From Planctomycetota bacterium (GTDB taxonomy: Bacteria > Planctomycetota > UBA11346), in assembly GCA_038213805.1 (NCBI GenBank), contig JBBQSO010000029.1:1-55268 (forward strand): a stretch of 55,268 nucleotides of DNA, given 5' to 3'. This document shows positions 1-55,268 of the stretch, piece after piece. Numbering within the stretch: position 1 is the first letter of the stretch; each line of letters opens with the position of its first letter. The position numbers were made by a program, and so were the translations under genes. A model generated the notes under the pieces. The model ran no database searches and was not told the origin of the DNA. It saw only the letters and a program-made list of their open reading frames with translations.

Positions 1-675
1 GGCATCAATCTCGGCAAGTCGAAGGTCGTCGACCTCGGCGACGCGCTCGCCGACTATGAGATCGCGGTGCGCGCCCTGGGCGCGCTCGCCGACTACGTGG
101 TGGTCAACGTCTCCAGCCCCAACACCCCGGGTCTGCGCGACCTGCAAGGCGAGGCGCACCTGCGCCCGCTGCTCGCCGGAGTGCGCACCGCCCTCGATGC
201 GGTGGCGCCGCCCGCGGCCGGCGCGCGCCGGCCGCTGCTGCTCAAGATCGCGCCCGACCTTGGCGAGGCGGGCATCGACGCCGCCGTCGACGTTGCGCTT
301 GAGACGGGCTGCGACGGCCTGATCGCCACCAACACCACGATCACGCGCAGCGGTCTCACCACCCCGGCCCGGCGCGTCGAGGCCTGCGGCGCCGGCGGCC
401 TGTCGGGCGCGCCGCTGCGCGCGCGCGCCACCGCGGTGCTGGCGCGCGTCGCGCGGCGCGTCGCCGGCCGCGTGCCGGTGATCGGCGTGGGCGGGATCGA
501 CTCGGCCGCCGCGGCGTGGGAGAAGATCAGCCACGGGGCCAGCCTGGTGCAGATCTACAGCGCGCTGGTGTACCAGGGACCGGCACTGGTGGGGCGGATC
601 CATGCAGGACTGGCCGCACGGCTCGAGGAACTCGGCCTGAATTCGTTGGCGGCTGCAGTCGGAAGAGATTTGTAG
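1..675 (+). CDS. pyrD: Quinone-dependent dihydroorotate dehydrogenase (5'-truncated by window edge)
   Basis: Frame open from base 1 (GINLGKSK...); motifs VNVSSPNTPGLR, LLKIAPDL, ATNTT, GGLSGAPL, IGVGGI, ASLVQIYSAL. Confidence 0.95.
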   Translation, partial: GINLGKSKVVDLGDALADYEIAVRALGALADYVVVNVSSPNTPGLRDLQGEAHLRPLLAGVRTALDAVAPPAAGARRPLLLKIAPDLGEAGIDAAVDVALETGCDGLIATNTTITRSGLTTPARRVEACGAGGLSGAPLRARATAVLARVARRVAGRVPVIGVGGIDSAAAAWEKISHGASLVQIYSALVYQGPALVGRIHAGLAARLEELGLNSLAAAVGRDL

Positions 676-907
676 GCTGATGGCTGATGGCTGATGGCTG
701 ATGGCTGATGGCTGATGGCTGATGGCTGATGGCTGATGGCTGATGGCTGATGGCTGATGGCTGATGGCTGATGGCTGATGGCTGATGGCTGATGGCTGGA
801 CTCGCCGCTGCGCGGCGAGTCGAGATTTCAATGGTAACGCGTTCCAGCTCTGCGCGCGTACAGGACCGTGGTCACGCGCCGTTAGCCGTCAGCCGTCAGC
901 CGTCAGC
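675..907. repeat. Family A inverted tandem-repeat cassette: (GGCTGAT)17 ... (GCCGTYA)4
   Basis: Left arm 675-798 starts in the pyrD TAG; right arm 878-907 contains the stop of the convergent gene; perfect 10-bp hairpin at 799-821 in the spacer. Confidence 0.95.
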
Positions 908-1961
908 TCCGGCCGGCCCGCAGGGCCGCCGCCTCCAGCCGCGCATACCCCTCGACCAGCTGCGCGACGCTCATCGTACTCAAGCAGATGTTCGCTCGGC
1001 ACGTCTTGAACACCGGCGTCTCATGGCAGAACTGGCACGGCGCCTTGCCCAGCAGCAGTTCGACCGCGCCGGGCCCGCGCGGCTGGAATACCGCGGGATC
1101 GGTCGGGCCGAAGACCACCAGCAGTGGCGTGCCGACCGCCGCGGCGATGTGCGCCGGCCCGGTGTCGACCGACAGCACGGCGTGCGAGGCGGCCAGCACC
1201 GCGCGCAGCTCGCCGAGCGGTACCGCGCCGGTCCAGTCCTGGACGCGCGCGCGCAGTTCCGCAGGCAGGCGCGCGCGGATGGCGCGCGCCTCGCGGCCTT
1301 CGGGCGCGGAGCCATGCAGCACCGCGCCGTCGCACCGCCCCTCGGCGAACAGACGGGTCAGCAGCGCCGCCCACTGCTCCGCCGCGAGGCCCTTGAGGTT
1401 GCGCCGCTTGCGCCACCACGCATGGGTCAACGAAGAACCCGCCTGGATGGCGAGCACGCGCCGGCCGAGCGCGCCCAAGCGTGCACGCGCCGCCGCAAGC
1501 GCGGTCGGAGGCACCACCAGCCGCGGCAACGCGTCGAAGCCTTCCACGGTGAAGCCGCCGCCGCTGAGCGCATCGCGGTTGGCGTCGACGACGTGGCGGT
1601 GCGCGCTGCCGGCGCGGGTGATGCTGCGCATCAGCGCCGGCCCGCGCCAGCCGTCAATCCAGCCGCGGATGAGCGCGGTCTCGCCCTCGAAGTGGATGAT
1701 CTCGTCGTAGCCGCGCGCCGCGAGCTGCGGACCAAGGCGCCGCCGTTCACCGCCGCGCAGCCAACCATCCAGCCCGCGGTCGCCAGCCGACGGGTGCGCC
1801 AGAGTGTGCACTCCCGCCAGCCAAGGCTGGTCGGCAAGCAGCGGCCGCGCCCACGATCGGGCGAGCAGCTCGACCTCGCCATCACGGGCAAGCTGGCGCA
1901 GGATCGGGGTGAGCATCACCAGGTCGCCGACCCGCGCGAAAAAGACCACCAGGCGTCGCAT
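903..1961 (-). CDS. GT9-family glycosyltransferase (ADP-heptose:LPS heptosyltransferase-like)
   Basis: N-term RVGDLVMLTP, DTGPAHIAAAVGTP, FGPTDP, C-term CQFC...C...C; start moved to ATG 1961. Confidence 0.85.
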   Translation of the reverse strand: MRRLVVFFARVGDLVMLTPILRQLARDGEVELLARSWARPLLADQPWLAGVHTLAHPSAGDRGLDGWLRGGERRRLGPQLAARGYDEIIHFEGETALIRGWIDGWRGPALMRSITRAGSAHRHVVDANRDALSGGGFTVEGFDALPRLVVPPTALAAARARLGALGRRVLAIQAGSSLTHAWWRKRRNLKGLAAEQWAALLTRLFAEGRCDGAVLHGSAPEGREARAIRARLPAELRARVQDWTGAVPLGELRAVLAASHAVLSVDTGPAHIAAAVGTPLLVVFGPTDPAVFQPRGPGAVELLLGKAPCQFCHETPVFKTCRANICLSTMSVAQLVEGYARLEAAALRAGRS

Positions 1962-2024
1962 GGGCGGGCAGCATGGGGAAGGAGGCGAGAAGGGGAAGCA
2001 GGAGGGGAAAGGGGCAGGAAGTGC

Positions 2025-2292
2025 GGGAGCGAAGGAGCACGGGAGCGAGGAAGCGGAGGCAGAGACACCAGAGAGGCAGCAGCGCACTGCAATCAGCAGG
2101 GTGGTGACTTCAGATATTCCGGATATGGTATCCTCCGCCGCGCGCGGCCACATCCGCACGGCTCAGGTGACTTCCGCCATTCTGCCGTGGCTCAGGTAAC
2201 TATCTTCGCGATTTCCCCTGTCCTGCCCTCCCCATGCGGTGTCGTCCTGGTGTCCGGCCGTCTCTCTCCCTCGCTCCTTCACTCTCTTCCCC
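2025..2292. repeat. Degenerate inverted 8-mer cassette (GGGAGCGA-like ... TCGCTCCY-like) in a divergent intergenic region
   Basis: Purine-rich arm 2025-2056, pyrimidine-rich arm 2263-2292. Confidence 0.55.
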
Positions 2293-2302
2293 GCGATCCC
2301 CC

Positions 2303-3499
2303 ATGTCCACCCCACCGCCCATCCTCTATCGCCGGCTCGCCCTGCTCACCCAGGGCGGGCTGGACATCTACCGCAACAAGACGGCGATGGGCATGCTGCG
2401 CTTCCGGCCCGAGGACGTGGTGTGCGTGATCGACGCCAAGCACGCCGGGCAGGACCTGCAGCAGCTCACCGGGGTCGGCGCCGGCGTCCCGATCGTCGCC
2501 ACCGTCATGGACGCGGTGCGCCTGGGCATCGACTGGCTGGTGATCGGCGTCGCCACGCCCGGCGGCTACCTGCCGGCCAACCTGCGCCCACAGGTCTACG
2601 AGGCGATCAAGAACCGCATCGGCGTGATCTCGGGCCTGCACGAGAGCGTCAACGGCGATCCCAACCTGGTGGCGCTGTCGGCGCGCTACGCCGTCGACCT
2701 GGTCAACCTGCGCCGCCTGCCGGACGACGAGAACCACGTCAGCACGGCGCGCGCACGCGACACCAAGGCTTTCCGCCTGCTGACCGTGGGCACCGACGCC
2801 AACATCGGCAAGACCACCACCGCCCTCGAGCTGGAGCGCCAGCTGCGCGCCCAGGGCGTGTCGGCGCGCTTCGTGCCCACCGGCCAGGATGGCAAGCTCA
2901 TCACCGGCCGCGGCGTGTGCATCGACCGCGTGATCAGCAACTTCGCCAGCGGCGCGGTCGAGCGCCTGGTCTGCCACGAGGCGCGCAGCGCCGACCTGCT
3001 GGTCATCGAAGGCCAGGACTCGATCCTTTCGCCGCCGTACTCGGGCGTGGCCCTCGCCCTGCTCCACGGCAGCTGCCCCGACGCGATGGTGCTGTGCCAC
3101 GCCCCCAGCCGCACCCTGCACCGCCATACCGACGTGCCGATCCCGCCGCTGCAGCAGTACCGCCAGCTCTACGAGGCGATGCTCGCCCCCCTCCACCCCG
3201 GCAAGGTGGTGGCGATCAGCCTCAACACCATGGGCCTGGACGAGGCCGAGGCGCGCAAGGCGTTGGTGGCCGCGCGCGCTGAGACCGGGCTGCCTGCGGT
3301 CGATCCGGTGCGCAACCTCGATGGCGGGGTCGAGGTCCTGGTCGCCGCCATACTCGCCGCTGCCAAAGGCCGGCTCCCCGCCGCGGCTACGCGTCACGCC
3401 GCCACCGCGGCCGGCCACCGGCCCGCCAAGTCCAAAGCCAAAGCCCAGGCCGCGCACGGCAAGGCCGGCGCCAAGGCGGCGATGAAGCGCAAAGGCTAG
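2303..3499 (+). CDS. DUF1611 family protein (DgcN-like P-loop protein) with Lys/Ala-rich tail
   Basis: KTAMG, GVATPGG, SGLH, VGTDANIGKTTT, TGQDG, IEGQ, LLHGSCPDAMVLCH. Confidence 0.85.
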   Translation: MSTPPPILYRRLALLTQGGLDIYRNKTAMGMLRFRPEDVVCVIDAKHAGQDLQQLTGVGAGVPIVATVMDAVRLGIDWLVIGVATPGGYLPANLRPQVYEAIKNRIGVISGLHESVNGDPNLVALSARYAVDLVNLRRLPDDENHVSTARARDTKAFRLLTVGTDANIGKTTTALELERQLRAQGVSARFVPTGQDGKLITGRGVCIDRVISNFASGAVERLVCHEARSADLLVIEGQDSILSPPYSGVALALLHGSCPDAMVLCHAPSRTLHRHTDVPIPPLQQYRQLYEAMLAPLHPGKVVAISLNTMGLDEAEARKALVAARAETGLPAVDPVRNLDGGVEVLVAAILAAAKGRLPAAATRHAATAAGHRPAKSKAKAQAAHGKAGAKAAMKRKG

Positions 3500-3623
3500 C
3501 GGTCTTTCCCCGACGCTGCCCTGTTCTTCCCGGACCGGCGAGCCCCACGGGCCGGACCGCCGCACCCGTGGGGCTGTTCCCCTGCCGCGCCCCGCCGCCA
3601 CGATGGCATCCGGAGACCGCCCC

Positions 3624-4637
3624 ATGGCCCTGCGTCCCCTCGCTTTCGTCCTCGCAGTAACCAGCGCGGCCCTGCAGCTGGGTGCTGTCGAAGCCGCCGA
3701 TCCGCTGCGCGCCCTGCCCGCCCTGCCCAAGCCACTGCCAGCGGTGGCCGCCGCGCTGCCGGCTGGCGAGACCGTCCGCGATTTTGCACCGGGGGTGCAG
3801 GTGGTGTTGGGCAAGCGCGTGATCCTGACCGGTTCGGTGATCATGGACCAGGGACCGGTCGACGGCCTTGAGGTCCTCGCCTGCCTCGCCAGCGGCAAGA
3901 CCCATGAAGCCATCGTGCGCCTGGCAGCACCGGACGGCCACACCGCCCGGGCGGCCTTCACCGCAGCCCTCGGCCTCGAGAAGGAGGGCGTGCCCGCCCC
4001 CGAATCCAGCGGCCTGCCGGCACGCGGCTGGCCGCTGTCGGTGACCCTGGAGTGGGCTGATCCCGACCATCCCGGCGCGAGCCTGGCGGTAGCGGCCAGC
4101 AGCCTGGTGCGCGACCGCAGCCTCGACCGCTCTTTCCCGGCGCTGCCCTTCATCTACACCGGCAGCCGCTTCCTGACCCTCGACGAGACCGGTCTGGACG
4201 GCAAGCCGGTGCGTCACGAGCGCTTCATGCTCGACAGCACCAAATCGATCGTGGTGATCTTCGACGAGGCCGATGCCCTGCTCGCCAGCCCCTTCCCGGA
4301 TTCCGGCAGCGACAAGCACTTCGAGGTCAACAGCGGCATCTGCCCGCCGGCACAGACCCCGGTGCGCCTGGTCTTCGCCCCGGTCGAACTGCCCCTGACC
4401 CTGGTCCAGGCCGCGGACGGCAGCCTGGGCATCGGTGGCAAGACCATGGGCGATGCCGAACTCGAGGCGCTGCTCGCCGAACGCTACGGCGCCGCAGCCA
4501 CCCCGGCCCAGCGCGCCGTGGCGGTGCGCGTCGACCCGGCCAGCGAGCGTGCGGTCGACGTCGCCACGCGCCGCCGTCTGCTCATCCTCGCCGCCTCCGC
4601 CAAGGCCTGGGTGGTTCCGGTTTTCGTCCTGCCCTGA
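3624..4637 (+). CDS. Exported protein with YdjY-like domain and ExbD-like C-terminus
   Basis: Signal-peptide-like N-term; LEVLAC..GKTHE and FIYTGSRF motifs resemble YdjY; start could be 3603. Confidence 0.6.
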   Translation: MALRPLAFVLAVTSAALQLGAVEAADPLRALPALPKPLPAVAAALPAGETVRDFAPGVQVVLGKRVILTGSVIMDQGPVDGLEVLACLASGKTHEAIVRLAAPDGHTARAAFTAALGLEKEGVPAPESSGLPARGWPLSVTLEWADPDHPGASLAVAASSLVRDRSLDRSFPALPFIYTGSRFLTLDETGLDGKPVRHERFMLDSTKSIVVIFDEADALLASPFPDSGSDKHFEVNSGICPPAQTPVRLVFAPVELPLTLVQAADGSLGIGGKTMGDAELEALLAERYGAAATPAQRAVAVRVDPASERAVDVATRRRLLILAASAKAWVVPVFVLP

Positions 4638-4881
4638 GCACCGTTCAGTAAACGCCCGTTCGCAAGTCCTTGGGAGAGCGGCAGGTCCGACTCCCGGCGG
4701 CAGCGCCTGGTAGGCTGACGGACCTCCCGGCCGAGCCTCGCCCCGCGCCCGATCCCAGGGTATGCTGTGGGCGGCCAGCGTCCGTCAGCGGCCGTGCCTG
4801 GTCAGGAGCCGCTCCATCCCCCCTGCGGGACGGGCCCCCTGGTCGGGGACGGTCGCCGCACCCGGCCACGGAGGGCCGCGC

Positions 4882-5955
4882 ATGATCACCATGGAGGAAC
4901 TGCTGCGCACGATGGTCGAGCGCGGCGGTTCAGACCTGCACATCTCCGCCGGCTCGGCGCCACGCGTGCGCCTCGATGGCAAGCTCGCCGAACTGGCCGG
5001 CATTGACGTGATGGGCCCTGAACAGACCAAGAAGCTGGTCTACTCGGTGCTCGACAGCATGCAGATCGCGCGCTTCGAGCAGGACTGGGAGCTCGACATG
5101 AGCTTCGGCCTGGCCGGGGTCGGGCGCTTCCGCGTCAACGTCTTCCTGCAGCGCGGCGCGGTCGGATCGGTGATGCGCACCATCCCCTACGAGATCTTCA
5201 CCTTCGACCAGCTCGGCCTGCCCAAGGAGGTCTGCACCCACCTTTGCGAGCTCAACAAGGGCCTGGTGCTGGTCACCGGCGCCACCGGCTCGGGCAAGTC
5301 GACCTCGCTGGCCTCGATGATCGACTTCATCAACACCTCGATGCAGGACCACATCATCACCATCGAGGACCCCATTGAGTTCGTGCACCGCAACAAGTCG
5401 TGCCTGATCAACCAGCGCGAGGTCGGCACCGACACCCAGGGCTTCAACTCGGCACTGCGCCGCGTGCTGCGCCAGGACCCCGACGTGGTGCTGATCGGCG
5501 AGATGCGCGACAAGGAGACCATCGAGGCCGGGTTGACCCTTGCCGAGACCGGCCACCTGACCTTCGCCACGCTGCACACCTCCGACGCGGTGCAGACCAT
5601 CAACCGCATCGTCGACGTCTTCCCGGCCTACCAGCAGAACCAGATCCGCACCCAGCTCGCCTTCGTGCTCGAGGGCGTGTTCTGCCAGCAGCTGCTGCCC
5701 AAGATGAACAGCCGCGGGCGCGCCCTGGCCTGCGAGATCATGATCCCCAACAGCGCCATCCGCGCGCTGATCCGCGACGACAAGTGCCATCAGATCATGT
5801 CGCACATCCAGACCGGATCGAAGGTCGGCATGCGCACCATGAACCAGAGCCTCTTCGAGCTCTACAAGGCCAACCAGATCACCTGGGACGACGCCATGTC
5901 GCGCAGCGGCGACCCCGAGGACCTCAAGCGCACCGCCCAGCGCGAGACCGCCTGA
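4882..5955 (+). CDS. pilT: Type IV pilus retraction ATPase PilT
   Basis: SDLHIS, GATGSGKSTS, TIEDPIE, LRQDPDVVLIGEMRD, AETGHL, AIRALIR. Confidence 0.95.
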   Translation: MITMEELLRTMVERGGSDLHISAGSAPRVRLDGKLAELAGIDVMGPEQTKKLVYSVLDSMQIARFEQDWELDMSFGLAGVGRFRVNVFLQRGAVGSVMRTIPYEIFTFDQLGLPKEVCTHLCELNKGLVLVTGATGSGKSTSLASMIDFINTSMQDHIITIEDPIEFVHRNKSCLINQREVGTDTQGFNSALRRVLRQDPDVVLIGEMRDKETIEAGLTLAETGHLTFATLHTSDAVQTINRIVDVFPAYQQNQIRTQLAFVLEGVFCQQLLPKMNSRGRALACEIMIPNSAIRALIRDDKCHQIMSHIQTGSKVGMRTMNQSLFELYKANQITWDDAMSRSGDPEDLKRTAQRETA

Positions 5956-5956
5956 C

Positions 5957-6400
5957 ATGGTCGCCCTCAACCGCATGGTCCGCAAAAAGCTCGGCGAGAT
6001 CCTCGTCGACCAGGGCCTGCTCAGCCAGGAGCAGGTGCAGGACGCGCTGCGCCTGCAGCACCAGTCCGGCCTGCTCTTCGGCGAGACCCTGGTGCAGCAG
6101 AAGCTGATTACCGAGGACAAGATCGTGTCGGTGCTGGTCGGCCAGTTCGGCATCCCCTACATCCGCCCGACGCAGTACACCATCGCCAAGGACCTGCTCG
6201 AGATCTTCGATCCGGCGATGATGCGGCGCTTCCAGTTCGTGCCGATGGATTCGATCGGATCGGTGCTGGTCATCGCCATCGCCGGCTCCCTGACCGAGGA
6301 TGTGCTGCACGAGATCGAATCCCAGACCGGGTGTTCGCTGCAGCTGTTCCTGACGCGCATGAGCGAGATCAACCTCGTGCTGCAGAACGCCGGGCTCTGA
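5957..6400 (+). CDS. Stand-alone MshEN/T2SSE_N-domain protein
   Basis: KLGEILVDQGLLSQEQVQDALRLQ followed by LFGETLV: MshEN tandem motif; no ATPase domain. Confidence 0.8.
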   Translation: MVALNRMVRKKLGEILVDQGLLSQEQVQDALRLQHQSGLLFGETLVQQKLITEDKIVSVLVGQFGIPYIRPTQYTIAKDLLEIFDPAMMRRFQFVPMDSIGSVLVIAIAGSLTEDVLHEIESQTGCSLQLFLTRMSEINLVLQNAGL

Positions 6401-6401
6401 C

Positions 6402-8261
6402 ATGGCCAACATCGCCGGCTACAACCGCAAGCTGACGGCCCTGATGCGCAAGCACGGCCTGGTCGAGGAGGCCGCCCTGGTCGCGATGGGCGACAAGGCC
6501 GCCAAGGAGGGCCTGCTGCTCGCCAGCCTGCTGATCACCGAGGCGCTGATCGACGAATCCACCCTGATCGGCCTGGTCAGCGAGGACTCCGCCCACCCGC
6601 CGATCGACCTCGACAAGCTCAAGATCGAGCTCGACGACATCCGCAACATCAACCAGGGCGCCGATATCATCACCGAGGAGCAGTCGAAATTCTACGGCGT
6701 GGTGCCGATCGCCATGGTCGGCGACCACCTGACCCTGGCGGTCGCGAATCCCTACGACGTGATCATGGTGGACAACCTCAAGATCACCGTCGGCAAAGTG
6801 ATCATGGCGGTGGTGTCCACCGAACGCGCCATCAACAAGGCCCGCGAACTCGCCTACCATGCCCAGGAAAAGGCCATGGAGTCGCTCATGGAGACCATGG
6901 GCAACGACGGTGACGAGATCACCGTCACCGAGAAGCCCAAAGAGGATGACGAAGGCGACCTGAGCGCCGCCGAAGGCGACGAGAGCCCGGCCGTGAAGCT
7001 GGTGCGCACCATCATCGCCCAGGCCATCCAGCAGGGCGCCTCCGACATCCATATCGAGCCGTTTGAAAAGCGCGTGCGCGTGCGCTTCCGCAAGGACGGC
7101 GTGCTGCACGAGATGTTCAATCCGCCCAAGCGCCTGGAAAAGGCCATGGTCTCGCGCATCAAGATCATGACCGACACCATGAACATCGCCGAGCGCGGCA
7201 AGCCCCAGGACGGGCGCATCCAGGTCAAGATGGCCGGCAACGCCATCGACATCCGCGTCAACTCGCTGCCCACCGTGCACGGCGAGAAGGTCTGCATGCG
7301 TATCCTGAACAAGTCCAATTTGGCGGGCTCGCTCGAAACCCTCAATTTCGAACCGGCGGTGCTCGACATCGTGCGCCGCGCGATCGGCGCGCCCTACGGC
7401 ATGCTGCTGGTCACGGGCCCGACCGGCTCCGGCAAGTCGACCACGCTGTACTCGTGCCTGCGCGCGGTGATGACCGTCGAGGACAACGTCAACACCGTCG
7501 AGGACCCGGTCGAATACGAGATCGAAGGCCTCAATCAGTGCCACGTCAATCCCAAGCGCGGGCTGACCTTCGGCGCGGCGCTGCGCGCCCTGCTGCGCCA
7601 GGACCCCGACACCATCATGATCGGCGAGATCCGCGACCAGGAGACCATCGAGATCGCGGTCAAGGCCGCGCTCACCGGCCATCTGGTGCTGTCGACGCTG
7701 CACACCAATGACGCGCCATCGACCATCGCGCGCATCGTCGACATGGGCATCGAACCCTTCCTCGCCGCCAGCACGGTGCTCGCCATCGTCGCCCAGCGCC
7801 TCGGCCGCCGCCTGTGCAAGAACTGCAAAGCGCCGATGCCCAAGGAGGAGATGCCGAGTCGCGAACAGCTTCTTGAGTCCGGCTACAAGCCCGAAGAGAT
7901 CGAGGGTCTCGCATTGCTCAAGCCGATCGGCTGCAGCCTGTGCGCCGGCGGCTACAAGGGCCGCTTCGCCCTGGTCGAATGCATGGAGATGACCGACGAC
8001 CTGCGCAAGGCGATCATCGGCGGCGCCAGCACCATCGATCTGCGCAAGGCCGCGATCAAGTGCGGCATGATCACCCTGCGCCGCGCCGGCCTGATGAACG
8101 CCATGCGCGGCGTGACCTCGCTCGAGGAGGTCATGCGCCACACCATGGGCGAAGAGGTCGGCAAGGAGGACGCGCCGGTGGTCAAGAAGGCCGCCGGCGA
8201 AGGCGAGGATGCGGCCGCGGAGGTCGAGCTGCCGAAGGAGACGGCGGAGGCGGGGACCTGA
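6402..8261 (+). CDS. pilB: Type IV pilus/T2SS assembly ATPase (PilB/GspE)
   Basis: ASDIHIEP, PQDGRI, GPTGSGKSTT, EDPVEY, LRQDPD, LSTLHTND, CKNC/CSLC zinc motifs. Confidence 0.92.
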   Translation: MANIAGYNRKLTALMRKHGLVEEAALVAMGDKAAKEGLLLASLLITEALIDESTLIGLVSEDSAHPPIDLDKLKIELDDIRNINQGADIITEEQSKFYGVVPIAMVGDHLTLAVANPYDVIMVDNLKITVGKVIMAVVSTERAINKARELAYHAQEKAMESLMETMGNDGDEITVTEKPKEDDEGDLSAAEGDESPAVKLVRTIIAQAIQQGASDIHIEPFEKRVRVRFRKDGVLHEMFNPPKRLEKAMVSRIKIMTDTMNIAERGKPQDGRIQVKMAGNAIDIRVNSLPTVHGEKVCMRILNKSNLAGSLETLNFEPAVLDIVRRAIGAPYGMLLVTGPTGSGKSTTLYSCLRAVMTVEDNVNTVEDPVEYEIEGLNQCHVNPKRGLTFGAALRALLRQDPDTIMIGEIRDQETIEIAVKAALTGHLVLSTLHTNDAPSTIARIVDMGIEPFLAASTVLAIVAQRLGRRLCKNCKAPMPKEEMPSREQLLESGYKPEEIEGLALLKPIGCSLCAGGYKGRFALVECMEMTDDLRKAIIGGASTIDLRKAAIKCGMITLRRAGLMNAMRGVTSLEEVMRHTMGEEVGKEDAPVVKKAAGEGEDAAAEVELPKETAEAGT

Positions 8262-8360
8262 CCCTAGACCCTAGAGGGGTGCTTCGGGATCATGCGCGGC
8301 GTTACGTGGAATATTCACTGGAGCTGGAAAAGTCTGGCTGTCCCTAGGGTCTAGGGTCTA
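8260..8360. repeat. Family C inverted cassette: (GACCCTA)2 ... CCCTAGGG(TCTAGGG)TCTA
   Basis: Left arm overlaps the pilB TGA; right arm contains the TAG of the convergent gene (8358-8360); GGCTGTC at 8336-8342. Confidence 0.85.
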
Positions 8361-9323
8361 ACTCTCCGGCGCCTTCACCCGCGCCAGGATGCCGATCTTG
8401 GCGAAGCGCGCCTTGGCGGATTCCGCTTCCTCCTTGGTCACGCCCTTCAACACCGGGATGATCGGCTTCTTGGAGAGCGCGTCGGCCTCCTCGGTGGTGA
8501 ACTTGGTCAGCTCGGCGAGGATCGGCACGGCCTTGATGCGGCGGTTCTCGTCGGCGATCTTGGCCAGGAACACCGAGAAGCCGGCCGGCACGCCACCGTG
8601 CGGGATGCGGTCGGACCCGGGCTGCACGGCGGTGGTGGGCGTGGTGCGCGGCGCCGACGGTTTGGCGGTGTCGTCATCGGGCAGCAGGCGGTCGAGGATG
8701 TTGGTGATGTCGTCGTTGTTGGGCATGAAGCCGCCCGCGTCGTCATCCGGGAACAGCTCGTTGAGGCGCGCCACCGGGTCGCCGCCATCCGCACGCTGAT
8801 CGGCCGCCACCGCCTGCGCGGTCGGGGTCATCGCCACCGCGTGGTTGGAGAACGGCGTGATCTCGGGCAGCGTGGTGCCGCGGAACTCCTGCGCGGCGCC
8901 GCGCAGCGAGGTGGTGCCCGGTCGCGAACCGGCCCCGGCGATGCGCGCCGCGAGCAGGTCGACCAGACGGTGCGGCTTGCCGCCGGTGGTGCAGGGCAGC
9001 CAGATCTGGCAGTCGGCGACGTGGTCGGCGAGCTCGCGCTTGAACACCTGGGGGCGGCGCGGCCAATCGATCTTGGGCAGCTCGGCGACCTCGGTGGTGG
9101 TGAACTCGATGACCGCGCCGCGCGACTCGAGCGGCACCAGGGCCAGGCTCAGCGCGGACGCCTCGTCACGGCTGAGGTCGGTCAGCAGGACGATGGGGGT
9201 CGAGGTGGTGATCGAGGCGCAGGTCGCCTCTTTGAGGCTGAAGGCCCGGCCGAGCAGCACCGTCACGGCCTCGCGGCTCGCGTCGGGACAGGCCCTCAGG
9301 ATCATGGAGTAGGTGCCAGGCAT
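8358..9323 (-). CDS. Hypothetical protein with ribosomal L7/L12-CTD-like domain(s)
   Basis: C-term FSVFL...IKAV...EEADAL..PIIPVLKGVTKEEAESAKARFAKIG resembles L7/L12 CTD; N-term has a similar pattern. Confidence 0.6.
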   Translation of the reverse strand: MPGTYSMILRACPDASREAVTVLLGRAFSLKEATCASITTSTPIVLLTDLSRDEASALSLALVPLESRGAVIEFTTTEVAELPKIDWPRRPQVFKRELADHVADCQIWLPCTTGGKPHRLVDLLAARIAGAGSRPGTTSLRGAAQEFRGTTLPEITPFSNHAVAMTPTAQAVAADQRADGGDPVARLNELFPDDDAGGFMPNNDDITNILDRLLPDDDTAKPSAPRTTPTTAVQPGSDRIPHGGVPAGFSVFLAKIADENRRIKAVPILAELTKFTTEEADALSKKPIIPVLKGVTKEEAESAKARFAKIGILARVKAPES

Positions 9324-9535
9324 GGGTGCTTCGTCGGCTCATGGTTCCCGGACGCGGGAGACTGTCAATTCCGCCGCGTGGGCGGGGACGAGGCGTGTTT
9401 CGTGCACCGGGGCTGACCTGGGACCATCGTCAGAGCTTACCCGCAAACCCCTGCAGCCACCATGGCTTTCCCGGTGGCATTCGGCCGCAGGGGACTTTCC
9501 CTTGGCCGGCGGCGCTGCGGCCCAGAGTGGCCGCC

Positions 9536-9922
9536 ATGCCGATCGTGCGCTGCCCGACCACCGCCGACACCGCTGCGGCCCTCGCCCGCGTGCGCGGCCA
9601 GCGCGGCGCCGCGCTGTTCCTGTTCTTCGGCTCGCCCGACCCGGAGACCGGCCAGAGCTGGTGCGCGGACTGCGTCACCGCCGACCCGGTGCTGCGCAGC
9701 GCCTGTGCGCGCCTGCGCCCCGACCTGCCCCTGCATGAGTGCCCGGTCGGCCCCCGCAGCGCGTGGAAGAACCAGCCCGGGCACCCCTACCGCCAGGATG
9801 GCGAGCTGCACCTTGAGCGCATCCCGACCCTGATCCTCTATAGCGATGGCCTGGAGCGTGGCCGGCTGGTCGAGGCCGACTGCGCGATCCCCGAGCGGGT
9901 TGCGGCCTTCCTGGGCGACTGA
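9536..9922 (+). CDS. Thioredoxin-like protein, TXNDC17/TRP14 (DUF953) type
   Basis: F.GS.D.ETGQSWCADCV.A.P, VG.R..WK...HPYR, IPTL, LVE.DC. Confidence 0.8.
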   Translation: MPIVRCPTTADTAAALARVRGQRGAALFLFFGSPDPETGQSWCADCVTADPVLRSACARLRPDLPLHECPVGPRSAWKNQPGHPYRQDGELHLERIPTLILYSDGLERGRLVEADCAIPERVAAFLGD

Positions 9923-9928
9923 GCACCC

Positions 9929-10441
9929 ATGAACACCCCCAAGAAGACTCCCAAGGGCGCCAAGGCCAAGCCCGACGCCGACGCCGTCACGGTGATCCTC
10001 AAGAACCGCAAGCTGCGCCACGACTACGCGGTGCTCGACACCTGGGAGGCGGGCATGGTGCTGATGGGCAGCGAGGTCAAGAGCATCCGCGGCGGCGACG
10101 TCCAGATCGGCGATGCGCACGCGCGCTTCGAGAAGGGCGAGCTGTGGCTGTACGGCCTGCACGTGGGTGAGTACCGCCAGGCCGGAGTGTTCGGCCACAC
10201 CCCGCTGCAGCCACGCAAGCTGTTGCTCAAGAAGAAGGAGCTGGAAAAGCTGCACGAGCAGCTCAAGGGCAAGGGCCTGACCCTGATCCCCGACCAGGTG
10301 CACTTCCGTCGCGGCTACGCGCGCATCGTGATCTGCCTGGCCAAGGGCAAGACCCACGGCGACAAGCGGCAGGACATGGTCAAGCGCGCGACCCAGCGCG
10401 ATGTCGAGCGCGAGATGTCCAGGCGCACCAAGGAGCGCTGA
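9929..10441 (+). CDS. smpB: SsrA-binding protein
   Basis: NRK.RHDY, EAGMVL.GSEVKSIR, RKLLL.K.E, LAKGK..DKR. Confidence 0.96.
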   Translation: MNTPKKTPKGAKAKPDADAVTVILKNRKLRHDYAVLDTWEAGMVLMGSEVKSIRGGDVQIGDAHARFEKGELWLYGLHVGEYRQAGVFGHTPLQPRKLLLKKKELEKLHEQLKGKGLTLIPDQVHFRRGYARIVICLAKGKTHGDKRQDMVKRATQRDVEREMSRRTKER

Positions 10442-10451
10442 GATCCGGAGA

Positions 10452-10645
10452 GACGGATCGAACAGGAGGCGCGGAGACGCGGAGAATAGAGGAGGACGGC
10501 GGAGGACGGCCACTGGTCCGATAGCCACCTCGGTTATGTGAACGGTGGACCCGCAGGATGCGGTCAGGCGAGCCCGGCCCCCCTCTTCTCACCTCCGCGT
10601 CTCCGCGTCTTGTTTTATCCGGCTGTCCGCGTCAATCCGGCTGTC
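10452..10645. repeat. Family D inverted-repeat element (arms with two CGCGGAGA-type units and GGATARAACA)
   Basis: Left 10452-10485, right 10593-10627, duplicated ATCCGGCTGTC to 10645; arms homologous to 35132-35330 and 41793-41941. Confidence 0.85.
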
Positions 10646-10649
10646 GGCG

Positions 10650-12113
10650 TCAGTTGCCGCCGGCCTTCTTGCGGTCGCGCTCGGCCTGCGCGGCCTTGGC
10701 GCGCTCCTCGCGGGCCTTCATCTCGGCCTCGCAGGCTTTCATCGCGGCGTCCAGGGTCGGCTGCCACTCCGCTTCCTTCTTCAGGTCCTTGGCGAGCGGG
10801 CCCTTCTCGACGTCCTTGTAGGCGCAGGGGTAGATCTTGAGCGCGAAGATCACCGAACGCATCGCCAGCTTGGGGAAGTGCTGGCCGAGCTGCCGGCGCG
10901 CGTCGCCCAGGATCACCGCGGCGAACTCCGGCTTGCGCAGCTCGACGTCCTGCAGCGCCAAGCCGACGTCGACGGTGTTGTCGCGCATCGACACCATCTC
11001 CAGGCCGTTGTTCTGGCCCTGCAGGTGGTAGACGAAGATTTTGTGCAGGTCGACGAACTTGACCACGATCTCGTCGCTGACGGCGGTCGCCTGCAGGCTG
11101 CTGACCTTGCTGCTCGCGACCTTCTTCGAGGCCACCAGCGCCTTGATCGCCGGCAGGTCGAGGACGATGCGCGCCGCGGCCAGCAGCTTGGCGTTGGCCT
11201 GCAGGTACTGGTTGAACTCGGCGTTCTCGTCGGGGGCGCTCTTGTACAGCGTCGGGATGAGCAGGTCGACGTCGAGGTTGCGGGCCGACTTCATCATCAG
11301 CTTCTTGCCCGAGAATTCATAGCTGACGATGTGCTTGTTGGCCTCGTCGATGAGCACGAAGCGGTCGAGGGTGCCGGCGGAGACCCACGGGTCGCTGGTC
11401 TGCAGCGCGGCCGAGCCACCGCCCTCGGCCTGGGCCTTGAAGGCCGCGTCGATGGCCTCTTTCTGGTCCTTTTTGATGTCGTTGGGCAAGGCGTCGAGGA
11501 TCGCCTGCGGCAGGGGCGATGACTGGTAGCTCTGCGGCACGTAGAGGTCGGCGCCGTAGTTGCGCCAGCCGGCGAGCTGCGGTGCCTTGGTGCGGTCGGT
11601 GATCTCGTAGAACATCAGCACGTGCTTGGCCGGCACGCAGATCATGATCGCGGTCTGGCCCATCGCGGCGCGCACCACGCCGTCATAGGGGTGGTCCTTG
11701 GCCCAGAACTCGGTCTCGGCCTGCAGCACGCGGTCGCGCAGCGGCTTGAGTCCGGCCGCGGCTTCTTTGACGGTCGGCTTGTCGGGCAGCGCCTTGACCA
11801 GCAGCATCTCAGAGGGGATGTCCCAGTTCCCCGAGCCGACGCGCAGGGTGCTGAACACCTCGCCGTTGCGGTCGTCGTAGGGCCGGCCTTCAAGGATCTC
11901 GAGGTCGATCAGGAAGTTGGTGGCGCCCTGGCGGGTCAGCTGGCTGCCCTCGACGGTGTACATCGCGATGGTGCCCAGGCTGGCGTCGACCTCGGCATAG
12001 AAGGTGCTGTTGCCGCCGCTGCCGCCGTTGCCGGGGCGCAGGATCATCGGGGTCTCGGTCGCCGCTGCCCAGGCGAAGGCGGCGAGCAGGACGGTGATGA
12101 ACAGGATTCTCAT
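10650..12113 (-). CDS. Secreted hypothetical protein with four internal beta-rich repeats
   Basis: Signal peptide MRILFITVLLAAFAWA; typical codon usage; four repeats ending R(N/D)xxxD(L/V). Confidence 0.75.
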   Translation of the reverse strand: MRILFITVLLAAFAWAAATETPMILRPGNGGSGGNSTFYAEVDASLGTIAMYTVEGSQLTRQGATNFLIDLEILEGRPYDDRNGEVFSTLRVGSGNWDIPSEMLLVKALPDKPTVKEAAAGLKPLRDRVLQAETEFWAKDHPYDGVVRAAMGQTAIMICVPAKHVLMFYEITDRTKAPQLAGWRNYGADLYVPQSYQSSPLPQAILDALPNDIKKDQKEAIDAAFKAQAEGGGSAALQTSDPWVSAGTLDRFVLIDEANKHIVSYEFSGKKLMMKSARNLDVDLLIPTLYKSAPDENAEFNQYLQANAKLLAAARIVLDLPAIKALVASKKVASSKVSSLQATAVSDEIVVKFVDLHKIFVYHLQGQNNGLEMVSMRDNTVDVGLALQDVELRKPEFAAVILGDARRQLGQHFPKLAMRSVIFALKIYPCAYKDVEKGPLAKDLKKEAEWQPTLDAAMKACEAEMKAREERAKAAQAERDRKKAGGN

Positions 12114-12292
12114 GGCTGACTCCTGGGGAATGATGCCTGCGCGCAGGCAGGCAGGATGGTGGCCGTGCGCCGGGATCCGGTGCGGGTCCAGACGGCGGGC
12201 ACCCGGCGACTGTGTGCGTCGCCTGCTGTATGATACACCAGTGCGGCGGACATGTTGCCTGCAAACGACGAGGTCCACCGCGCCAGCCGGGT

Positions 12293-13435
12293 TCAGCGCT
12301 TCGCGTCGGGCGGCAGCACGAAGTCCTTCTGGTCGACCTTGTCCTGCACCCACTCGACGAAGCCGGGAAAGGGGCAGAGCAGCGCCGACAGCGTCAGTTC
12401 GGGCGACAGGGCGAGGGGCGGGTAGTGGTCCTTGACCATCAGGGCCAGGCGATCGCGGGTGTTCTTGCCGGCGAAGGCCTCGCGGTAGCTGGGATGCTGG
12501 CTGGCCAGGGCGACGCGCGCGTAGATCTCGTGCAGCTGCAGGATCTTCTGGATGAGGTGCGAGATGCGGAAGGCCTTCTGCCCGGTGGTCTGGCCCTGCA
12601 TGAAGGGATAGAGGTGCGCGGTTGCTTCGATCGCCTGCAGCCAGTGCAGCACGGTCGGGTGGTTGTCGCCGCTGAGGTCGAACTCGTCGCGGCTGAGGTA
12701 GCGCAGGAAGACTTCGCGGTAGAAGGCGCTGCGGATGCGGTCGCGCACCAGCAGCGTGCGCGCGGCTTTGCGCTCGGCCTCGGGCAGCACGCTGAGCGGC
12801 TCTTCGGCCTCGCGCGGCAGGGGCGGGTCACCGGCGACGTCGGCCCAGCTGGTGTCGGCCTCCTCGGCGCGGCGCATGCGGCGGATGGTGCGCAGGCTGC
12901 GGTCGGCGAACGAGGGCGTGTAGATCAGGCCATCGCTCAGCGACGGGGTGCCGAACACCGGCACGATCGGGTTGAGCAGGCGGCCGAGCAACGAGGCCGG
13001 CAGCTCGCGCAGGTCGCTGAGCGTCGGCGCCTCGCCCTGGCGCGCGGCGACCTCGCGGCGCACCTCGCGGTAGACGCCGATGACGTGCAGCTGCAGTGCT
13101 GCGATCTCGACGTTGCCGTCCTCGCGCAGCAGGCAGAGCTGCTCGACCAGCGCCGCGCGCAGCGTGCTGTCCTTGAAGTGCGGGTCCTCGGCGAGGTGGC
13201 GCATGGTCTTGGCGATGCGCGCCTTCTCGCTGTCGGCCTCAAGCTCGAGCAGCATGGCCTTGAGGCGGGGATGGTCGGTGTCGCCGGTGATCAGGCTGTC
13301 GGAGAGACTGCTCTCCATCTCTTCGACGAGCTTGCGGTGGCGCTCGACCAGCAGCGGCCGGCGCGCCTCGGCGATGAAGTCCATGGTGCTGTAAGCGTCG
13401 TCATGGTCGTCGATCGGGCCCGATTTCGCGCTCAT
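12293..13435 (-). CDS. Hypothetical helical protein
   Basis: Long ORF with typical codon usage; start placed at MSAKSG, downstream of the repeat array. Confidence 0.7.
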   Translation of the reverse strand: MSAKSGPIDDHDDAYSTMDFIAEARRPLLVERHRKLVEEMESSLSDSLITGDTDHPRLKAMLLELEADSEKARIAKTMRHLAEDPHFKDSTLRAALVEQLCLLREDGNVEIAALQLHVIGVYREVRREVAARQGEAPTLSDLRELPASLLGRLLNPIVPVFGTPSLSDGLIYTPSFADRSLRTIRRMRRAEEADTSWADVAGDPPLPREAEEPLSVLPEAERKAARTLLVRDRIRSAFYREVFLRYLSRDEFDLSGDNHPTVLHWLQAIEATAHLYPFMQGQTTGQKAFRISHLIQKILQLHEIYARVALASQHPSYREAFAGKNTRDRLALMVKDHYPPLALSPELTLSALLCPFPGFVEWVQDKVDQKDFVLPPDAKR

Positions 13436-13522
13436 ATGCCCCGGGTCTTGGCGCCGACTGGCGGGCTTTCCAGCGGGAACCGGGAATGCTGGCGGAGGGG
13501 TGTGGCGCAGGGGGCCCGGGGG

Positions 13523-13710
13523 GGCTGATGGCTGATGGCTGATGGCTGATGGCTGATGGCTGATGGCTGATGGCTGGCGGCTGGCGCCCCGAGCCCCTGG
13601 CCGGTGGCCTGGGGGCTCGGGACCCGAGGGATGCAGACTGCTGATACCCCGGGGGCAGAGAGCTGGCGCGCGAGCGCCGGCCATCAGCCATCAGCCATCA
13701 GCCATCAGCC
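13523..13710. repeat. Family A inverted cassette: (GGCTGAT)7(GGCTGGC)2 ... (GCCATCA)4
   Basis: Left arm 13523-13585, right arm 13680-13710; GC hairpin in the spacer. Confidence 0.95.
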
Positions 13711-13890
13711 GCCCGCCGCCCGCCCGCCCGCCCCGGGCCTCTGAGCTTCCCCTTGCGATGCTTCGCGGCGCTTTAGCGTGGGCGCGCCCCGGGGCGGGCC
13801 CAGCGCGACGCAGGGCCGGTCGCGGGGGTTTTTGCTGTCTGGCGGGGTGCGACGACCCTCTGCCGGCACCCCCACAGGATCGGCCCCATC

Positions 13891-15200
<1,310 letters not shown>

Positions 15201-15204
<4 letters not shown>

Positions 15205-15965
15205 GCGCCGCCGCGCCCCGCGATCCCGCCGCGGCTGCGCACGCGCGCGCCACGGGCCTCGACCCCGCGCGCCTGCCCCGGCACGTCGCGATCATCATGG
15301 ACGGCAACGGGCGCTGGGCCAAGGCGCGCGCCTGGGAACGCATCCGCGGCCACCGCCAGGGCGCCGACGTGGTGCGCGCGATCACCACCGAAAGCGTCAC
15401 GCTGGGCATCGCGCGCCTGACGCTGTACGCCTTTTCAAGCGAGAACTGGGCCCGACCGCAGCGCGAGGTCGACTACCTGATGACGCTGCTCGAGGAATTC
15501 CTGCGCGGCGAGCTGGCGACGCTGATGGCGAATGGCGTGCGCCTCGAGGCCATCGGCCAACTGGCGCGCCTGCCGCTGCGCGTGCGCGCCGCACTCGACG
15601 AGGTGCGCGCTGCCACCGCCGACAACCGCGCGATGGTGCTGTGCCTGGCGCTGAGCTACGGCGGCCGCGACGAACTGGTCGACGCCTGCCGGGCGATCGC
15701 CGCCGATGCCGCGGCCGGGCGCCTGGCCCCGGAAGCGGTCGACGCCGCCGCCGTGCAGGCGCGACTGTACGCCCCGCACGCCGAGGACGTCGATGTGGTG
15801 ATCCGCACCGCCGGCGAGATGCGCCTGTCCAACTTTCTCACCTGGCATGCCACCTACGCCGAGTACATCAGTGTCCCCGAACTGTGGCCCGAATTTGGCA
15901 TCGCCCCCTACCACACCGCCTTGCGCGAGTTCCAGGGCCGTGAGCGGCGCTTCGGCGGGGTGTGA
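15201..15965 (+). CDS. uppS: Undecaprenyl diphosphate synthase (isoprenyl transferase)
   Basis: HVAIIMDGNGRWA, YAFSSENW.RP, SYGGR, IRTAGE.RLSNFL; ATGA overlap with purA. Confidence 0.95.
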
Positions 15966-16003
15966 GCGGGGTTGGACGCTTTCCGCGTTGTTCGGGAGTG
16001 ATC

Positions 16004-16153
16004 GCCGCAGAGGCGTAGCGGGAAGTCAGGAGGGCCGCAGCGGGCAGCCCTGGCGGATGGTCCCTGCACATGGGCCTGGCCCGCTCCCCACCGCAGCCGA
16101 CGTCGCGTACGCCCCTCTACGGCCCTCCTGCCTGCCCTCTGCGTCGCTGCAGC
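16004..16153. repeat. Imperfect 42-bp inverted repeat with CGCAGAGG-like units
   Basis: 16004-16045 vs 16112-16153 match at 32 of 42 positions by manual alignment. Confidence 0.65.
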
Positions 16154-16280
16154 AAAAACCGTCAGGACGGGGCCTGGACGCGGCCTCGCCCCTCCACCAC
16201 GATCCGGTTAAGGTTTGCCGGTGCGGCTGTAGGCTGATCACCGCCGGACCGTCTCCTGCACGCCGACCAAGGACCCGACC

Positions 16281-17729
16281 ATGACCGTGCTCGCCCGCCT
16301 CGCCGCCGCTGCCCTGCTGATGCCCGCCCTCGCCGGGACCGCGTTCGCGGAGGACGCCACCACCGACCGCGACAAGGCGCGCGCCGAGCTGCACCAGATC
16401 GCGGCCGAGATCGGCAAGCTCTCGCACGCCTTCAACCTCATCCACGAAATCGTCGCGCCGAGCGTGGTCTCGATCCACACCAAGGGTCTGTACAAGCTCT
16501 CCAACCCGTTCAGCGGGCGCAGCGTCACGCGCGAGGTCGAGGCTGGCGAGGGCTCGGGCTTCATCTTCCACTCCGACGCCAAGAGCAGCTGGATCCTGAC
16601 CAACAGCCACGTCGTGCTGCAGACCAACCACGAGCAGGAATTCGTGCGCGACGCCAACGACCGCCCGGTCGGCTACGACAAGGTCGTCATCGGCCTGAAC
16701 GACAACCGCAACATCGAGGCCGAGTACGTCGGCTACTATCTGCTTTCCGACCTTGCGGTGCTGAAGATCCCGGTGCCGAACATGCCGACCATTGATTGGG
16801 CGGACTCAGATCACGCCAAGGTCGGCGACTGGGTGCTGGCGCTGGGCTTCCCGCTTGGCGTCGGCTACAGCGCGACCTCGGGCATCATCTCGGCAACCGA
16901 CCGCTCGACCGGAATCTACCAGAGCGTCGGCGGCTTCGACTCGTTCATCCAGACCGACGCGGCGATCAACCCCGGCAACAGCGGCGGTCCGCTGGTCAAC
17001 CTCGAGGGCCAGGTGGTCGGCATCAACGCCAGCATCATCAGCCGCACCGGCGCCAACATCGGCCTGGGCTTCGCCATCCCATCCAACCTGGCGCGACGCA
17101 TCGCCGATGACCTGCTGAAGTTCGGCAAGGTCAGCCGGCCGATGGTCGGCGTGCAGATCGAGGACGTCACTCCGGACGCCGCCAAGGCCCTGGGCCTGCC
17201 GCCGATCCAGACCGTGCGCATCGCCGAGGTCGTGCCCGGCAGCCCCGCCGCCACCGCCGGCCTGGTCAAGGACGACATCATCCTTTCGGTCAACAAGGCC
17301 AAGGTGGTGAGCCTGCAGCAGTTCCAGGCGCGCATCTGGACGAGCACACGCGGCGAACCGATCACCATGCGCATCTGGCGCGCCGGCGCCGAGCGCGACG
17401 TGCCGGTGGTGCCGGTCGGCGACGACGAACTGCGCGGGGTGCTCGCCAAGGCCGCGCAGCAGACCGCCGTGCAGCAGGGCGCGCCGCTCGGCGACTACGG
17501 CCTGTGGCTGACCACCGATGACGAGCCCGGCCTGCGCATCACCAAGGTCGACGACAAGAGCATCGCCGACCTCGCCCATCTCGCCGTCGGCGACCGCCTG
17601 CTGCACGAGCGCACCATCGGCGCGCTGCGCAGCCTCGACGACGTCGAACGCATGGCCAAGCGCCGCGAGATCACCGTGCAGGTGAGCAAGGACGGGCGTA
17701 ACTATTGGTTGAAGCTGAAGAGGCCGTGA
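16281..17729 (+). CDS. HtrA/DegP-family periplasmic serine protease with PDZ
   Basis: Signal peptide; GSGFI, LTNSHVV, DLAVLK, QTDAAINPGNSGGPL. Confidence 0.93.
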   Translation: MTVLARLAAAALLMPALAGTAFAEDATTDRDKARAELHQIAAEIGKLSHAFNLIHEIVAPSVVSIHTKGLYKLSNPFSGRSVTREVEAGEGSGFIFHSDAKSSWILTNSHVVLQTNHEQEFVRDANDRPVGYDKVVIGLNDNRNIEAEYVGYYLLSDLAVLKIPVPNMPTIDWADSDHAKVGDWVLALGFPLGVGYSATSGIISATDRSTGIYQSVGGFDSFIQTDAAINPGNSGGPLVNLEGQVVGINASIISRTGANIGLGFAIPSNLARRIADDLLKFGKVSRPMVGVQIEDVTPDAAKALGLPPIQTVRIAEVVPGSPAATAGLVKDDIILSVNKAKVVSLQQFQARIWTSTRGEPITMRIWRAGAERDVPVVPVGDDELRGVLAKAAQQTAVQQGAPLGDYGLWLTTDDEPGLRITKVDDKSIADLAHLAVGDRLLHERTIGALRSLDDVERMAKRREITVQVSKDGRNYWLKLKRP

Positions 17730-17736
17730 GAGAAAG

Positions 17737-17889
17737 GTCCGGAAGTCCGGGGTCCGGAAGTCGACAGCCAACCGAGGCTCCGAGAGGTCCTGCGCTTGGA
17801 GGGGGTGAATGAATCCAAGAGGCGGCCGCCAGGTCCAGGGCTGTCCGACTTCCGAACTTCCGGACTTCCGGACTCCGGACTTCCGGACC
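17737..17889. repeat. Family B inverted cassette (empty): (GTCCGGRR)3-GTCGACAGCC ... GGCTGTC-C(GACTTCCG)n
   Basis: Left arm 17737-17769, right arm 17839-17889, between convergent stops. Confidence 0.92.
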
Positions 17890-17892
17890 CTC

Positions 17893-18246
17893 TCACACCA
17901 CCGGCAGTTTCCAGACCCACGCGTAGAGAAAGAAAATCCCGGCGTACGCGAGCACGTGGACGAGCAGAGTCGGCAGCGGCAGCGGGATGGCCTGGACGAC
18001 GTCGTGGCCTTTGCTCACTCCGCTTTTGGCGAGCGGGTGCAGGAAGAACAGCAGCAGGCCGAGCATGCCCAGGACCGAGGCCATGGTCCACAGCACCTTG
18101 CCCCAGTTGGGCAGGGCGAAGGCCGCGACGCGCTGCTGGACAAGTTCCTGGACCGCCCCGACCAGCAGGATCGCCTCGCTGGCAATGAGGTTGCGGTGGC
18201 GCAGCCAGCGCGGCATGGACGAGCCTCTCTTCTTTTTCGGCGGCAT
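17893..18246 (-). CDS. Small hypothetical membrane protein (about 3 TM)
   Basis: Basic N-terminus followed by hydrophobic segments. Confidence 0.6.
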   Translation of the reverse strand: MPPKKKRGSSMPRWLRHRNLIASEAILLVGAVQELVQQRVAAFALPNWGKVLWTMASVLGMLGLLLFFLHPLAKSGVSKGHDVVQAIPLPLPTLLVHVLAYAGIFFLYAWVWKLPVV

Positions 18247-18466
18247 GGGCGACAGGATACGGACCGTGCCAGGGAGGCCATGGGCGAGGAGGGGCCAAGC
18301 GCGCTGCCTGTGCAGATGACCGTGGCTCGTGTCGCGCTGCGAGCTTCACGGTACGGGCTCGCGGTTCGGAACCGCACGCTCGCGCTTGGTGTCGCGCGTG
18401 TCGGGTCCCTGCCCTGACCGTGGGCCGCCCCCTTCCCAAGCGCGGGCCTGCCGGGATGATCCGCGC

Positions 18467-19255
18467 ATGCCGCTGACCAAACGCGTGATCGTGTGCCTGG
18501 ATGTGCGCGCCGGGCAGGTGACCAAGGGCGTCAAGTTCCAGGGCAACGTCGATCTCGGCGATCCGGTCGATTATGCGCGGCGCTATTACGAGCAGGGAGC
18601 GGACGAGCTGGTGTTCTACGACATCACCGCCTCGGCCGAGCAGCGCGGGTTGTTCGTCGACGTGGTGCGGCGCGTGGCCGAGGCGATCTTCATCCCCTTC
18701 TCGGTCGGCGGCGGCATCCGCTCGGTCGAGGCGATGCGCACGGTGCTGCTGGCCGGCGCCGAGAAGGTCTCGGTCAACTCACCGGCGGTGCGCGATCCGC
18801 AGCTCATCGCCGCGGGCGCGAAGGCCTTCGGCGCGCAGTGCGTGGTGCTGGGGATGGACGCGCGCCGCGTCCCCGCCAGCGCCGCCATCCCCTCCGGCTA
18901 CGAGGTCGTCATCGACGGTGGCCGCACTCCGACCGGCAAGGACGCGGTCGCCTGGGCGCGCGAGGCCGAGGCCCTGGGCGCCGGCGAGATCTGCCTGAAC
19001 GCCATCGACACCGATGGCGTGCGCCAGGGTTATGAACTGACTATCACCCGCCTGATCGCCGATGCGGTGCGCATTCCAGTGATCGCCTCCGGCGGCGGCG
19101 GCACCCCCGCCCACCTCGCCGCCGCGCTCGATGCCGGGCCTGCCGGCGGCCACGCCGACGCGGCGCTGATCGCGAGCATGGTGCATTATGGGGATTACAC
19201 AGTCGACAGCATCAAGCGCGAGCTCCAGGCGACCGGAGTGGCGGTACGGGTCTAG
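18467..19255 (+). CDS. hisF: Imidazole glycerol phosphate synthase cyclase subunit
   Basis: [53 protein letters not shown]. Confidence 0.97.
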
Positions 19256-19268
19256 GGCATCGCGCGAT

Positions 19269-19361
19269 GCTGATGGCTGATGGCTGATGGCTGATGGCTG
19301 ATGGCTGATGGCTGATGGCTGATGGCTGATGGCTGATGGCTGATGGCTGATGGCTGATGGC
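19269..19361 (+). repeat. Family A single-arm array, about 13 x GGCTGAT
   Basis: Begins 14 nt after the hisF stop; preceded by palindrome GCATCGCGCGATGC (19257-19270); no inverted arm seen. Confidence 0.95.
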
Positions 19362-19489
19362 CCAGGGATTCCGGAGTTATTCCCGACCGCAAGGATCGGA
19401 TCGCGCGCCTTACCCTGCATTGCTCGCGCCTCGCGCCACCCCGACCCGTTCCGGCCTTGCGTCCCATCGCTGAGCGTCGAGAAAGGCGC

Positions 19490-19957
19490 ATGCATCTGAC
19501 CCTGCTCCGCCATGCCAAGGCCACCGATCGCGAAGAGTGGAGCGAGAGTGACACCGATCGGCCGCTCACCAAGGCGGGCATCGAGCAGGCCCGGCGCGTG
19601 CTCGTGGCAACCGCGCCGCTGATCACCGCCAGCGAGATCTGGTCCAGTCCGTGGCTGCGCGCGCGTCAGACCGGCGAGCTGGCGAGCAGCGTGTGGGAGC
19701 TGCCGCTGCGCGAGATGCCGTGGCTCGCCGGCGAGGCGCTGCCACCCGCGGAGCGCGCTGCGCGCCTCGAACGCCGCACCGACACCGTGCTGGTCGGCCA
19801 CGAACCCGACCTCGGCGAGCTGGCGCGCTTCTTGTGCGGTGCGCGCCTCGACCTCAAGAAGTGCGGGCTGGTGCTGCTGGTGGGCGACCCGGTGTCGGGC
19901 GGCATGACCCTGCGCGGGTTATGGTCGCCCAAGATGGTGCTCGGCCTGGACGGCTGA
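19490..19957 (+). CDS. sixA: SixA-like phosphohistidine phosphatase
   Basis: LLRHAKA, D.DRPLT..G, SSPWLRARQT, LVGHEPDL. Confidence 0.88.
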   Translation: MHLTLLRHAKATDREEWSESDTDRPLTKAGIEQARRVLVATAPLITASEIWSSPWLRARQTGELASSVWELPLREMPWLAGEALPPAERAARLERRTDTVLVGHEPDLGELARFLCGARLDLKKCGLVLLVGDPVSGGMTLRGLWSPKMVLGLDG

Positions 19958-19968
19958 GCGGTACCGCG

Positions 19969-21201
19969 ATGGCGCTCCTGCCCGCACTGCGCGTCGCACC
20001 GCATCCCGCCTGGGTGGGGCTGGCCCTGCTCGCCGCCGCCGCCTTCCCGCTGGCGCTGCTATGGTGGCCGCTGCCGCTCGCACTCATACTGCTGACCCCG
20101 GCGGTCGTGTCCGCGCTGCGCCCAGCCCTGCCGCCCGGCCTGGCGCTGGGTCTGGTCGCGCTGTGCGCGCTGCGCGGCCTGGGGCTGTGGCACTGCGAGA
20201 CCGGCTGCCAGGGCGGCGGACACTACCACGCGCTCGGCGGCATCCCCGTAGAGTGGCTCGGCGCCGGCGCCTACGCGCTGCTCGCCGCCCTCGCCCTGCG
20301 CGACCTGCGGCGCCGCGGCCGCGCGGCGTGGACGGTGCGGCTGGCGTGGCTGCTGCTGGGCGGCAGCGCCTTCTTCGTCCTGGTGATGGAGCAGCTCGCG
20401 CTCGACTGCCGCCACTGCGCCGCGGTGCACGGCGGCATGCTCGTACTGGTGCTGGCGCTGGGCCGGCTGCCGGCTGGCGTGCGCTGGTGGGACTGCCTGC
20501 TCTGGGCGGCGCTGGGTTTCCTGACTCTCAACCTCGCCTTCCATCACCAGGCGGTGGGCGATGGGCCGGCGGTCGCAACTCAGGTCACGTCACCGGGCAC
20601 GGTGCCACTCGCCGGCACCCAGGGTTCGCTGCGCGACGGCCCGGCCTATCGCGCGATCGCCGCTGCGGCCCGACTCGGACCGGACGCCGCCCCCTACGAG
20701 CTGGAGCTGGTCGTCGACCTGCACTGCCAGGTGTGCGCGCGCCTGCATGGTCCCCTGGTCGAGGTGCTGCGCCCGCTGACCACTGGCGCCGGAGCCCGCC
20801 TCGCGGTCGTCACCCGCCACCTGGCGCGGGCCAGCGATCCGTCCTCCGCCGATCTCGTCGCCCATCTGCTGGCCGCGGCGATCATGGGCCCAGAGCACTA
20901 CCGCGCCGTGCTCGCGACCGTGTTCGGCGCGCGCGAGGGCAGCGATTTCGCCGCGCTGCGCAGCCGCATCGCCGAGGTTGAGGATCCCGCCGCCATCACC
21001 GCGGTGCTCGACGCCAACGGCCCGGTGATCGGCCTGGCGATGTCAGACGCCGGCGCCCTGCTCACACGCCTGCAGGCGACCGGCGCCACCCCGCAGCTCG
21101 TCCTCACCGCTGGCGACGGCACGGTCGTGCGGCGCTGGCGCGGCGAGGTCGATCCGGCGGAGGTGGCCGCGGCGGTCGCCAAGCTCATCGCGCCGCATTG
21201 A
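19969..21201 (+). CDS. VKOR-like membrane domain fused to DsbA/thioredoxin-like domain
   Basis: TM segments, CETGC loop pair, GIPV..LG, CRHC, then DLHCQVC and ATP(Q) cis-Pro motif. Confidence 0.7.
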   Translation: MALLPALRVAPHPAWVGLALLAAAAFPLALLWWPLPLALILLTPAVVSALRPALPPGLALGLVALCALRGLGLWHCETGCQGGGHYHALGGIPVEWLGAGAYALLAALALRDLRRRGRAAWTVRLAWLLLGGSAFFVLVMEQLALDCRHCAAVHGGMLVLVLALGRLPAGVRWWDCLLWAALGFLTLNLAFHHQAVGDGPAVATQVTSPGTVPLAGTQGSLRDGPAYRAIAAAARLGPDAAPYELELVVDLHCQVCARLHGPLVEVLRPLTTGAGARLAVVTRHLARASDPSSADLVAHLLAAAIMGPEHYRAVLATVFGAREGSDFAALRSRIAEVEDPAAITAVLDANGPVIGLAMSDAGALLTRLQATGATPQLVLTAGDGTVVRRWRGEVDPAEVAAAVAKLIAPH

Positions 21202-21278
21202 TCGCCACCGGGCGGGACCTGCGGAACCGCCGGCCAGGCGCGCGGGATCGCCACCATTTCCGCGCGCGCCGCGCCCCC

Positions 21279-21284
21279 TAGGAT
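21279..21284 (+). promoter_or_regulatory. Putative -10 box (TAGGAT) for a leaderless radA transcript
   Basis: TAnnnT hexamer 5 nt before ATG 21290; the embedded AGGA could alternatively be an SD. Confidence 0.4.
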
Positions 21285-21289
21285 CCAGC

Positions 21290-22663
21290 ATGGCCCGCAA
21301 AGTCCCCGCCTATGCCTGCCGCGACTGCGGCGACACTTTCGCCCGCTGGGCGGGCAAGTGCCCGAGCTGCGGCGCGATGAACAGCATCGCCGAGATCAGC
21401 GCCGCCGAGGCGGTGATGGTGGCGCGCAGCGGCGGCCAGGCGCAGGCGGCCGCCGGGCTGAGCCTGGAGCGCGCCGACGCCAGCACCGCGGCGGAGCAAC
21501 CGGTGGCGCGCTTGAGTACCGGCTTCGCCGAGCTCGACCGCGTGCTTGGCGGCGGCCTGCCGGTGGGCGCCGTCGCCCTGGTCGGCGGCGAGCCGGGCGT
21601 GGGCAAGAGCACGCTGCTCGCCCAGGTGGCGGGCGCGGTGGCGCACGCGCACGACGTGCTCTACGTCACCGCTGAAGAGAGTGCCAGCCAGGTGCGCGAA
21701 CGCCTGGCGCGGCTCGGGCGGCTCGCGCCGCGCCTGCAGCTCGCGACCAGCAACGACGCGCAGGCGGTGGCCGGCACCATCTCCTCCGGCGATCACGCGT
21801 TGGTGGTGGTCGACTCCATCCAGCTGCTGACCCTGGCCGGCACCGAGGGTGAGCCCGGCGGCGTCGCGCAGTGCCGCGCCTGCGCCGCCACCCTGGTCGA
21901 GGCGGTCAAGCGCAGCGGCCGCCACGGCAAGCCACCCACCGCGCTGGTGATCGTCGGCCACGTCACCAAGGACGGCGTGCTGGCCGGCCCGCGCCTGCTC
22001 GAACACCTGGTCGACACCGTGCTGTCCTTCGAGGGCGACCGCTACCAGGACCTGCGCGTGGTGCGCGCGGTCAAGAACCGCTATGGCTCGACCAACGAGA
22101 TCGGCCTGTTCCGCATGGGTTCCGCCGGGCTGGAGGAAGTCGCCGACCCCACCGGCATGTTCATCGCCGACCGCGACGCCAGCGTGCCCGGCAGCTGCGT
22201 GGTGCCGACCCTCGAGGGCAACCGCTGCCTGCTGGTCGAGGTCCAGGCGCTGGTCAACCAGACCGACTATCCGCAGCCGGTGCGCAAGGTCAGCGGCTGC
22301 GACCCCAACCGCGTGGCCATGGTCCTGGCCGTGCTGTCGCGCCGCCTGCGCATGCCGCTGGGCAATTGCGACGTCTACGTCAACGCCACCGGCGGCGCGC
22401 GCCTGTCGGAGCCCGCCGCCGATCTCGCCGTCGCCCTGGCCGTGGCCAGCGCCTGGCGCGACATCCCGGTGCCCGCCGATCTGGTCGCGCTCGGCGAGGT
22501 CGGGCTGGGCGGCGAGCTGCGCCCCGCGCCGCGCTACGACCTGCGCGCCAGCGAAGCGCGGCGGTTGGGCTTCCAGCGCCTGCTTGGCCCCGGGCCGGGG
22601 AGCGGACGCGGGCGGTTGGTGACGACCAAGTTGGGAGAGGCGTTGGAGATGGCGTTGGGATGA
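21290..22663 (+). CDS. radA: DNA repair protein RadA/Sms
   Basis: C4 zinc finger, GEPGVGKSTL, KNRYG, C-terminal Lon-like domain. Confidence 0.97.
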   Translation: MARKVPAYACRDCGDTFARWAGKCPSCGAMNSIAEISAAEAVMVARSGGQAQAAAGLSLERADASTAAEQPVARLSTGFAELDRVLGGGLPVGAVALVGGEPGVGKSTLLAQVAGAVAHAHDVLYVTAEESASQVRERLARLGRLAPRLQLATSNDAQAVAGTISSGDHALVVVDSIQLLTLAGTEGEPGGVAQCRACAATLVEAVKRSGRHGKPPTALVIVGHVTKDGVLAGPRLLEHLVDTVLSFEGDRYQDLRVVRAVKNRYGSTNEIGLFRMGSAGLEEVADPTGMFIADRDASVPGSCVVPTLEGNRCLLVEVQALVNQTDYPQPVRKVSGCDPNRVAMVLAVLSRRLRMPLGNCDVYVNATGGARLSEPAADLAVALAVASAWRDIPVPADLVALGEVGLGGELRPAPRYDLRASEARRLGFQRLLGPGPGSGRGRLVTTKLGEALEMALG

Positions 22664-22765
22664 GACGAGGCGCCAGACCTGAGGCCCGGCGCCGTCCACT
22701 CAACCTGCCCACCCCTACCACAAGCACCTTGTTGGAAGCCGAGACGAAAGCCGGTTTCCTCGCGT

Positions 22766-23707
22766 CTACGTCACGTCCCCGTCGTCCACGCCAGCGCCAC
22801 GAACCACCGCGCGCTGCGCGCCGCGCGCCGGTTTCGGCGCGGGCTGGACGTGGTCGCAGTCGTGGAACTGCGCGGTCGCTGCGGCCAAGCGCGTCTTCAT
22901 CACCGCGATCGCCTCGGGATTGCTGTCACACAGGATGAAGCGCCGGCCCAGCTCCGCGGCGGCGACTCCGGTGCTGCCGCTGCCCGCGAAGAAATCGAGC
23001 ACGGTATCGTCGGGGCGACTGTGCACGGCGAGCAGCCGGCGCATGACGCCGAGCGGCTTCTGGCTGGGGTAGCCGGTCTTCTCGCGCCCGGTCGGCGAGA
23101 CGATGGTGTGCCACCACACGTCGGTGGGGGTCTTGCCGCGCGCGGCCTTGTCCTCGCCGACCATCTCCGGGGCCATGTAGGCGATGCGGTCGCTGGCGTC
23201 GAGATCAAAGGTGTAGGCGTGCGGATCGCGGGCGTAGAACAGGATGGTGCTGTGCTTGGTCGGCCAGCGCGAGCGTGAGCGCGCGCCGTAGTCGTAGGCC
23301 CAGATGATCTCGTTGATGAACGAGTCGCGGCCGAAGATGCCATCGACCAGTACCTTGCAGTAGTGCACCTCGCGGTAGTCGAGGTGCAGGAAGAACGCAC
23401 CGTCGGCGGCCAGCACGCGCCGCGCCTCGAGCAGGCGCGGCTCGAGGAAGCCGAGGTAGTCGTCGAAGGCGTCGTCGTAGGCCTTCTGCCCGACGCGCAG
23501 CGAGCGGTAGGCCTTGCCGCGGAAGCCGACGCGCGCGCTGGTGTCGTCGCGCACGGAGTGGGTGTTGACGCGTTCCTGCGCGTACCCGGTGTTGAACGGC
23601 GGATCGATGTAGACCAGGTTGACGCTGCCATCGGGAACGCGCGCGAGCAGGTCGAGATTGTCGCCAAGGAACACGTGGTTTCCGGCGGCGGGGACGCTTC
23701 CGTTCAT
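22766..23707 (-). CDS. Orphan N6-A/N4-C DNA methyltransferase (beta class)
   Basis: GDNL, YIDPPF, YPSQKP, LDFFAGSGSTG; alternative start 23716. Confidence 0.9.
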   Translation of the reverse strand: MNGSVPAAGNHVFLGDNLDLLARVPDGSVNLVYIDPPFNTGYAQERVNTHSVRDDTSARVGFRGKAYRSLRVGQKAYDDAFDDYLGFLEPRLLEARRVLAADGAFFLHLDYREVHYCKVLVDGIFGRDSFINEIIWAYDYGARSRSRWPTKHSTILFYARDPHAYTFDLDASDRIAYMAPEMVGEDKAARGKTPTDVWWHTIVSPTGREKTGYPSQKPLGVMRRLLAVHSRPDDTVLDFFAGSGSTGVAAAELGRRFILCDSNPEAIAVMKTRLAAATAQFHDCDHVQPAPKPARGAQRAVVRGAGVDDGDVT

Positions 23708-23745
23708 CGCGGGCATGCTAGGATCGCCGGCAGGCGCACAACCGG

Positions 23746-24645
23746 TCAGGGCAGCACGACGCCAAGCAGATAGGCCACCGGCGCCGCCAGGATCAGCGCA
23801 TCGAGGATGTCCAGGATGCCGCCGAAGCCCGGCACCGCCGCGCCGCTGTCCTTGACCGCGGCGTCGCGCTTCATGCAACTCTCGGCGAGGTCGCCCGCCA
23901 CGCCCAGCGGCCCGAGCACCAGCCCCCACACCGCCGGCTGCCACCAGCCGGCGAAAGGCTGCGGCGCGCCGGTTGCAGCGATGATGGCGCAGACCAGATA
24001 CGCTCCGCCGATGGCGCCGACGAAACTCGCCGCGAAGCCCTCCCAGGTCTTGCCGGGACTGACGCGCGGGGCGAGCTTGTGGCGGCCGAAGGCGCGGCCG
24101 CCGAAATACGCGCAGACATCGCCGAGCTTGACCGTGGCGAGAAATGCCAGGACCAGCTGCGTGCCGCGTCCCGCATTGCCGGGCACGCCGAGCAAAGCCA
24201 GGTCCATGAGCAGGCTGAAGGAGACGCCCAGATAAATGAGGCCGAGCATGGCCGCGCCGACGTTGGCGAAGAAGCGCTCGGTGCCGTGGCGGAACATCTG
24301 CACGAGCACCACCCAGCCCAGGCCCAGCCCGATGGTCACGACCTCGACGGGCAAGCCGGCCAGGCGCGCGGCCACGCCCGGCAGCGAGCCGACGATGGCG
24401 GGGTCATGCAGGGCGGCCTCCAACACCAGCGCCACACTGGTGACGACCATGGGCAGGACCGGGATCTGCGCCGCCAGGCTACGCGCCAGGCGGGCGTATT
24501 CGAGGCTGCCCAGGGCCACCCCCAGCACGCCCAGCACCAGCACCGCCACATGGCTACCGCGCACCAGGTCGCTGATCAGCCCCGCCACCACCGCGGCCGC
24601 GATGATCGTCCCGAACAGCAGACGGTTGCGCAATTCGACCCGCAT
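23746..24645 (-). CDS. cdsA: Phosphatidate cytidylyltransferase
   Basis: D.CAYFGGRAFGRHKL.P.VSPGKTWEG, GDL.ES.MKRDA.VKDSG..PG.GG.LD..D. Confidence 0.93.
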   Translation of the reverse strand: MRVELRNRLLFGTIIAAAVVAGLISDLVRGSHVAVLVLGVLGVALGSLEYARLARSLAAQIPVLPMVVTSVALVLEAALHDPAIVGSLPGVAARLAGLPVEVVTIGLGLGWVVLVQMFRHGTERFFANVGAAMLGLIYLGVSFSLLMDLALLGVPGNAGRGTQLVLAFLATVKLGDVCAYFGGRAFGRHKLAPRVSPGKTWEGFAASFVGAIGGAYLVCAIIAATGAPQPFAGWWQPAVWGLVLGPLGVAGDLAESCMKRDAAVKDSGAAVPGFGGILDILDALILAAPVAYLLGVVLP

Positions 24646-24757
24646 GGGCGGGCTTCTACTCCTGCCCGCGCCCCCACGCCACGGCAATCCCCGGCGCCCG
24701 CACCGGCCAGGCCCACTGCGCTACACCCGCTGGTTGCCTTGGTCGCCCCGCCACTAG

Positions 24758-26281
<1,524 letters not shown>

Positions 26282-26283
26282 GC

Positions 26284-26775
26284 GTCCGGAAGTCCGGGAG
26301 TCCGGAAGTCCGGGAGTCGACAACCACCGGGATCCCCACGTGGCGAGCTTCACCCATTTCTCAGAGATCCAGGCGTGGAAAGAGGCTCGCGCGACAGTCG
26401 TCGCGGTCCACGCGCTGCTTGATCATCCACGGTTCGCGCAACGGTTCGCGCTGCAGCATCAGCTCAGCCGGGCCGCACTTTCCGTGATGAACAACATCGC
26501 CGAAGGGTTTGCGCGCGGGAGCGACCCTCAATTCTGCCACTTCCTTGACATCGCGCGCGGTTCGTCGGCCGAGGTCGAGTCGATGTTGTATGTTATAGAG
26601 GATCTGGCGCCTGAATTGGCGCCGGACTTGGTCGAGTTACGCGGGCGCATCGATCTCATGATTTCACTGATTTCCAAGCTCTCCAAATACCTCCGTGGCT
26701 CCAGAGCTCGGGAAGCGGAGGAATCCTATGGTTCCAAGCCGACTTCCGGACTCCCGGACTTCCGGACTTCCGGAC
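26284..26775. mobile_element. Family B inverted cassette filled with a four-helix-bundle gene (putative mobile cassette)
   Basis: Left arm (GTCCGGRA)4-GTCGACAACC 26284-26325; right arm GAC(TYCCGGAC)4 26741-26775; separates guaB from guaA. Mobility is inferred. Confidence 0.6.
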
Positions 26776-26780
26776 TGTGA
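26340..26780 (+). CDS. Four helix bundle protein (23S rRNA intervening-sequence protein family, Avd-like)
   Basis: F.EIQAWKEA, FAL..QL.RAALSVMNNIAEGFAR.S...F..FL.IARGS.AEV.S.LY; GTG start; atypical codon usage. Confidence 0.9.
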   Translation: MASFTHFSEIQAWKEARATVVAVHALLDHPRFAQRFALQHQLSRAALSVMNNIAEGFARGSDPQFCHFLDIARGSSAEVESMLYVIEDLAPELAPDLVELRGRIDLMISLISKLSKYLRGSRAREAEESYGSKPTSGLPDFRTSGL

Positions 26781-26788
26781 CTCCCCCC

Positions 26789-28339
<1,551 letters not shown>

Positions 28340-28492
28340 CGGGGCGGACCTCCGCCATCTAGCCGGCATCCAACCCCGGCGCTGACGGTTGCAGCGGCAA
28401 CCGGCGGCATGGCGCACGCACCCCCGCCCTCGCGCTGGATTCCCCGCGCCCGCCACCATGGTGTGCCGCAAACCGCCATCCGCGAGGTCCCC

Positions 28493-29446
28493 ATGCCGGT
28501 CTTCTCTGACAACGCCCTGTCCATCGGCCGCACCCCGCTGGTGCGCCTCAATCGCGTCACCGCCGGCTGCGGCGCCACCGTGCTGGCCAAGATCGAGGGG
28601 CGCAACCCCGCCTATTCGGTGAAGTGCCGCATCGGCGCGGCCATGGTGTGGGATGCCGAGAAGTCCGGCAAGCTCAAGGCCGGCATGGAGATCGTCGAGC
28701 CGACCAGCGGCAATACCGGCATCGCCCTGGCCTTCGTCGCAGCCGCGCGCGGCTACAAGATCACCCTGACCATGCCCGAGACCATGTCGATCGAGCGCCG
28801 CCGCGTGCTCGCCGGCTTCGGTGCGACCCTGGTGCTGACGCCCGGCGCCGAAGGCATGAACGGCGCAGTGAAGAAGGCCGAGGAGATCGCCGCCTCGGAT
28901 AGCGCGCGCTGGTACATGCCCCAGCAGTTCAAGAACCCCGCCAATCCCGCCATCCACGAGGCCACTACCGGCCCCGAGATCTGGGAGGATACGAATGGGG
29001 GCATGGACGTGTTCGTCGCCGGTGTCGGTACCGGCGGCACCATCACCGGCGTCTCGCGTTACTTCAAGAACATCAGGAAGAAGGCGATCATCAGCGTCGC
29101 CGTCGAGCCCGCGCTCAGCCCGCTGCTGACCCAGAAGCGCGCCGGTCAGGAACTGAAGCCCGCCGGACACAAGATCCAGGGCATCGGCGCGAACTTCATC
29201 CCCGAGATCCTCGACCAGTCGCTGCTCGACCGCGTCGAGACCGTCAGCGTCGACGAGTCGGTCGAGATGGCACGGCGCCTAATGCGGGAGGAAGGCATCC
29301 TGTGCGGCATCTCCTGCGGCGCCGCTGCCGCCGTTGCAGTGCGCCTGGCGAAGCTGCCCGAGTTCGCAGGCAAGACCATCGTGACCGTGCTGCCCGATTC
29401 GGGCGAGCGCTACTTGTCGACGGTGTTGTTCGAGGGGTTGGGCTGA
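28493..29446 (+). CDS. cysK: Cysteine synthase A
   Basis: [46 protein letters not shown]. Confidence 0.96.
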
Positions 29447-29660
29447 TGGCTGATGGCTGATGGCTGATGGCTGATGGCTGATGGCTGATGGCTGCCGCCT
29501 CCTCATTCAATCCAACGTGTACATCGGTAATATCCGTTTCCCGAATTGAATGAGCCCGCGGAGCGGGCGCATACGTGCCTGTCCCGCAATCGCACCGTGC
29601 GTGACATTTTATTGCTGATTTTCTCGCGCCTCGCGCCTCAACACTCACGCGTCAGCGTCA
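29441..29660. repeat. Hybrid cassette: (GGCTGAT)7 left arm, degenerate CTCGCGC right arm
   Basis: cysK TGA lies in the first unit; right arm about 29623-29660 ends in the fumarase-beta stop; inner inverted repeat CTCATTCAAT/ATTGAATGAG. Confidence 0.85.
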
Positions 29661-30230
29661 GGCCTTGAGTTTGCCCAGCGCCTCGCTGGACGCTTCCAGC
29701 ACCTGTTGATGCAGCGAATTCCCGTGACTGTCCATGGTGACGATCGCAGGGAAACGTTCGACCCACAGATGCCAGATCGCCTCGGGGCTACCGAGATCCA
29801 TCCAGTCGACGCCGTCGACGCGGGTGATGCGCTCGGCGCAGACTTGCGCCGCGCCGCCGATGGCGTGCAGGTAGACGCAGCCGTATTCCTTGCACGCCGC
29901 CAGGGTCTTGGCGCCCATGCCGCCCTTGCCGATCACGCCGCGGATGCGGTGGTCGCGGATGACCTCCCATTGGTAGGGCTCTTCGCGCGACGAGGTGGTC
30001 GGGCCCGCGCCCTTGCATACCCACTTACCACCCTCCTGCACCATCACCGGCCCGCAGTGGTAGATGATCTGCCCACCCAGGTCGACCGGCGGCTTCACTC
30101 CATGGTGCAGCCGATGATGCACCGCATCGCGACCGGTATAGAGCCGCCCGGAGATCTCGACGGTGTCGCCAACCTTCAGCGACCGCGCGGTCGCTTCATC
30201 GATGGGCGTAGTCAGTGGAATGACCGGCAT
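29658..30230 (-). CDS. Class I fumarate/tartrate hydratase beta subunit
   Basis: L.VGD.V.ISG.LYTGRDA.H, YHCGP, AGPTTS.R, IGKGGMG, MDSHGNS. Confidence 0.92.
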   Translation of the reverse strand: MPVIPLTTPIDEATARSLKVGDTVEISGRLYTGRDAVHHRLHHGVKPPVDLGGQIIYHCGPVMVQEGGKWVCKGAGPTTSSREEPYQWEVIRDHRIRGVIGKGGMGAKTLAACKEYGCVYLHAIGGAAQVCAERITRVDGVDWMDLGSPEAIWHLWVERFPAIVTMDSHGNSLHQQVLEASSEALGKLKA

Positions 30231-30243
30231 ACAGTTCTCGAGT

Positions 30244-30306
30244 TCTAGGGTCTAGGGTCTCGCGTCTCGCGTCTCGCGTCTCGCGTCTCGCGTCTCGCAT
30301 CTCGCA
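30244..30306 (-). repeat. Chimeric in-phase heptamer array (TCTAGGG)2(TCTCGCG)5(TCTCGCA)2
   Basis: Lies between the hydratase alpha stop and beta start. Confidence 0.92.
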
Positions 30307-30313
30307 ACTTCGT

Positions 30314-31207
30314 TCAATACAGCCACTCCCCGATCTCCCCGCCCCTTGTCAGTGTCACCGCCTGGCGGCGGAACGCCCAGCACATGTAGCTGATGGTGAC
30401 GAAGAAACTCGCCGGCACACGGTTGAGCTTGCCGATCTTGCAGCCGAGCAGGGTGGTCTTGCCGCCGAAACCCATCGGCCCGATACCGGACAGGTTGGCC
30501 TTGGCGACGATGCGCTCCTCGAGCGCGGCGAGCACCGGGTCGGCATTCACATCGTCGATGAGGCGCAGGAATTCCGTTTTGCTGGCCGCATAACCACTGG
30601 CGCGGTCGCCGCCGATGCACACCCCGAGGATGCCGGGCCCGCAGCCCTGACCCTGCGCCTGCAGCACGCAGTCGAGGATGGCGTTCTCGACGCCCTGCAG
30701 ATCGCGGCCGCCGAATTTCGCGTTCGGCAGGGTGTACTGCGCTCCGACATTCTCGCAGCCACCGCCCTTGAGCATCAGCGAGACCTGGACGTGCTCTTCG
30801 CGCCACGGATGGATGTGGATGTCTGGCGTACCCAGGCCGATGTTGTTGCCGGAATTCGCGCCGGTCACCGAATCGACCGAGTTCTGCCGCAGGTAGCCCT
30901 TGGCGGTCGCCTCCTTCACCGCCGCGATGGTCGCCTCCTCGAAGGCGCACAGGTCGTAGCCGACCGGGGCGTTGACGTAGACCAGTATCGAACCGGTGTC
31001 CTGGCAGAGCGGCTGGCTCTTCTCTTTGGCCATGCCGATATTGCACTGGATGACGTCGAGGGCGTAGGCGGCGTTGGTGCCCTGCTCCTCCTGGCCCTGT
31101 CCGGCCGAGATCGCGCGCACCACATCGCGCGGCAGCACCGTCGAGGTGACGCGGATGAGTTCGAGCAGCGAGGCCTGGAGCACGGGCAAGGTGGTGGCGA
31201 TGGCCAT
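30314..31207 (-). CDS. Class I fumarate/tartrate hydratase alpha subunit
   Basis: PLCQDTG, LRQNSVD, KGGGCEN, GCGP, GIGPMGFGG, CWA.RR. Confidence 0.92.
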   Translation of the reverse strand: MAIATTLPVLQASLLELIRVTSTVLPRDVVRAISAGQGQEEQGTNAAYALDVIQCNIGMAKEKSQPLCQDTGSILVYVNAPVGYDLCAFEEATIAAVKEATAKGYLRQNSVDSVTGANSGNNIGLGTPDIHIHPWREEHVQVSLMLKGGGCENVGAQYTLPNAKFGGRDLQGVENAILDCVLQAQGQGCGPGILGVCIGGDRASGYAASKTEFLRLIDDVNADPVLAALEERIVAKANLSGIGPMGFGGKTTLLGCKIGKLNRVPASFFVTISYMCWAFRRQAVTLTRGGEIGEWLY

Positions 31208-31273
31208 GGGAGTTTCCGCGGGGGTTGCGGGAGTATCTCCGGGCAGGCGGAGGTGCAACCGGGGGCGGACTGA

Positions 31274-31400
31274 GACGATAGACCTTAGACCCTAGACCCT
31301 AGGGACAGCCAGCGCGCGTTTCCCGCGATCGCCACCGCATCCGACGATTCGTGAATCCTGAGGCGCCAGCCGGTTCCCTAGGGTCTAGGGTCTAGGGTCT
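31274..31400. repeat. Family C inverted cassette: (GACCCTA)n-GGGACAGCC ... CCCTAGGG(TCTAGGG)2
   Basis: Left arm 31274-31310; right arm 31376-31400 supplies the lipoprotein stop (31385-31387). Confidence 0.9.
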
Positions 31401-31942
31401 GAGATTTGGGGTCTTCCCCAAATCTCCGCCCCCCCCTTCACATCCGACTCCACGCGTGCCCGCGCCACCGCTTCCAGGTAGGCGCTCGCGACGCGGTCGT
31501 CGGCGGCGACCATCGACAGCAGCACCGCGTCCAGGGTGCGGCGATCGTGGTTCTCGGCGTCGACCACGGTCAGCGCCAGCGCGCGGTCCTCGCGTTGCAG
31601 ATCGGGACGGGCGGCGACCAGGCCGGACGGCAGCGCCACCACCAGGTGGCTGCGGAACAGCGCCGACAGCGCCGGCCAGCGCTCGCGGCGGCCGGCGACG
31701 TACGGCGGCGGCAGAGCCTCGCCCTGCGCGTGATTGCTGTCGGCCCAGGCGGCGACGCGCTGCAGCTGCGCACCGGCATCCGGCACGCGCAGCTCATCCG
31801 GTCGGCGCTGGCTGCCGTGCGCGAGATCCTCGACGTACCAGGCGATGAGTTCGGCGTGCGCGCGCGGCAGGGCGCGCGACGAGGCGCAGCCGGCGGCCAG
31901 CAGCGCAGCGAGCAGCACAAGCAGCGGCCCGGCGCGGCACAT
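31385..31942 (-). CDS. Putative lipoprotein, weak DUF1318/YdbL similarity
   Basis: Lipobox LLAAGC; VDAENHDRR motif. Confidence 0.6.
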   Translation of the reverse strand: MCRAGPLLVLLAALLAAGCASSRALPRAHAELIAWYVEDLAHGSQRRPDELRVPDAGAQLQRVAAWADSNHAQGEALPPPYVAGRRERWPALSALFRSHLVVALPSGLVAARPDLQREDRALALTVVDAENHDRRTLDAVLLSMVAADDRVASAYLEAVARARVESDVKGGAEIWGRPQISDPRP

Positions 31943-31949
31943 GTCCGCC

Positions 31950-32786
31950 TCAGCCGGTCAGGGCCACGCCGCCGTGGCGCATGCGCGCGATCAGCTCGGC
32001 GTGATCGGGGCGCGTCGAGAACACCAGCCCGGGGCAGCGACCGCCGACGGTGTTGAAGACCAGCGCGCCTCCGTCGAGGTCGGTGGCGTGGCCACCGGCC
32101 GCCAGCAGCACCGCCGCCGGCGCGGCGGCGTCCCACTCGGCGATCGCCCGCGGGTGTACGTAAAGCCCGGCCACGCCGCTGAGAATGCGCCACACCTTGA
32201 TGCCGACCGAGGTCGCGTCATAGGACGTGAATTCCGGCAGCGCACTGCGCACGCGCGCCACCGCATCGCGGTTGCGCCGGCTGGCGCTGGCAATCAGGAC
32301 GCCGGCGCCGCCCAGATCGGGCGCCAGCGGCGCCACGCCGGCGGCGGAGATGATCCACGCGCCCTGCCCGGGCACGCCGACCAGACACACGCCCTGACCC
32401 GGCATGTCAAGCACGCCCAGCACCAGGCGCCCGTCGACCGCGAGCGCGACCTGCACCGCCCACTCGTCGGCACCCGCCGCGTAATCGCTGGTGCCGTCGA
32501 TCGGATCGACGATCCACAGCCGCTGGTTGGCGCTGCGCGCGGCGCTGTCCGCACATTCCTCGCTGAGGATGGCGTCGTCGGGCAGGTGCAAGCCAAGGTG
32601 GTGGCGGATGATCGCGTCCGCCGCGAGATCGCCCGGCGTCACCGGCGAGCCGTCCTCCTTGCGCGTCGTGGTGATGCCCGCCTGCATCTGCCGCGCCGTC
32701 GCCCCCGCCTCGCGCGCCGCGGCGAGGGCGATGGCGACATCCCGGGAGATGGCGAGGGAGGTGGGCAGCGGCAGCACGGCGGTCAT
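31950..32786 (-). CDS. CysQ/inositol monophosphatase family protein
   Basis: K.DGSPVT.GD, ILSEE, WIVDPIDGT, EWD.AA. Confidence 0.9.
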   Translation of the reverse strand: MTAVLPLPTSLAISRDVAIALAAAREAGATARQMQAGITTTRKEDGSPVTPGDLAADAIIRHHLGLHLPDDAILSEECADSAARSANQRLWIVDPIDGTSDYAAGADEWAVQVALAVDGRLVLGVLDMPGQGVCLVGVPGQGAWIISAAGVAPLAPDLGGAGVLIASASRRNRDAVARVRSALPEFTSYDATSVGIKVWRILSGVAGLYVHPRAIAEWDAAAPAAVLLAAGGHATDLDGGALVFNTVGGRCPGLVFSTRPDHAELIARMRHGGVALTG

Positions 32787-32841
32787 GGTCTGAAATCCTG
32801 AGGGCGTTGAAACGGCAATTCGACGACGTCGAACGTCGGCA

Positions 32842-32952
32842 GACCCGAGACCCGAGACCCGAGGCAGTGGACATGTGGCAAAATCCGCGCCCCGACGTCG
32901 CCACCAACCTCTGAACCACGACCTAGGGTCTAGGGCCTAGGGCCTAGGGTCT
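32842..32952. repeat. Family C inverted cassette: (GACCCGA)3 ... (YCTAGGG)4
   Basis: Left arm 32842-32862; right arm 32922-32952 contains the thrS stop (32944-32946). Confidence 0.88.
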
Positions 32953-34941
32953 TTCGGCGGTGGCCACCGCCGAACTCGGCAGCCGCTTCTCGCCGATCTC
33001 CTCAAGCAGCCGCGCGATGAGGTCGTCGACATCGAGGCTGCCCAGCTTCTCACCGGCCTGGTTCTGCAGCGACACCGTGCCGTCGGCCATCTCCTGGTTG
33101 CCGACCACCGCGAAGTAGGTCACGCGGTCGTTGCGCGCGGTGCGGATCTTCGCGCCCAGCTTGTCGGCGGTGGCGTCGACGCTGGCGCGCAGGCCGACCG
33201 ACTGCAGTTCCGCGCCGACCTTGTCGGCGTAGGGGCGGTTCTCGTCGGTGATGGGCAGCACGCGGATCTGCTCGGGCGCCAGCCACAGCGGGAACTTGCC
33301 GGCGAAGTGTTCGATGAGTATGCCGACGAAGCGCTCGAGCGAACCGAGGATGGCGCGGTGCAGCATCACCGGATGGCGTTTCTGCCCATCTTCGGCGATG
33401 TAAGTCGCGTTCAGTCGTTCGGCGCTCGGCATCTGGTAGTCGACCTGGATGGTACCGCACTGCCAGTGGCGGCCGAGCGCGTCGACCAGGGTGAATTCGA
33501 GCTTGGGCCCGTAAAACGCACCCTCGCCCGGGGCGATGGCGTAGCCCAGGCCGGCCTGCTTGCAGGCGTCCGCGAGCGCCGCCTCGGCGCGGTCCCAGGT
33601 GGCGTCATCGCCGACGCGCAAGGCCGGTCGCGTCGAGAACTTGACGATGACGCGGTCGTCGCCGAAGCCGAAGTCGCGGTAGACCTCTTTGAGCAGGGTG
33701 CAGAACGCCGCGACCTCGCCGGGGATCTGCGCCTCGGTGCAGAAGATGTGCGCGTCGTCCTGGACGAAGCCGCGCACGCGCATGATGCCGTGCAGCGCGC
33801 CCGAGACCTCGTTGCGCGTGCAGGCGCCGAACTCGGCGAGGCGCAGCGGCAGTTCGCGGTACGACTTCAGGCCCTGCTTGAAGATCTCGATGTGGCCCGG
33901 ACAGTTCATCGGCTTGAGCGCGAAGTGGCGCTTCTCGGACTCGGTGATGAACATGTTCTCCTGGTACTTCGCCCAGTGGCCGGAGCGCTCCCACAGCGAC
34001 TTGGGCATGATGCTGGGGGTCTTGACCTCGACGTAGCCGCGCGCGCCGATCTTGGCGCGGATGTAGTCCTCAAGGCTGCGGTAGATCGCCCAGCCCTTGG
34101 GGTGCCAGAACACCTGGCCGGGATTCTCCTCGTCGATGTGGAAGAGGTCCATCTCGCGGCCGAGCTTGCGGTGGTCGCGGCGCTTGGCTTCTTCGATGCG
34201 CGTGAGGTGGGCCTTGAGGCCCTTGTCATCGGCGAAACAGGTGCCGTAGATGCGCGTCAGCTGATCGCTGGTCTGGTCGCCGTGCCAGTAGGCGCCGGCC
34301 ACCGACATCACCTTGAACGCGCCGAGCACGCCCGTGCTGGGCACGTGCGGGCCGGCACAGAGGTCCTCCCACGCGCCGGTGCCGGGCTGGCCCGTCGAGT
34401 AGAACGAGATCGACTGCGCGCCCTTGGCGATGGCGCGCTCGGCGTTGTCGTGCTTGTACTTGTCGCCCGCGGTGCGCGCCAGGCCGGCGTCGCAGGCGTA
34501 GTCGGTGCGCACGAAGGGCCGGTCGGCCTTGACGATGTCGCGCATCTTCGCCTCGATGGCGGCGAAATCGGTGTCGGTCAGCGCCTTGGGCTCGCCCGCG
34601 GCGTCGACGATGGCCATGTCGTAGAAGAAGCCGTCCTCGATCGCCGGCCCATAGGCCAGGCGCGTCTGCGGCCACAGCGCGCACACCGCTTCGGCCAGGA
34701 CGTGGGCGCTGGAATGGCGCAGCACGTGCAGGGCGTCGGGGTTGTCGTTGGTGGCGGTGATGATCGAGAGCTTCGCGTCGGCCGTCAGCGGCCGGTCGAG
34801 GTCGCGGATTTCGGTACCGTCGAGCTTGACCGCGATGGCCTTCTTGGCCAGACCCGGCCCGATCGCCAGGGCGACCTCGCGTCCCGACACCGGTTGGGGG
34901 AACGACAGCTGCTTGCCGTCGGGCAACGTGAACGTGGGCAT
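32944..34941 (-). CDS. thrS: Threonine--tRNA ligase
   Basis: TGS domain, RHSSAH, DLCAGPH, RDHRKLG, KPMNCPGH, GAFYGPK, HRAILGSLERF. Confidence 0.98.
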   Translation of the reverse strand: MPTFTLPDGKQLSFPQPVSGREVALAIGPGLAKKAIAVKLDGTEIRDLDRPLTADAKLSIITATNDNPDALHVLRHSSAHVLAEAVCALWPQTRLAYGPAIEDGFFYDMAIVDAAGEPKALTDTDFAAIEAKMRDIVKADRPFVRTDYACDAGLARTAGDKYKHDNAERAIAKGAQSISFYSTGQPGTGAWEDLCAGPHVPSTGVLGAFKVMSVAGAYWHGDQTSDQLTRIYGTCFADDKGLKAHLTRIEEAKRRDHRKLGREMDLFHIDEENPGQVFWHPKGWAIYRSLEDYIRAKIGARGYVEVKTPSIMPKSLWERSGHWAKYQENMFITESEKRHFALKPMNCPGHIEIFKQGLKSYRELPLRLAEFGACTRNEVSGALHGIMRVRGFVQDDAHIFCTEAQIPGEVAAFCTLLKEVYRDFGFGDDRVIVKFSTRPALRVGDDATWDRAEAALADACKQAGLGYAIAPGEGAFYGPKLEFTLVDALGRHWQCGTIQVDYQMPSAERLNATYIAEDGQKRHPVMLHRAILGSLERFVGILIEHFAGKFPLWLAPEQIRVLPITDENRPYADKVGAELQSVGLRASVDATADKLGAKIRTARNDRVTYFAVVGNQEMADGTVSLQNQAGEKLGSLDVDDLIARLLEEIGEKRLPSSAVATAERP

Positions 34942-35131
34942 GGAAACCTCGGATGATGGATATGGGAGGGGAGAGCGGCCGCGCGCATCCGCACCAGATG
35001 CGGACTCAGCCAGTAGTTCGCGGCGCCGTGGTTCCAACCCTGTCCATGATCCCCGCACCGTACCGCCGCCGGGCCTGGGGTCAATTCTCGGTGCGCGACG
35101 GATATCCGCAGACCCTGGCCATAGCGAGACG

Positions 35132-35330
35132 GACAGCCGGATAGAACAAGACGCGGAGACGCAGAGACCGGAGGAGGAGAGACGCGGGTGGGCGTGCTAT
35201 GCCTGCTCGCCGATCCTGTCGCAGCCCGGAGTCCACGGGCCAAGAACGCGAAGGCGCGGGCGGAGTGGCGCCGAATCCGGCCCATCCTCTTCCGACCTCC
35301 GCGTCTCCGCGCCAGTTTTATCCGGCTGTC
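35132..35330. repeat. Family D inverted-repeat element
   Basis: GACAGCCGGATAGAACAAGACGCGGAGACGCAGAG ... CTCCGCGTCTCCGCGCCAGTTTTATCCGGCTGTC. Confidence 0.9.
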
Positions 35331-35344
35331 GGGCCGAACCCCGC

Positions 35345-36538
35345 TCAGCCCAGTTTCGCCTCGGTCTCGGATGGCGTCTGGTAGTCGACGCCCGCCACCT
35401 CGAAGCCGAACAGCGAGCGGAACTCCTGCTTGAAGCTCGCGTAATCGCTGACCTCCAGCACGTTTTCGGTGGTAACCGTCTCCCACAGGGTGGCGACGGC
35501 GGCCTGCACCGCGGGTGCCATCTCCCAGTCGTCGATGCGGATGCGGCCCTGATCATCGAAGGTCGGGGTGGCGCCGGGGCCGATCTTGGTTTTGAACAGG
35601 CGCACGATCTGCTCGATGGTGCCCTCGTGGCTGCCCTGCTCCTTCATCACCTTGTAGAGCAGGCTGATGTAGAGCGGCACCACCGGGATGGCGCTGGAGG
35701 CCTGGGTGACCAGGGCCTTGTTGACGCTGACGTAGGCGCCGCCGCCGACACTGGTCAGCAGCTCGGCGTTGAGCGAGCGCGCGGTCGCCTCGAGATGGTC
35801 CTTGGCGCGGCCGATGGTGCCGGCGCGGTAGATCGCGTGGGTGAGCTGCGGGCCGATGTAACTGTAGGCGACGGTGCGGAAGCCGTCCGCGAGCAGGTCG
35901 GCCGCCTTCAACGCCGCGATCCACAGCGCCCAGTCCTCGCCGCCCATCACCTTGATGGTGTTCTCGATGTCGGCCTCGGTCGCTGTGGCGATGGTGATCG
36001 GCTTGATTTGGTCGGTGTCGAGGTCGATGGTCTTCGAGGTGTAGGGCGCGCCGATCGGCTTGAGCGTACTGCTGTGCGTGATGCCGGTCGCGGGATCGGT
36101 GCGCTTGGGGCTGGCCAGGCTGTAGATGAGGTAGTCGAGCTTGCCGAAGCGCGCCTTCAGAGCGGCGATGGCCTGCTCCTTGATGGCGGCCGAGTAGGCG
36201 TCGCCGTTGATGGTCTCGACGGTGCGGCCGGCGGCGGCGGCCAGGCGGTGGACCTCAGCGAGGTTGTAAAAGCCGGCGGAGCCCGCCTTCTCGCCCTGAC
36301 CGGCGCGTTCGAAGCACACGCCCAGGGCCTTCGCGCCGTATCCGAAGACGCTGGTGATCAGTGAGGACAAGCCGAATCCGGCGCTCGACCCGACCACCAG
36401 GGCATTGCCGATGCCGGAACCCGGACCGCCACGCTGGGCGATCTCGACCTGACGCTGGACGTTCCGGGCGCAGCCGGTCGGGTGCGAGGTCAGGCAGAGG
36501 AAGCCGCGGATGCGCGGATTGATGACGACATTGGCCAC
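35345..36538 (-). CDS. fabV: Enoyl-ACP reductase FabV / trans-2-enoyl-CoA reductase
   Basis: P.IRGF.C.T.HP.GC, YSLASP.R, VMGGEDW, YSYIGP, GTIG.AK, KALVTQAS; GTG start with AAGGAG SD. Confidence 0.93.
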   Translation of the reverse strand: MANVVINPRIRGFLCLTSHPTGCARNVQRQVEIAQRGGPGSGIGNALVVGSSAGFGLSSLITSVFGYGAKALGVCFERAGQGEKAGSAGFYNLAEVHRLAAAAGRTVETINGDAYSAAIKEQAIAALKARFGKLDYLIYSLASPKRTDPATGITHSSTLKPIGAPYTSKTIDLDTDQIKPITIATATEADIENTIKVMGGEDWALWIAALKAADLLADGFRTVAYSYIGPQLTHAIYRAGTIGRAKDHLEATARSLNAELLTSVGGGAYVSVNKALVTQASSAIPVVPLYISLLYKVMKEQGSHEGTIEQIVRLFKTKIGPGATPTFDDQGRIRIDDWEMAPAVQAAVATLWETVTTENVLEVSDYASFKQEFRSLFGFEVAGVDYQTPSETEAKLG

Positions 36539-36889
36539 GGGTTGCACTCCTTGCGAGGTCGGACAGCCCGCCAGGGGGCGGGAGGACGGGAGCGTGGGGT
36601 CGATCTGGCGGGTGCAAGGGCGGTTCTCGGTTTGCGCGGGTCTAAAACGCAGCCAAAAGTCGACTTCTGGTCCCAAAGTGGCATTTCCGATCGCGCAAAG
36701 GGGGCGCGGGTGCGTTTTGAGACTAAATAGTGCAACATGGGGAAGCGTGTCCGGATGTTGCTAGACATTTGCCCCTCAGATGGCATGGTTCGCTCCCCGA
36801 CGCGCGCAGACGGGGTCAACTCAGCCGGTCGAACGGTGATGTGACCCAGCGGCGCGCTCCCGGCGATGACCCAGCGACGAAAGGCTCCC

Positions 36890-38602
36890 ATGCTCCAGCG
36901 TTCCCCCACCGGCGGCGACAAAGTCATCCAGTGCCTTGAGCGCGAAGGCGTCGAGGTCATCTACGGCTACTCGGGCGGCGCGGCGATGCCGATCTTCGAC
37001 GCCCTGGTCGACTCCAAGATCAAGTTCGTCCTGGTCCGCCACGAGCAGGGCGCCACCCACATGGCCGACGGCTACGCCCGCGCCACCGGCAAGCCGGGCG
37101 TGGTCTTGGTCACCTCCGGCCCCGGCGCCACCAACTGCGTGACCGGCCTGCTCACCGCGCTGATGGACTCGGTGCCGATGATCGTCCTGACCGGGCAGAC
37201 CATCACCTCGATGCTGGGCAAGGACGCCTTCCAGGAAGCCGACGTCACCGGCATCACCTATCCGGTGGTCAAGCACAGCTATCTGGTCAAGAACGCCGCC
37301 GACATTCCGCGCGTGATGAAGGAGGCCTTCCACATCGCCACCACCGGCCGGCCCGGCCCGGTGCTGATCGACCTGCCCAAGGACATCACCCAGGGCCCGT
37401 GCCTGGCACCCTTCGTCGAGTCCATCAACCTGCCCGGCTACGAGATCCCCGGCAAGGCCGACGCGGCGCTGCTGAAGAAGGCCGCCGCGCTGCTGATGAA
37501 GAGCAAGCGCCCGGTGCTGTACGTCGGCCACGGCGCGGTCATCTCCGGCGCCGGTCCGGCGATCATGCAACTCGCCGAGAAGCTGAACGCGCCGATCGTC
37601 AACACCCTGCTTGGCAAGGGCGCCTGCCCTGAGGACCATCCCCTGCACCAGGGCATGCTCGGCATGCACGGGACCGCCTACGCCAACCGCACCGTGCAGC
37701 ACTGCGACCTGATCATGGCGATCGGCGCGCGCTGGGACGACCGCATCACCGGCAAGCTCTCCGAGTTCTGCAAGGACGCGGCCAAGATCCACGTCGACAT
37801 CGACGTCGCCGAGTTCAATAAGATTGTGCGCCCCGACGTCTCGATCGCCGCCGACGCGCGCCTCGCCATCGAAGCGCTGGTCCCGCTGATCGACAAGCTC
37901 GACACCACCGACTGGCTGAAAGACATCGCCGGCTGGCGCAAGCAGTACCCGCTGAAGTACCCCAAGAAGGGCGGACTGCGCGCGCAGTACGTGCTCGACC
38001 GCCTCGACAAGCTCGGCGGCCGTGACTGCATCCTGACCACCGACGTCGGCCAGCACCAGATGTGGGCGGCGCAGTTCTGCCGCACAACCAAGAACCGCCA
38101 CTGGCTGTCGAGCGGCGGCGCCGGCACCATGGGCTTCGGCTTCCCCGCGGCGATCGGCGCGGCCATGGCCACCGGCAAGCCGACCTGGTGCATCGTCGGC
38201 GACGGCGGCTTCCAGATGACGTCCTGCGAACTGGCCACCGCCATGCTGCAGAAGGTGCCGGTCAAGATCCTGATCATCAACAATTCCTACCTGGGCATGA
38301 TCCGCCAGTGGCAGGAGCTGTTCTTCGACAACCGCCTGTCGGGCGCCGATCTCGAGGGCAATCCCGACTTCATCAAGCTGGCCGGCGCCTTCAACATCCC
38401 CGGCAAGCGCGTCAAGCGCGCCGGCGACGTCGACAAGGCCATCAAGTGGGCGATGGCCCACAACGATGGCCCCTGCATGGTCGAAGCTGAAGTGGTCAAG
38501 GAGGACAACGTCTTCCCGATGATCCCCGCCGGCGCACCGCTGTCGGGCATGATCGTCGAGAAGCCCAAGCAGAAGATGGAGAAGCCGACAGGCTCGACCT
38601 GA
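36890..38602 (+). CDS. ilvB: Acetolactate synthase large subunit
   Basis: RHEQGA.HMADGYAR, TSGPGATN, FQEAD, GRPGPV, DVGQHQMW, GDGGFQM. Confidence 0.96.
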   Translation: MLQRSPTGGDKVIQCLEREGVEVIYGYSGGAAMPIFDALVDSKIKFVLVRHEQGATHMADGYARATGKPGVVLVTSGPGATNCVTGLLTALMDSVPMIVLTGQTITSMLGKDAFQEADVTGITYPVVKHSYLVKNAADIPRVMKEAFHIATTGRPGPVLIDLPKDITQGPCLAPFVESINLPGYEIPGKADAALLKKAAALLMKSKRPVLYVGHGAVISGAGPAIMQLAEKLNAPIVNTLLGKGACPEDHPLHQGMLGMHGTAYANRTVQHCDLIMAIGARWDDRITGKLSEFCKDAAKIHVDIDVAEFNKIVRPDVSIAADARLAIEALVPLIDKLDTTDWLKDIAGWRKQYPLKYPKKGGLRAQYVLDRLDKLGGRDCILTTDVGQHQMWAAQFCRTTKNRHWLSSGGAGTMGFGFPAAIGAAMATGKPTWCIVGDGGFQMTSCELATAMLQKVPVKILIINNSYLGMIRQWQELFFDNRLSGADLEGNPDFIKLAGAFNIPGKRVKRAGDVDKAIKWAMAHNDGPCMVEAEVVKEDNVFPMIPAGAPLSGMIVEKPKQKMEKPTGST

Positions 38603-38613
38603 CGGTCTCGCCG

Positions 38614-38739
38614 GTCCGGAAGTCCGGGGGTCCGGAAGTCCGGAAGTCGACAGCCCCGCGCTGCACAGAGCTCTTTTTTCACGCCCACCACCCCCGACCA
38701 CGAGACTTCCGGATTTCCGGACTTCCGGACTTCCGGACC
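38614..38739. repeat. Family B inverted cassette (empty): (GTCCGGRR)4-GTCGACAGCC ... GAC(TTCCGGAY)4
   Basis: Left arm 38614-38655, 48-nt spacer, right arm 38704-38739; lies within the ilvB-ilvN operon. Confidence 0.93.
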
Positions 38740-38759
38740 TCGAGCGCAAGCGAGAGTCC

Positions 38760-39371
38760 ATGACGACGACCCACCCGACCATCGGCCACCGCGGCACCCA
38801 GTTCGAGCTCGACCCCGGCAAGTCGCCGCGCCGCAACCCGGTAACCGACGTGATCACCGCGCCGCTGCACACCATCTCGCTGCTGGTGCGCAACAAGCCG
38901 GGCGTGCTGGTGCGCGTTGCGCTGATCTTTTCGCGCCGCGGCTACAACATCGAATCGCTGGTGGTCTCGCCGGCGCTGTCGCTGGTCGGCGCCGAAGGCG
39001 CACCCGGCGAATTCTCGCGCATGACCATCACCTGCTCGGGCGACCTCGACTCGCTGGAGCAGATCATCAAGCAGCTCGAGAAGCTCATCGACGTGGTCCA
39101 CGCCATCGACCACACCGGCCAGGCGGTGATCGCCAGCGAGCTGGTGCTGGTCAAGCTCAAGGCCGACCTCAAGCACCGCACCGAGATCCTGCAGGTCGCC
39201 GAGAACTACAAGGCCAAGGTCGTCGACTACGGCACCGAGTCGCTGATCCTGCGCTGCGCCGGCGAATCCGAGAAGCTCGACGCCTTCGTCATGCTGCTGC
39301 GCCCGTTCTCGATCACCGAGCTGGTGCGCTCGGGCAAGATCCTGATGGCGCGCGGCCTCGACGAGACCTGA
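38760..39371 (+). CDS. ilvN: Acetolactate synthase small subunit (with N-terminal extension)
   Basis: HTISLLV.NKPGVL.RV...FSRRGYNIESL, EQIIKQL.KLIDV, E.VRSG. Confidence 0.93.
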   Translation: MTTTHPTIGHRGTQFELDPGKSPRRNPVTDVITAPLHTISLLVRNKPGVLVRVALIFSRRGYNIESLVVSPALSLVGAEGAPGEFSRMTITCSGDLDSLEQIIKQLEKLIDVVHAIDHTGQAVIASELVLVKLKADLKHRTEILQVAENYKAKVVDYGTESLILRCAGESEKLDAFVMLLRPFSITELVRSGKILMARGLDET

Positions 39372-39381
39372 GCCGGCGGCC

Positions 39382-39951
39382 ATGCTGCGCCGCCGCGTCC
39401 TGCGCATCGCCGCCATCGCCGGCCTGGTGCTGGTGGTGGCCGGACTCGCGCTGCTCGCCTGGGCGTGGGGTCGCGAGGTCGAGGTGCACATCCCCGAGGC
39501 GCGCATCCAGGAGGCCCTCGACGATCACTTCCCGCTCGAGCGCATCTACCTCGGCATCGCGACGGTGCGCTACAGCGACCCGCACGTGCACCTGAGCGAG
39601 GGCTCGGAGCGCATCCAGGCGAGCATCACCGCAGACGTGGGTGTGCCGCTGATCGCGAAGAAACCGCACGGCACCGCCGAGGTCTCGGGCCTGATCGAGT
39701 ACCTGCCCGCCGACGGCACCTTCGTGGTGCACGCCGCGCAGGTCGACCACATCGCCATTGGTGGGCTGCCCGAGCGCTCCCTCAATCGGCTCGACGACCT
39801 GATATCCAAGGAGCTGGTCACCCTGCTCGACCGGCGTCCCATCTACCGGCTGAAGCCGGGCGACGTCAAGCAGGCCGTGGCGCGCCTGGTGCTGAAGCGC
39901 GTGCGCGTCCACGACCGCGAGCTGGTGGTGACCCTGGGGATCGGACCATGA
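39382..39951 (+). CDS. DUF1439-like membrane-anchored protein
   Basis: N-terminal TM; I.E..IQ..L...FP and PIY.L motifs. Confidence 0.6.
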   Translation: MLRRRVLRIAAIAGLVLVVAGLALLAWAWGREVEVHIPEARIQEALDDHFPLERIYLGIATVRYSDPHVHLSEGSERIQASITADVGVPLIAKKPHGTAEVSGLIEYLPADGTFVVHAAQVDHIAIGGLPERSLNRLDDLISKELVTLLDRRPIYRLKPGDVKQAVARLVLKRVRVHDRELVVTLGIGP

Positions 39952-41201
39952 GCGCGCCTGACGCGCCCGCCGCGCCTGCCGCAAGCGCCCCGCCACAGCC
40001 GCTCCAGATCCTGGGCCTGACCAGCGACGAACTGGCCGCCGCAGCGCGCGCCCTGATGCCCGCCGGCCACGGCGTGGCGCCGCGCCTCTATCCGTTGGCT
40101 TTCAGTACCGGACGCCTGGCCATCGACGACTTCCCGGTCGCCGCCGGCACCGGTGCGACCTGGCGCGCGCACTTCGCCGTCACCCTGCTGCCGGTCGCCT
40201 CGCTGATCGAGGAGCCGAGCACCTTCGGCACCACCTCCAAAGCCATCCTGCGCACCGCCGACAATTACGAGATCGAATGCGTGCGCATCCCGATGCGCAG
40301 CGCACATCGCGCACACGCCGCCGCCGCGGCCGCCCGCGCTGCGGAGACCGTGGAGGTCGGCGACGAGGCGGCCGACGAAGCCGCAGATGGCGATGAGCCA
40401 GAGGCTGACGTCGAGTACGACGACACCATCTATTACACGCTGTGCATCTCCAGCCAGGTCGGCTGCAAGATGGGCTGCACCTTCTGCGAGACCGGGCGCA
40501 TGGGCCTGCTGCGCAACCTCAGCGCTGCAGAGATCGTCGCTCAAGTGGTGACCGCGCAGGTCACGCTCGGCTGGTGCGTCCGCAACATCGTCTTCATGGG
40601 CATGGGCGAGGCGCTCGACAACGTCGAGAACGTCATCCAGGCCGTGAACGTGCTGTCGGACCGCCGCGGCCTGCGCTACGGACTCGACCGCATCACCATC
40701 TGCACCAGTGGCCACGCCGAGGGCCTGCTGCGCCTGCAGGCGCAGCAGTGGAAGCGCCTCAACCTGTCGATCAGCCTGAACGCCGCCACCGATGCGCAGC
40801 GCTCGCGCATCATGCCGGTCAACCGCAAGACGCCGCTTGCTGCCCTGCAGGCCATCCTCGCCGGCTATCCGCAGCGCCGCAACTTCACCCTCGGCGTCAA
40901 CTACTGCCTGATGCCCGGCCTCAACGACGCACGCGCCGACGCCACCGCCATCGCGGAATTCTGCAAGCCGCTCGGCCGCGTGCTGATCAACCTCATCCCC
41001 TACAACCCCGGCAACCTGCCGCTGACGCGCGCACCGGAGGAGGACGAGATCGTGCAGTTCGTCGGCTGGCTGCGCGCCGACGGCCTGCCGGTGCGGCGGC
41101 GCATGACCAAGGGCCGCACCATCATGGCGGCGTGCGGGCAGCTGGGGAATGTGGAGTTGCGGAAGAAGAAGGCGGAGCCGGTGGAGCTCCCGCACCCGTA
41201 A
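39948..41201 (+). CDS. rlmN: Dual-specificity RNA methyltransferase RlmN (radical SAM)
   Basis: CISSQVGCKMGCTFC.TG, NIVFMGMGE, NLIPYN, AACGQL. Confidence 0.9.
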   Translation: MSAPDAPAAPAASAPPQPLQILGLTSDELAAAARALMPAGHGVAPRLYPLAFSTGRLAIDDFPVAAGTGATWRAHFAVTLLPVASLIEEPSTFGTTSKAILRTADNYEIECVRIPMRSAHRAHAAAAAARAAETVEVGDEAADEAADGDEPEADVEYDDTIYYTLCISSQVGCKMGCTFCETGRMGLLRNLSAAEIVAQVVTAQVTLGWCVRNIVFMGMGEALDNVENVIQAVNVLSDRRGLRYGLDRITICTSGHAEGLLRLQAQQWKRLNLSISLNAATDAQRSRIMPVNRKTPLAALQAILAGYPQRRNFTLGVNYCLMPGLNDARADATAIAEFCKPLGRVLINLIPYNPGNLPLTRAPEEDEIVQFVGWLRADGLPVRRRMTKGRTIMAACGQLGNVELRKKKAEPVELPHP

Positions 41202-41286
41202 GCGCCGCGACCCGCAGTTGCACGCGGCCCGAGCCAAGGCACGGTTCGCGCCGGCCGCCGTCACATCCAGGCCCAGGAGACCGCCC

Positions 41287-41778
41287 ATGAGCACCACCGC
41301 CCCCCTCGTCGCCGTCCTGATGGGCAGCAAGTCCGACTGGGAGGTCATGAAGACCACCGTCGACACCCTCAACAAGTTCGGCGTCGCCAACGAGGCCCGC
41401 GTGCTGTCCGCGCACCGCACCCCCAAGGAGGCGACTGACTACATCAGCGCCGCCGCCGGCCGCGGCACCAAGGTCATCATCGCCGCCGCCGGTGGCGCCG
41501 CCCACCTCGCCGGCGCCTGCGCCGCGCACACCATCCTGCCCGTGCTCGGCGTGCCGATGGAGGGCTGGGCGCTCAAGGGCCTCGATGCCCTGCTCTCGAC
41601 CGTGCAGATGCCGCCCGGCATGCCCGTCGGCACCCTGGCGATCGGCAAGCCCGGCGCGACCAATGCCGCCCTGCTCGCCATCCAGATCCTGGCCGTCACC
41701 GACGCGGGGCTGGCGCAGAAGCTGCGCGACTACCGCGAAGACAACCGCAAGAAGATCCTGGCCGAAAAGCTGGAATGA
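41287..41778 (+). CDS. purE: N5-CAIR mutase
   Basis: [33 protein letters not shown]. Confidence 0.96.
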
Positions 41779-41792
41779 GGCGCGGAGTGACG

Positions 41793-41941
41793 GACAGCCG
41801 ATAAAACAGGAGGCGCAGAGGCGCGGAGATAAGAGGAGCGAGATCCGGGAATCTGCAGTCCGCGCTCGTCACCGGAGCCCCATCTTCCAAGCTCCTGCCT
41901 CCCCCTCCGCGTCTCCGCGCCTCCTGTTTTATCCGGCCGTC
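41793..41941. repeat. Family D inverted-repeat element
   Basis: GACAGCCGATAAAACAGGAGGCGCAGAGGCGCGGAG ... CTCCGCGTCTCCGCGCCTCCTGTTTTATCCGGCCGTC, between convergent genes. Confidence 0.9.
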
Positions 41942-41955
41942 AATCCTCCTCGCCC

Positions 41956-43230
41956 TCAGCGCGTCCGCCACAACACCTTCGGCTGCGTATACTCCAGCAC
42001 CGTCTCGAGCGTCCCCTCGCGTCCGCACCCCGACGCCTTCATGCCGCCGTAGGGCAGGCGATCGTCGCGCCGCGACGGGATGTCGTTGACCACCAGCGTG
42101 CCGACGTTGAGCCCCGCGAAAGCGCGGCTGATCACACTGTCATCGTGCGTGTAGATGCCGGCCTGCAGGCCGAACGGGCTGAGCTCGGCGAGGTGGATCG
42201 CGCCGGCGACGTCGCCGTAGCCGTGGATGGTGGCGAGCGGCGCGAAGGCCTCGGTATCGTAGACCCCGGGCGCGACCGCGGGCAGGTTGTCGATCAGGGT
42301 CGGGGCCATCACCAAACCGTCCCACGTGCCACCGCACAGCACTTCGCCGCGCTGCGCGCGGTAGCGTTCGAGCAGGGCGCTGATGCGCTCCTTGGCGGCG
42401 GCGCTGATGACGGGGCCGCAGATGGTGCGCTCGTCCGCGGGGTCGCCGGTCGGCAGGGCGCGGAAGGCGTCGACCAGGGCGGCCTTCCACAAGGGGCGGT
42501 CCTCGGGCACGAAGATGCGCTGCACGCTGATGCACACCTGCCCGGCGTGCGCGCAGGCGCCGAGCGCCACGGCGCGCGCGACCGCGGCGATATCGTCCAC
42601 CTGATGCAGGATGACCGCGGCATTGCCGCCCAGCTCAAGCTGCACCTTGGCGTGGGTGGCCAGCTTCTGCAGCATGCGCCCGACACGGTCCGAACCAGTG
42701 AACGACAGCATCGCCAGGCGCTCGTCCTGGACCAGCGCTGCGACCGCGGCGTCGTCGAGGTGCACGACCTGGACGAAGCCCTCCGGGCAGCCGGCGTCGG
42801 TGAGCAGGCCGAGCGCGCGTTCGGCGACGCCGGGCGCCTGCGGCGAGGGCTTCCACAGCACCGGACAGCCAGCGGCGATCGCCGGGGCGAGTTTGTGCAC
42901 CGCGAGGTTGAGCGGGAAGTTGAACGGCGTCACCGCCAGCACCGGCCCGAGCGGCACGCGGTGGATCTCGGCGGTGCCGTTGGCGTCGAGCCCGAGCGCG
43001 CGCGGCGCGACCAGCTCCATCGCCTGGGCGGTGCCGCGAATGGTGACGATGGCGCGCTCGACCTCGTCCCGCGCCAGGCGGATCGGCTTGCGCGTGGCGG
43101 TGGTGATGAGGCTCGCCATGGCCTCGGCGTGAAGCTGCAGGCGGTCCGCCCAGCGCACCAGCAGGCTGCGCCGTTCGCCGCGCGGCAGGGGATCGACCAG
43201 GGCAAGCGCGGTGGTCAGGGGATCGGCCAT
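41956..43230 (-). CDS. Aldehyde dehydrogenase family protein
   Basis: TPFNFPLN, FTGS, LELGGN, GQVCIS, E.F.P, PYGG.K.SG.GREG. Confidence 0.92.
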   Translation of the reverse strand: MADPLTTALALVDPLPRGERRSLLVRWADRLQLHAEAMASLITTATRKPIRLARDEVERAIVTIRGTAQAMELVAPRALGLDANGTAEIHRVPLGPVLAVTPFNFPLNLAVHKLAPAIAAGCPVLWKPSPQAPGVAERALGLLTDAGCPEGFVQVVHLDDAAVAALVQDERLAMLSFTGSDRVGRMLQKLATHAKVQLELGGNAAVILHQVDDIAAVARAVALGACAHAGQVCISVQRIFVPEDRPLWKAALVDAFRALPTGDPADERTICGPVISAAAKERISALLERYRAQRGEVLCGGTWDGLVMAPTLIDNLPAVAPGVYDTEAFAPLATIHGYGDVAGAIHLAELSPFGLQAGIYTHDDSVISRAFAGLNVGTLVVNDIPSRRDDRLPYGGMKASGCGREGTLETVLEYTQPKVLWRTR

Positions 43231-43380
43231 GGCCGGCCACCTTGGCGACCCGGCCCCACGAGGCAACGTGGCGCGCGGGCCAGTGTCTGCAGTGTGGTTG
43301 AGCCATGCACACCGCACGACGCCGCAGCGCGCCGCGGCCTTGCGCCTTGCCGCCCCCGGGGAAGGCGCATGAATGCCGCC

Positions 43381-43647
43381 ATGACCGACGCCGCCCATGC
43401 CGTGCCCGACGCGACCTTCCTCAACTTCCTCAGCGGCCTGGCCTCGCAGGCGCTCATGCAGTTCGGCGAAATCCCCAACCCGCTCAGTGGCGCGCGCACC
43501 GCCAACCTGCCCTATGCCCGCTACACGCTGCAGCTGGTCGAGGTGCTGGCCGCCAAGACCGCCGGTAACCGCACGGCGGAAGAGGACGAGTACCTGACCA
43601 CGCTGCTCGCCGACCTGCGTCGCCGTCTGCAGCTCGCAGGGGGCTGA
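43381..43647 (+). CDS. DUF1844 family protein
   Basis: F..FL.GLA.QAL..FG.IPNP...NL..AR.T...L..KT.GN.T.EE; alternative start 43369. Confidence 0.8.
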   Translation: MTDAAHAVPDATFLNFLSGLASQALMQFGEIPNPLSGARTANLPYARYTLQLVEVLAAKTAGNRTAEEDEYLTTLLADLRRRLQLAGG

Positions 43648-43790
43648 TCGACGACGGTCGCCCCTTGCTGCGCATGGGGGTTATGGCTTCCCGCACGGTG
43701 CCGACCAGGCTGGCGGCTGGTGCGCGAAATCGGTTGTGTCCAAGGCGATGCTTGGATGCTCGCGCGCTCACCGGATTCCTGGGAGCGTGC

Positions 43791-45737
43791 ATGCGCCTGT
43801 CCATCGTGGTCCTGATCGCCGCCGTCTGGGCGCTGCGCCTCGGCGCCGCCGAGGATGCTGGCGCGCCCGCTCCGGTGGTGGTCGCGCCGCCGGCTCCTGC
43901 GGTGGTCCCGCCCTCCGCTGAGCCCGTGACCACGCCACCCGCGACCGCGGCGTCCGTCCCGGTGCCCAAGCCCATCGCCAAGTTGCCTGAATCGCCGGTA
44001 ACTGGCACGCCTCCCGCAGCATCGCCGTTCGCAGTGGTGCACTTGAGCAACGACCTGGCCGATGCCGAGCTCTCGACCATGCTCGGGTCGGTCACCACCT
44101 TCAGCCTGCGGCAGACCCATCCGATCCAGCTGCCCAAGTGGCAGGAGAAGCGCCTGCGCGAATTGGGCATCGCGGTCCCCGACCACGATGCGCCGCTTGC
44201 GGTCCTGGACGACTTCCATCCTCCCGGTGTCAACGGCCGCGGCGCGGGCAACCACAACTGCGTCATCGGCCTAGGACTGCCGGACGATCCGCCGCCTTGG
44301 AAAGTGGTCCACGCAGATACCAGCGCCGCCACCTTCGAGTATCTCGACGCGGATCGTCACCTGACGTTGCGCATGGATTACCAGCTGCCGGCCGGGAAGA
44401 CCGAGCTTGAGACCCGGCTGACGGTGGCCAACACCGGGATCGGCGACGTCACCATCCAGCCGATCGTCTTCCCCTTGAACGGCCTCCACCAGGACGAGGC
44501 GCGCAGCGATGCTCCCTACCTGACCGTCGCCTACCACGCGGGCGGGTCCACCGGGTCGCAGACCTCACTTGGCATGCCGGATCCCCTCACCGGTTCGGCC
44601 ACGCACGCAGTGGCGGTGCCCAGCGCCAATCTCGACTACGTCTGCCTCAAGAGCCGCTTCTTCGCCGCGATGTGGGCGCCGGGCCCGGTGGCGTTCACCG
44701 GCGGCGCGCCCACGTCGGCACCAAAGACAGCGCCACAGGTCGGCCCTGAGGCCACTGCGTCGGCTGCGGCCACCACCGGCTCGGGCACCGAACTCGACGT
44801 CCGCACCGTCGGCTTCCAAATGGCCGAGAACCATGGCGACGCCCACCAGGCGTACATTCGCGCCTCGTACACCGCCGCTGGCCGCAAGGACTTGATCCTG
44901 CACCCCGGCGAGACCCTGACCATCCCCTGGCGCATCGTCATCACCAGCATGTCCCGCGAGAGCTTGGCACGGCTCTCCGAGACTGAACGCAAGGTCGAGT
45001 ACACCGACTGGTACTACCGCTTCTTCAGCCTGCTCGCCAAGATCCTGACCTACAGTCTCGCCGCGGTGGTCGCGGTAGTGCGCAACTACGGCGTCGCCCT
45101 GCTCATCCTCACCCTGCTGCTCAAGCTGGCGCTGCACCGCACCACCTTCAAGCAGCAGGAGAGCATGATGAAGATGCAGAAGCTGCAGCCGGAGATGAAG
45201 CGCCTGCAGGAGGAGTACCGCAACGACCGCACGAAGCTTGGCGCCAAGACCATGGAACTGTACAAAAAGCACGGCGTCAGCCCGCTCAGCGGCTGCCTGC
45301 CGATCTTCATCCAGATCCCGGTGTTCACCGCGCTCTACCTCGCCTTCAGCCACAGTGCCGACATGCGCGGCCAGTCCTTCCTGTGGATCAACGACCTGAC
45401 CCTGCCCGACAATCTGATCTGGCTCGGCTTCGCCTATCCCGCCTGGATGCCCTTCGTCGGCGGCTCGCTGGCGACGGTCAACCCGCTGCCACTGATCTAC
45501 ATCTGCGTCACGGTGTGGATGAGCATGTCGCAGAAGATGCCCAGCGGCGGCGACCCGCAGCAGGAGCAGATGATGAAGACCATGCGCTGGCTGCCGGTGG
45601 TGTTCGGCGTGATCTTCTACGGCATGCCCTCGGGCCTGGTGCTGTACTTCACCGCCAACGCCGTGCTCTCGACCATCGAGATCAAGATGGTGAAGCGCAA
45701 GCTGGGCATCGACAGCAAGCCGGCAGTCAGCAAGTAG
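43791..45737 (+). CDS. yidC: Membrane protein insertase YidC
   Basis: NYGVALLILT, SM.KMQKLQP, ELYKKHGVSPLSGCLP..IQIP, FLWI.DL..PD, PSGLVLY. Confidence 0.93.
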   Translation: MRLSIVVLIAAVWALRLGAAEDAGAPAPVVVAPPAPAVVPPSAEPVTTPPATAASVPVPKPIAKLPESPVTGTPPAASPFAVVHLSNDLADAELSTMLGSVTTFSLRQTHPIQLPKWQEKRLRELGIAVPDHDAPLAVLDDFHPPGVNGRGAGNHNCVIGLGLPDDPPPWKVVHADTSAATFEYLDADRHLTLRMDYQLPAGKTELETRLTVANTGIGDVTIQPIVFPLNGLHQDEARSDAPYLTVAYHAGGSTGSQTSLGMPDPLTGSATHAVAVPSANLDYVCLKSRFFAAMWAPGPVAFTGGAPTSAPKTAPQVGPEATASAAATTGSGTELDVRTVGFQMAENHGDAHQAYIRASYTAAGRKDLILHPGETLTIPWRIVITSMSRESLARLSETERKVEYTDWYYRFFSLLAKILTYSLAAVVAVVRNYGVALLILTLLLKLALHRTTFKQQESMMKMQKLQPEMKRLQEEYRNDRTKLGAKTMELYKKHGVSPLSGCLPIFIQIPVFTALYLAFSHSADMRGQSFLWINDLTLPDNLIWLGFAYPAWMPFVGGSLATVNPLPLIYICVTVWMSMSQKMPSGGDPQQEQMMKTMRWLPVVFGVIFYGMPSGLVLYFTANAVLSTIEIKMVKRKLGIDSKPAVSK

Positions 45738-45810
45738 GGTGCCCACGGGGCGGCTCGCGAGCGGCGGGGTGAGTCACCGCGAAGGTCCACCGCTTGCACT
45801 CCTCAGCGCC

Positions 45811-47085
45811 GTGGACCACCCGACCATCGCCGCCTGCGCCACGCCGGTGGGCGGCCACAGCGCGATCATCCGCCTGAGCGGTCCCGCGGCCGGCGTCATC
45901 GCCGCGCGCGCCGGTCTGAGCCTGCCGGCACCGTGGCAGGCCCTGTCGTCGGCGTGGGCGCTGCCAGCCGGCGATTGCCCGTGCCGCGTCCTGTTCGCCC
46001 CCGGGCCACGCAGCTTCACCGGCACCGACCTGGTCGAGATCACCCTGCCGGGCGCCGCCGACCTCATCGCGTTCGCGCTGGAGGCGCTGCTCGCCGCGGG
46101 AGCGCAGGCCGCCGCAGCCGGCGCCTTCACGCGCCAGGCGCTCGCCAACGGGCGCCTCGGCCTGGACCAGGCGGAGGCGATCCTCGCCCTGGTCCAGGCG
46201 CCCGACGCGGCCGCGGCCGCGCAGGCCCTGGCGCGCCTGCGCGGCGCACTCGGCGCCGAGCTGGCGCAGGTGCGCGACGAATTGATCGGCGCGCGCGCCC
46301 TGGTCGAAGCCGGGCTCGACTTCGTCGACGAGGCCGACGTGCGCGCCTACGATCCGCCCGCGCTGCGCGCCCGCTGCCAGGCCATGCACGCCGTCCTGGC
46401 GCGCTGGCGGATCGCCGCCGACGCGCTCGAGGCGCGCCCGACGGTAGTGCTGGTCGGACCGGCCAACGCCGGCAAGTCGGCGCTGTTCAACCGCCTGGTC
46501 GGTGATGCCGCGTCCCCTGCGCTGGTCAGCGCGCAGCCAGGCACCACGCGCGACTGGCTCGACGGAGAGTGGGATGCAGCCGGGCGGAGCGTGCGCCTGG
46601 TCGATACCGCCGGCTGGCTGGACGGCGCCGCCAGCCTCGACCAGCAGGCCATTGCCGCCGGCGCCGCCGCCCTCGCTGGCGCCGCCCTGGTGCTGGCCTG
46701 CTCCGCCCCGGACGCACGCCTGTCCGCGCTGCCGGAATCGCTGCCGGCGGAGCGCACGCTGATCATCGCCACCAAGCACGATCTCGGCCCGGCCGATGCG
46801 CGCGCCGTGCACGCGCTCAGCGCCGCCACTGGCGCCGGTATCGCGCAACTCGCCGGCCTGGTCGCCGCCCGCCTCGGCGGCACCGCTGCGGGCGAACCCC
46901 GCCAGCAGCGCCTGCTGGCCGCCGCCGACGAGCTGCTCATCGCACTGACGCACCGCCTGCCACCCGACGAGCTGCTCGCCGATGATTTGCGCCGCGCCGG
47001 CGACCTGCTCGGAGAACTGCTCGGCGCGACCACCACCGACGATGTGCTTGAGGCCATCTTCAGCAGGTTCTGCATCGGCAAGTGA
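45811..47085 (+). CDS. mnmE: tRNA modification GTPase MnmE
   Basis: IRLSG, P.SFTG.D.VEI, GPANAGKS, GTTRD, DTAG, C-term IFSRFCIGK; follows yidC. Confidence 0.9.
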   Translation: MDHPTIAACATPVGGHSAIIRLSGPAAGVIAARAGLSLPAPWQALSSAWALPAGDCPCRVLFAPGPRSFTGTDLVEITLPGAADLIAFALEALLAAGAQAAAAGAFTRQALANGRLGLDQAEAILALVQAPDAAAAAQALARLRGALGAELAQVRDELIGARALVEAGLDFVDEADVRAYDPPALRARCQAMHAVLARWRIAADALEARPTVVLVGPANAGKSALFNRLVGDAASPALVSAQPGTTRDWLDGEWDAAGRSVRLVDTAGWLDGAASLDQQAIAAGAAALAGAALVLACSAPDARLSALPESLPAERTLIIATKHDLGPADARAVHALSAATGAGIAQLAGLVAARLGGTAAGEPRQQRLLAAADELLIALTHRLPPDELLADDLRRAGDLLGELLGATTTDDVLEAIFSRFCIGK

Positions 47086-47100
47086 AGGCGCCCGCCCCGC

Positions 47101-47604
47101 TCAGAACCAGGTCGTGAACGACATGCTCATGCTGAAGGTCTGCGCCCACAGGTCGGGGTGGCGCATCACGTCGTTGCCGACCATCAGCTCGACCAGGCGG
47201 TCCTGGTTCTCGCCGAAACGCAGGGTGGGGCGGTCGAAGGCCACCGTGCCGGCGCGCTCGCTGGCGGTCAGCGGCGCCGCGCTGACGCGCACGCCGACGG
47301 CGATGGTGCGACGCGAGTTGAAGGCGCTGAGCGGGATGTCGAGGCCGAGGCTGACACCGGTACCGACCTCGCCGGTGTCGCCGGCGTAGATCTCGGGCCG
47401 CACCAGCAGCCGAAACGGGGACAGGCCCAGGTGACGGTTGAATTCCAGTGCGGCACCCGGACGCAGGGCCGAGCGGTCTCCGACCACGTCGCCGAGGATG
47501 TGCGAGACCTGCTGATCGAGCTCGCGCTCGGCCGCCATCGCCTGTCGACAGGCCAACAACATGACCAGCAAAGCGCCCAGCCGGATTGCGCGCGACATGC
47601 TCAT
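47101..47604 (-). CDS. Exported hypothetical protein, possible small outer-membrane beta protein
   Basis: Signal peptide; alternating beta strands; terminal WF. Confidence 0.55.
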   Translation of the reverse strand: MSMSRAIRLGALLVMLLACRQAMAAERELDQQVSHILGDVVGDRSALRPGAALEFNRHLGLSPFRLLVRPEIYAGDTGEVGTGVSLGLDIPLSAFNSRRTIAVGVRVSAAPLTASERAGTVAFDRPTLRFGENQDRLVELMVGNDVMRHPDLWAQTFSMSMSFTTWF

Positions 47605-47725
47605 CGCGCCTCCTTCCCGGGCGCCGCGGGACCATTCCCGCGAACCCGCACAGCGTAACCCCCCGGGGATGCCCCGCCCGCGAAAACCCGGACCCCCTGG
47701 GCAATCGCGCCGCATCGTCGCGCAC

Positions 47726-48862
47726 TCATGGCAGTGCCAACAGCGCACGCACCTCGCGCACATAGGCGGTGGCGAAATCCTCAAGCTCGGCCGCGGTAGT
47801 GGTGCCGCCGATCGACACGCGCACCACGCTGCGCGCCAGGTCGGCAGGCAGACCAAGCGCGGCCACCACATGGCTGGGCTCGCCGCGCAGCGCCATGCAC
47901 GCCGCCCCGCTCGACACCGCGCAGCCGGCGAGGTCGAGGCGCACCACCAGCGGTTCGCTGCGCACCCCGGGATGCACCAGGCTCATGGTGCCGGGCAGGC
48001 GCTCAGCCTCGTGCGCCAGCCAGCGCGCCTGCGGCAGCGCGGCGCTGATCCGCGTCCAGGCCCCGGCGAGCAGTGCGCGTTCGCGCACGTCCTCGGCCGC
48101 GGCCCCGGTCGCGGCCTCGGCCAATGCCGCAGCGAGCGCCGCAGCGTTGGCGGCGTCCTCGGTGCCCGAGCGCCGGTCCTGCTGCTGGCGGCCGCCCGCG
48201 ATCAGCGGCGGCACGCGCCGGCCATTGCGGGCATAGAGCACGCCGCAGCCCTTGGGTGCGCCGAACTTGTGCCCGGCGATGCTGGCGAAATCCACGCCCA
48301 GCGCGCCAAGGTCGAGCGCGGCCTTGCCGGCGCCCTGGCAGCAATCGAGCAGCAGCGCCGCCCCCGGCGCGGCGGCGCGCAGCGCCGCGACCAGCCCCGC
48401 CACATCCTGGCGCGTGCCGAGCTCGTTGTTGGCGAACTGCGCGCAGGCCAGGCGCGTGCGCGGCCCCGCGGCGGCGGCCAGGGTCGCGGGCGCAAGCCGG
48501 CCGGCGGCATCGACCGGCAGGGTGCGCAGCGTGCAGCGTTCCTGCTGGGCGGCATTGCGCAGCACCGAGCTGTGCTCAATCGCGCTCGCCAGGACCTCCC
48601 CCTCCTCCGCGCCATGGCAGGCGGCGTGGATGGCCAGGGCGTTGGCCTCGCTGCCGCCGCTGGTCAGCACCAGTTCATGCGCCTGGCACCCGAGCGTGCG
48701 GGCGAGCGCACTGCGCGCCGCGTCGAGCGCCGCCCGGGCGCGCTGGCCGGCGGCGTGCACCGAGCCGGGGTTGCCCCAAGCCGCGTCCTGGGCCGCCAGC
48801 CAGGCTGCGCGCGCCACCGCGCGCAGCGGCGCCGTGGCGTTGTGATCAAGGTAGGCCGGCAT
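47726..48862 (-). CDS. Cysteine desulfurase (IscS/NifS family)
   Basis: YLDHNAT.P, GNP.S.H, TSGGSEAN, ANNE.G, HKFGAPKG, SSGAAC. Confidence 0.92.
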   Translation of the reverse strand: MPAYLDHNATAPLRAVARAAWLAAQDAAWGNPGSVHAAGQRARAALDAARSALARTLGCQAHELVLTSGGSEANALAIHAACHGAEEGEVLASAIEHSSVLRNAAQQERCTLRTLPVDAAGRLAPATLAAAAGPRTRLACAQFANNELGTRQDVAGLVAALRAAAPGAALLLDCCQGAGKAALDLGALGVDFASIAGHKFGAPKGCGVLYARNGRRVPPLIAGGRQQQDRRSGTEDAANAAALAAALAEAATGAAAEDVRERALLAGAWTRISAALPQARWLAHEAERLPGTMSLVHPGVRSEPLVVRLDLAGCAVSSGAACMALRGEPSHVVAALGLPADLARSVVRVSIGGTTTAAELEDFATAYVREVRALLALP

Positions 48863-48994
48863 GGGGGGCAGTGTCGGCGGCCGACCGGCCAGTCCACGAC
48901 CATGCGCACGGGTGGCCGGGCGATTGCTGGCCTCCACCGCCCGGCGCCCTAGGCTGCCCGCGCCGCTGACCCCCTCCCGCACCTGGAAATCCCC

Positions 48995-49807
48995 ATGGCC
49001 ATCCCTCGCCTCGCCTTCGCAACCCTCCTCGCCACCGCTTGCGCAGCGTCCCTCCACGCCGCGGAACAGGACGCCGCACCGCCCCTGGAGGCGGCCGAGC
49101 CCATCCCCACGGGCGATGGCCTGTTCGCGCGCACCGGCCTCGACCCGACCCGGGTCACCACCGCCGTGGGCGGACGGTACCAAGTCGCCACGAACGATTT
49201 CAATGGTTCGGATGGGACCGCGGAAGTGCTCAAGGGCTCCTTCGCGTGGAACGACCTCTCGGTGGCCGCCACCGTGCCCGCGCTGGTGCGCGTCAACCCC
49301 GGTGCCGGCAGCACCGAGCACGGCTTCGGCGACATCGGTCTGCGCGGCGAGTACGCGCAGCGCGTGAACGCGCAGCTCTATGGCGCGCTCGGCCTCGACG
49401 TGACGCTCAACACCGCCGAGAAGGACGTGCTGGGCGGCAACGCCACCATCATCGCCCCCTTCGTCGCGCTCTCCTTCGAGCGCAACGTCAAGGAACGCTG
49501 GCTGCTCGAGATCCACTACTCCACCGATGTCGCCCGCGAGGACGGCACGGTACCGCACACCCGGCTGCTCGAGGGCCGCCTGGGCTGGCTGCGCGACCTT
49601 GGCCACGGCTTCGTCGCCAAGCTCGAGGCGCGGCCGTCCTACGACGACGAGCGCCAGCACACCGGCCTGGCCGCGTTCGGCGCGATCAGCAAACTCATCG
49701 ATGGACACAGCGCGCTGTCGGTGGACATCCTGCAGCCCATCGACCGTGACAACCGCCATGCCTTCGGCTGGCAGTTCGCGCTGGAGTACCGCTACAACTG
49801 CTTCTGA
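48995..49807 (+). CDS. Putative outer-membrane beta-barrel protein
   Basis: Signal peptide; GFGDI motif; amphipathic strands; terminal YRYNCF. Confidence 0.65.
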   Translation: MAIPRLAFATLLATACAASLHAAEQDAAPPLEAAEPIPTGDGLFARTGLDPTRVTTAVGGRYQVATNDFNGSDGTAEVLKGSFAWNDLSVAATVPALVRVNPGAGSTEHGFGDIGLRGEYAQRVNAQLYGALGLDVTLNTAEKDVLGGNATIIAPFVALSFERNVKERWLLEIHYSTDVAREDGTVPHTRLLEGRLGWLRDLGHGFVAKLEARPSYDDERQHTGLAAFGAISKLIDGHSALSVDILQPIDRDNRHAFGWQFALEYRYNCF

Positions 49808-49934
49808 ACCACCGGCGCCGGCTGACCGACCGCAGCCTGACGCCCGCCGCGCTTACCGGCGGCGGGCCCGGGCCCAGCTTCGTTGGCCTGCCGGCGGCGC
49901 CAACCGGCCTCACCGCTCGCGATGGAGCACCGCC

Positions 49935-50369
49935 ATGGACAGCGCGCGCCACATCCTGCACCTCGACGACAATCCCGCCGACCTCGAGCTGGTGCGTCTC
50001 GCCGTAGCCGAAGGCGGCCACCGCGATATCGTGGTCGACAGCGTGAGCAGTCCGCAAGCGGCCCTGGCGCGCATCGCCGCCGGACCGACGCCGGAACTGA
50101 TCATCTGCGACCTACGCCTGCCCGACAGCGATGGCATGAAGTTCATCCAACGTCTGCACCGGCTGCCGGCGCTCGCGCGCGTCTCCGTGATCCTGCTCAC
50201 TGGCGTGCAGTCGGCCGAGGCGCCGCGCGACCAGCCCTTTGTCGCCGGCATCTACCACAAGCCACCGGTGTGGGCGGAGCTCGTCGCGTTGATGACCGAC
50301 CTGGTGCGGCGCTTCCTGCCCCCGCGCGAGGTCGTGGTCATGCCTGGGCGCACCCGCACCGACCACTGA
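49935..50369 (+). CDS. Single-domain response regulator
   Basis: ILHLDDN, LIICDLRLP..DG, ILLTG, KP. Confidence 0.85.
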   Translation: MDSARHILHLDDNPADLELVRLAVAEGGHRDIVVDSVSSPQAALARIAAGPTPELIICDLRLPDSDGMKFIQRLHRLPALARVSVILLTGVQSAEAPRDQPFVAGIYHKPPVWAELVALMTDLVRRFLPPREVVVMPGRTRTDH

Positions 50370-50376
50370 ATCGGGG

Positions 50377-50551
50377 GGCTGGCGGCTGGCGGCTGGCGGC
50401 GAAAATGACAGCCGACCTCGATGTGTGCTTATTGAACTCACCCCGTGACGGGGAGTCCACGTGCCGATGCCTGACATACGCGCTGTCAGCCATCAGCCAT
50501 CAGCCATCAGCCATCAGCCGTCTGCTGTCAGCCTTCAGCCTTCAGCCTTCC
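50377..50551. repeat. Family A inverted cassette: (GGCTGGC)3 ... 10 in-phase GCCATCA-type units
   Basis: Left arm 50377-50400; right arm 50482-50551, drifting GCCATCA to GCCTTCA; GACAGCC at 50407. Confidence 0.88.
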
Positions 50552-50553
50552 CT

Positions 50554-51465
50554 TCACCGCCCCGCCATCGGAATCACATCGACGGCGACCGCGACGCGGT
50601 GCGCGCCGCCGCCCAGGATCATGCCCTTGATCGGGCTGACGTCACTGAAATCGCGGCCAATGGCCACGGTGATGTGGCGTTCGGCGGGCAGGCAGTCGTT
50701 GGTCGGGTCGAGGTGCACCCAGCCGTCGCCGTGCGTGCCGGCGACGCCGGGGCAGTGCACCGCGGCCCAGGCGTGCGAGGCGTCAGCGCCGACCAGGCGC
50801 TCGACCCCGGGCGGCGGCACGGTCTCAAGGTAGCCACTGACGTAGACCGCCGGCAGGCCGAGCGAGCGCATGCAGCCGATCAGCACCTGCGCGAAGTCCT
50901 GGCAGACGCCGACGCGCCGTTCGAGCACCTCGGCGAGCGTGGTGGTCACCGAGGTCGCGCCCGAGGCGTAGGCGAAGTCGGCGTGGATGCGGTGATTCAG
51001 GTCGATGGCCGCCGCCAGCAGCGGCCGCCCCGGGGTGAACGACGGCGCGGCGTAGGCCGCAAGCTCGACCGCCGTGGGCACCAGCGGCGAGTCGTGCAGG
51101 AACTCCTCCGGCCCGAGCGGCAGGAAGCCGCCCGGCGTGGTGCCGGCGCGCAGGTGGTCGCGCACCTCCTCCCAGGCGGGCGTGGCGGCGGCGTCGGGCG
51201 CCGCCAGGGTGCGCATCTCGACCTCGCTGGTCGCGCGCACCACCAGCTCGCGGTGGTGGTCCTGGACGGTGAAGCTGCCGACGCGGTTGCCGAAGTAGTC
51301 GCGGCGCTCGTGCGACACCGCCGGCCCCGGGCTGACGGTCAGCTCGTGGCGCAGACAGCGCTGGGTGGCGCTGTCGCGCGGCGCGAGGTGCACAACGTTG
51401 TGCGAGACCGCGACCGGCTCGAGATACTGGTACGTGGTGGTGTGGCGGATGCGGTAGCGCATCAC
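50554..51465 (-). CDS. Transglutaminase-like family protein
   Basis: Y.I.H.T.Y.Y, D.FGN, GVCQDFA, YVSGYL, SHAW, DPTN, GRDFSDV.P. Confidence 0.92.
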   Translation of the reverse strand: MMRYRIRHTTTYQYLEPVAVSHNVVHLAPRDSATQRCLRHELTVSPGPAVSHERRDYFGNRVGSFTVQDHHRELVVRATSEVEMRTLAAPDAAATPAWEEVRDHLRAGTTPGGFLPLGPEEFLHDSPLVPTAVELAAYAAPSFTPGRPLLAAAIDLNHRIHADFAYASGATSVTTTLAEVLERRVGVCQDFAQVLIGCMRSLGLPAVYVSGYLETVPPPGVERLVGADASHAWAAVHCPGVAGTHGDGWVHLDPTNDCLPAERHITVAIGRDFSDVSPIKGMILGGGAHRVAVAVDVIPMAGR

Positions 51466-54341
51466 ACCTCTCCGCCGCCGGGACCGGCCGGCGGCGTCGC
51501 CGCTGGGGCCGGGTTGCTGACCAGGTGGCTCAGGTAGACGCGCGCGATGGTGTCGGAGAGCGTGCCGAGATCGTTGGCCAGGCCGTCGATGAAGGTCGCC
51601 AGACGCACGTTCGCGCCCTCGCCGATGGCCAGCGTCTGCGGGTCGGCGAGGCGCAGGCGCGCGACCATGCCGAAGGCAAGGCGCTCCTCGGTGCTGGGCA
51701 GGGCGCGGTCGGCCGCGCGCGGCAGGGCGGCGACGTGCTCGGCGATGGCGGCGAGCTGGAAGGCCACCGCGCGCGGATTGGTGGCGTCGGTCAGCAGCAG
51801 GTCGAGCACCGGCGCCGTCTGCAGCGTGGTGAGGTAGCGGCTGCGGTAGGTGATGGCGCTGTCGGCGACGTCGAGCGCGACCTCCAGGCCCGCGTCCACA
51901 TGGTCGGCGCCATCGGCGATCAGCGCGCGCAGCAGGTCACAGGTGAACAAGGCGCGCTCCAGGCGGCGGCCGATGTCGAGGAAGCGCCAACCCGGGCCGC
52001 GCGTGGTGTTCTCCATGCCCATCGCGGCGAGCGCGGCGAGTTCGACGACCACGCGGTTGAGCAGCACCAGGTCGTCGCCGAGCTGGGCACCCGGCGCGCG
52101 CCGGCCGAGCTGCTGATCGAGGTGGTTGACGATGCGCCAGGTGTCGTTGGACAGGCGGTCGCGCACCGCGAAGGCCGCGCGGTGCAGGCCGCGCAGCGTC
52201 GCGGGCAGCCCGCACGGCAGGGCCGGATCGTGGATCAGCGCCAGGAAGCGCGCGCCGATGTCCTGCTCGTCGTCGTCCTCGTCCTCCGCGGGCAGATGGC
52301 CGGTCTGGCGCAGCGCGCGCACCAGCGCGCCGAATTCGCGTCCGGCGAGTGAGCCCGGGTCGTCGGCAAGTCGCAGCACGCCGGCGCGCAGCAGGCGCGC
52401 GGTGTCCTCGGCGCGCTCGCCGTAGCGGCCAAGCCAATAGAGGTTGTCGGCGACGCGGCTGGGCAGGTCGATGCCGCCGCGCTTGAGCTCGACCGGTGCG
52501 CCGACCGGGCGCAGCAGGGTGACGTGCGGCACCGGACCATCGGCCAGCACCCAGGTGTCCTTGCTGCCGCCGCCACGCTGCATCGAGACGATCTGGGGCT
52601 GGCGCGATTCCGTGGCGCGCGCGCCCGGCGCCGCGGCGATGCGCGTCAGCGCCCCGGGCATCACCGCATACGCGTCTCTGGTCGCCACCGCGAAGGCGCG
52701 CAGCGTCATCGGCCGCGGGCTGAAGCCGCCGCCGGTCCACACCGGCGTGGTTGAAAGCCGCACCTGCTCCTGCGCGATGTAGGCGAACGGGCGCGCGGCG
52801 ATGCGCGCCAGCAGCGCCGTCTTCGCGGCGGACGACAGCTGATTACCGAACACCGGCTCGCCGGCCGCGCCGGCGCCGGAGATCGGCTTGATCACCAGGT
52901 GCTCAAGATTGGCCGCGACGTGGCTCAGGGTGGTGGCGACGTCCAGGCCACACCACCAGCTCGGCACCGATTCCAGGCGCAAATCCTCACCCAGCAGGTG
53001 GCGGCACAGGCGCGGCAGCAGCGGCATCCACGCCGGGTTCTGCGCCAAGCCGCTGCCCAGGGCGTTGACGATCGCGACGTTGCCGGCGCGCGCCGCCTGG
53101 ACCAGTCCGGCGACGCCCAGGGTGGAGTCGTTGCGCAGCTCGAGCGGGTCGCAGAAGTCGTCGTCGAGGCGGCGCAGCACCACATCGACCGGGTGCAGGC
53201 CGCCGAGGGTCTTGAGGAACACGCAGTCGTCGCGCACGGTCAGGTCGCCGCCCTCGACCAGGGTGTAACCGAGGTAGCGCGCCAGGTAGGCGTGCTCGAA
53301 ATAAGTCTCGTTGTACGGCCCAGGGGTGAGCAGCACGATGCGCGGGTTGTCGCGGTTGCGCGGTGCGAGCCGCACCAGGGTTTCGCGCAGGCCGACAAAG
53401 AACGAGGCCAGGCGCTGCACCCGGCACTCGCGGTAGGCCTCGGGCAGGGCGCGCGACAGCACGATGCGGTTCTCGAGCGCGTAGCCCGCGCCGGACGGCG
53501 CCTGGGCGCGGTCGGCGAGCGCGCGCCAGCGGCCGTCGCCGCCGCGCACCAGGTCGGCGCCGTAGAGGTGCAGGCGGTGGCCGCCGGGCACGCGCAGCTC
53601 GTGGCACGCGCGCAGGAAGCCGGGATGGGCGAAGACCGCGGCCGGCGGCAGCAGCCCCTCGCGCAGCAGGCGCTGCGGCCCGTAGCAGTCGGCGAGGATG
53701 AGGTCGAGCAGGTGCGCGCGCTGCGCCAGCCCGAGCGCGACCCCCTCCCACTCGCGCGCCGGGATCACCTCGGGGATGGCGTCGAGCTGCCACGGCCGGT
53801 CGAGCCCCTGCGGGTCGCCGTAGACGTTGTAGGTGACGCCGTTCTCGCGGATCAGGCGCAGAGCGTGTTCCCAGCGACCGGCCAGGGCGGCGGGGCCGAG
53901 GCGCTCGAGCTCGCCGGTCAGGCCGCGCCAGTGCGGGCGCAGCTCGCCCTGGGCGTCGCGCAGCTCGTCCCAGCCCTCGGGCGGCGCATACCCGTCCAAC
54001 AGCTTCGCGGCCGTGCCCGACGGCGGCGACAGCGGATGCATGCGCTGCTGGCTCTGCAGGTGGGCCTGCGGCTGGGGCTGCGGGTGCTGCTGGGGATGCT
54101 GATGCTGGTACTGCTGCTGAGGGTGCTGGTGCTGGTGCTGCGACGGCAGGTTGGGCGGCGGCTGCTGCGCCGGTGGGGGCATGGTGGTCAGCGGCGGGAG
54201 AGGCGGCAGCGGCGCGCCGGGTCCGGACGGTGGCTGCGACGGCGCACCGTCGGACTGGTCATGCTGAACGGCATCCATGCAGCGCCCAGGGTCGTCACCG
54301 TCCTTGGGGCGGTCAACGGGCAGCAGCGGTCCGCTGGCCAT
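51462..54341 (-). CDS. Circularly permuted type 2 ATP-grasp protein fused to alpha-E domain
   Basis: NGVTY, QAPSGAGYALENR, LLTPGPYNETYFEHAYLARYLG, GGGSKD.WV, LPSRVADNLYWLGRY.ERAE, GRRLER. Confidence 0.92.
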   Translation of the reverse strand: MASGPLLPVDRPKDGDDPGRCMDAVQHDQSDGAPSQPPSGPGAPLPPLPPLTTMPPPAQQPPPNLPSQHQHQHPQQQYQHQHPQQHPQPQPQAHLQSQQRMHPLSPPSGTAAKLLDGYAPPEGWDELRDAQGELRPHWRGLTGELERLGPAALAGRWEHALRLIRENGVTYNVYGDPQGLDRPWQLDAIPEVIPAREWEGVALGLAQRAHLLDLILADCYGPQRLLREGLLPPAAVFAHPGFLRACHELRVPGGHRLHLYGADLVRGGDGRWRALADRAQAPSGAGYALENRIVLSRALPEAYRECRVQRLASFFVGLRETLVRLAPRNRDNPRIVLLTPGPYNETYFEHAYLARYLGYTLVEGGDLTVRDDCVFLKTLGGLHPVDVVLRRLDDDFCDPLELRNDSTLGVAGLVQAARAGNVAIVNALGSGLAQNPAWMPLLPRLCRHLLGEDLRLESVPSWWCGLDVATTLSHVAANLEHLVIKPISGAGAAGEPVFGNQLSSAAKTALLARIAARPFAYIAQEQVRLSTTPVWTGGGFSPRPMTLRAFAVATRDAYAVMPGALTRIAAAPGARATESRQPQIVSMQRGGGSKDTWVLADGPVPHVTLLRPVGAPVELKRGGIDLPSRVADNLYWLGRYGERAEDTARLLRAGVLRLADDPGSLAGREFGALVRALRQTGHLPAEDEDDDEQDIGARFLALIHDPALPCGLPATLRGLHRAAFAVRDRLSNDTWRIVNHLDQQLGRRAPGAQLGDDLVLLNRVVVELAALAAMGMENTTRGPGWRFLDIGRRLERALFTCDLLRALIADGADHVDAGLEVALDVADSAITYRSRYLTTLQTAPVLDLLLTDATNPRAVAFQLAAIAEHVAALPRAADRALPSTEERLAFGMVARLRLADPQTLAIGEGANVRLATFIDGLANDLGTLSDTIARVYLSHLVSNPAPAATPPAGPGGGEV

Positions 54342-54344
54342 GGC

Positions 54345-55268
54345 TCAGCCCCTGGTCTGGCGCAGGTCGAGCGTGAAGGGGAACTCCGGATCGCGCGCCG
54401 GCGCGATGCCGGTGACCAGGTGGCGATAGCCGGTCGAGCCCGGCGAGTGCCGGTTGTTGCTGAAACGCGCGTGGCGGCGCGCCTCGGCAGCGTTGGCGTT
54501 GACCGGGAACTGCGGGTAGTTGCGCCCGCCCGGATGGTCGACGTGGTAGGTGCAGCCCGCGACCACCTGCTTGTTCCAGGTATCGACCAGGTCGAAGACC
54601 AGCGGCGCGTGCGCAGCGATGGTCGGGTGCAGGCACGAGGGCGGCAGATTGGTGCGGAAACGGACCCCGGCCACGAACTCGGTCGCGGTGCCGGTGGGAT
54701 GCAGCGGCAGCGGCACGCCGTTGCAGGCGACCACGTGGCGGTCGCCGGTCATGCCCAGCACCTTGACCTGCATGCGCTCCAGCGACGAGTCGACGTAGCG
54801 CGAGGTGCCGCCGGCCGAGGCCTCCTCGCCAAGCACGTGCCACGGCTCGAGCGCGCCGCGCAGCTCGAAGTGGATGCCGCGGTGGGCGAACTCGCCGTAG
54901 CGCGGGAAGCGGAATTCGACGTGCGGCGCGAACCACTCCGGCTTGAAGCCGTATCCGGCGCCGCCGAGGTCGGCCAGGACGTCGTTGAAATCCAGCTCCA
55001 GGAAGTGGGGCAGCATGAAGCGGTCCTGCAGCTGCATGCCCCAGCGCGCCAGCTTCTGCTTGTACGGCTGCTGCCAGAACTGCGCGACCAGGCCGCGCAG
55101 CAGCAGCTGGCTGGCCAGGCTCATGCGCGCGTGCGGCGGCATCTCGAAGGCGCGCAGTTCCAGCAGGCCGAGGCGGCCGGTGGCCGAGTCCGGCATGTAG
55201 AGCTTGTCGATCGAGAACTGCGTGCGGTGGGTGTTGCCGGTGACGTCGACCAGCACGTGGCGCAGGAT
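54345..55268 (-). CDS. DUF2126 transglutaminase/amidoligase-like protein, C-terminal part (5'-truncated)
   Basis: LVDVTGNTHR, GRLGLLELRAFEMPPH, ALEPWHVLGEE, RYVDSS.ER, HPGGRNY..FPVN...AEARR, EFPFTLDLR. Confidence 0.9.
   Translation of the reverse strand: MLRHVLVDVTGNTHRTQFSIDKLYMPDSATGRLGLLELRAFEMPPHARMSLASQLLLRGLVAQFWQQPYKQKLARWGMQLQDRFMLPHFLELDFNDVLADLGGAGYGFKPEWFAPHVEFRFPRYGEFAHRGIHFELRGALEPWHVLGEEASAGGTSRYVDSSLERMQVKVLGMTGDRHVVACNGVPLPLHPTGTATEFVAGVRFRTNLPPSCLHPTIAAHAPLVFDLVDTWNKQVVAGCTYHVDHPGGRNYPQFPVNANAAEARRHARFSNNRHSPGSTGYRHLVTGIAPARDPEFPFTLDLRQTRG

Follow-up and report, generated by a model that had tools for sequence, protein, structure and literature searches.

The window analysed here, a stretch of 55,268 nucleotides, is one contig of the 5.5 Mb genome of a soil bacterium (360 contig ends). 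Its intergenic gaps hold hairpin elements whose arms are runs of a 7–8 base word, GGCTGAT in family A and GTCCGGAA in family B, mostly arranged as inverted pairs around a spacer (Table 1). An earlier note on this DNA had listed 17 such elements in families A to D plus a degenerate remainder. All of its arrays lie where it placed them, and 13 of the 17 elements are true pairs. Twelve have family-matched arms (A at 675, 13523 and 50377; all three of B, at 17737, 26284 and 38614; C at 8260, 31274 and 32842; all three of D, at 10452, 35132 and 41793), and the one at 16004 is a degenerate pair. The other four are not pairs of one family: those at 19269 and 29441, assigned to A, are hybrids facing CTCGCGC, that at 30244, assigned to C, is one compound array, and that at 2025 is just a purine block facing a pyrimidine block. 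Enclosed genes, which the note had suggested tabulating by type, come to a single four-helix-bundle gene inside one of the 17.

Table 1. Repeat-armed elements of the window and the gene enclosed by one of them.
Position	Strand	Feature	Description
675..907		Family A element	Left arm 675-798 (17.7 GGCTGAT units), variant right arm 878-907, spacer of 79 bp
1990..2285		Degenerate purine-rich block facing pyrimidine-rich block	No clean word
8260..8360		Family C element	Flanked by convergent genes (type IV pilus/secretion ATPase; L7/L12 domain)
10452..10622		Family D element	After smpB; 18-bp duplication at right end (10617-10652)
13523..13710		Family A element	Spacer inverted in G010 (reverse score 84, forward 21)
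16004..16153		Degenerate pair	GCAGAGG-type words, similar to GxxExxY cassette arms in relatives
17737..17888		Family B element	Between convergent genes
19269..19437		Hybrid element	Family-A word 13.3 times, followed by CTCGCGC twice
26284..26776		Gene-bearing family B cassette	guaB-guaA gap; arms 26284-26318 and 26741-26776
26340..26780	+	Four-helix-bundle gene (PF05635, TIGR02436)	PDB relative 2gsc
29441..29639		Hybrid element	Left arm of family A, short arm of CTCGCGC; REP-like palindrome at 29552
30244..30305		Single compound array (TCTAGGG + GTCTCGC)	In the gap separating the two fumarase genes
31274..31400		Family C element	Homologous spacer (69%) in G003; empty in G010
32841..32949		Family C element, variant arms	Empty in G010
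35133..35333		Family D element	Spacer of 130 bp, 88% identical to that in G010
38613..38739		Family B element	In the gap separating the genes for the two acetolactate synthase subunits (large, small)
41795..41938		Family D element	Follows purE; G003 site has other arms and a REP-like cluster
50377..50547		Family A element, variant left arm	79% identical spacer in G010

Of the relatives compared, G003 was covered for 0.84 of about 4.6 Mb and G010 for about 0.25 of 4.3 Mb, with G010 site counts biased because this sample was partly chosen for B arms. The left arm of the element at 675 starts at the stop codon of a dihydroorotate dehydrogenase gene, and G003 has a REP-like palindrome cluster there instead. 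At 1990..2285 G003 carries a family-C element and G010 another word. Site 8260 is a clean 3-bp empty site in G010 and in G003 holds a C arm, then a small AT-richer ORF and a transposase-like gene, while site 10452 has a family-B arm in G010 and a D-variant element in G003. Site 17737 is a 12-bp empty gap in G003, with a tandem duplication including both gene tips in G010; site 19269 is empty in G003. The frame of the four-helix-bundle gene runs through the right arm of its cassette, with the stop directly past the arm, and this guaB-guaA cassette recurs in G010 and also in G046 from another genus, where its word is unchanged. A four-helix-bundle cassette occupies the fumarase site (30244) in G058 and G062. 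Site 38613 has an 89% identical spacer in G010 and is empty in G003; G008 and G009 have a four-helix-bundle cassette there whose arms use another word.

Across the genome, such hairpins sit by the hundreds in gaps between housekeeping genes. Inverted 7/8-mer array pairs no more than 300 bp apart number 264, vs. 5 and 1 in two shuffled genomes, and 239 of the 240 family-assigned pairs have a single polarity (A, 73; B, 87; C, 27; D, 27 of 28; E, 24). Family E, with the word GCGGAGT, is a fifth arm family absent from the earlier list. The arrays are thus paired and oriented rather than random, and the shared architecture and fixed polarity claimed from the window extend to the whole genome. Arms lie a median of 21 nt from a gene 3′ end (30 nt or less in 183 of 271). 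By a crude gene caller, elements occupy 67 of 594 convergent gaps; co-directional gaps hold one in 137 of 2545 cases, divergent gaps in 34 of 608. As far as can be told, the elements are real and not an assembly artefact; those at 31274 and 32842 are spanned without differences by contigs of public runs X1 and X2, which may be the source sample itself, and relatives assembled separately carry homologous elements too.

Gene-bearing copies of families A, B and D number about 3 in the genome vs. about 240 empties, with which they share arms (A at C19, B at 26284 in the window, D at C28); none of family C or E was seen in this genome. The D cassette at C28 carries a GxxExxY gene and has the same non-repetitive GAGGAG shoulders as gene-less D copies. 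Clades of the four-helix-bundle protein fit the word classes, with support of 97/97 for the guaB/GTCCGGAA clade and 100/97 for the GCT-word clade. In other phyla, 33 of 76 relatives have inverted arrays, vs. 0 of 63 shifted controls, and gene cassettes are site-loyal across genera (guaB-guaA, MoxR-DUF58, fumarase, RtcB-RtcA). Judged from sequence, arm words follow the four-helix-bundle clades, and family D belongs to the GxxExxY cassette. PF05635 is not known to have a catalytic site. The earlier note attributed all arms to one process that generates or propagates them; propagation is supported, but singleness is unproven because the arm words differ between the gene families they belong to, of which there are at least two (PF05635 and GxxExxY).

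Spacers at different loci had been called mutually unrelated, and genome-wide this is so with few exceptions. Only 21 of 27,966 spacer pairs score 36 or more, compared to 10 of 16 orthologous controls, and the 14 best pairs proved on inspection to be mostly nested arrays, mini-palindromes or tandem duplicates. Searches of spacers against the genome with blastn gave weak or nested-repeat matches for 33 of 216, none convincing, and one 20-mer of the 10452 spacer, a probe of low power, had 0 matches in metagenomes. Spacer lengths range across sites from 54 to 154 nt (5th–95th percentile; mode near 80 bp) and are stable at a given site; GC is slightly lower (0.65 vs. 0.69). Spacers at orthologous sites in the closest relative are colinear, with an identity of 0.72 over 16 pairs, and changes affect all four bases. 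Fourfold-site divergence is 14% overall and 22–38% in weakly biased genes, among them two four-helix-bundle genes at 27–38%. Spacers therefore appear to drift about as fast as silent sites of weakly biased genes, that is, in a neutral-like manner. Hypermutation, considered for a spacer divergence twice the fourfold average, was not adopted because weakly biased genes reach those 27–38%; a modest excess may exist. Three of 23 homologous spacer pairs with G010 are inverted, seen between genomes only. No four-helix-bundle or GxxExxY trace was found in 257 spacers, by a search whose power at 15% decay is 45–76% for internal gene fragments and 2–20% for joined cassette ends. Arm conversion around a kept spacer was not seen, and different-family sites have unrelated middles.

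The B word is spread unevenly, with at least 25 matches in 9 of 48 genomes of the family (5 genera) and none in 34, congeners included. B-rich genomes are often without a B-clade gene (4 of 9 vs. 6 of 39, p = 0.075, in incomplete assemblies). The SXGR01 metagenome assembly has eight B-armed elements, and all six tested pairs share a middle of 65–71% identity between unrelated flanks. Gene-bearing B elements were 0 among 33 pairs in 122 metagenome loci; viral contigs had 0 stretches of the B word and 11 of the A word. The earlier note had cast the 50–160 bp middles as variable cargo, a description that does not suit segments inherited with their site, kept in length, invertible and bare of coding trace. 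Differing middles look like decayed filler rather than captured cargo, and unrelated middles in this genome are best read as age, since in SXGR01 clearly related middles lie inside the same arms although the loci have nothing in common.

Some orthologous sites hold next to nothing (gaps of 3–53 bp), which means that the spacer is something other than ordinary intergenic DNA of ancestral origin, and the proposal that arms propagate rather than arise independently by slippage stands. In G003, a different family is found at 17 of 58 sites, vs. a background of 32 of 347 (OR 4.1, p = 9e-5). Five of 11 sites with a gene cassette in relatives carry gene-less arms of another word in this genome. The apparently young B element at C13:32208, for which no donor middle was found in the genome, took the place of a GxxExxY cassette that G010, G003, G007 and G009 retain. 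Twenty filled/empty alignments show no consistent target-site duplication, and their 2–8 bp microhomologies fit loss and gain equally. Several of the empty sites seem to have lost an element. The five final codons of a gene show more silent divergence beside swapped alleles than beside array-free long gaps, both in G010 (0.30 vs. 0.17, p = 0.02) and in G003 (0.30 vs. 0.22, p = 0.012), and in each of two duplications an element has different alleles of a gene tip on its two sides. A stop-codon excess held in G010 (10 of 29 vs. 2 of 26) and failed in G003 (13 of 66 vs. 24 of 118).

MITEs are short, non-coding elements with inverted ends that are copied whole, and cyanobacterial STRR are heptamer arrays in non-coding DNA. 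Our elements share the first three MITE traits, copying as a whole being seen in SXGR01 only; unlike MITEs, they have no transposase-type terminal repeats, and interiors for the same arms are conserved in SXGR01 but not in this genome. The 20 filled/empty alignments gave no consistent target-site duplication, with microhomologies that suit either gain or loss. Heptamer arrays in non-coding DNA are likewise common to STRR and these elements; few Nostoc heptamers are paired according to the accessible text of PMC4692102, whereas nearly all are here. The same text describes GGGAATC heptamers of Xanthomonas in convergent inverted pairs, 70 in Xcc and 75 in Xac (Rehm et al., 2015). These too are intergenic arrays near gene ends, many paired, with length varying between species; they differ in having one word per genome, against five or more here, and the accessible text drew no link to a cargo gene or mobility. 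A G-quadruplex role is not transferable because words here lack GGG tracts.

REPINs, with their RAYT genes, are described in the accessible parts of PMC3337134 and PMC3116915 as extragenic, non-autonomous hairpins in which two inverted units enclose a spacer, in lineage-specific families with hundreds of copies vs. one or few gene-bearing ones. Our elements have this pattern of inverted units around a spacer, extragenic position and many copies; unlike REPIN units, which are single REP palindromes, the arms are tandem arrays of a non-palindromic 7–8-mer, and their distribution is patchy across genera. To a distance of about 400 bp, none of 5 Y1-transposase (PF01797) genes has a word of families A–E or GCGAG[A/G]C beside it. 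One of the 5 is flanked by separate REP-like palindromes. The 23S rRNA intervening sequences with an S23p/PF05635 gene hold the same protein family within a stem, as does the one gene-bearing element of the window, and ORF-bearing and ORF-less forms co-occur (accessible text of PMC4990558 and, for CPR, of 10.1101/2024.02.27.582315). Here, by contrast, the site lies between protein-coding genes (guaB, guaA) rather than in an rRNA gene, stems are built of tandem words, and copies run to hundreds. Rfam gave no match in the window. As in an invertase-controlled invertible switch, the segment between inverted repeats occurs in both orientations, here seen between genomes only; the spacers drift at an approximately neutral rate. 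CRISPR-like memory was rejected (solitary inverted pairs, no Rfam match, spacers that drift and invert), as was a diversity-generating retroelement: one protein scored 26.6 against an Avd model cut-off of 80, no reverse transcriptase was found among 50 window proteins scanned, and spacer changes hit all four bases.

We favor, with a probability of about 0.6, the reading that the elements are non-autonomous mobile hairpins, gene-less forms of PF05635 (A, B) or GxxExxY (D) cassettes. Genome comparisons support mobility through empty sites, site reuse, the patchy B word and related middles in another host. A family would enter a lineage horizontally, and arms plus middle would be copied into gaps next to gene ends by a word-recognising trans-acting factor, for which the cassette-encoded protein is the first candidate. 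The unconstrained middle would then erode until copies seem unrelated, while slippage goes on restoring the family word in the arms. Recombination between arms could flip the middle or delete the hairpin via short microhomology, and lineages may also exchange alleles at a gene boundary, the few final codons of the neighbouring gene included. Counting against this model are the few gene-bearing copies, the frequent lack of a B-clade gene in B-rich genomes, the lack of recognisable in-genome donors, the want of a consistent target-site duplication together with empty sites that resemble losses, and the inconsistent stop-codon excess.

Alternatively, the arms may pair in the transcript as processing sites, stabilisers or two-way terminators, selected RNA hairpins that the host keeps, with mobility secondary. 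Strong predicted stems (z −4.8 to −10.6), arms adjoining gene 3′ ends, convergent gaps filled twice as often, and the PF05635 family in RNase III-excised rRNA inserts (accessible text of PMC4990558) agree with this. We nevertheless hold it to be unlikely: G-U mismatches on the transcribed strand are not clearly above A-C (65 vs. 50, p = 0.19), left and right arm variants co-vary in none of the five families, arm length has no asymmetry relative to transcription, and close relatives often have the site empty or swapped. It seems distinctly unlikely that local decay alone was at work, each site having received a gene cassette by homologous recombination in the flanks and lost the gene in place, with gene-less elements immobile. 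The site loyalty of gene-bearing cassettes, spacer lengths that vary widely among sites yet hold within a site, and the gene-tip silent divergence speak for it, but SXGR01 has related middles at unrelated loci, and where relatives hold a gene cassette the empty element here usually has a different word. The 257 spacers bare of gene traces argue against internal fragments, with low power for joined cassette ends.

That every insertion puts arms around, or lets them pick up, some 80 bp of new foreign DNA, the elements forming a dispersed store of memory or cargo, we judge very unlikely. Unique spacers of slightly lower GC with a mode near 80 bp, and the missing donor of the young B element, would suit such capture; spacers, however, drift by about 28% between close relatives and can flip, changes that no guide function would survive, nothing elsewhere in the genome matches convincingly, the low-power metagenome 20-mer scan was empty, and SXGR01 elements share middles. 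Least credible is an origin with no mobile element, in which polymerase slippage made the arrays and template switching over the intergenic DNA of the site made their inverted partners. Active slippage is evident in long perfect arrays and local duplications, and is the hypothesis cited for heptamer excess in the accessible text of PMC4692102. The same few words recur, however, family D shares non-repetitive shoulders, genes are linked to words, and the spread over genera is all-or-none with orthologous gaps of 3–53 bp empty; polarity (239 of 240), B-word spread and SXGR01 middles already largely refute it.

A bolder and doubtful extension of the mobile-hairpin reading is a widespread, transposase-less class of mobile element, in which a small four-helix-bundle or GxxExxY protein would recognise its own word on a DNA or RNA hairpin and drive copying into gene boundaries, replacing the last codons. 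If true, it would explain the long-noted excess of 7–8-mer arrays and give a job to two large protein families. PF05635 and GxxExxY proteins are common and uncharacterised, and earlier accounts of such genes flanked by tandem inverted repeats may exist. Paired heptamer arrays are known from Xanthomonas, and our literature search, outside subscription journals and supplements, found no paper linking arrays to these genes; PMC8700078, in its accessible text, mentions four-helix-bundle genes and not repeats. Many bacterial genomes have arrays of 7–8-mers, a recognised oddity for which neither an origin nor a role is agreed, the open question with which PMC4692102 ends in its accessible text. If they are the arms of mobile cassettes that formed about these genes, the two puzzles would merge into a single testable system of protein, word and hairpin, to which this genome would add a life cycle of burst, middle erosion, flipping, loss and reuse of the same gene boundaries. 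The elements also disturb the tips of core genes and break assemblies, with 27 of the 360 contig ends falling inside an arm.

The repeat system described in the earlier note is real, and its elements are probably non-autonomous mobile hairpins. Every array listed there was found in the window, which lies on contig C29 of a 5.5-Mb genome (G000) with 69% GC. Of the 17 elements listed, 13 are inverted pairs, whereas those at 19269, 29441, 30244, and 2025 are built otherwise (see table). Genome-wide, a family-blind caller found 264 inverted 7/8-mer pairs no more than 300 bp apart (vs. 5 and 1 in two shuffled genomes), and the fixed polarity noted in the window is common to 239 of 240 family-assigned pairs. 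Spacers have a median length of 88 bp (mostly 54–154 bp). With a crude gene caller, the median distance from an arm to a gene 3′ end was 21 nt, and convergent gaps were occupied twice as often as other gaps. Window elements are neighbored by housekeeping genes, and local duplications at the arms are common.

Only one window element encloses a gene; the others are gene-less. The gene, between guaB and guaA, encodes a four-helix-bundle protein (PF05635, TIGR02436, PDB relative 2gsc) that is weakly Avd-like. The genome contains five PF05635 genes and one GxxExxY gene, the latter with a nuclease-type Pfam label (PF13366). Family A arms surround one PF05635 gene within an ABC-transporter operon, family B arms the one at guaB, and family D arms the GxxExxY gene, which has RtcB and RNA cyclase genes on either side; the GAGGAG shoulders of this D cassette also occur in gene-less D elements. 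A 48-protein tree puts the guaB/GTCCGGAA genes from two genera in one clade (support 97/97), the GCT-word genes in another (100/97), and the GTC/GTT-word genes in a third, weaker one (91/81). The tree shows that word and gene share descent, which does not imply that the protein recognizes the word. Relatives in other phyla also have inverted arrays (33 of 76 vs. 0 of 63 controls under a strict rule, with 4 of 80 loci left out for short flanks); 31 of the 33 are 8-mers, which the detection rule favors. A second class of four-helix-bundle genes, which accounts for most of the protein tree's second main branch, has a conserved hairpin leader directly upstream of the ribosome binding site (eight motif copies in G000, with many such genes in some relatives). 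In further relatives G005 and G022 (loci L004 and L012), the guaB–guaA gap holds small unrelated ORFs and no repeat arms, so this site accepts arm-less cargo too.

Coordinates of individual features (C, contigs of G000; L, loci in relatives or metagenomes)
Location	Feature	Remark
Window 2025	Purine block facing pyrimidine block	Nothing more
Window 6400-6402	1-bp gap between two MshEN-domain genes	Family E (GCGGAGT) element there in both G010 and G003
Window 19269	Hybrid	Arms of differing words
Window 29441	Hybrid	Arms of differing words
Window 29552-29569	REP-like palindrome nested in 29441	56 genome matches, both strands counted
Window 30244	One compound array	Unpaired
Window 54054-54141	Low-complexity coding repeat near ATP-grasp/alpha-E gene start	Periods 6, 9, 12, 27; unrelated to elements
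C61:25065, C65:17234, C22:65282	Family A spacers with GGCGC(G/T)(C/T)(A/C)GCGCC	Examples
C6:60738, C9:21371, C115:11707; loci such as L066-L075, L306-L312, L320, L322	Genes with leader starting GTGCTCG(G/C)CGTCAAGG	
C44:41380-41654	Family B arms around short lysine/alanine-rich ORF	Histone-like by eye; conserved in G010
L213:380-2350 (G003, 8260 site)	Family C arm, then small AT-richer membrane-type ORF	464-aa transposase-like gene follows, at contig end
L340, L341, L347, L350, L392, L413, L440, L443, L450, L454	SXGR01 B-armed elements with conserved inner hairpin	

The ORF on C44 is either another kind of cargo or a resident gene enclosed by arms.

In relatives, some window sites are empty, reduced to remnants, or occupied by another family. 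The closest relative (G010) lacks elements at 8260, 31274, and 32842; a further relative, G003, has nothing or a remnant at 17737, 19269, 26284, and 38614; and another family occupies 10452, 13523, 30244, and 41793 in one or more relatives. Across 433 anchored gaps (0.84 Mb of G003), the 86 armed in G000 have the same family in G003 in 28 cases, another in 17, and none in 41, and 32 of the 347 without arms in G000 are armed in G003. Reuse of a site by another family is enriched (OR 4.1, p = 9e-5, with gap length and orientation uncontrolled). At 11 sites with a gene cassette in relatives, G000 keeps the gene at two, has nothing at three, and carries gene-less arms of another word at five (including 30244 and 38614); one is ambiguous. 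Filled/empty alignments revealed no consistent target duplication. Several empty alleles look like losses via short microhomology, e.g., a palindromic GTCCGGAC remnant, and the family E element appears to have been lost precisely from G000 between short TGAC repeats. In G003, REP-like palindromes of the 29552 type fill sites 29441 and 41793; in G000 they flank one Y1-transposase gene (C97).

Spacers within the genome are mutually unrelated, as the earlier note held, with the exception of tandem duplicates and a handful of family A pairs. Its reading of short middles as variable cargo is not supported by comparison with G010, where orthologous-site spacers are homologous and nearly constant in length (pooled identity of 0.72 over 16 pairs, with cores diverging by 29–34%). 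Fourfold sites diverge by 14% overall and by 22–24% where genes are weakly biased, two four-helix-bundle genes reaching 27% and 38%; the figure for gaps lacking arrays is 15%. The simplest reading is that spacers drift without constraint. Inversion was seen in 3 of the 23 homologous pairs, one of them being window element 13523. No PF05635 or GxxExxY coding trace was detected in 257 spacers, a test that is weak for joined cassette ends. Arms gave no clear RNA wobble signal (G-U 65 vs. A-C 50, p = 0.19) and no left–right covariation, so arm sequence tracks the family word rather than the partner arm. A family A subfamily with related spacers is marked by a mini-palindrome, frequently located immediately inward of one arm.

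The best evidence that gene-less elements are copied whole and erode afterwards comes from metagenome assembly SXGR01 (~51% GC), where B-armed elements were compared (eight elements, six tested pairs): in every pair the middles are 65–71% identical and contain a conserved core hairpin, and the flanks are unrelated. The hairpin may represent either a REP nested in the element or the element's original core. Metagenomic B-word loci span 37–71% GC with polarity unchanged (33 inward pairs, 0 outward, ≤300 bp). Of 48 family genomes, 9 (from five genera) have at least 25 matches to the exact B word and 34 have none; abundance of the A word is limited to two or three genomes. We found no B-clade gene in five B-rich genomes (association p = 0.075, assemblies incomplete) and no detectable donor for an apparently young B element of G000, both of which argue against a simple picture of spread.

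Building on the architecture, the word–gene link, gain, loss, and swapping, drift and inversion of middles, and copying in another host, all of which are established, we propose that a gene-bearing cassette would enter the lineage horizontally and that a putative trans-acting factor would copy gene-less hairpins to gene boundaries. Slippage would renew the arms, arms may recombine with each other, and alleles may be swapped together with gene tips. The elements behave like REPIN/RAYT elements, yet differ from them in two defining tests; rRNA intervening sequences have the four-helix-bundle gene in common with them, but not the location. Paired heptamer arrays have been described in Xanthomonas (PMC4692102), with no origin given, and we found no paper linking arrays to cassette genes in the literature searched. 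The present analysis adds what becomes of the middle, the reuse of sites, the signal at gene tips, and evidence of copying.

At sites that differ between the two genomes compared, the neighboring gene's last five codons diverge by 0.30 at third positions, compared to 0.17 (G010, p = 0.02) and 0.22 (G003, p = 0.012) at array-free long gaps and about 0.15–0.19 further into the same genes (p = 5e-5); second positions are unchanged, and the increase at same-family sites is smaller and non-significant. A duplication of the 17737 site in G010 takes in 27 and 62 nt from the tips of its two flanking genes; one of these tips, in its inner copy, has G003-like rather than resident residues. In a further relative, G009, the initial 60 nt of the RNA cyclase gene recur upstream of a GxxExxY cassette; this copy differs from the working one at six positions, five of them third positions. 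Both cases are consistent with short foreign pieces having integrated through homology at gene tips, but they would look no different had the working gene been replaced later.

Follow-up and report, generated by a model that had tools for sequence, protein, structure and literature searches.

The four-helix-bundle proteins of PF05635 were first found within inserts of ribosomal RNA. The family, PF05635/TIGR02436, has a very large membership, yet its function is, to our knowledge, not known. The intervening sequences (IVSs) of rRNA and the heptamer tandem repeats of bacteria, which include the STRR of cyanobacteria, have been unexplained for decades. Avd is a small four-helix-bundle pentamer that works on nucleic acid. 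This accessory protein of diversity-generating retroelements is described as related to PF05635 (PMC10053308). The IVS in helix 45 of the Coxiella burnetii 23S rRNA has a stem of 28 bp that is reported to be cut in its middle by RNase III (PMC4990558). Another repeat, TAACTGA, is known as heptamer direct repeats from Beggiatoaceae, cyanobacteria and Bacteroidetes, with one inverted case; the terms 'intervening', 'four helix' and 'S23' do not occur in that paper (PMC4679880). Here, we describe a PF05635 gene between tandem-repeat arms, an arrangement of which we found no description in open-access papers or preprints.

The cassette resembles the ORF-bearing 23S rRNA IVSs of Coxiella burnetii, Leptospira and Brucella, as these are described, in its size (about 430-490 nt) and in carrying a PF05635 ('S23p') gene (PMC4990558). 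Complementary termini close both, with a stem of 28 bp in the IVS and 36 bp in the cassette; both have a GC content below that of the host, are sporadic among relatives and have a putative horizontal origin (PMC4990558). However, the cassette lies between protein genes and not in an rRNA helix (9, 25 or 45), and its arms, which are tandem 8-mers, have about 260 gene-less counterparts elsewhere in the genome. The second parallel is that of REPINs and RAYTs (PMC3116915, PMC3337134). In both systems each repeat family has a single gene, which lies between inverted copies of a short repeat, and this repeat is also scattered through intergenic DNA as hundreds of inverted pairs; in both, the repeat families differ among close relatives. 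The cassette gene encodes a 146-aa four-helix-bundle protein instead of a Y1 HUH transposase, and its repeat is a tandem word of 7-8 nt with unique pair interiors, whereas a REPIN is a palindrome of 20-40 nt. With the TAACTGA repeats, as far as they are described, the arrays share short tandem 7-nt words, a nearly exclusively intergenic position beside gene starts and lineage specificity (PMC4679880), but in the genome studied here they form inverted pairs whose polarity is fixed, and they are linked with a gene family. Like MITEs, they are short, gene-less, intergenic multicopy units with terminal inverted repeats; unlike MITEs, the octamer pairs have no common interior and no associated transposase.

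The locus connects a protein family with a kind of bacterial repeat DNA, neither of which has been explained so far, and this link is directly testable. There is one intact, selected gene with arms of a fixed length of four units, there are hundreds of gene-less sites with the same word in strict orientation, and among close relatives some have the cassette and the arrays whereas others lack them. Should the protein bind or spread its own word, this would be a new partnership of gene and repeat, and the protein would be a sequence-programmable nucleic-acid-binding ring.

The cassette between guaB and guaA

The window, that is the whole stretch of 55,268 nt that was analysed, is contig C29 of the assembly of a Planctomycetota bacterium (G000; 5.5 Mb, 69% G+C, 90% complete). 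A Pfam search identified the genes that flank the cassette as those of IMP dehydrogenase (guaB, 24824..26281, + strand; PF00478, E 5e-160) and GMP synthase (guaA, 26789..28339, + strand). Between them lies a unit of 492 bp that consists of an octamer arm, a PF05635 gene and an inverted octamer arm. The left arm, (GTCCGGRA)4 followed by GTCG, was located by repeat and complementarity analysis at 26284..26319 (+ strand); the stop codon of guaB (TAA) is at 26279-26281, and the arm begins 2-3 nt downstream, in agreement with the 3 nt given in the earlier note. A spacer of 20 nt (26320..26339, + strand) leads to the GTG start of the gene for the four-helix-bundle protein of 146 aa (26340..26780, + strand). 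The right arm, CGAC followed by (TYCCGGAC)4 (26740..26775, + strand), overlaps the last 13 codons of this gene, and the ATG of guaA is found 13 nt past the arm. The right arm is indeed translated as the tail of the protein, whose C-terminal 13 residues are PTSGLPDFRTSGL. The arms are 36 nt each, 420 nt apart, contain 4.4-4.5 copies of the 8-mer and have a complementarity of 92%; when they are offset by one unit, a stretch of 27 nt is 100% complementary. The final GTCG of the left arm together with the first bases of the spacer reads GTCGACAACC, which is similar to GTCGACAGCC, the inner motif of the gene-less elements described below. When the unit is folded as RNA, its paired arms enclose it completely (-245.5 kcal/mol, z -5.9; none of 100 shuffles did as well). 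Scanning of 26150-26900 for promoters and terminators gave 0 and 0 sites, and at the guaB-guaA junction, the sole junction inspected for target-site duplication, there was no direct repeat beside the arms.

Arm mapping and the profile matches agree with the earlier note in that the arms bracket exactly one 146-aa gene. The protein scored well above the cut-offs of both profiles, PF05635 (83.9 bits, cut-off 33.8, E 1.1e-23) and TIGR02436 (84.6 bits, cut-off 24, E 5.1e-24), and in a Pfam search of the gene PF05635 was the sole match. Residues 9-120 match PDB 2gsc (XCC0516 from Xanthomonas; E 7.6e-15), which was deposited with five chains and whose structure is described as a homopentameric toroid (PMC4990558). 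By homology, the cassette protein is probably a pentameric four-helix-bundle ring. The codon usage of the gene, which had been called atypical, is so: its GC3 is 0.707 versus 0.955 for guaB and 0.934 for guaA, and it falls under the first percentile of the genome (0.743; median 0.896). The GC content of the cassette is 59.6% and that of the flanking genes 68%. Between G000 and its relative G010, dN/dS of the four-helix-bundle gene is 0.153 (dS 0.34), as compared with 0.06 for guaB and 0.043 for guaA, and it is therefore a working gene. Besides being intact, the gene is subject to purifying selection, and its composition is foreign.

For a comparison of the insertion site, 30 relatives were searched for guaA, the DNA 5' of guaA was read and 15 guaB-guaA junctions were examined; the cassette is present in two of these. 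In G010, the closest relative (aa identity of guaA 98.5%, of guaB 99.4%), it has five left units and encodes a four-helix-bundle protein 89% identical to that of G000. Empty alleles, for which the earlier note had suggested looking in related genomes, exist as well. G003, the next closest relative, whose guaA is 96-97% identical, has no cassette but a guaB-guaA spacer of 39 nt with the 12-bp palindrome GCGTCCGGACGC, which is what a merger of the outermost left and right units over their common TCCGGA core would leave; the palindrome of the empty allele, GTCCGGAC, corresponds to one half of a left unit joined to one half of a right unit. Seven other junctions measure 14-162 nt and are free of arrays; for the more distant relatives the array-free range is 14-106 nt. 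In a BLAST comparison of 20 kb of the window with G003 and G010, of which only the coordinates were used, the 493 nt of the cassette are replaced by 19 nt in G003, a gene-less element with the cassette's word (17731-17892) by 6 nt and an element of another word (19244-19442) by 10 nt. Whole elements, including their interiors, are therefore either there or missing as units. For these three elements the idea that the interiors are ancestral intergenic DNA edged by added arrays is rejected. From the comparison of relatives, we infer that the cassette has moved.

Gene-less hairpins are found at the same junction in other relatives, with different 7-mers in other species of the genus: (AGCTACG)n...(CTCGCAG)n in G008 and G009, (GTCCGAT)3-GTCTTTTGAC-(TCGGACA)4 in G007 and, in G017, which belongs to another genus, single words GTCCGGAA and TTCCGGAC on either side of copies of the end of the G017 guaB. 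The gene may therefore have entered an element that was there before it; alternatively, such an element may have been lost from G003. The word GTCCGGAA at the G017 junction coincides with the final codons of the G017 guaB, and the end of guaB is present there three times. The G008 spacer (L010, 185 nt) has its heptamer hairpin twice in tandem, and in front of each hairpin the final ~25 nt of guaB, stop codon included, are repeated; at the G009 junction the final 9 nt of guaB (CCGGAATAG) are doubled. The junction of G005 (L013) contains an unrelated, array-free insert of 371 nt that apparently has a small open frame. Contigs of three public runs link guaB and guaA by 28-40 other letters; with a likeness of 90%, they stem from relatives and not from the source strain.

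Dispersed arrays of the source genome

The cassette does not have such arms to itself: they belong to a genome-wide, strictly polar family of arrays. About 262-264 arrays (GTCCGGAA)n with at least two units were found genome-wide (a count of 264 corresponds to 132 per orientation). Within 600 nt, 95 pairs are in the order left-then-right and 0 in the order right-then-left; 74 arrays are unpaired. The description of the locus as a 'filled' cassette holds up, because in approximately 95 elements of the genome identical arms enclose no gene. The arrays read 5'->3' from the adjacent gene into the intergenic space, and also in solo arrays the word points away from the nearest gene, for GTCCGGAA in 61/66 and for GATGGCT in 80/85. 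The polarity of three further words is equally strict (74:0, 32:0 and 29:1). The most common array length is exactly four units (126/264), with more than four in just 12, a distribution not as expected from simple slippage. The inner end of the array is GTC in 95-98% and the outer flank is rich in purines. The left arm of the cassette matches this family in its word, the length of four units and the inner GTC.

The interiors of the pairs have a median of 90 nt and range from 34 to 428 nt, the longest being the cassette. Comparison of the 95 interiors among themselves gave 16 short non-self matches, all near the arms, so that the common sequence is at most ~20 arm-proximal bases. Only 5/95 had another match in the genome, short and arm-proximal or repeat-like; the view that the interiors are captured copies of genome DNA was rejected on these grounds. 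A PF05635 profile built from 134 proteins, run against six-frame translations of the interiors of 230 elements of four words, matched two, both known cassettes. Decayed cassettes were thus rejected as the origin of the gene-less elements, and since there is no gene trace they are also not deletion copies. On the codon-usage gene calls made in this analysis, 88 of the 95 pairs are between two called genes, 3 are inside a call and 4 are at contig ends. The median distance of the elements to stop codons is 17-18 nt. Among the 88, the neighbouring genes are arranged in all four possible ways (32, 23, 18 and 15), 15/88 being between divergent genes.

Two gene-less elements with words of the cassette's family are present in the window in addition to the cassette: GTCCGGAA x3.4 ... 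GACTTCCG x5.4 at 17737..17888 and a second one with 4.4 + 4.4 units and an interior of 55 nt at 38614..38738. The window carries eleven more array elements of other words (GATGGCT, ACCCTAG, GGAGACGC and others), at 675-907, 8260-8360, 10465-10610, 13523-13710, 19269-19437, 29441-29639, 30244-30305, 31279-31400, 32841-32949, 41810-41924 and 50377-50547.

Perfect arrays of at least three copies in G000 have a period of 7 in 407 cases and of 8 in 89; periods 6, 9 and 10 account for 79, 13 and 0, those of period 6 being mostly within genes. The most abundant word, GATGGCT (190 arrays), also brackets a PF05635 gene at C19:6015, the second (75 arrays) is the word of the guaB-guaA cassette, and the PF05635 gene at C115 lies between CTTCTCG-type arrays. 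Repeat arms are thus present around 3/5 PF05635 genes of G000, and the two remaining ones have arrays on a single side. The only abundant octamer word of the genome surrounds its only octamer-clade PF05635 gene. Words that flank the five PF05635 genes are used by 307/496 perfect 7/8-mer arrays of G000, and an equal number of cassette words taken from other genomes matches a mean of 8 and at most 27 of these 496. In G007 the match of the dispersed words to the genome's own cassette words is weak (7/36 exact, with a mean of 4 and a maximum of 11 in the control). The abundant words ACCCTAG and ACTCCGC have no PF05635 gene alongside in this 90%-complete assembly.

PF05635 genes and arrays in other genomes

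Repeat arms occur not only at three of the five family members of the source genome but at most members in three wider samples. Among relatives, an array of a 6-9-nt word lies upstream of 39 and downstream of 46 of 55 PF05635 loci; for control genes of similar size in the array-rich G000 the numbers are 284/895 and 352/895. Strictly complementary pairs exceed chance by far, with 20/55 at PF05635 loci versus 5/895 at controls. The second sample, from genome_contigs, comprised the 80 nearest protein relatives (35-48% identical), mostly from Bacteroidota, Verrucomicrobiota and Ignavibacteria; of the 74 with full flanks, 58 had an upstream array, 54 a downstream array and 26 a strict pair. In metagenomes, the loci with full flanks gave 43/61 upstream, 50/61 downstream and 22/61 strict pairs, versus 7/86, 11/86 and 0/86 in displaced windows of the metagenome loci. 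The best relatives of the cassette protein in genome_contigs and metagenome_contigs were only 34-52% identical.

The array period follows the protein tree, and the word does so loosely. Arrays of period 8 and 7 number 90 and 36 in genome_contigs and 59 and 46 in metagenomes, and a large planctomycete clade of PF05635 proteins has period 7 exclusively. A phylogeny of 134 proteins was built with FastTree; across its 123 array-bearing rows the period switches 16 times, whereas 300 shuffles average 41 changes and never give fewer than 30, a contrast inflated by kinship and by two different ways of sampling. The proteins nearest to that of the cassette have the words GTCCGAT (G002, G009), GTCCGGG (G007) and GTCTGGGA (G027). 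Words still drift: they are within one mismatch in only 26% of protein pairs that are at least 70% identical and in 1-4% of more distant pairs. A conserved GTC as a rule of the word was rejected, being found in only 21/77 and 19/68 upstream words.

Genomes with and without the gene differ in their arrays. The two genomes that have the cassette contain 159 (G000) and 256 (G010) windows of GTCCGGRA x3, as compared with 13, 4, 0 and 0 in G003, G002, G004 and G017; G003 retains about 8 GTCCGGAA arrays without a cassette. GATGGCT x3 windows occur 748 times in G000, 76 times in G010 and 13 times in G003; the search covered 28 further genomes, all of which had 0. The density of perfect heptamer arrays, determined in samples of 307-400 kb from few, related and mostly incomplete genomes, is 3.3 per Mb in G004 (same genus) and 0 in G014, both without a PF05635 match, and 0 in G019, which has one weak match; it is 83 in G007 (9 matches), 32 in G021 (7) and 74 in G000 (5). 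G026 has 52 PF05635 matches, yet 0 heptamer arrays in 400 kb. With the exception of G026, this is a strong hint that array density is higher in genomes with several PF05635 genes. G026 (9.3 Mb, 35% G+C) is from the cassette's phylum, and many of its PF05635 matches score identically and have the same in-frame stop codons; two of its gene copies (L048, L060) are 98% identical over 536 bp, have unrelated flanks and are without tandem arms.

A conserved leader of ~110 nt is present 5' of the gene at 20/55 PF05635 loci (L002 1330-1480, L003 1350-1480 and L004 1350-1480, from contigs C6, C9 and C115 of G000, plus 17 loci); the guaB-guaA cassette is without it. Its stem, CGTGCTCGSCGTCAAGG...CCTTGACSSCTGCGCGCG, encloses a variable hairpin, and one position apparently covaries (G with C, or C with G). 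The leader had no match in Rfam, and an Rfam scan of five PF05635 loci gave only chance matches to miRNA-type hairpins, every one below the gathering score. At one locus of G012 (L056, 1081-1307 and 2045-2150), the long GACCAGG-type arrays on either side of the gene are co-oriented and not inverted. Many PF05635 genes in the contigs of G002, G010 and G012 lie ~50-150 nt from a contig end, which suggests that arrays break short-read assemblies and that genes and arrays are underestimated in number.

Explanations for the association of gene and arrays

We consider the cassette to be an IVS-type insertable unit outside rRNA whose protein is tied to its own dispersed repeat family, a reading to which we assign a probability of roughly 0.55. 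The guaB-guaA cassette would then be the one gene-bearing member of the octamer-array family, and the gene would have come with its arms or made them. The ring protein may recognise the repeated word, with approximately one unit per subunit across the arm of ~35 nt, and together with replication or repair functions of the host it could keep or spread arrays at gene boundaries; the nearest parallel would be RAYTs and REPINs. The complementarity of the arms would be kept in DNA, in which both strands are alike. In the guaB-guaA transcript the arms could in addition form a stem of 36 bp, and this would be a candidate substrate of RNase III as in the rRNA IVSs; cleavage of the cassette transcript by this enzyme is possible. 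It is tempting to speculate further that PF05635 rings in general are trans-acting partners of unrecognised self-propagating repeats, that each clade seeds its own word of 7 or 8 nt as inverted arrays at gene boundaries, that rRNA IVSs, STRR-type heptamers and operon cassettes are one system and that the guaB-guaA cassette is the octamer master copy; this extension is tentative and the odds are against it.

A different explanation places the function of the arms in RNA: they would pair in the guaB-guaA transcript, RNase III would cut, the two mRNAs would be separated and the four-helix-bundle message released or destroyed, and the gene-less elements would be hairpins for RNA processing or stability. 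The closure of the whole cassette by its arms as RNA (z -5.9) fits this, as do the likely co-transcription, given that no promoter- or terminator-like site was found inside the cassette, the RNase III gene present in G000, the RNase III cut in the 28-bp stem described for rRNA IVSs of this family (PMC4990558) and the position of the elements at a median of 17 nt past stop codons. However, a stem maintained as RNA would be expected to tolerate G·U on the sense strand, and G·U-type mismatches are not above A·C-type ones, neither in the arms of 55 co-directional gene-less elements (75 vs 77) nor in those of 20 cassettes (20 vs 13). An RNA stem is also indifferent to the order of its arms, yet the order is fixed at 95:0; 15/88 elements lie between divergent genes and partnerless solo arrays are common (74). 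Without an excess of G·U and with a fixed arm order, pairing looks strand-symmetric and set up in DNA, and arm complementarity looks to be maintained there and not by selection for an RNA stem. We therefore regard the RNA explanation as doubtful. For the same reason, only one half of what the earlier note had proposed for this repeat-bounded cassette holds up: mobility is favoured by the comparison of relatives, whereas looping out of the mRNA finds no G·U bias in its favour.

It is quite unlikely that the octamer hairpin is an older, gene-independent resident, in the loop of which the gene was inserted, and that the protein is unrelated to the arrays. Gene-less hairpins at guaB-guaA in G007, G008, G009 and G017 would be in line with such a passenger gene, there are more than 100 gene-less arrays for each cassette and the arrays that persist in cassette-free G003 do so without the gene, but across phyla the period and type of word track the protein tree, the sole octamer-clade gene of G000 has around it the sole abundant octamer word of this genome, arrays lie beside the majority of PF05635 genes in three samples and beside few controls, and related genomes free of the gene are nearly free of arrays. 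A passenger fits poorly with the link of period and protein and with these contrasts between genomes.

If the protein is instead tied to its repeat, as we favour, the question arises of whether another enzyme moves the arrays. Unlike diversity-generating retroelements, the cassette has no template or variable repeats. A reverse transcriptase is dismissed: the earlier note had seen none in the window, and there are 0 matches to PF00078 in the whole 90%-complete genome. A Y1 transposase of the IS200/IS605 or RAYT type that moves the arrays with the four-helix-bundle gene as cargo is very improbable and was dismissed, since, although RAYT genes serve dispersed hairpin repeats in the systems described (PMC3116915, PMC3337134) and G000 has five PF01797 matches, two of them strong, none of the five has arrays of the abundant 7-/8-mer words in its 900-nt flanks and the association across genomes is with PF05635. 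The two strong PF01797 genes (C48:21166-21507 and C97:14408-14752) are flanked by palindromes of their own, CCCAGGGC-N-GCCCTGGG, and apparently represent a second, independent system of the RAYT/REP type in G000.
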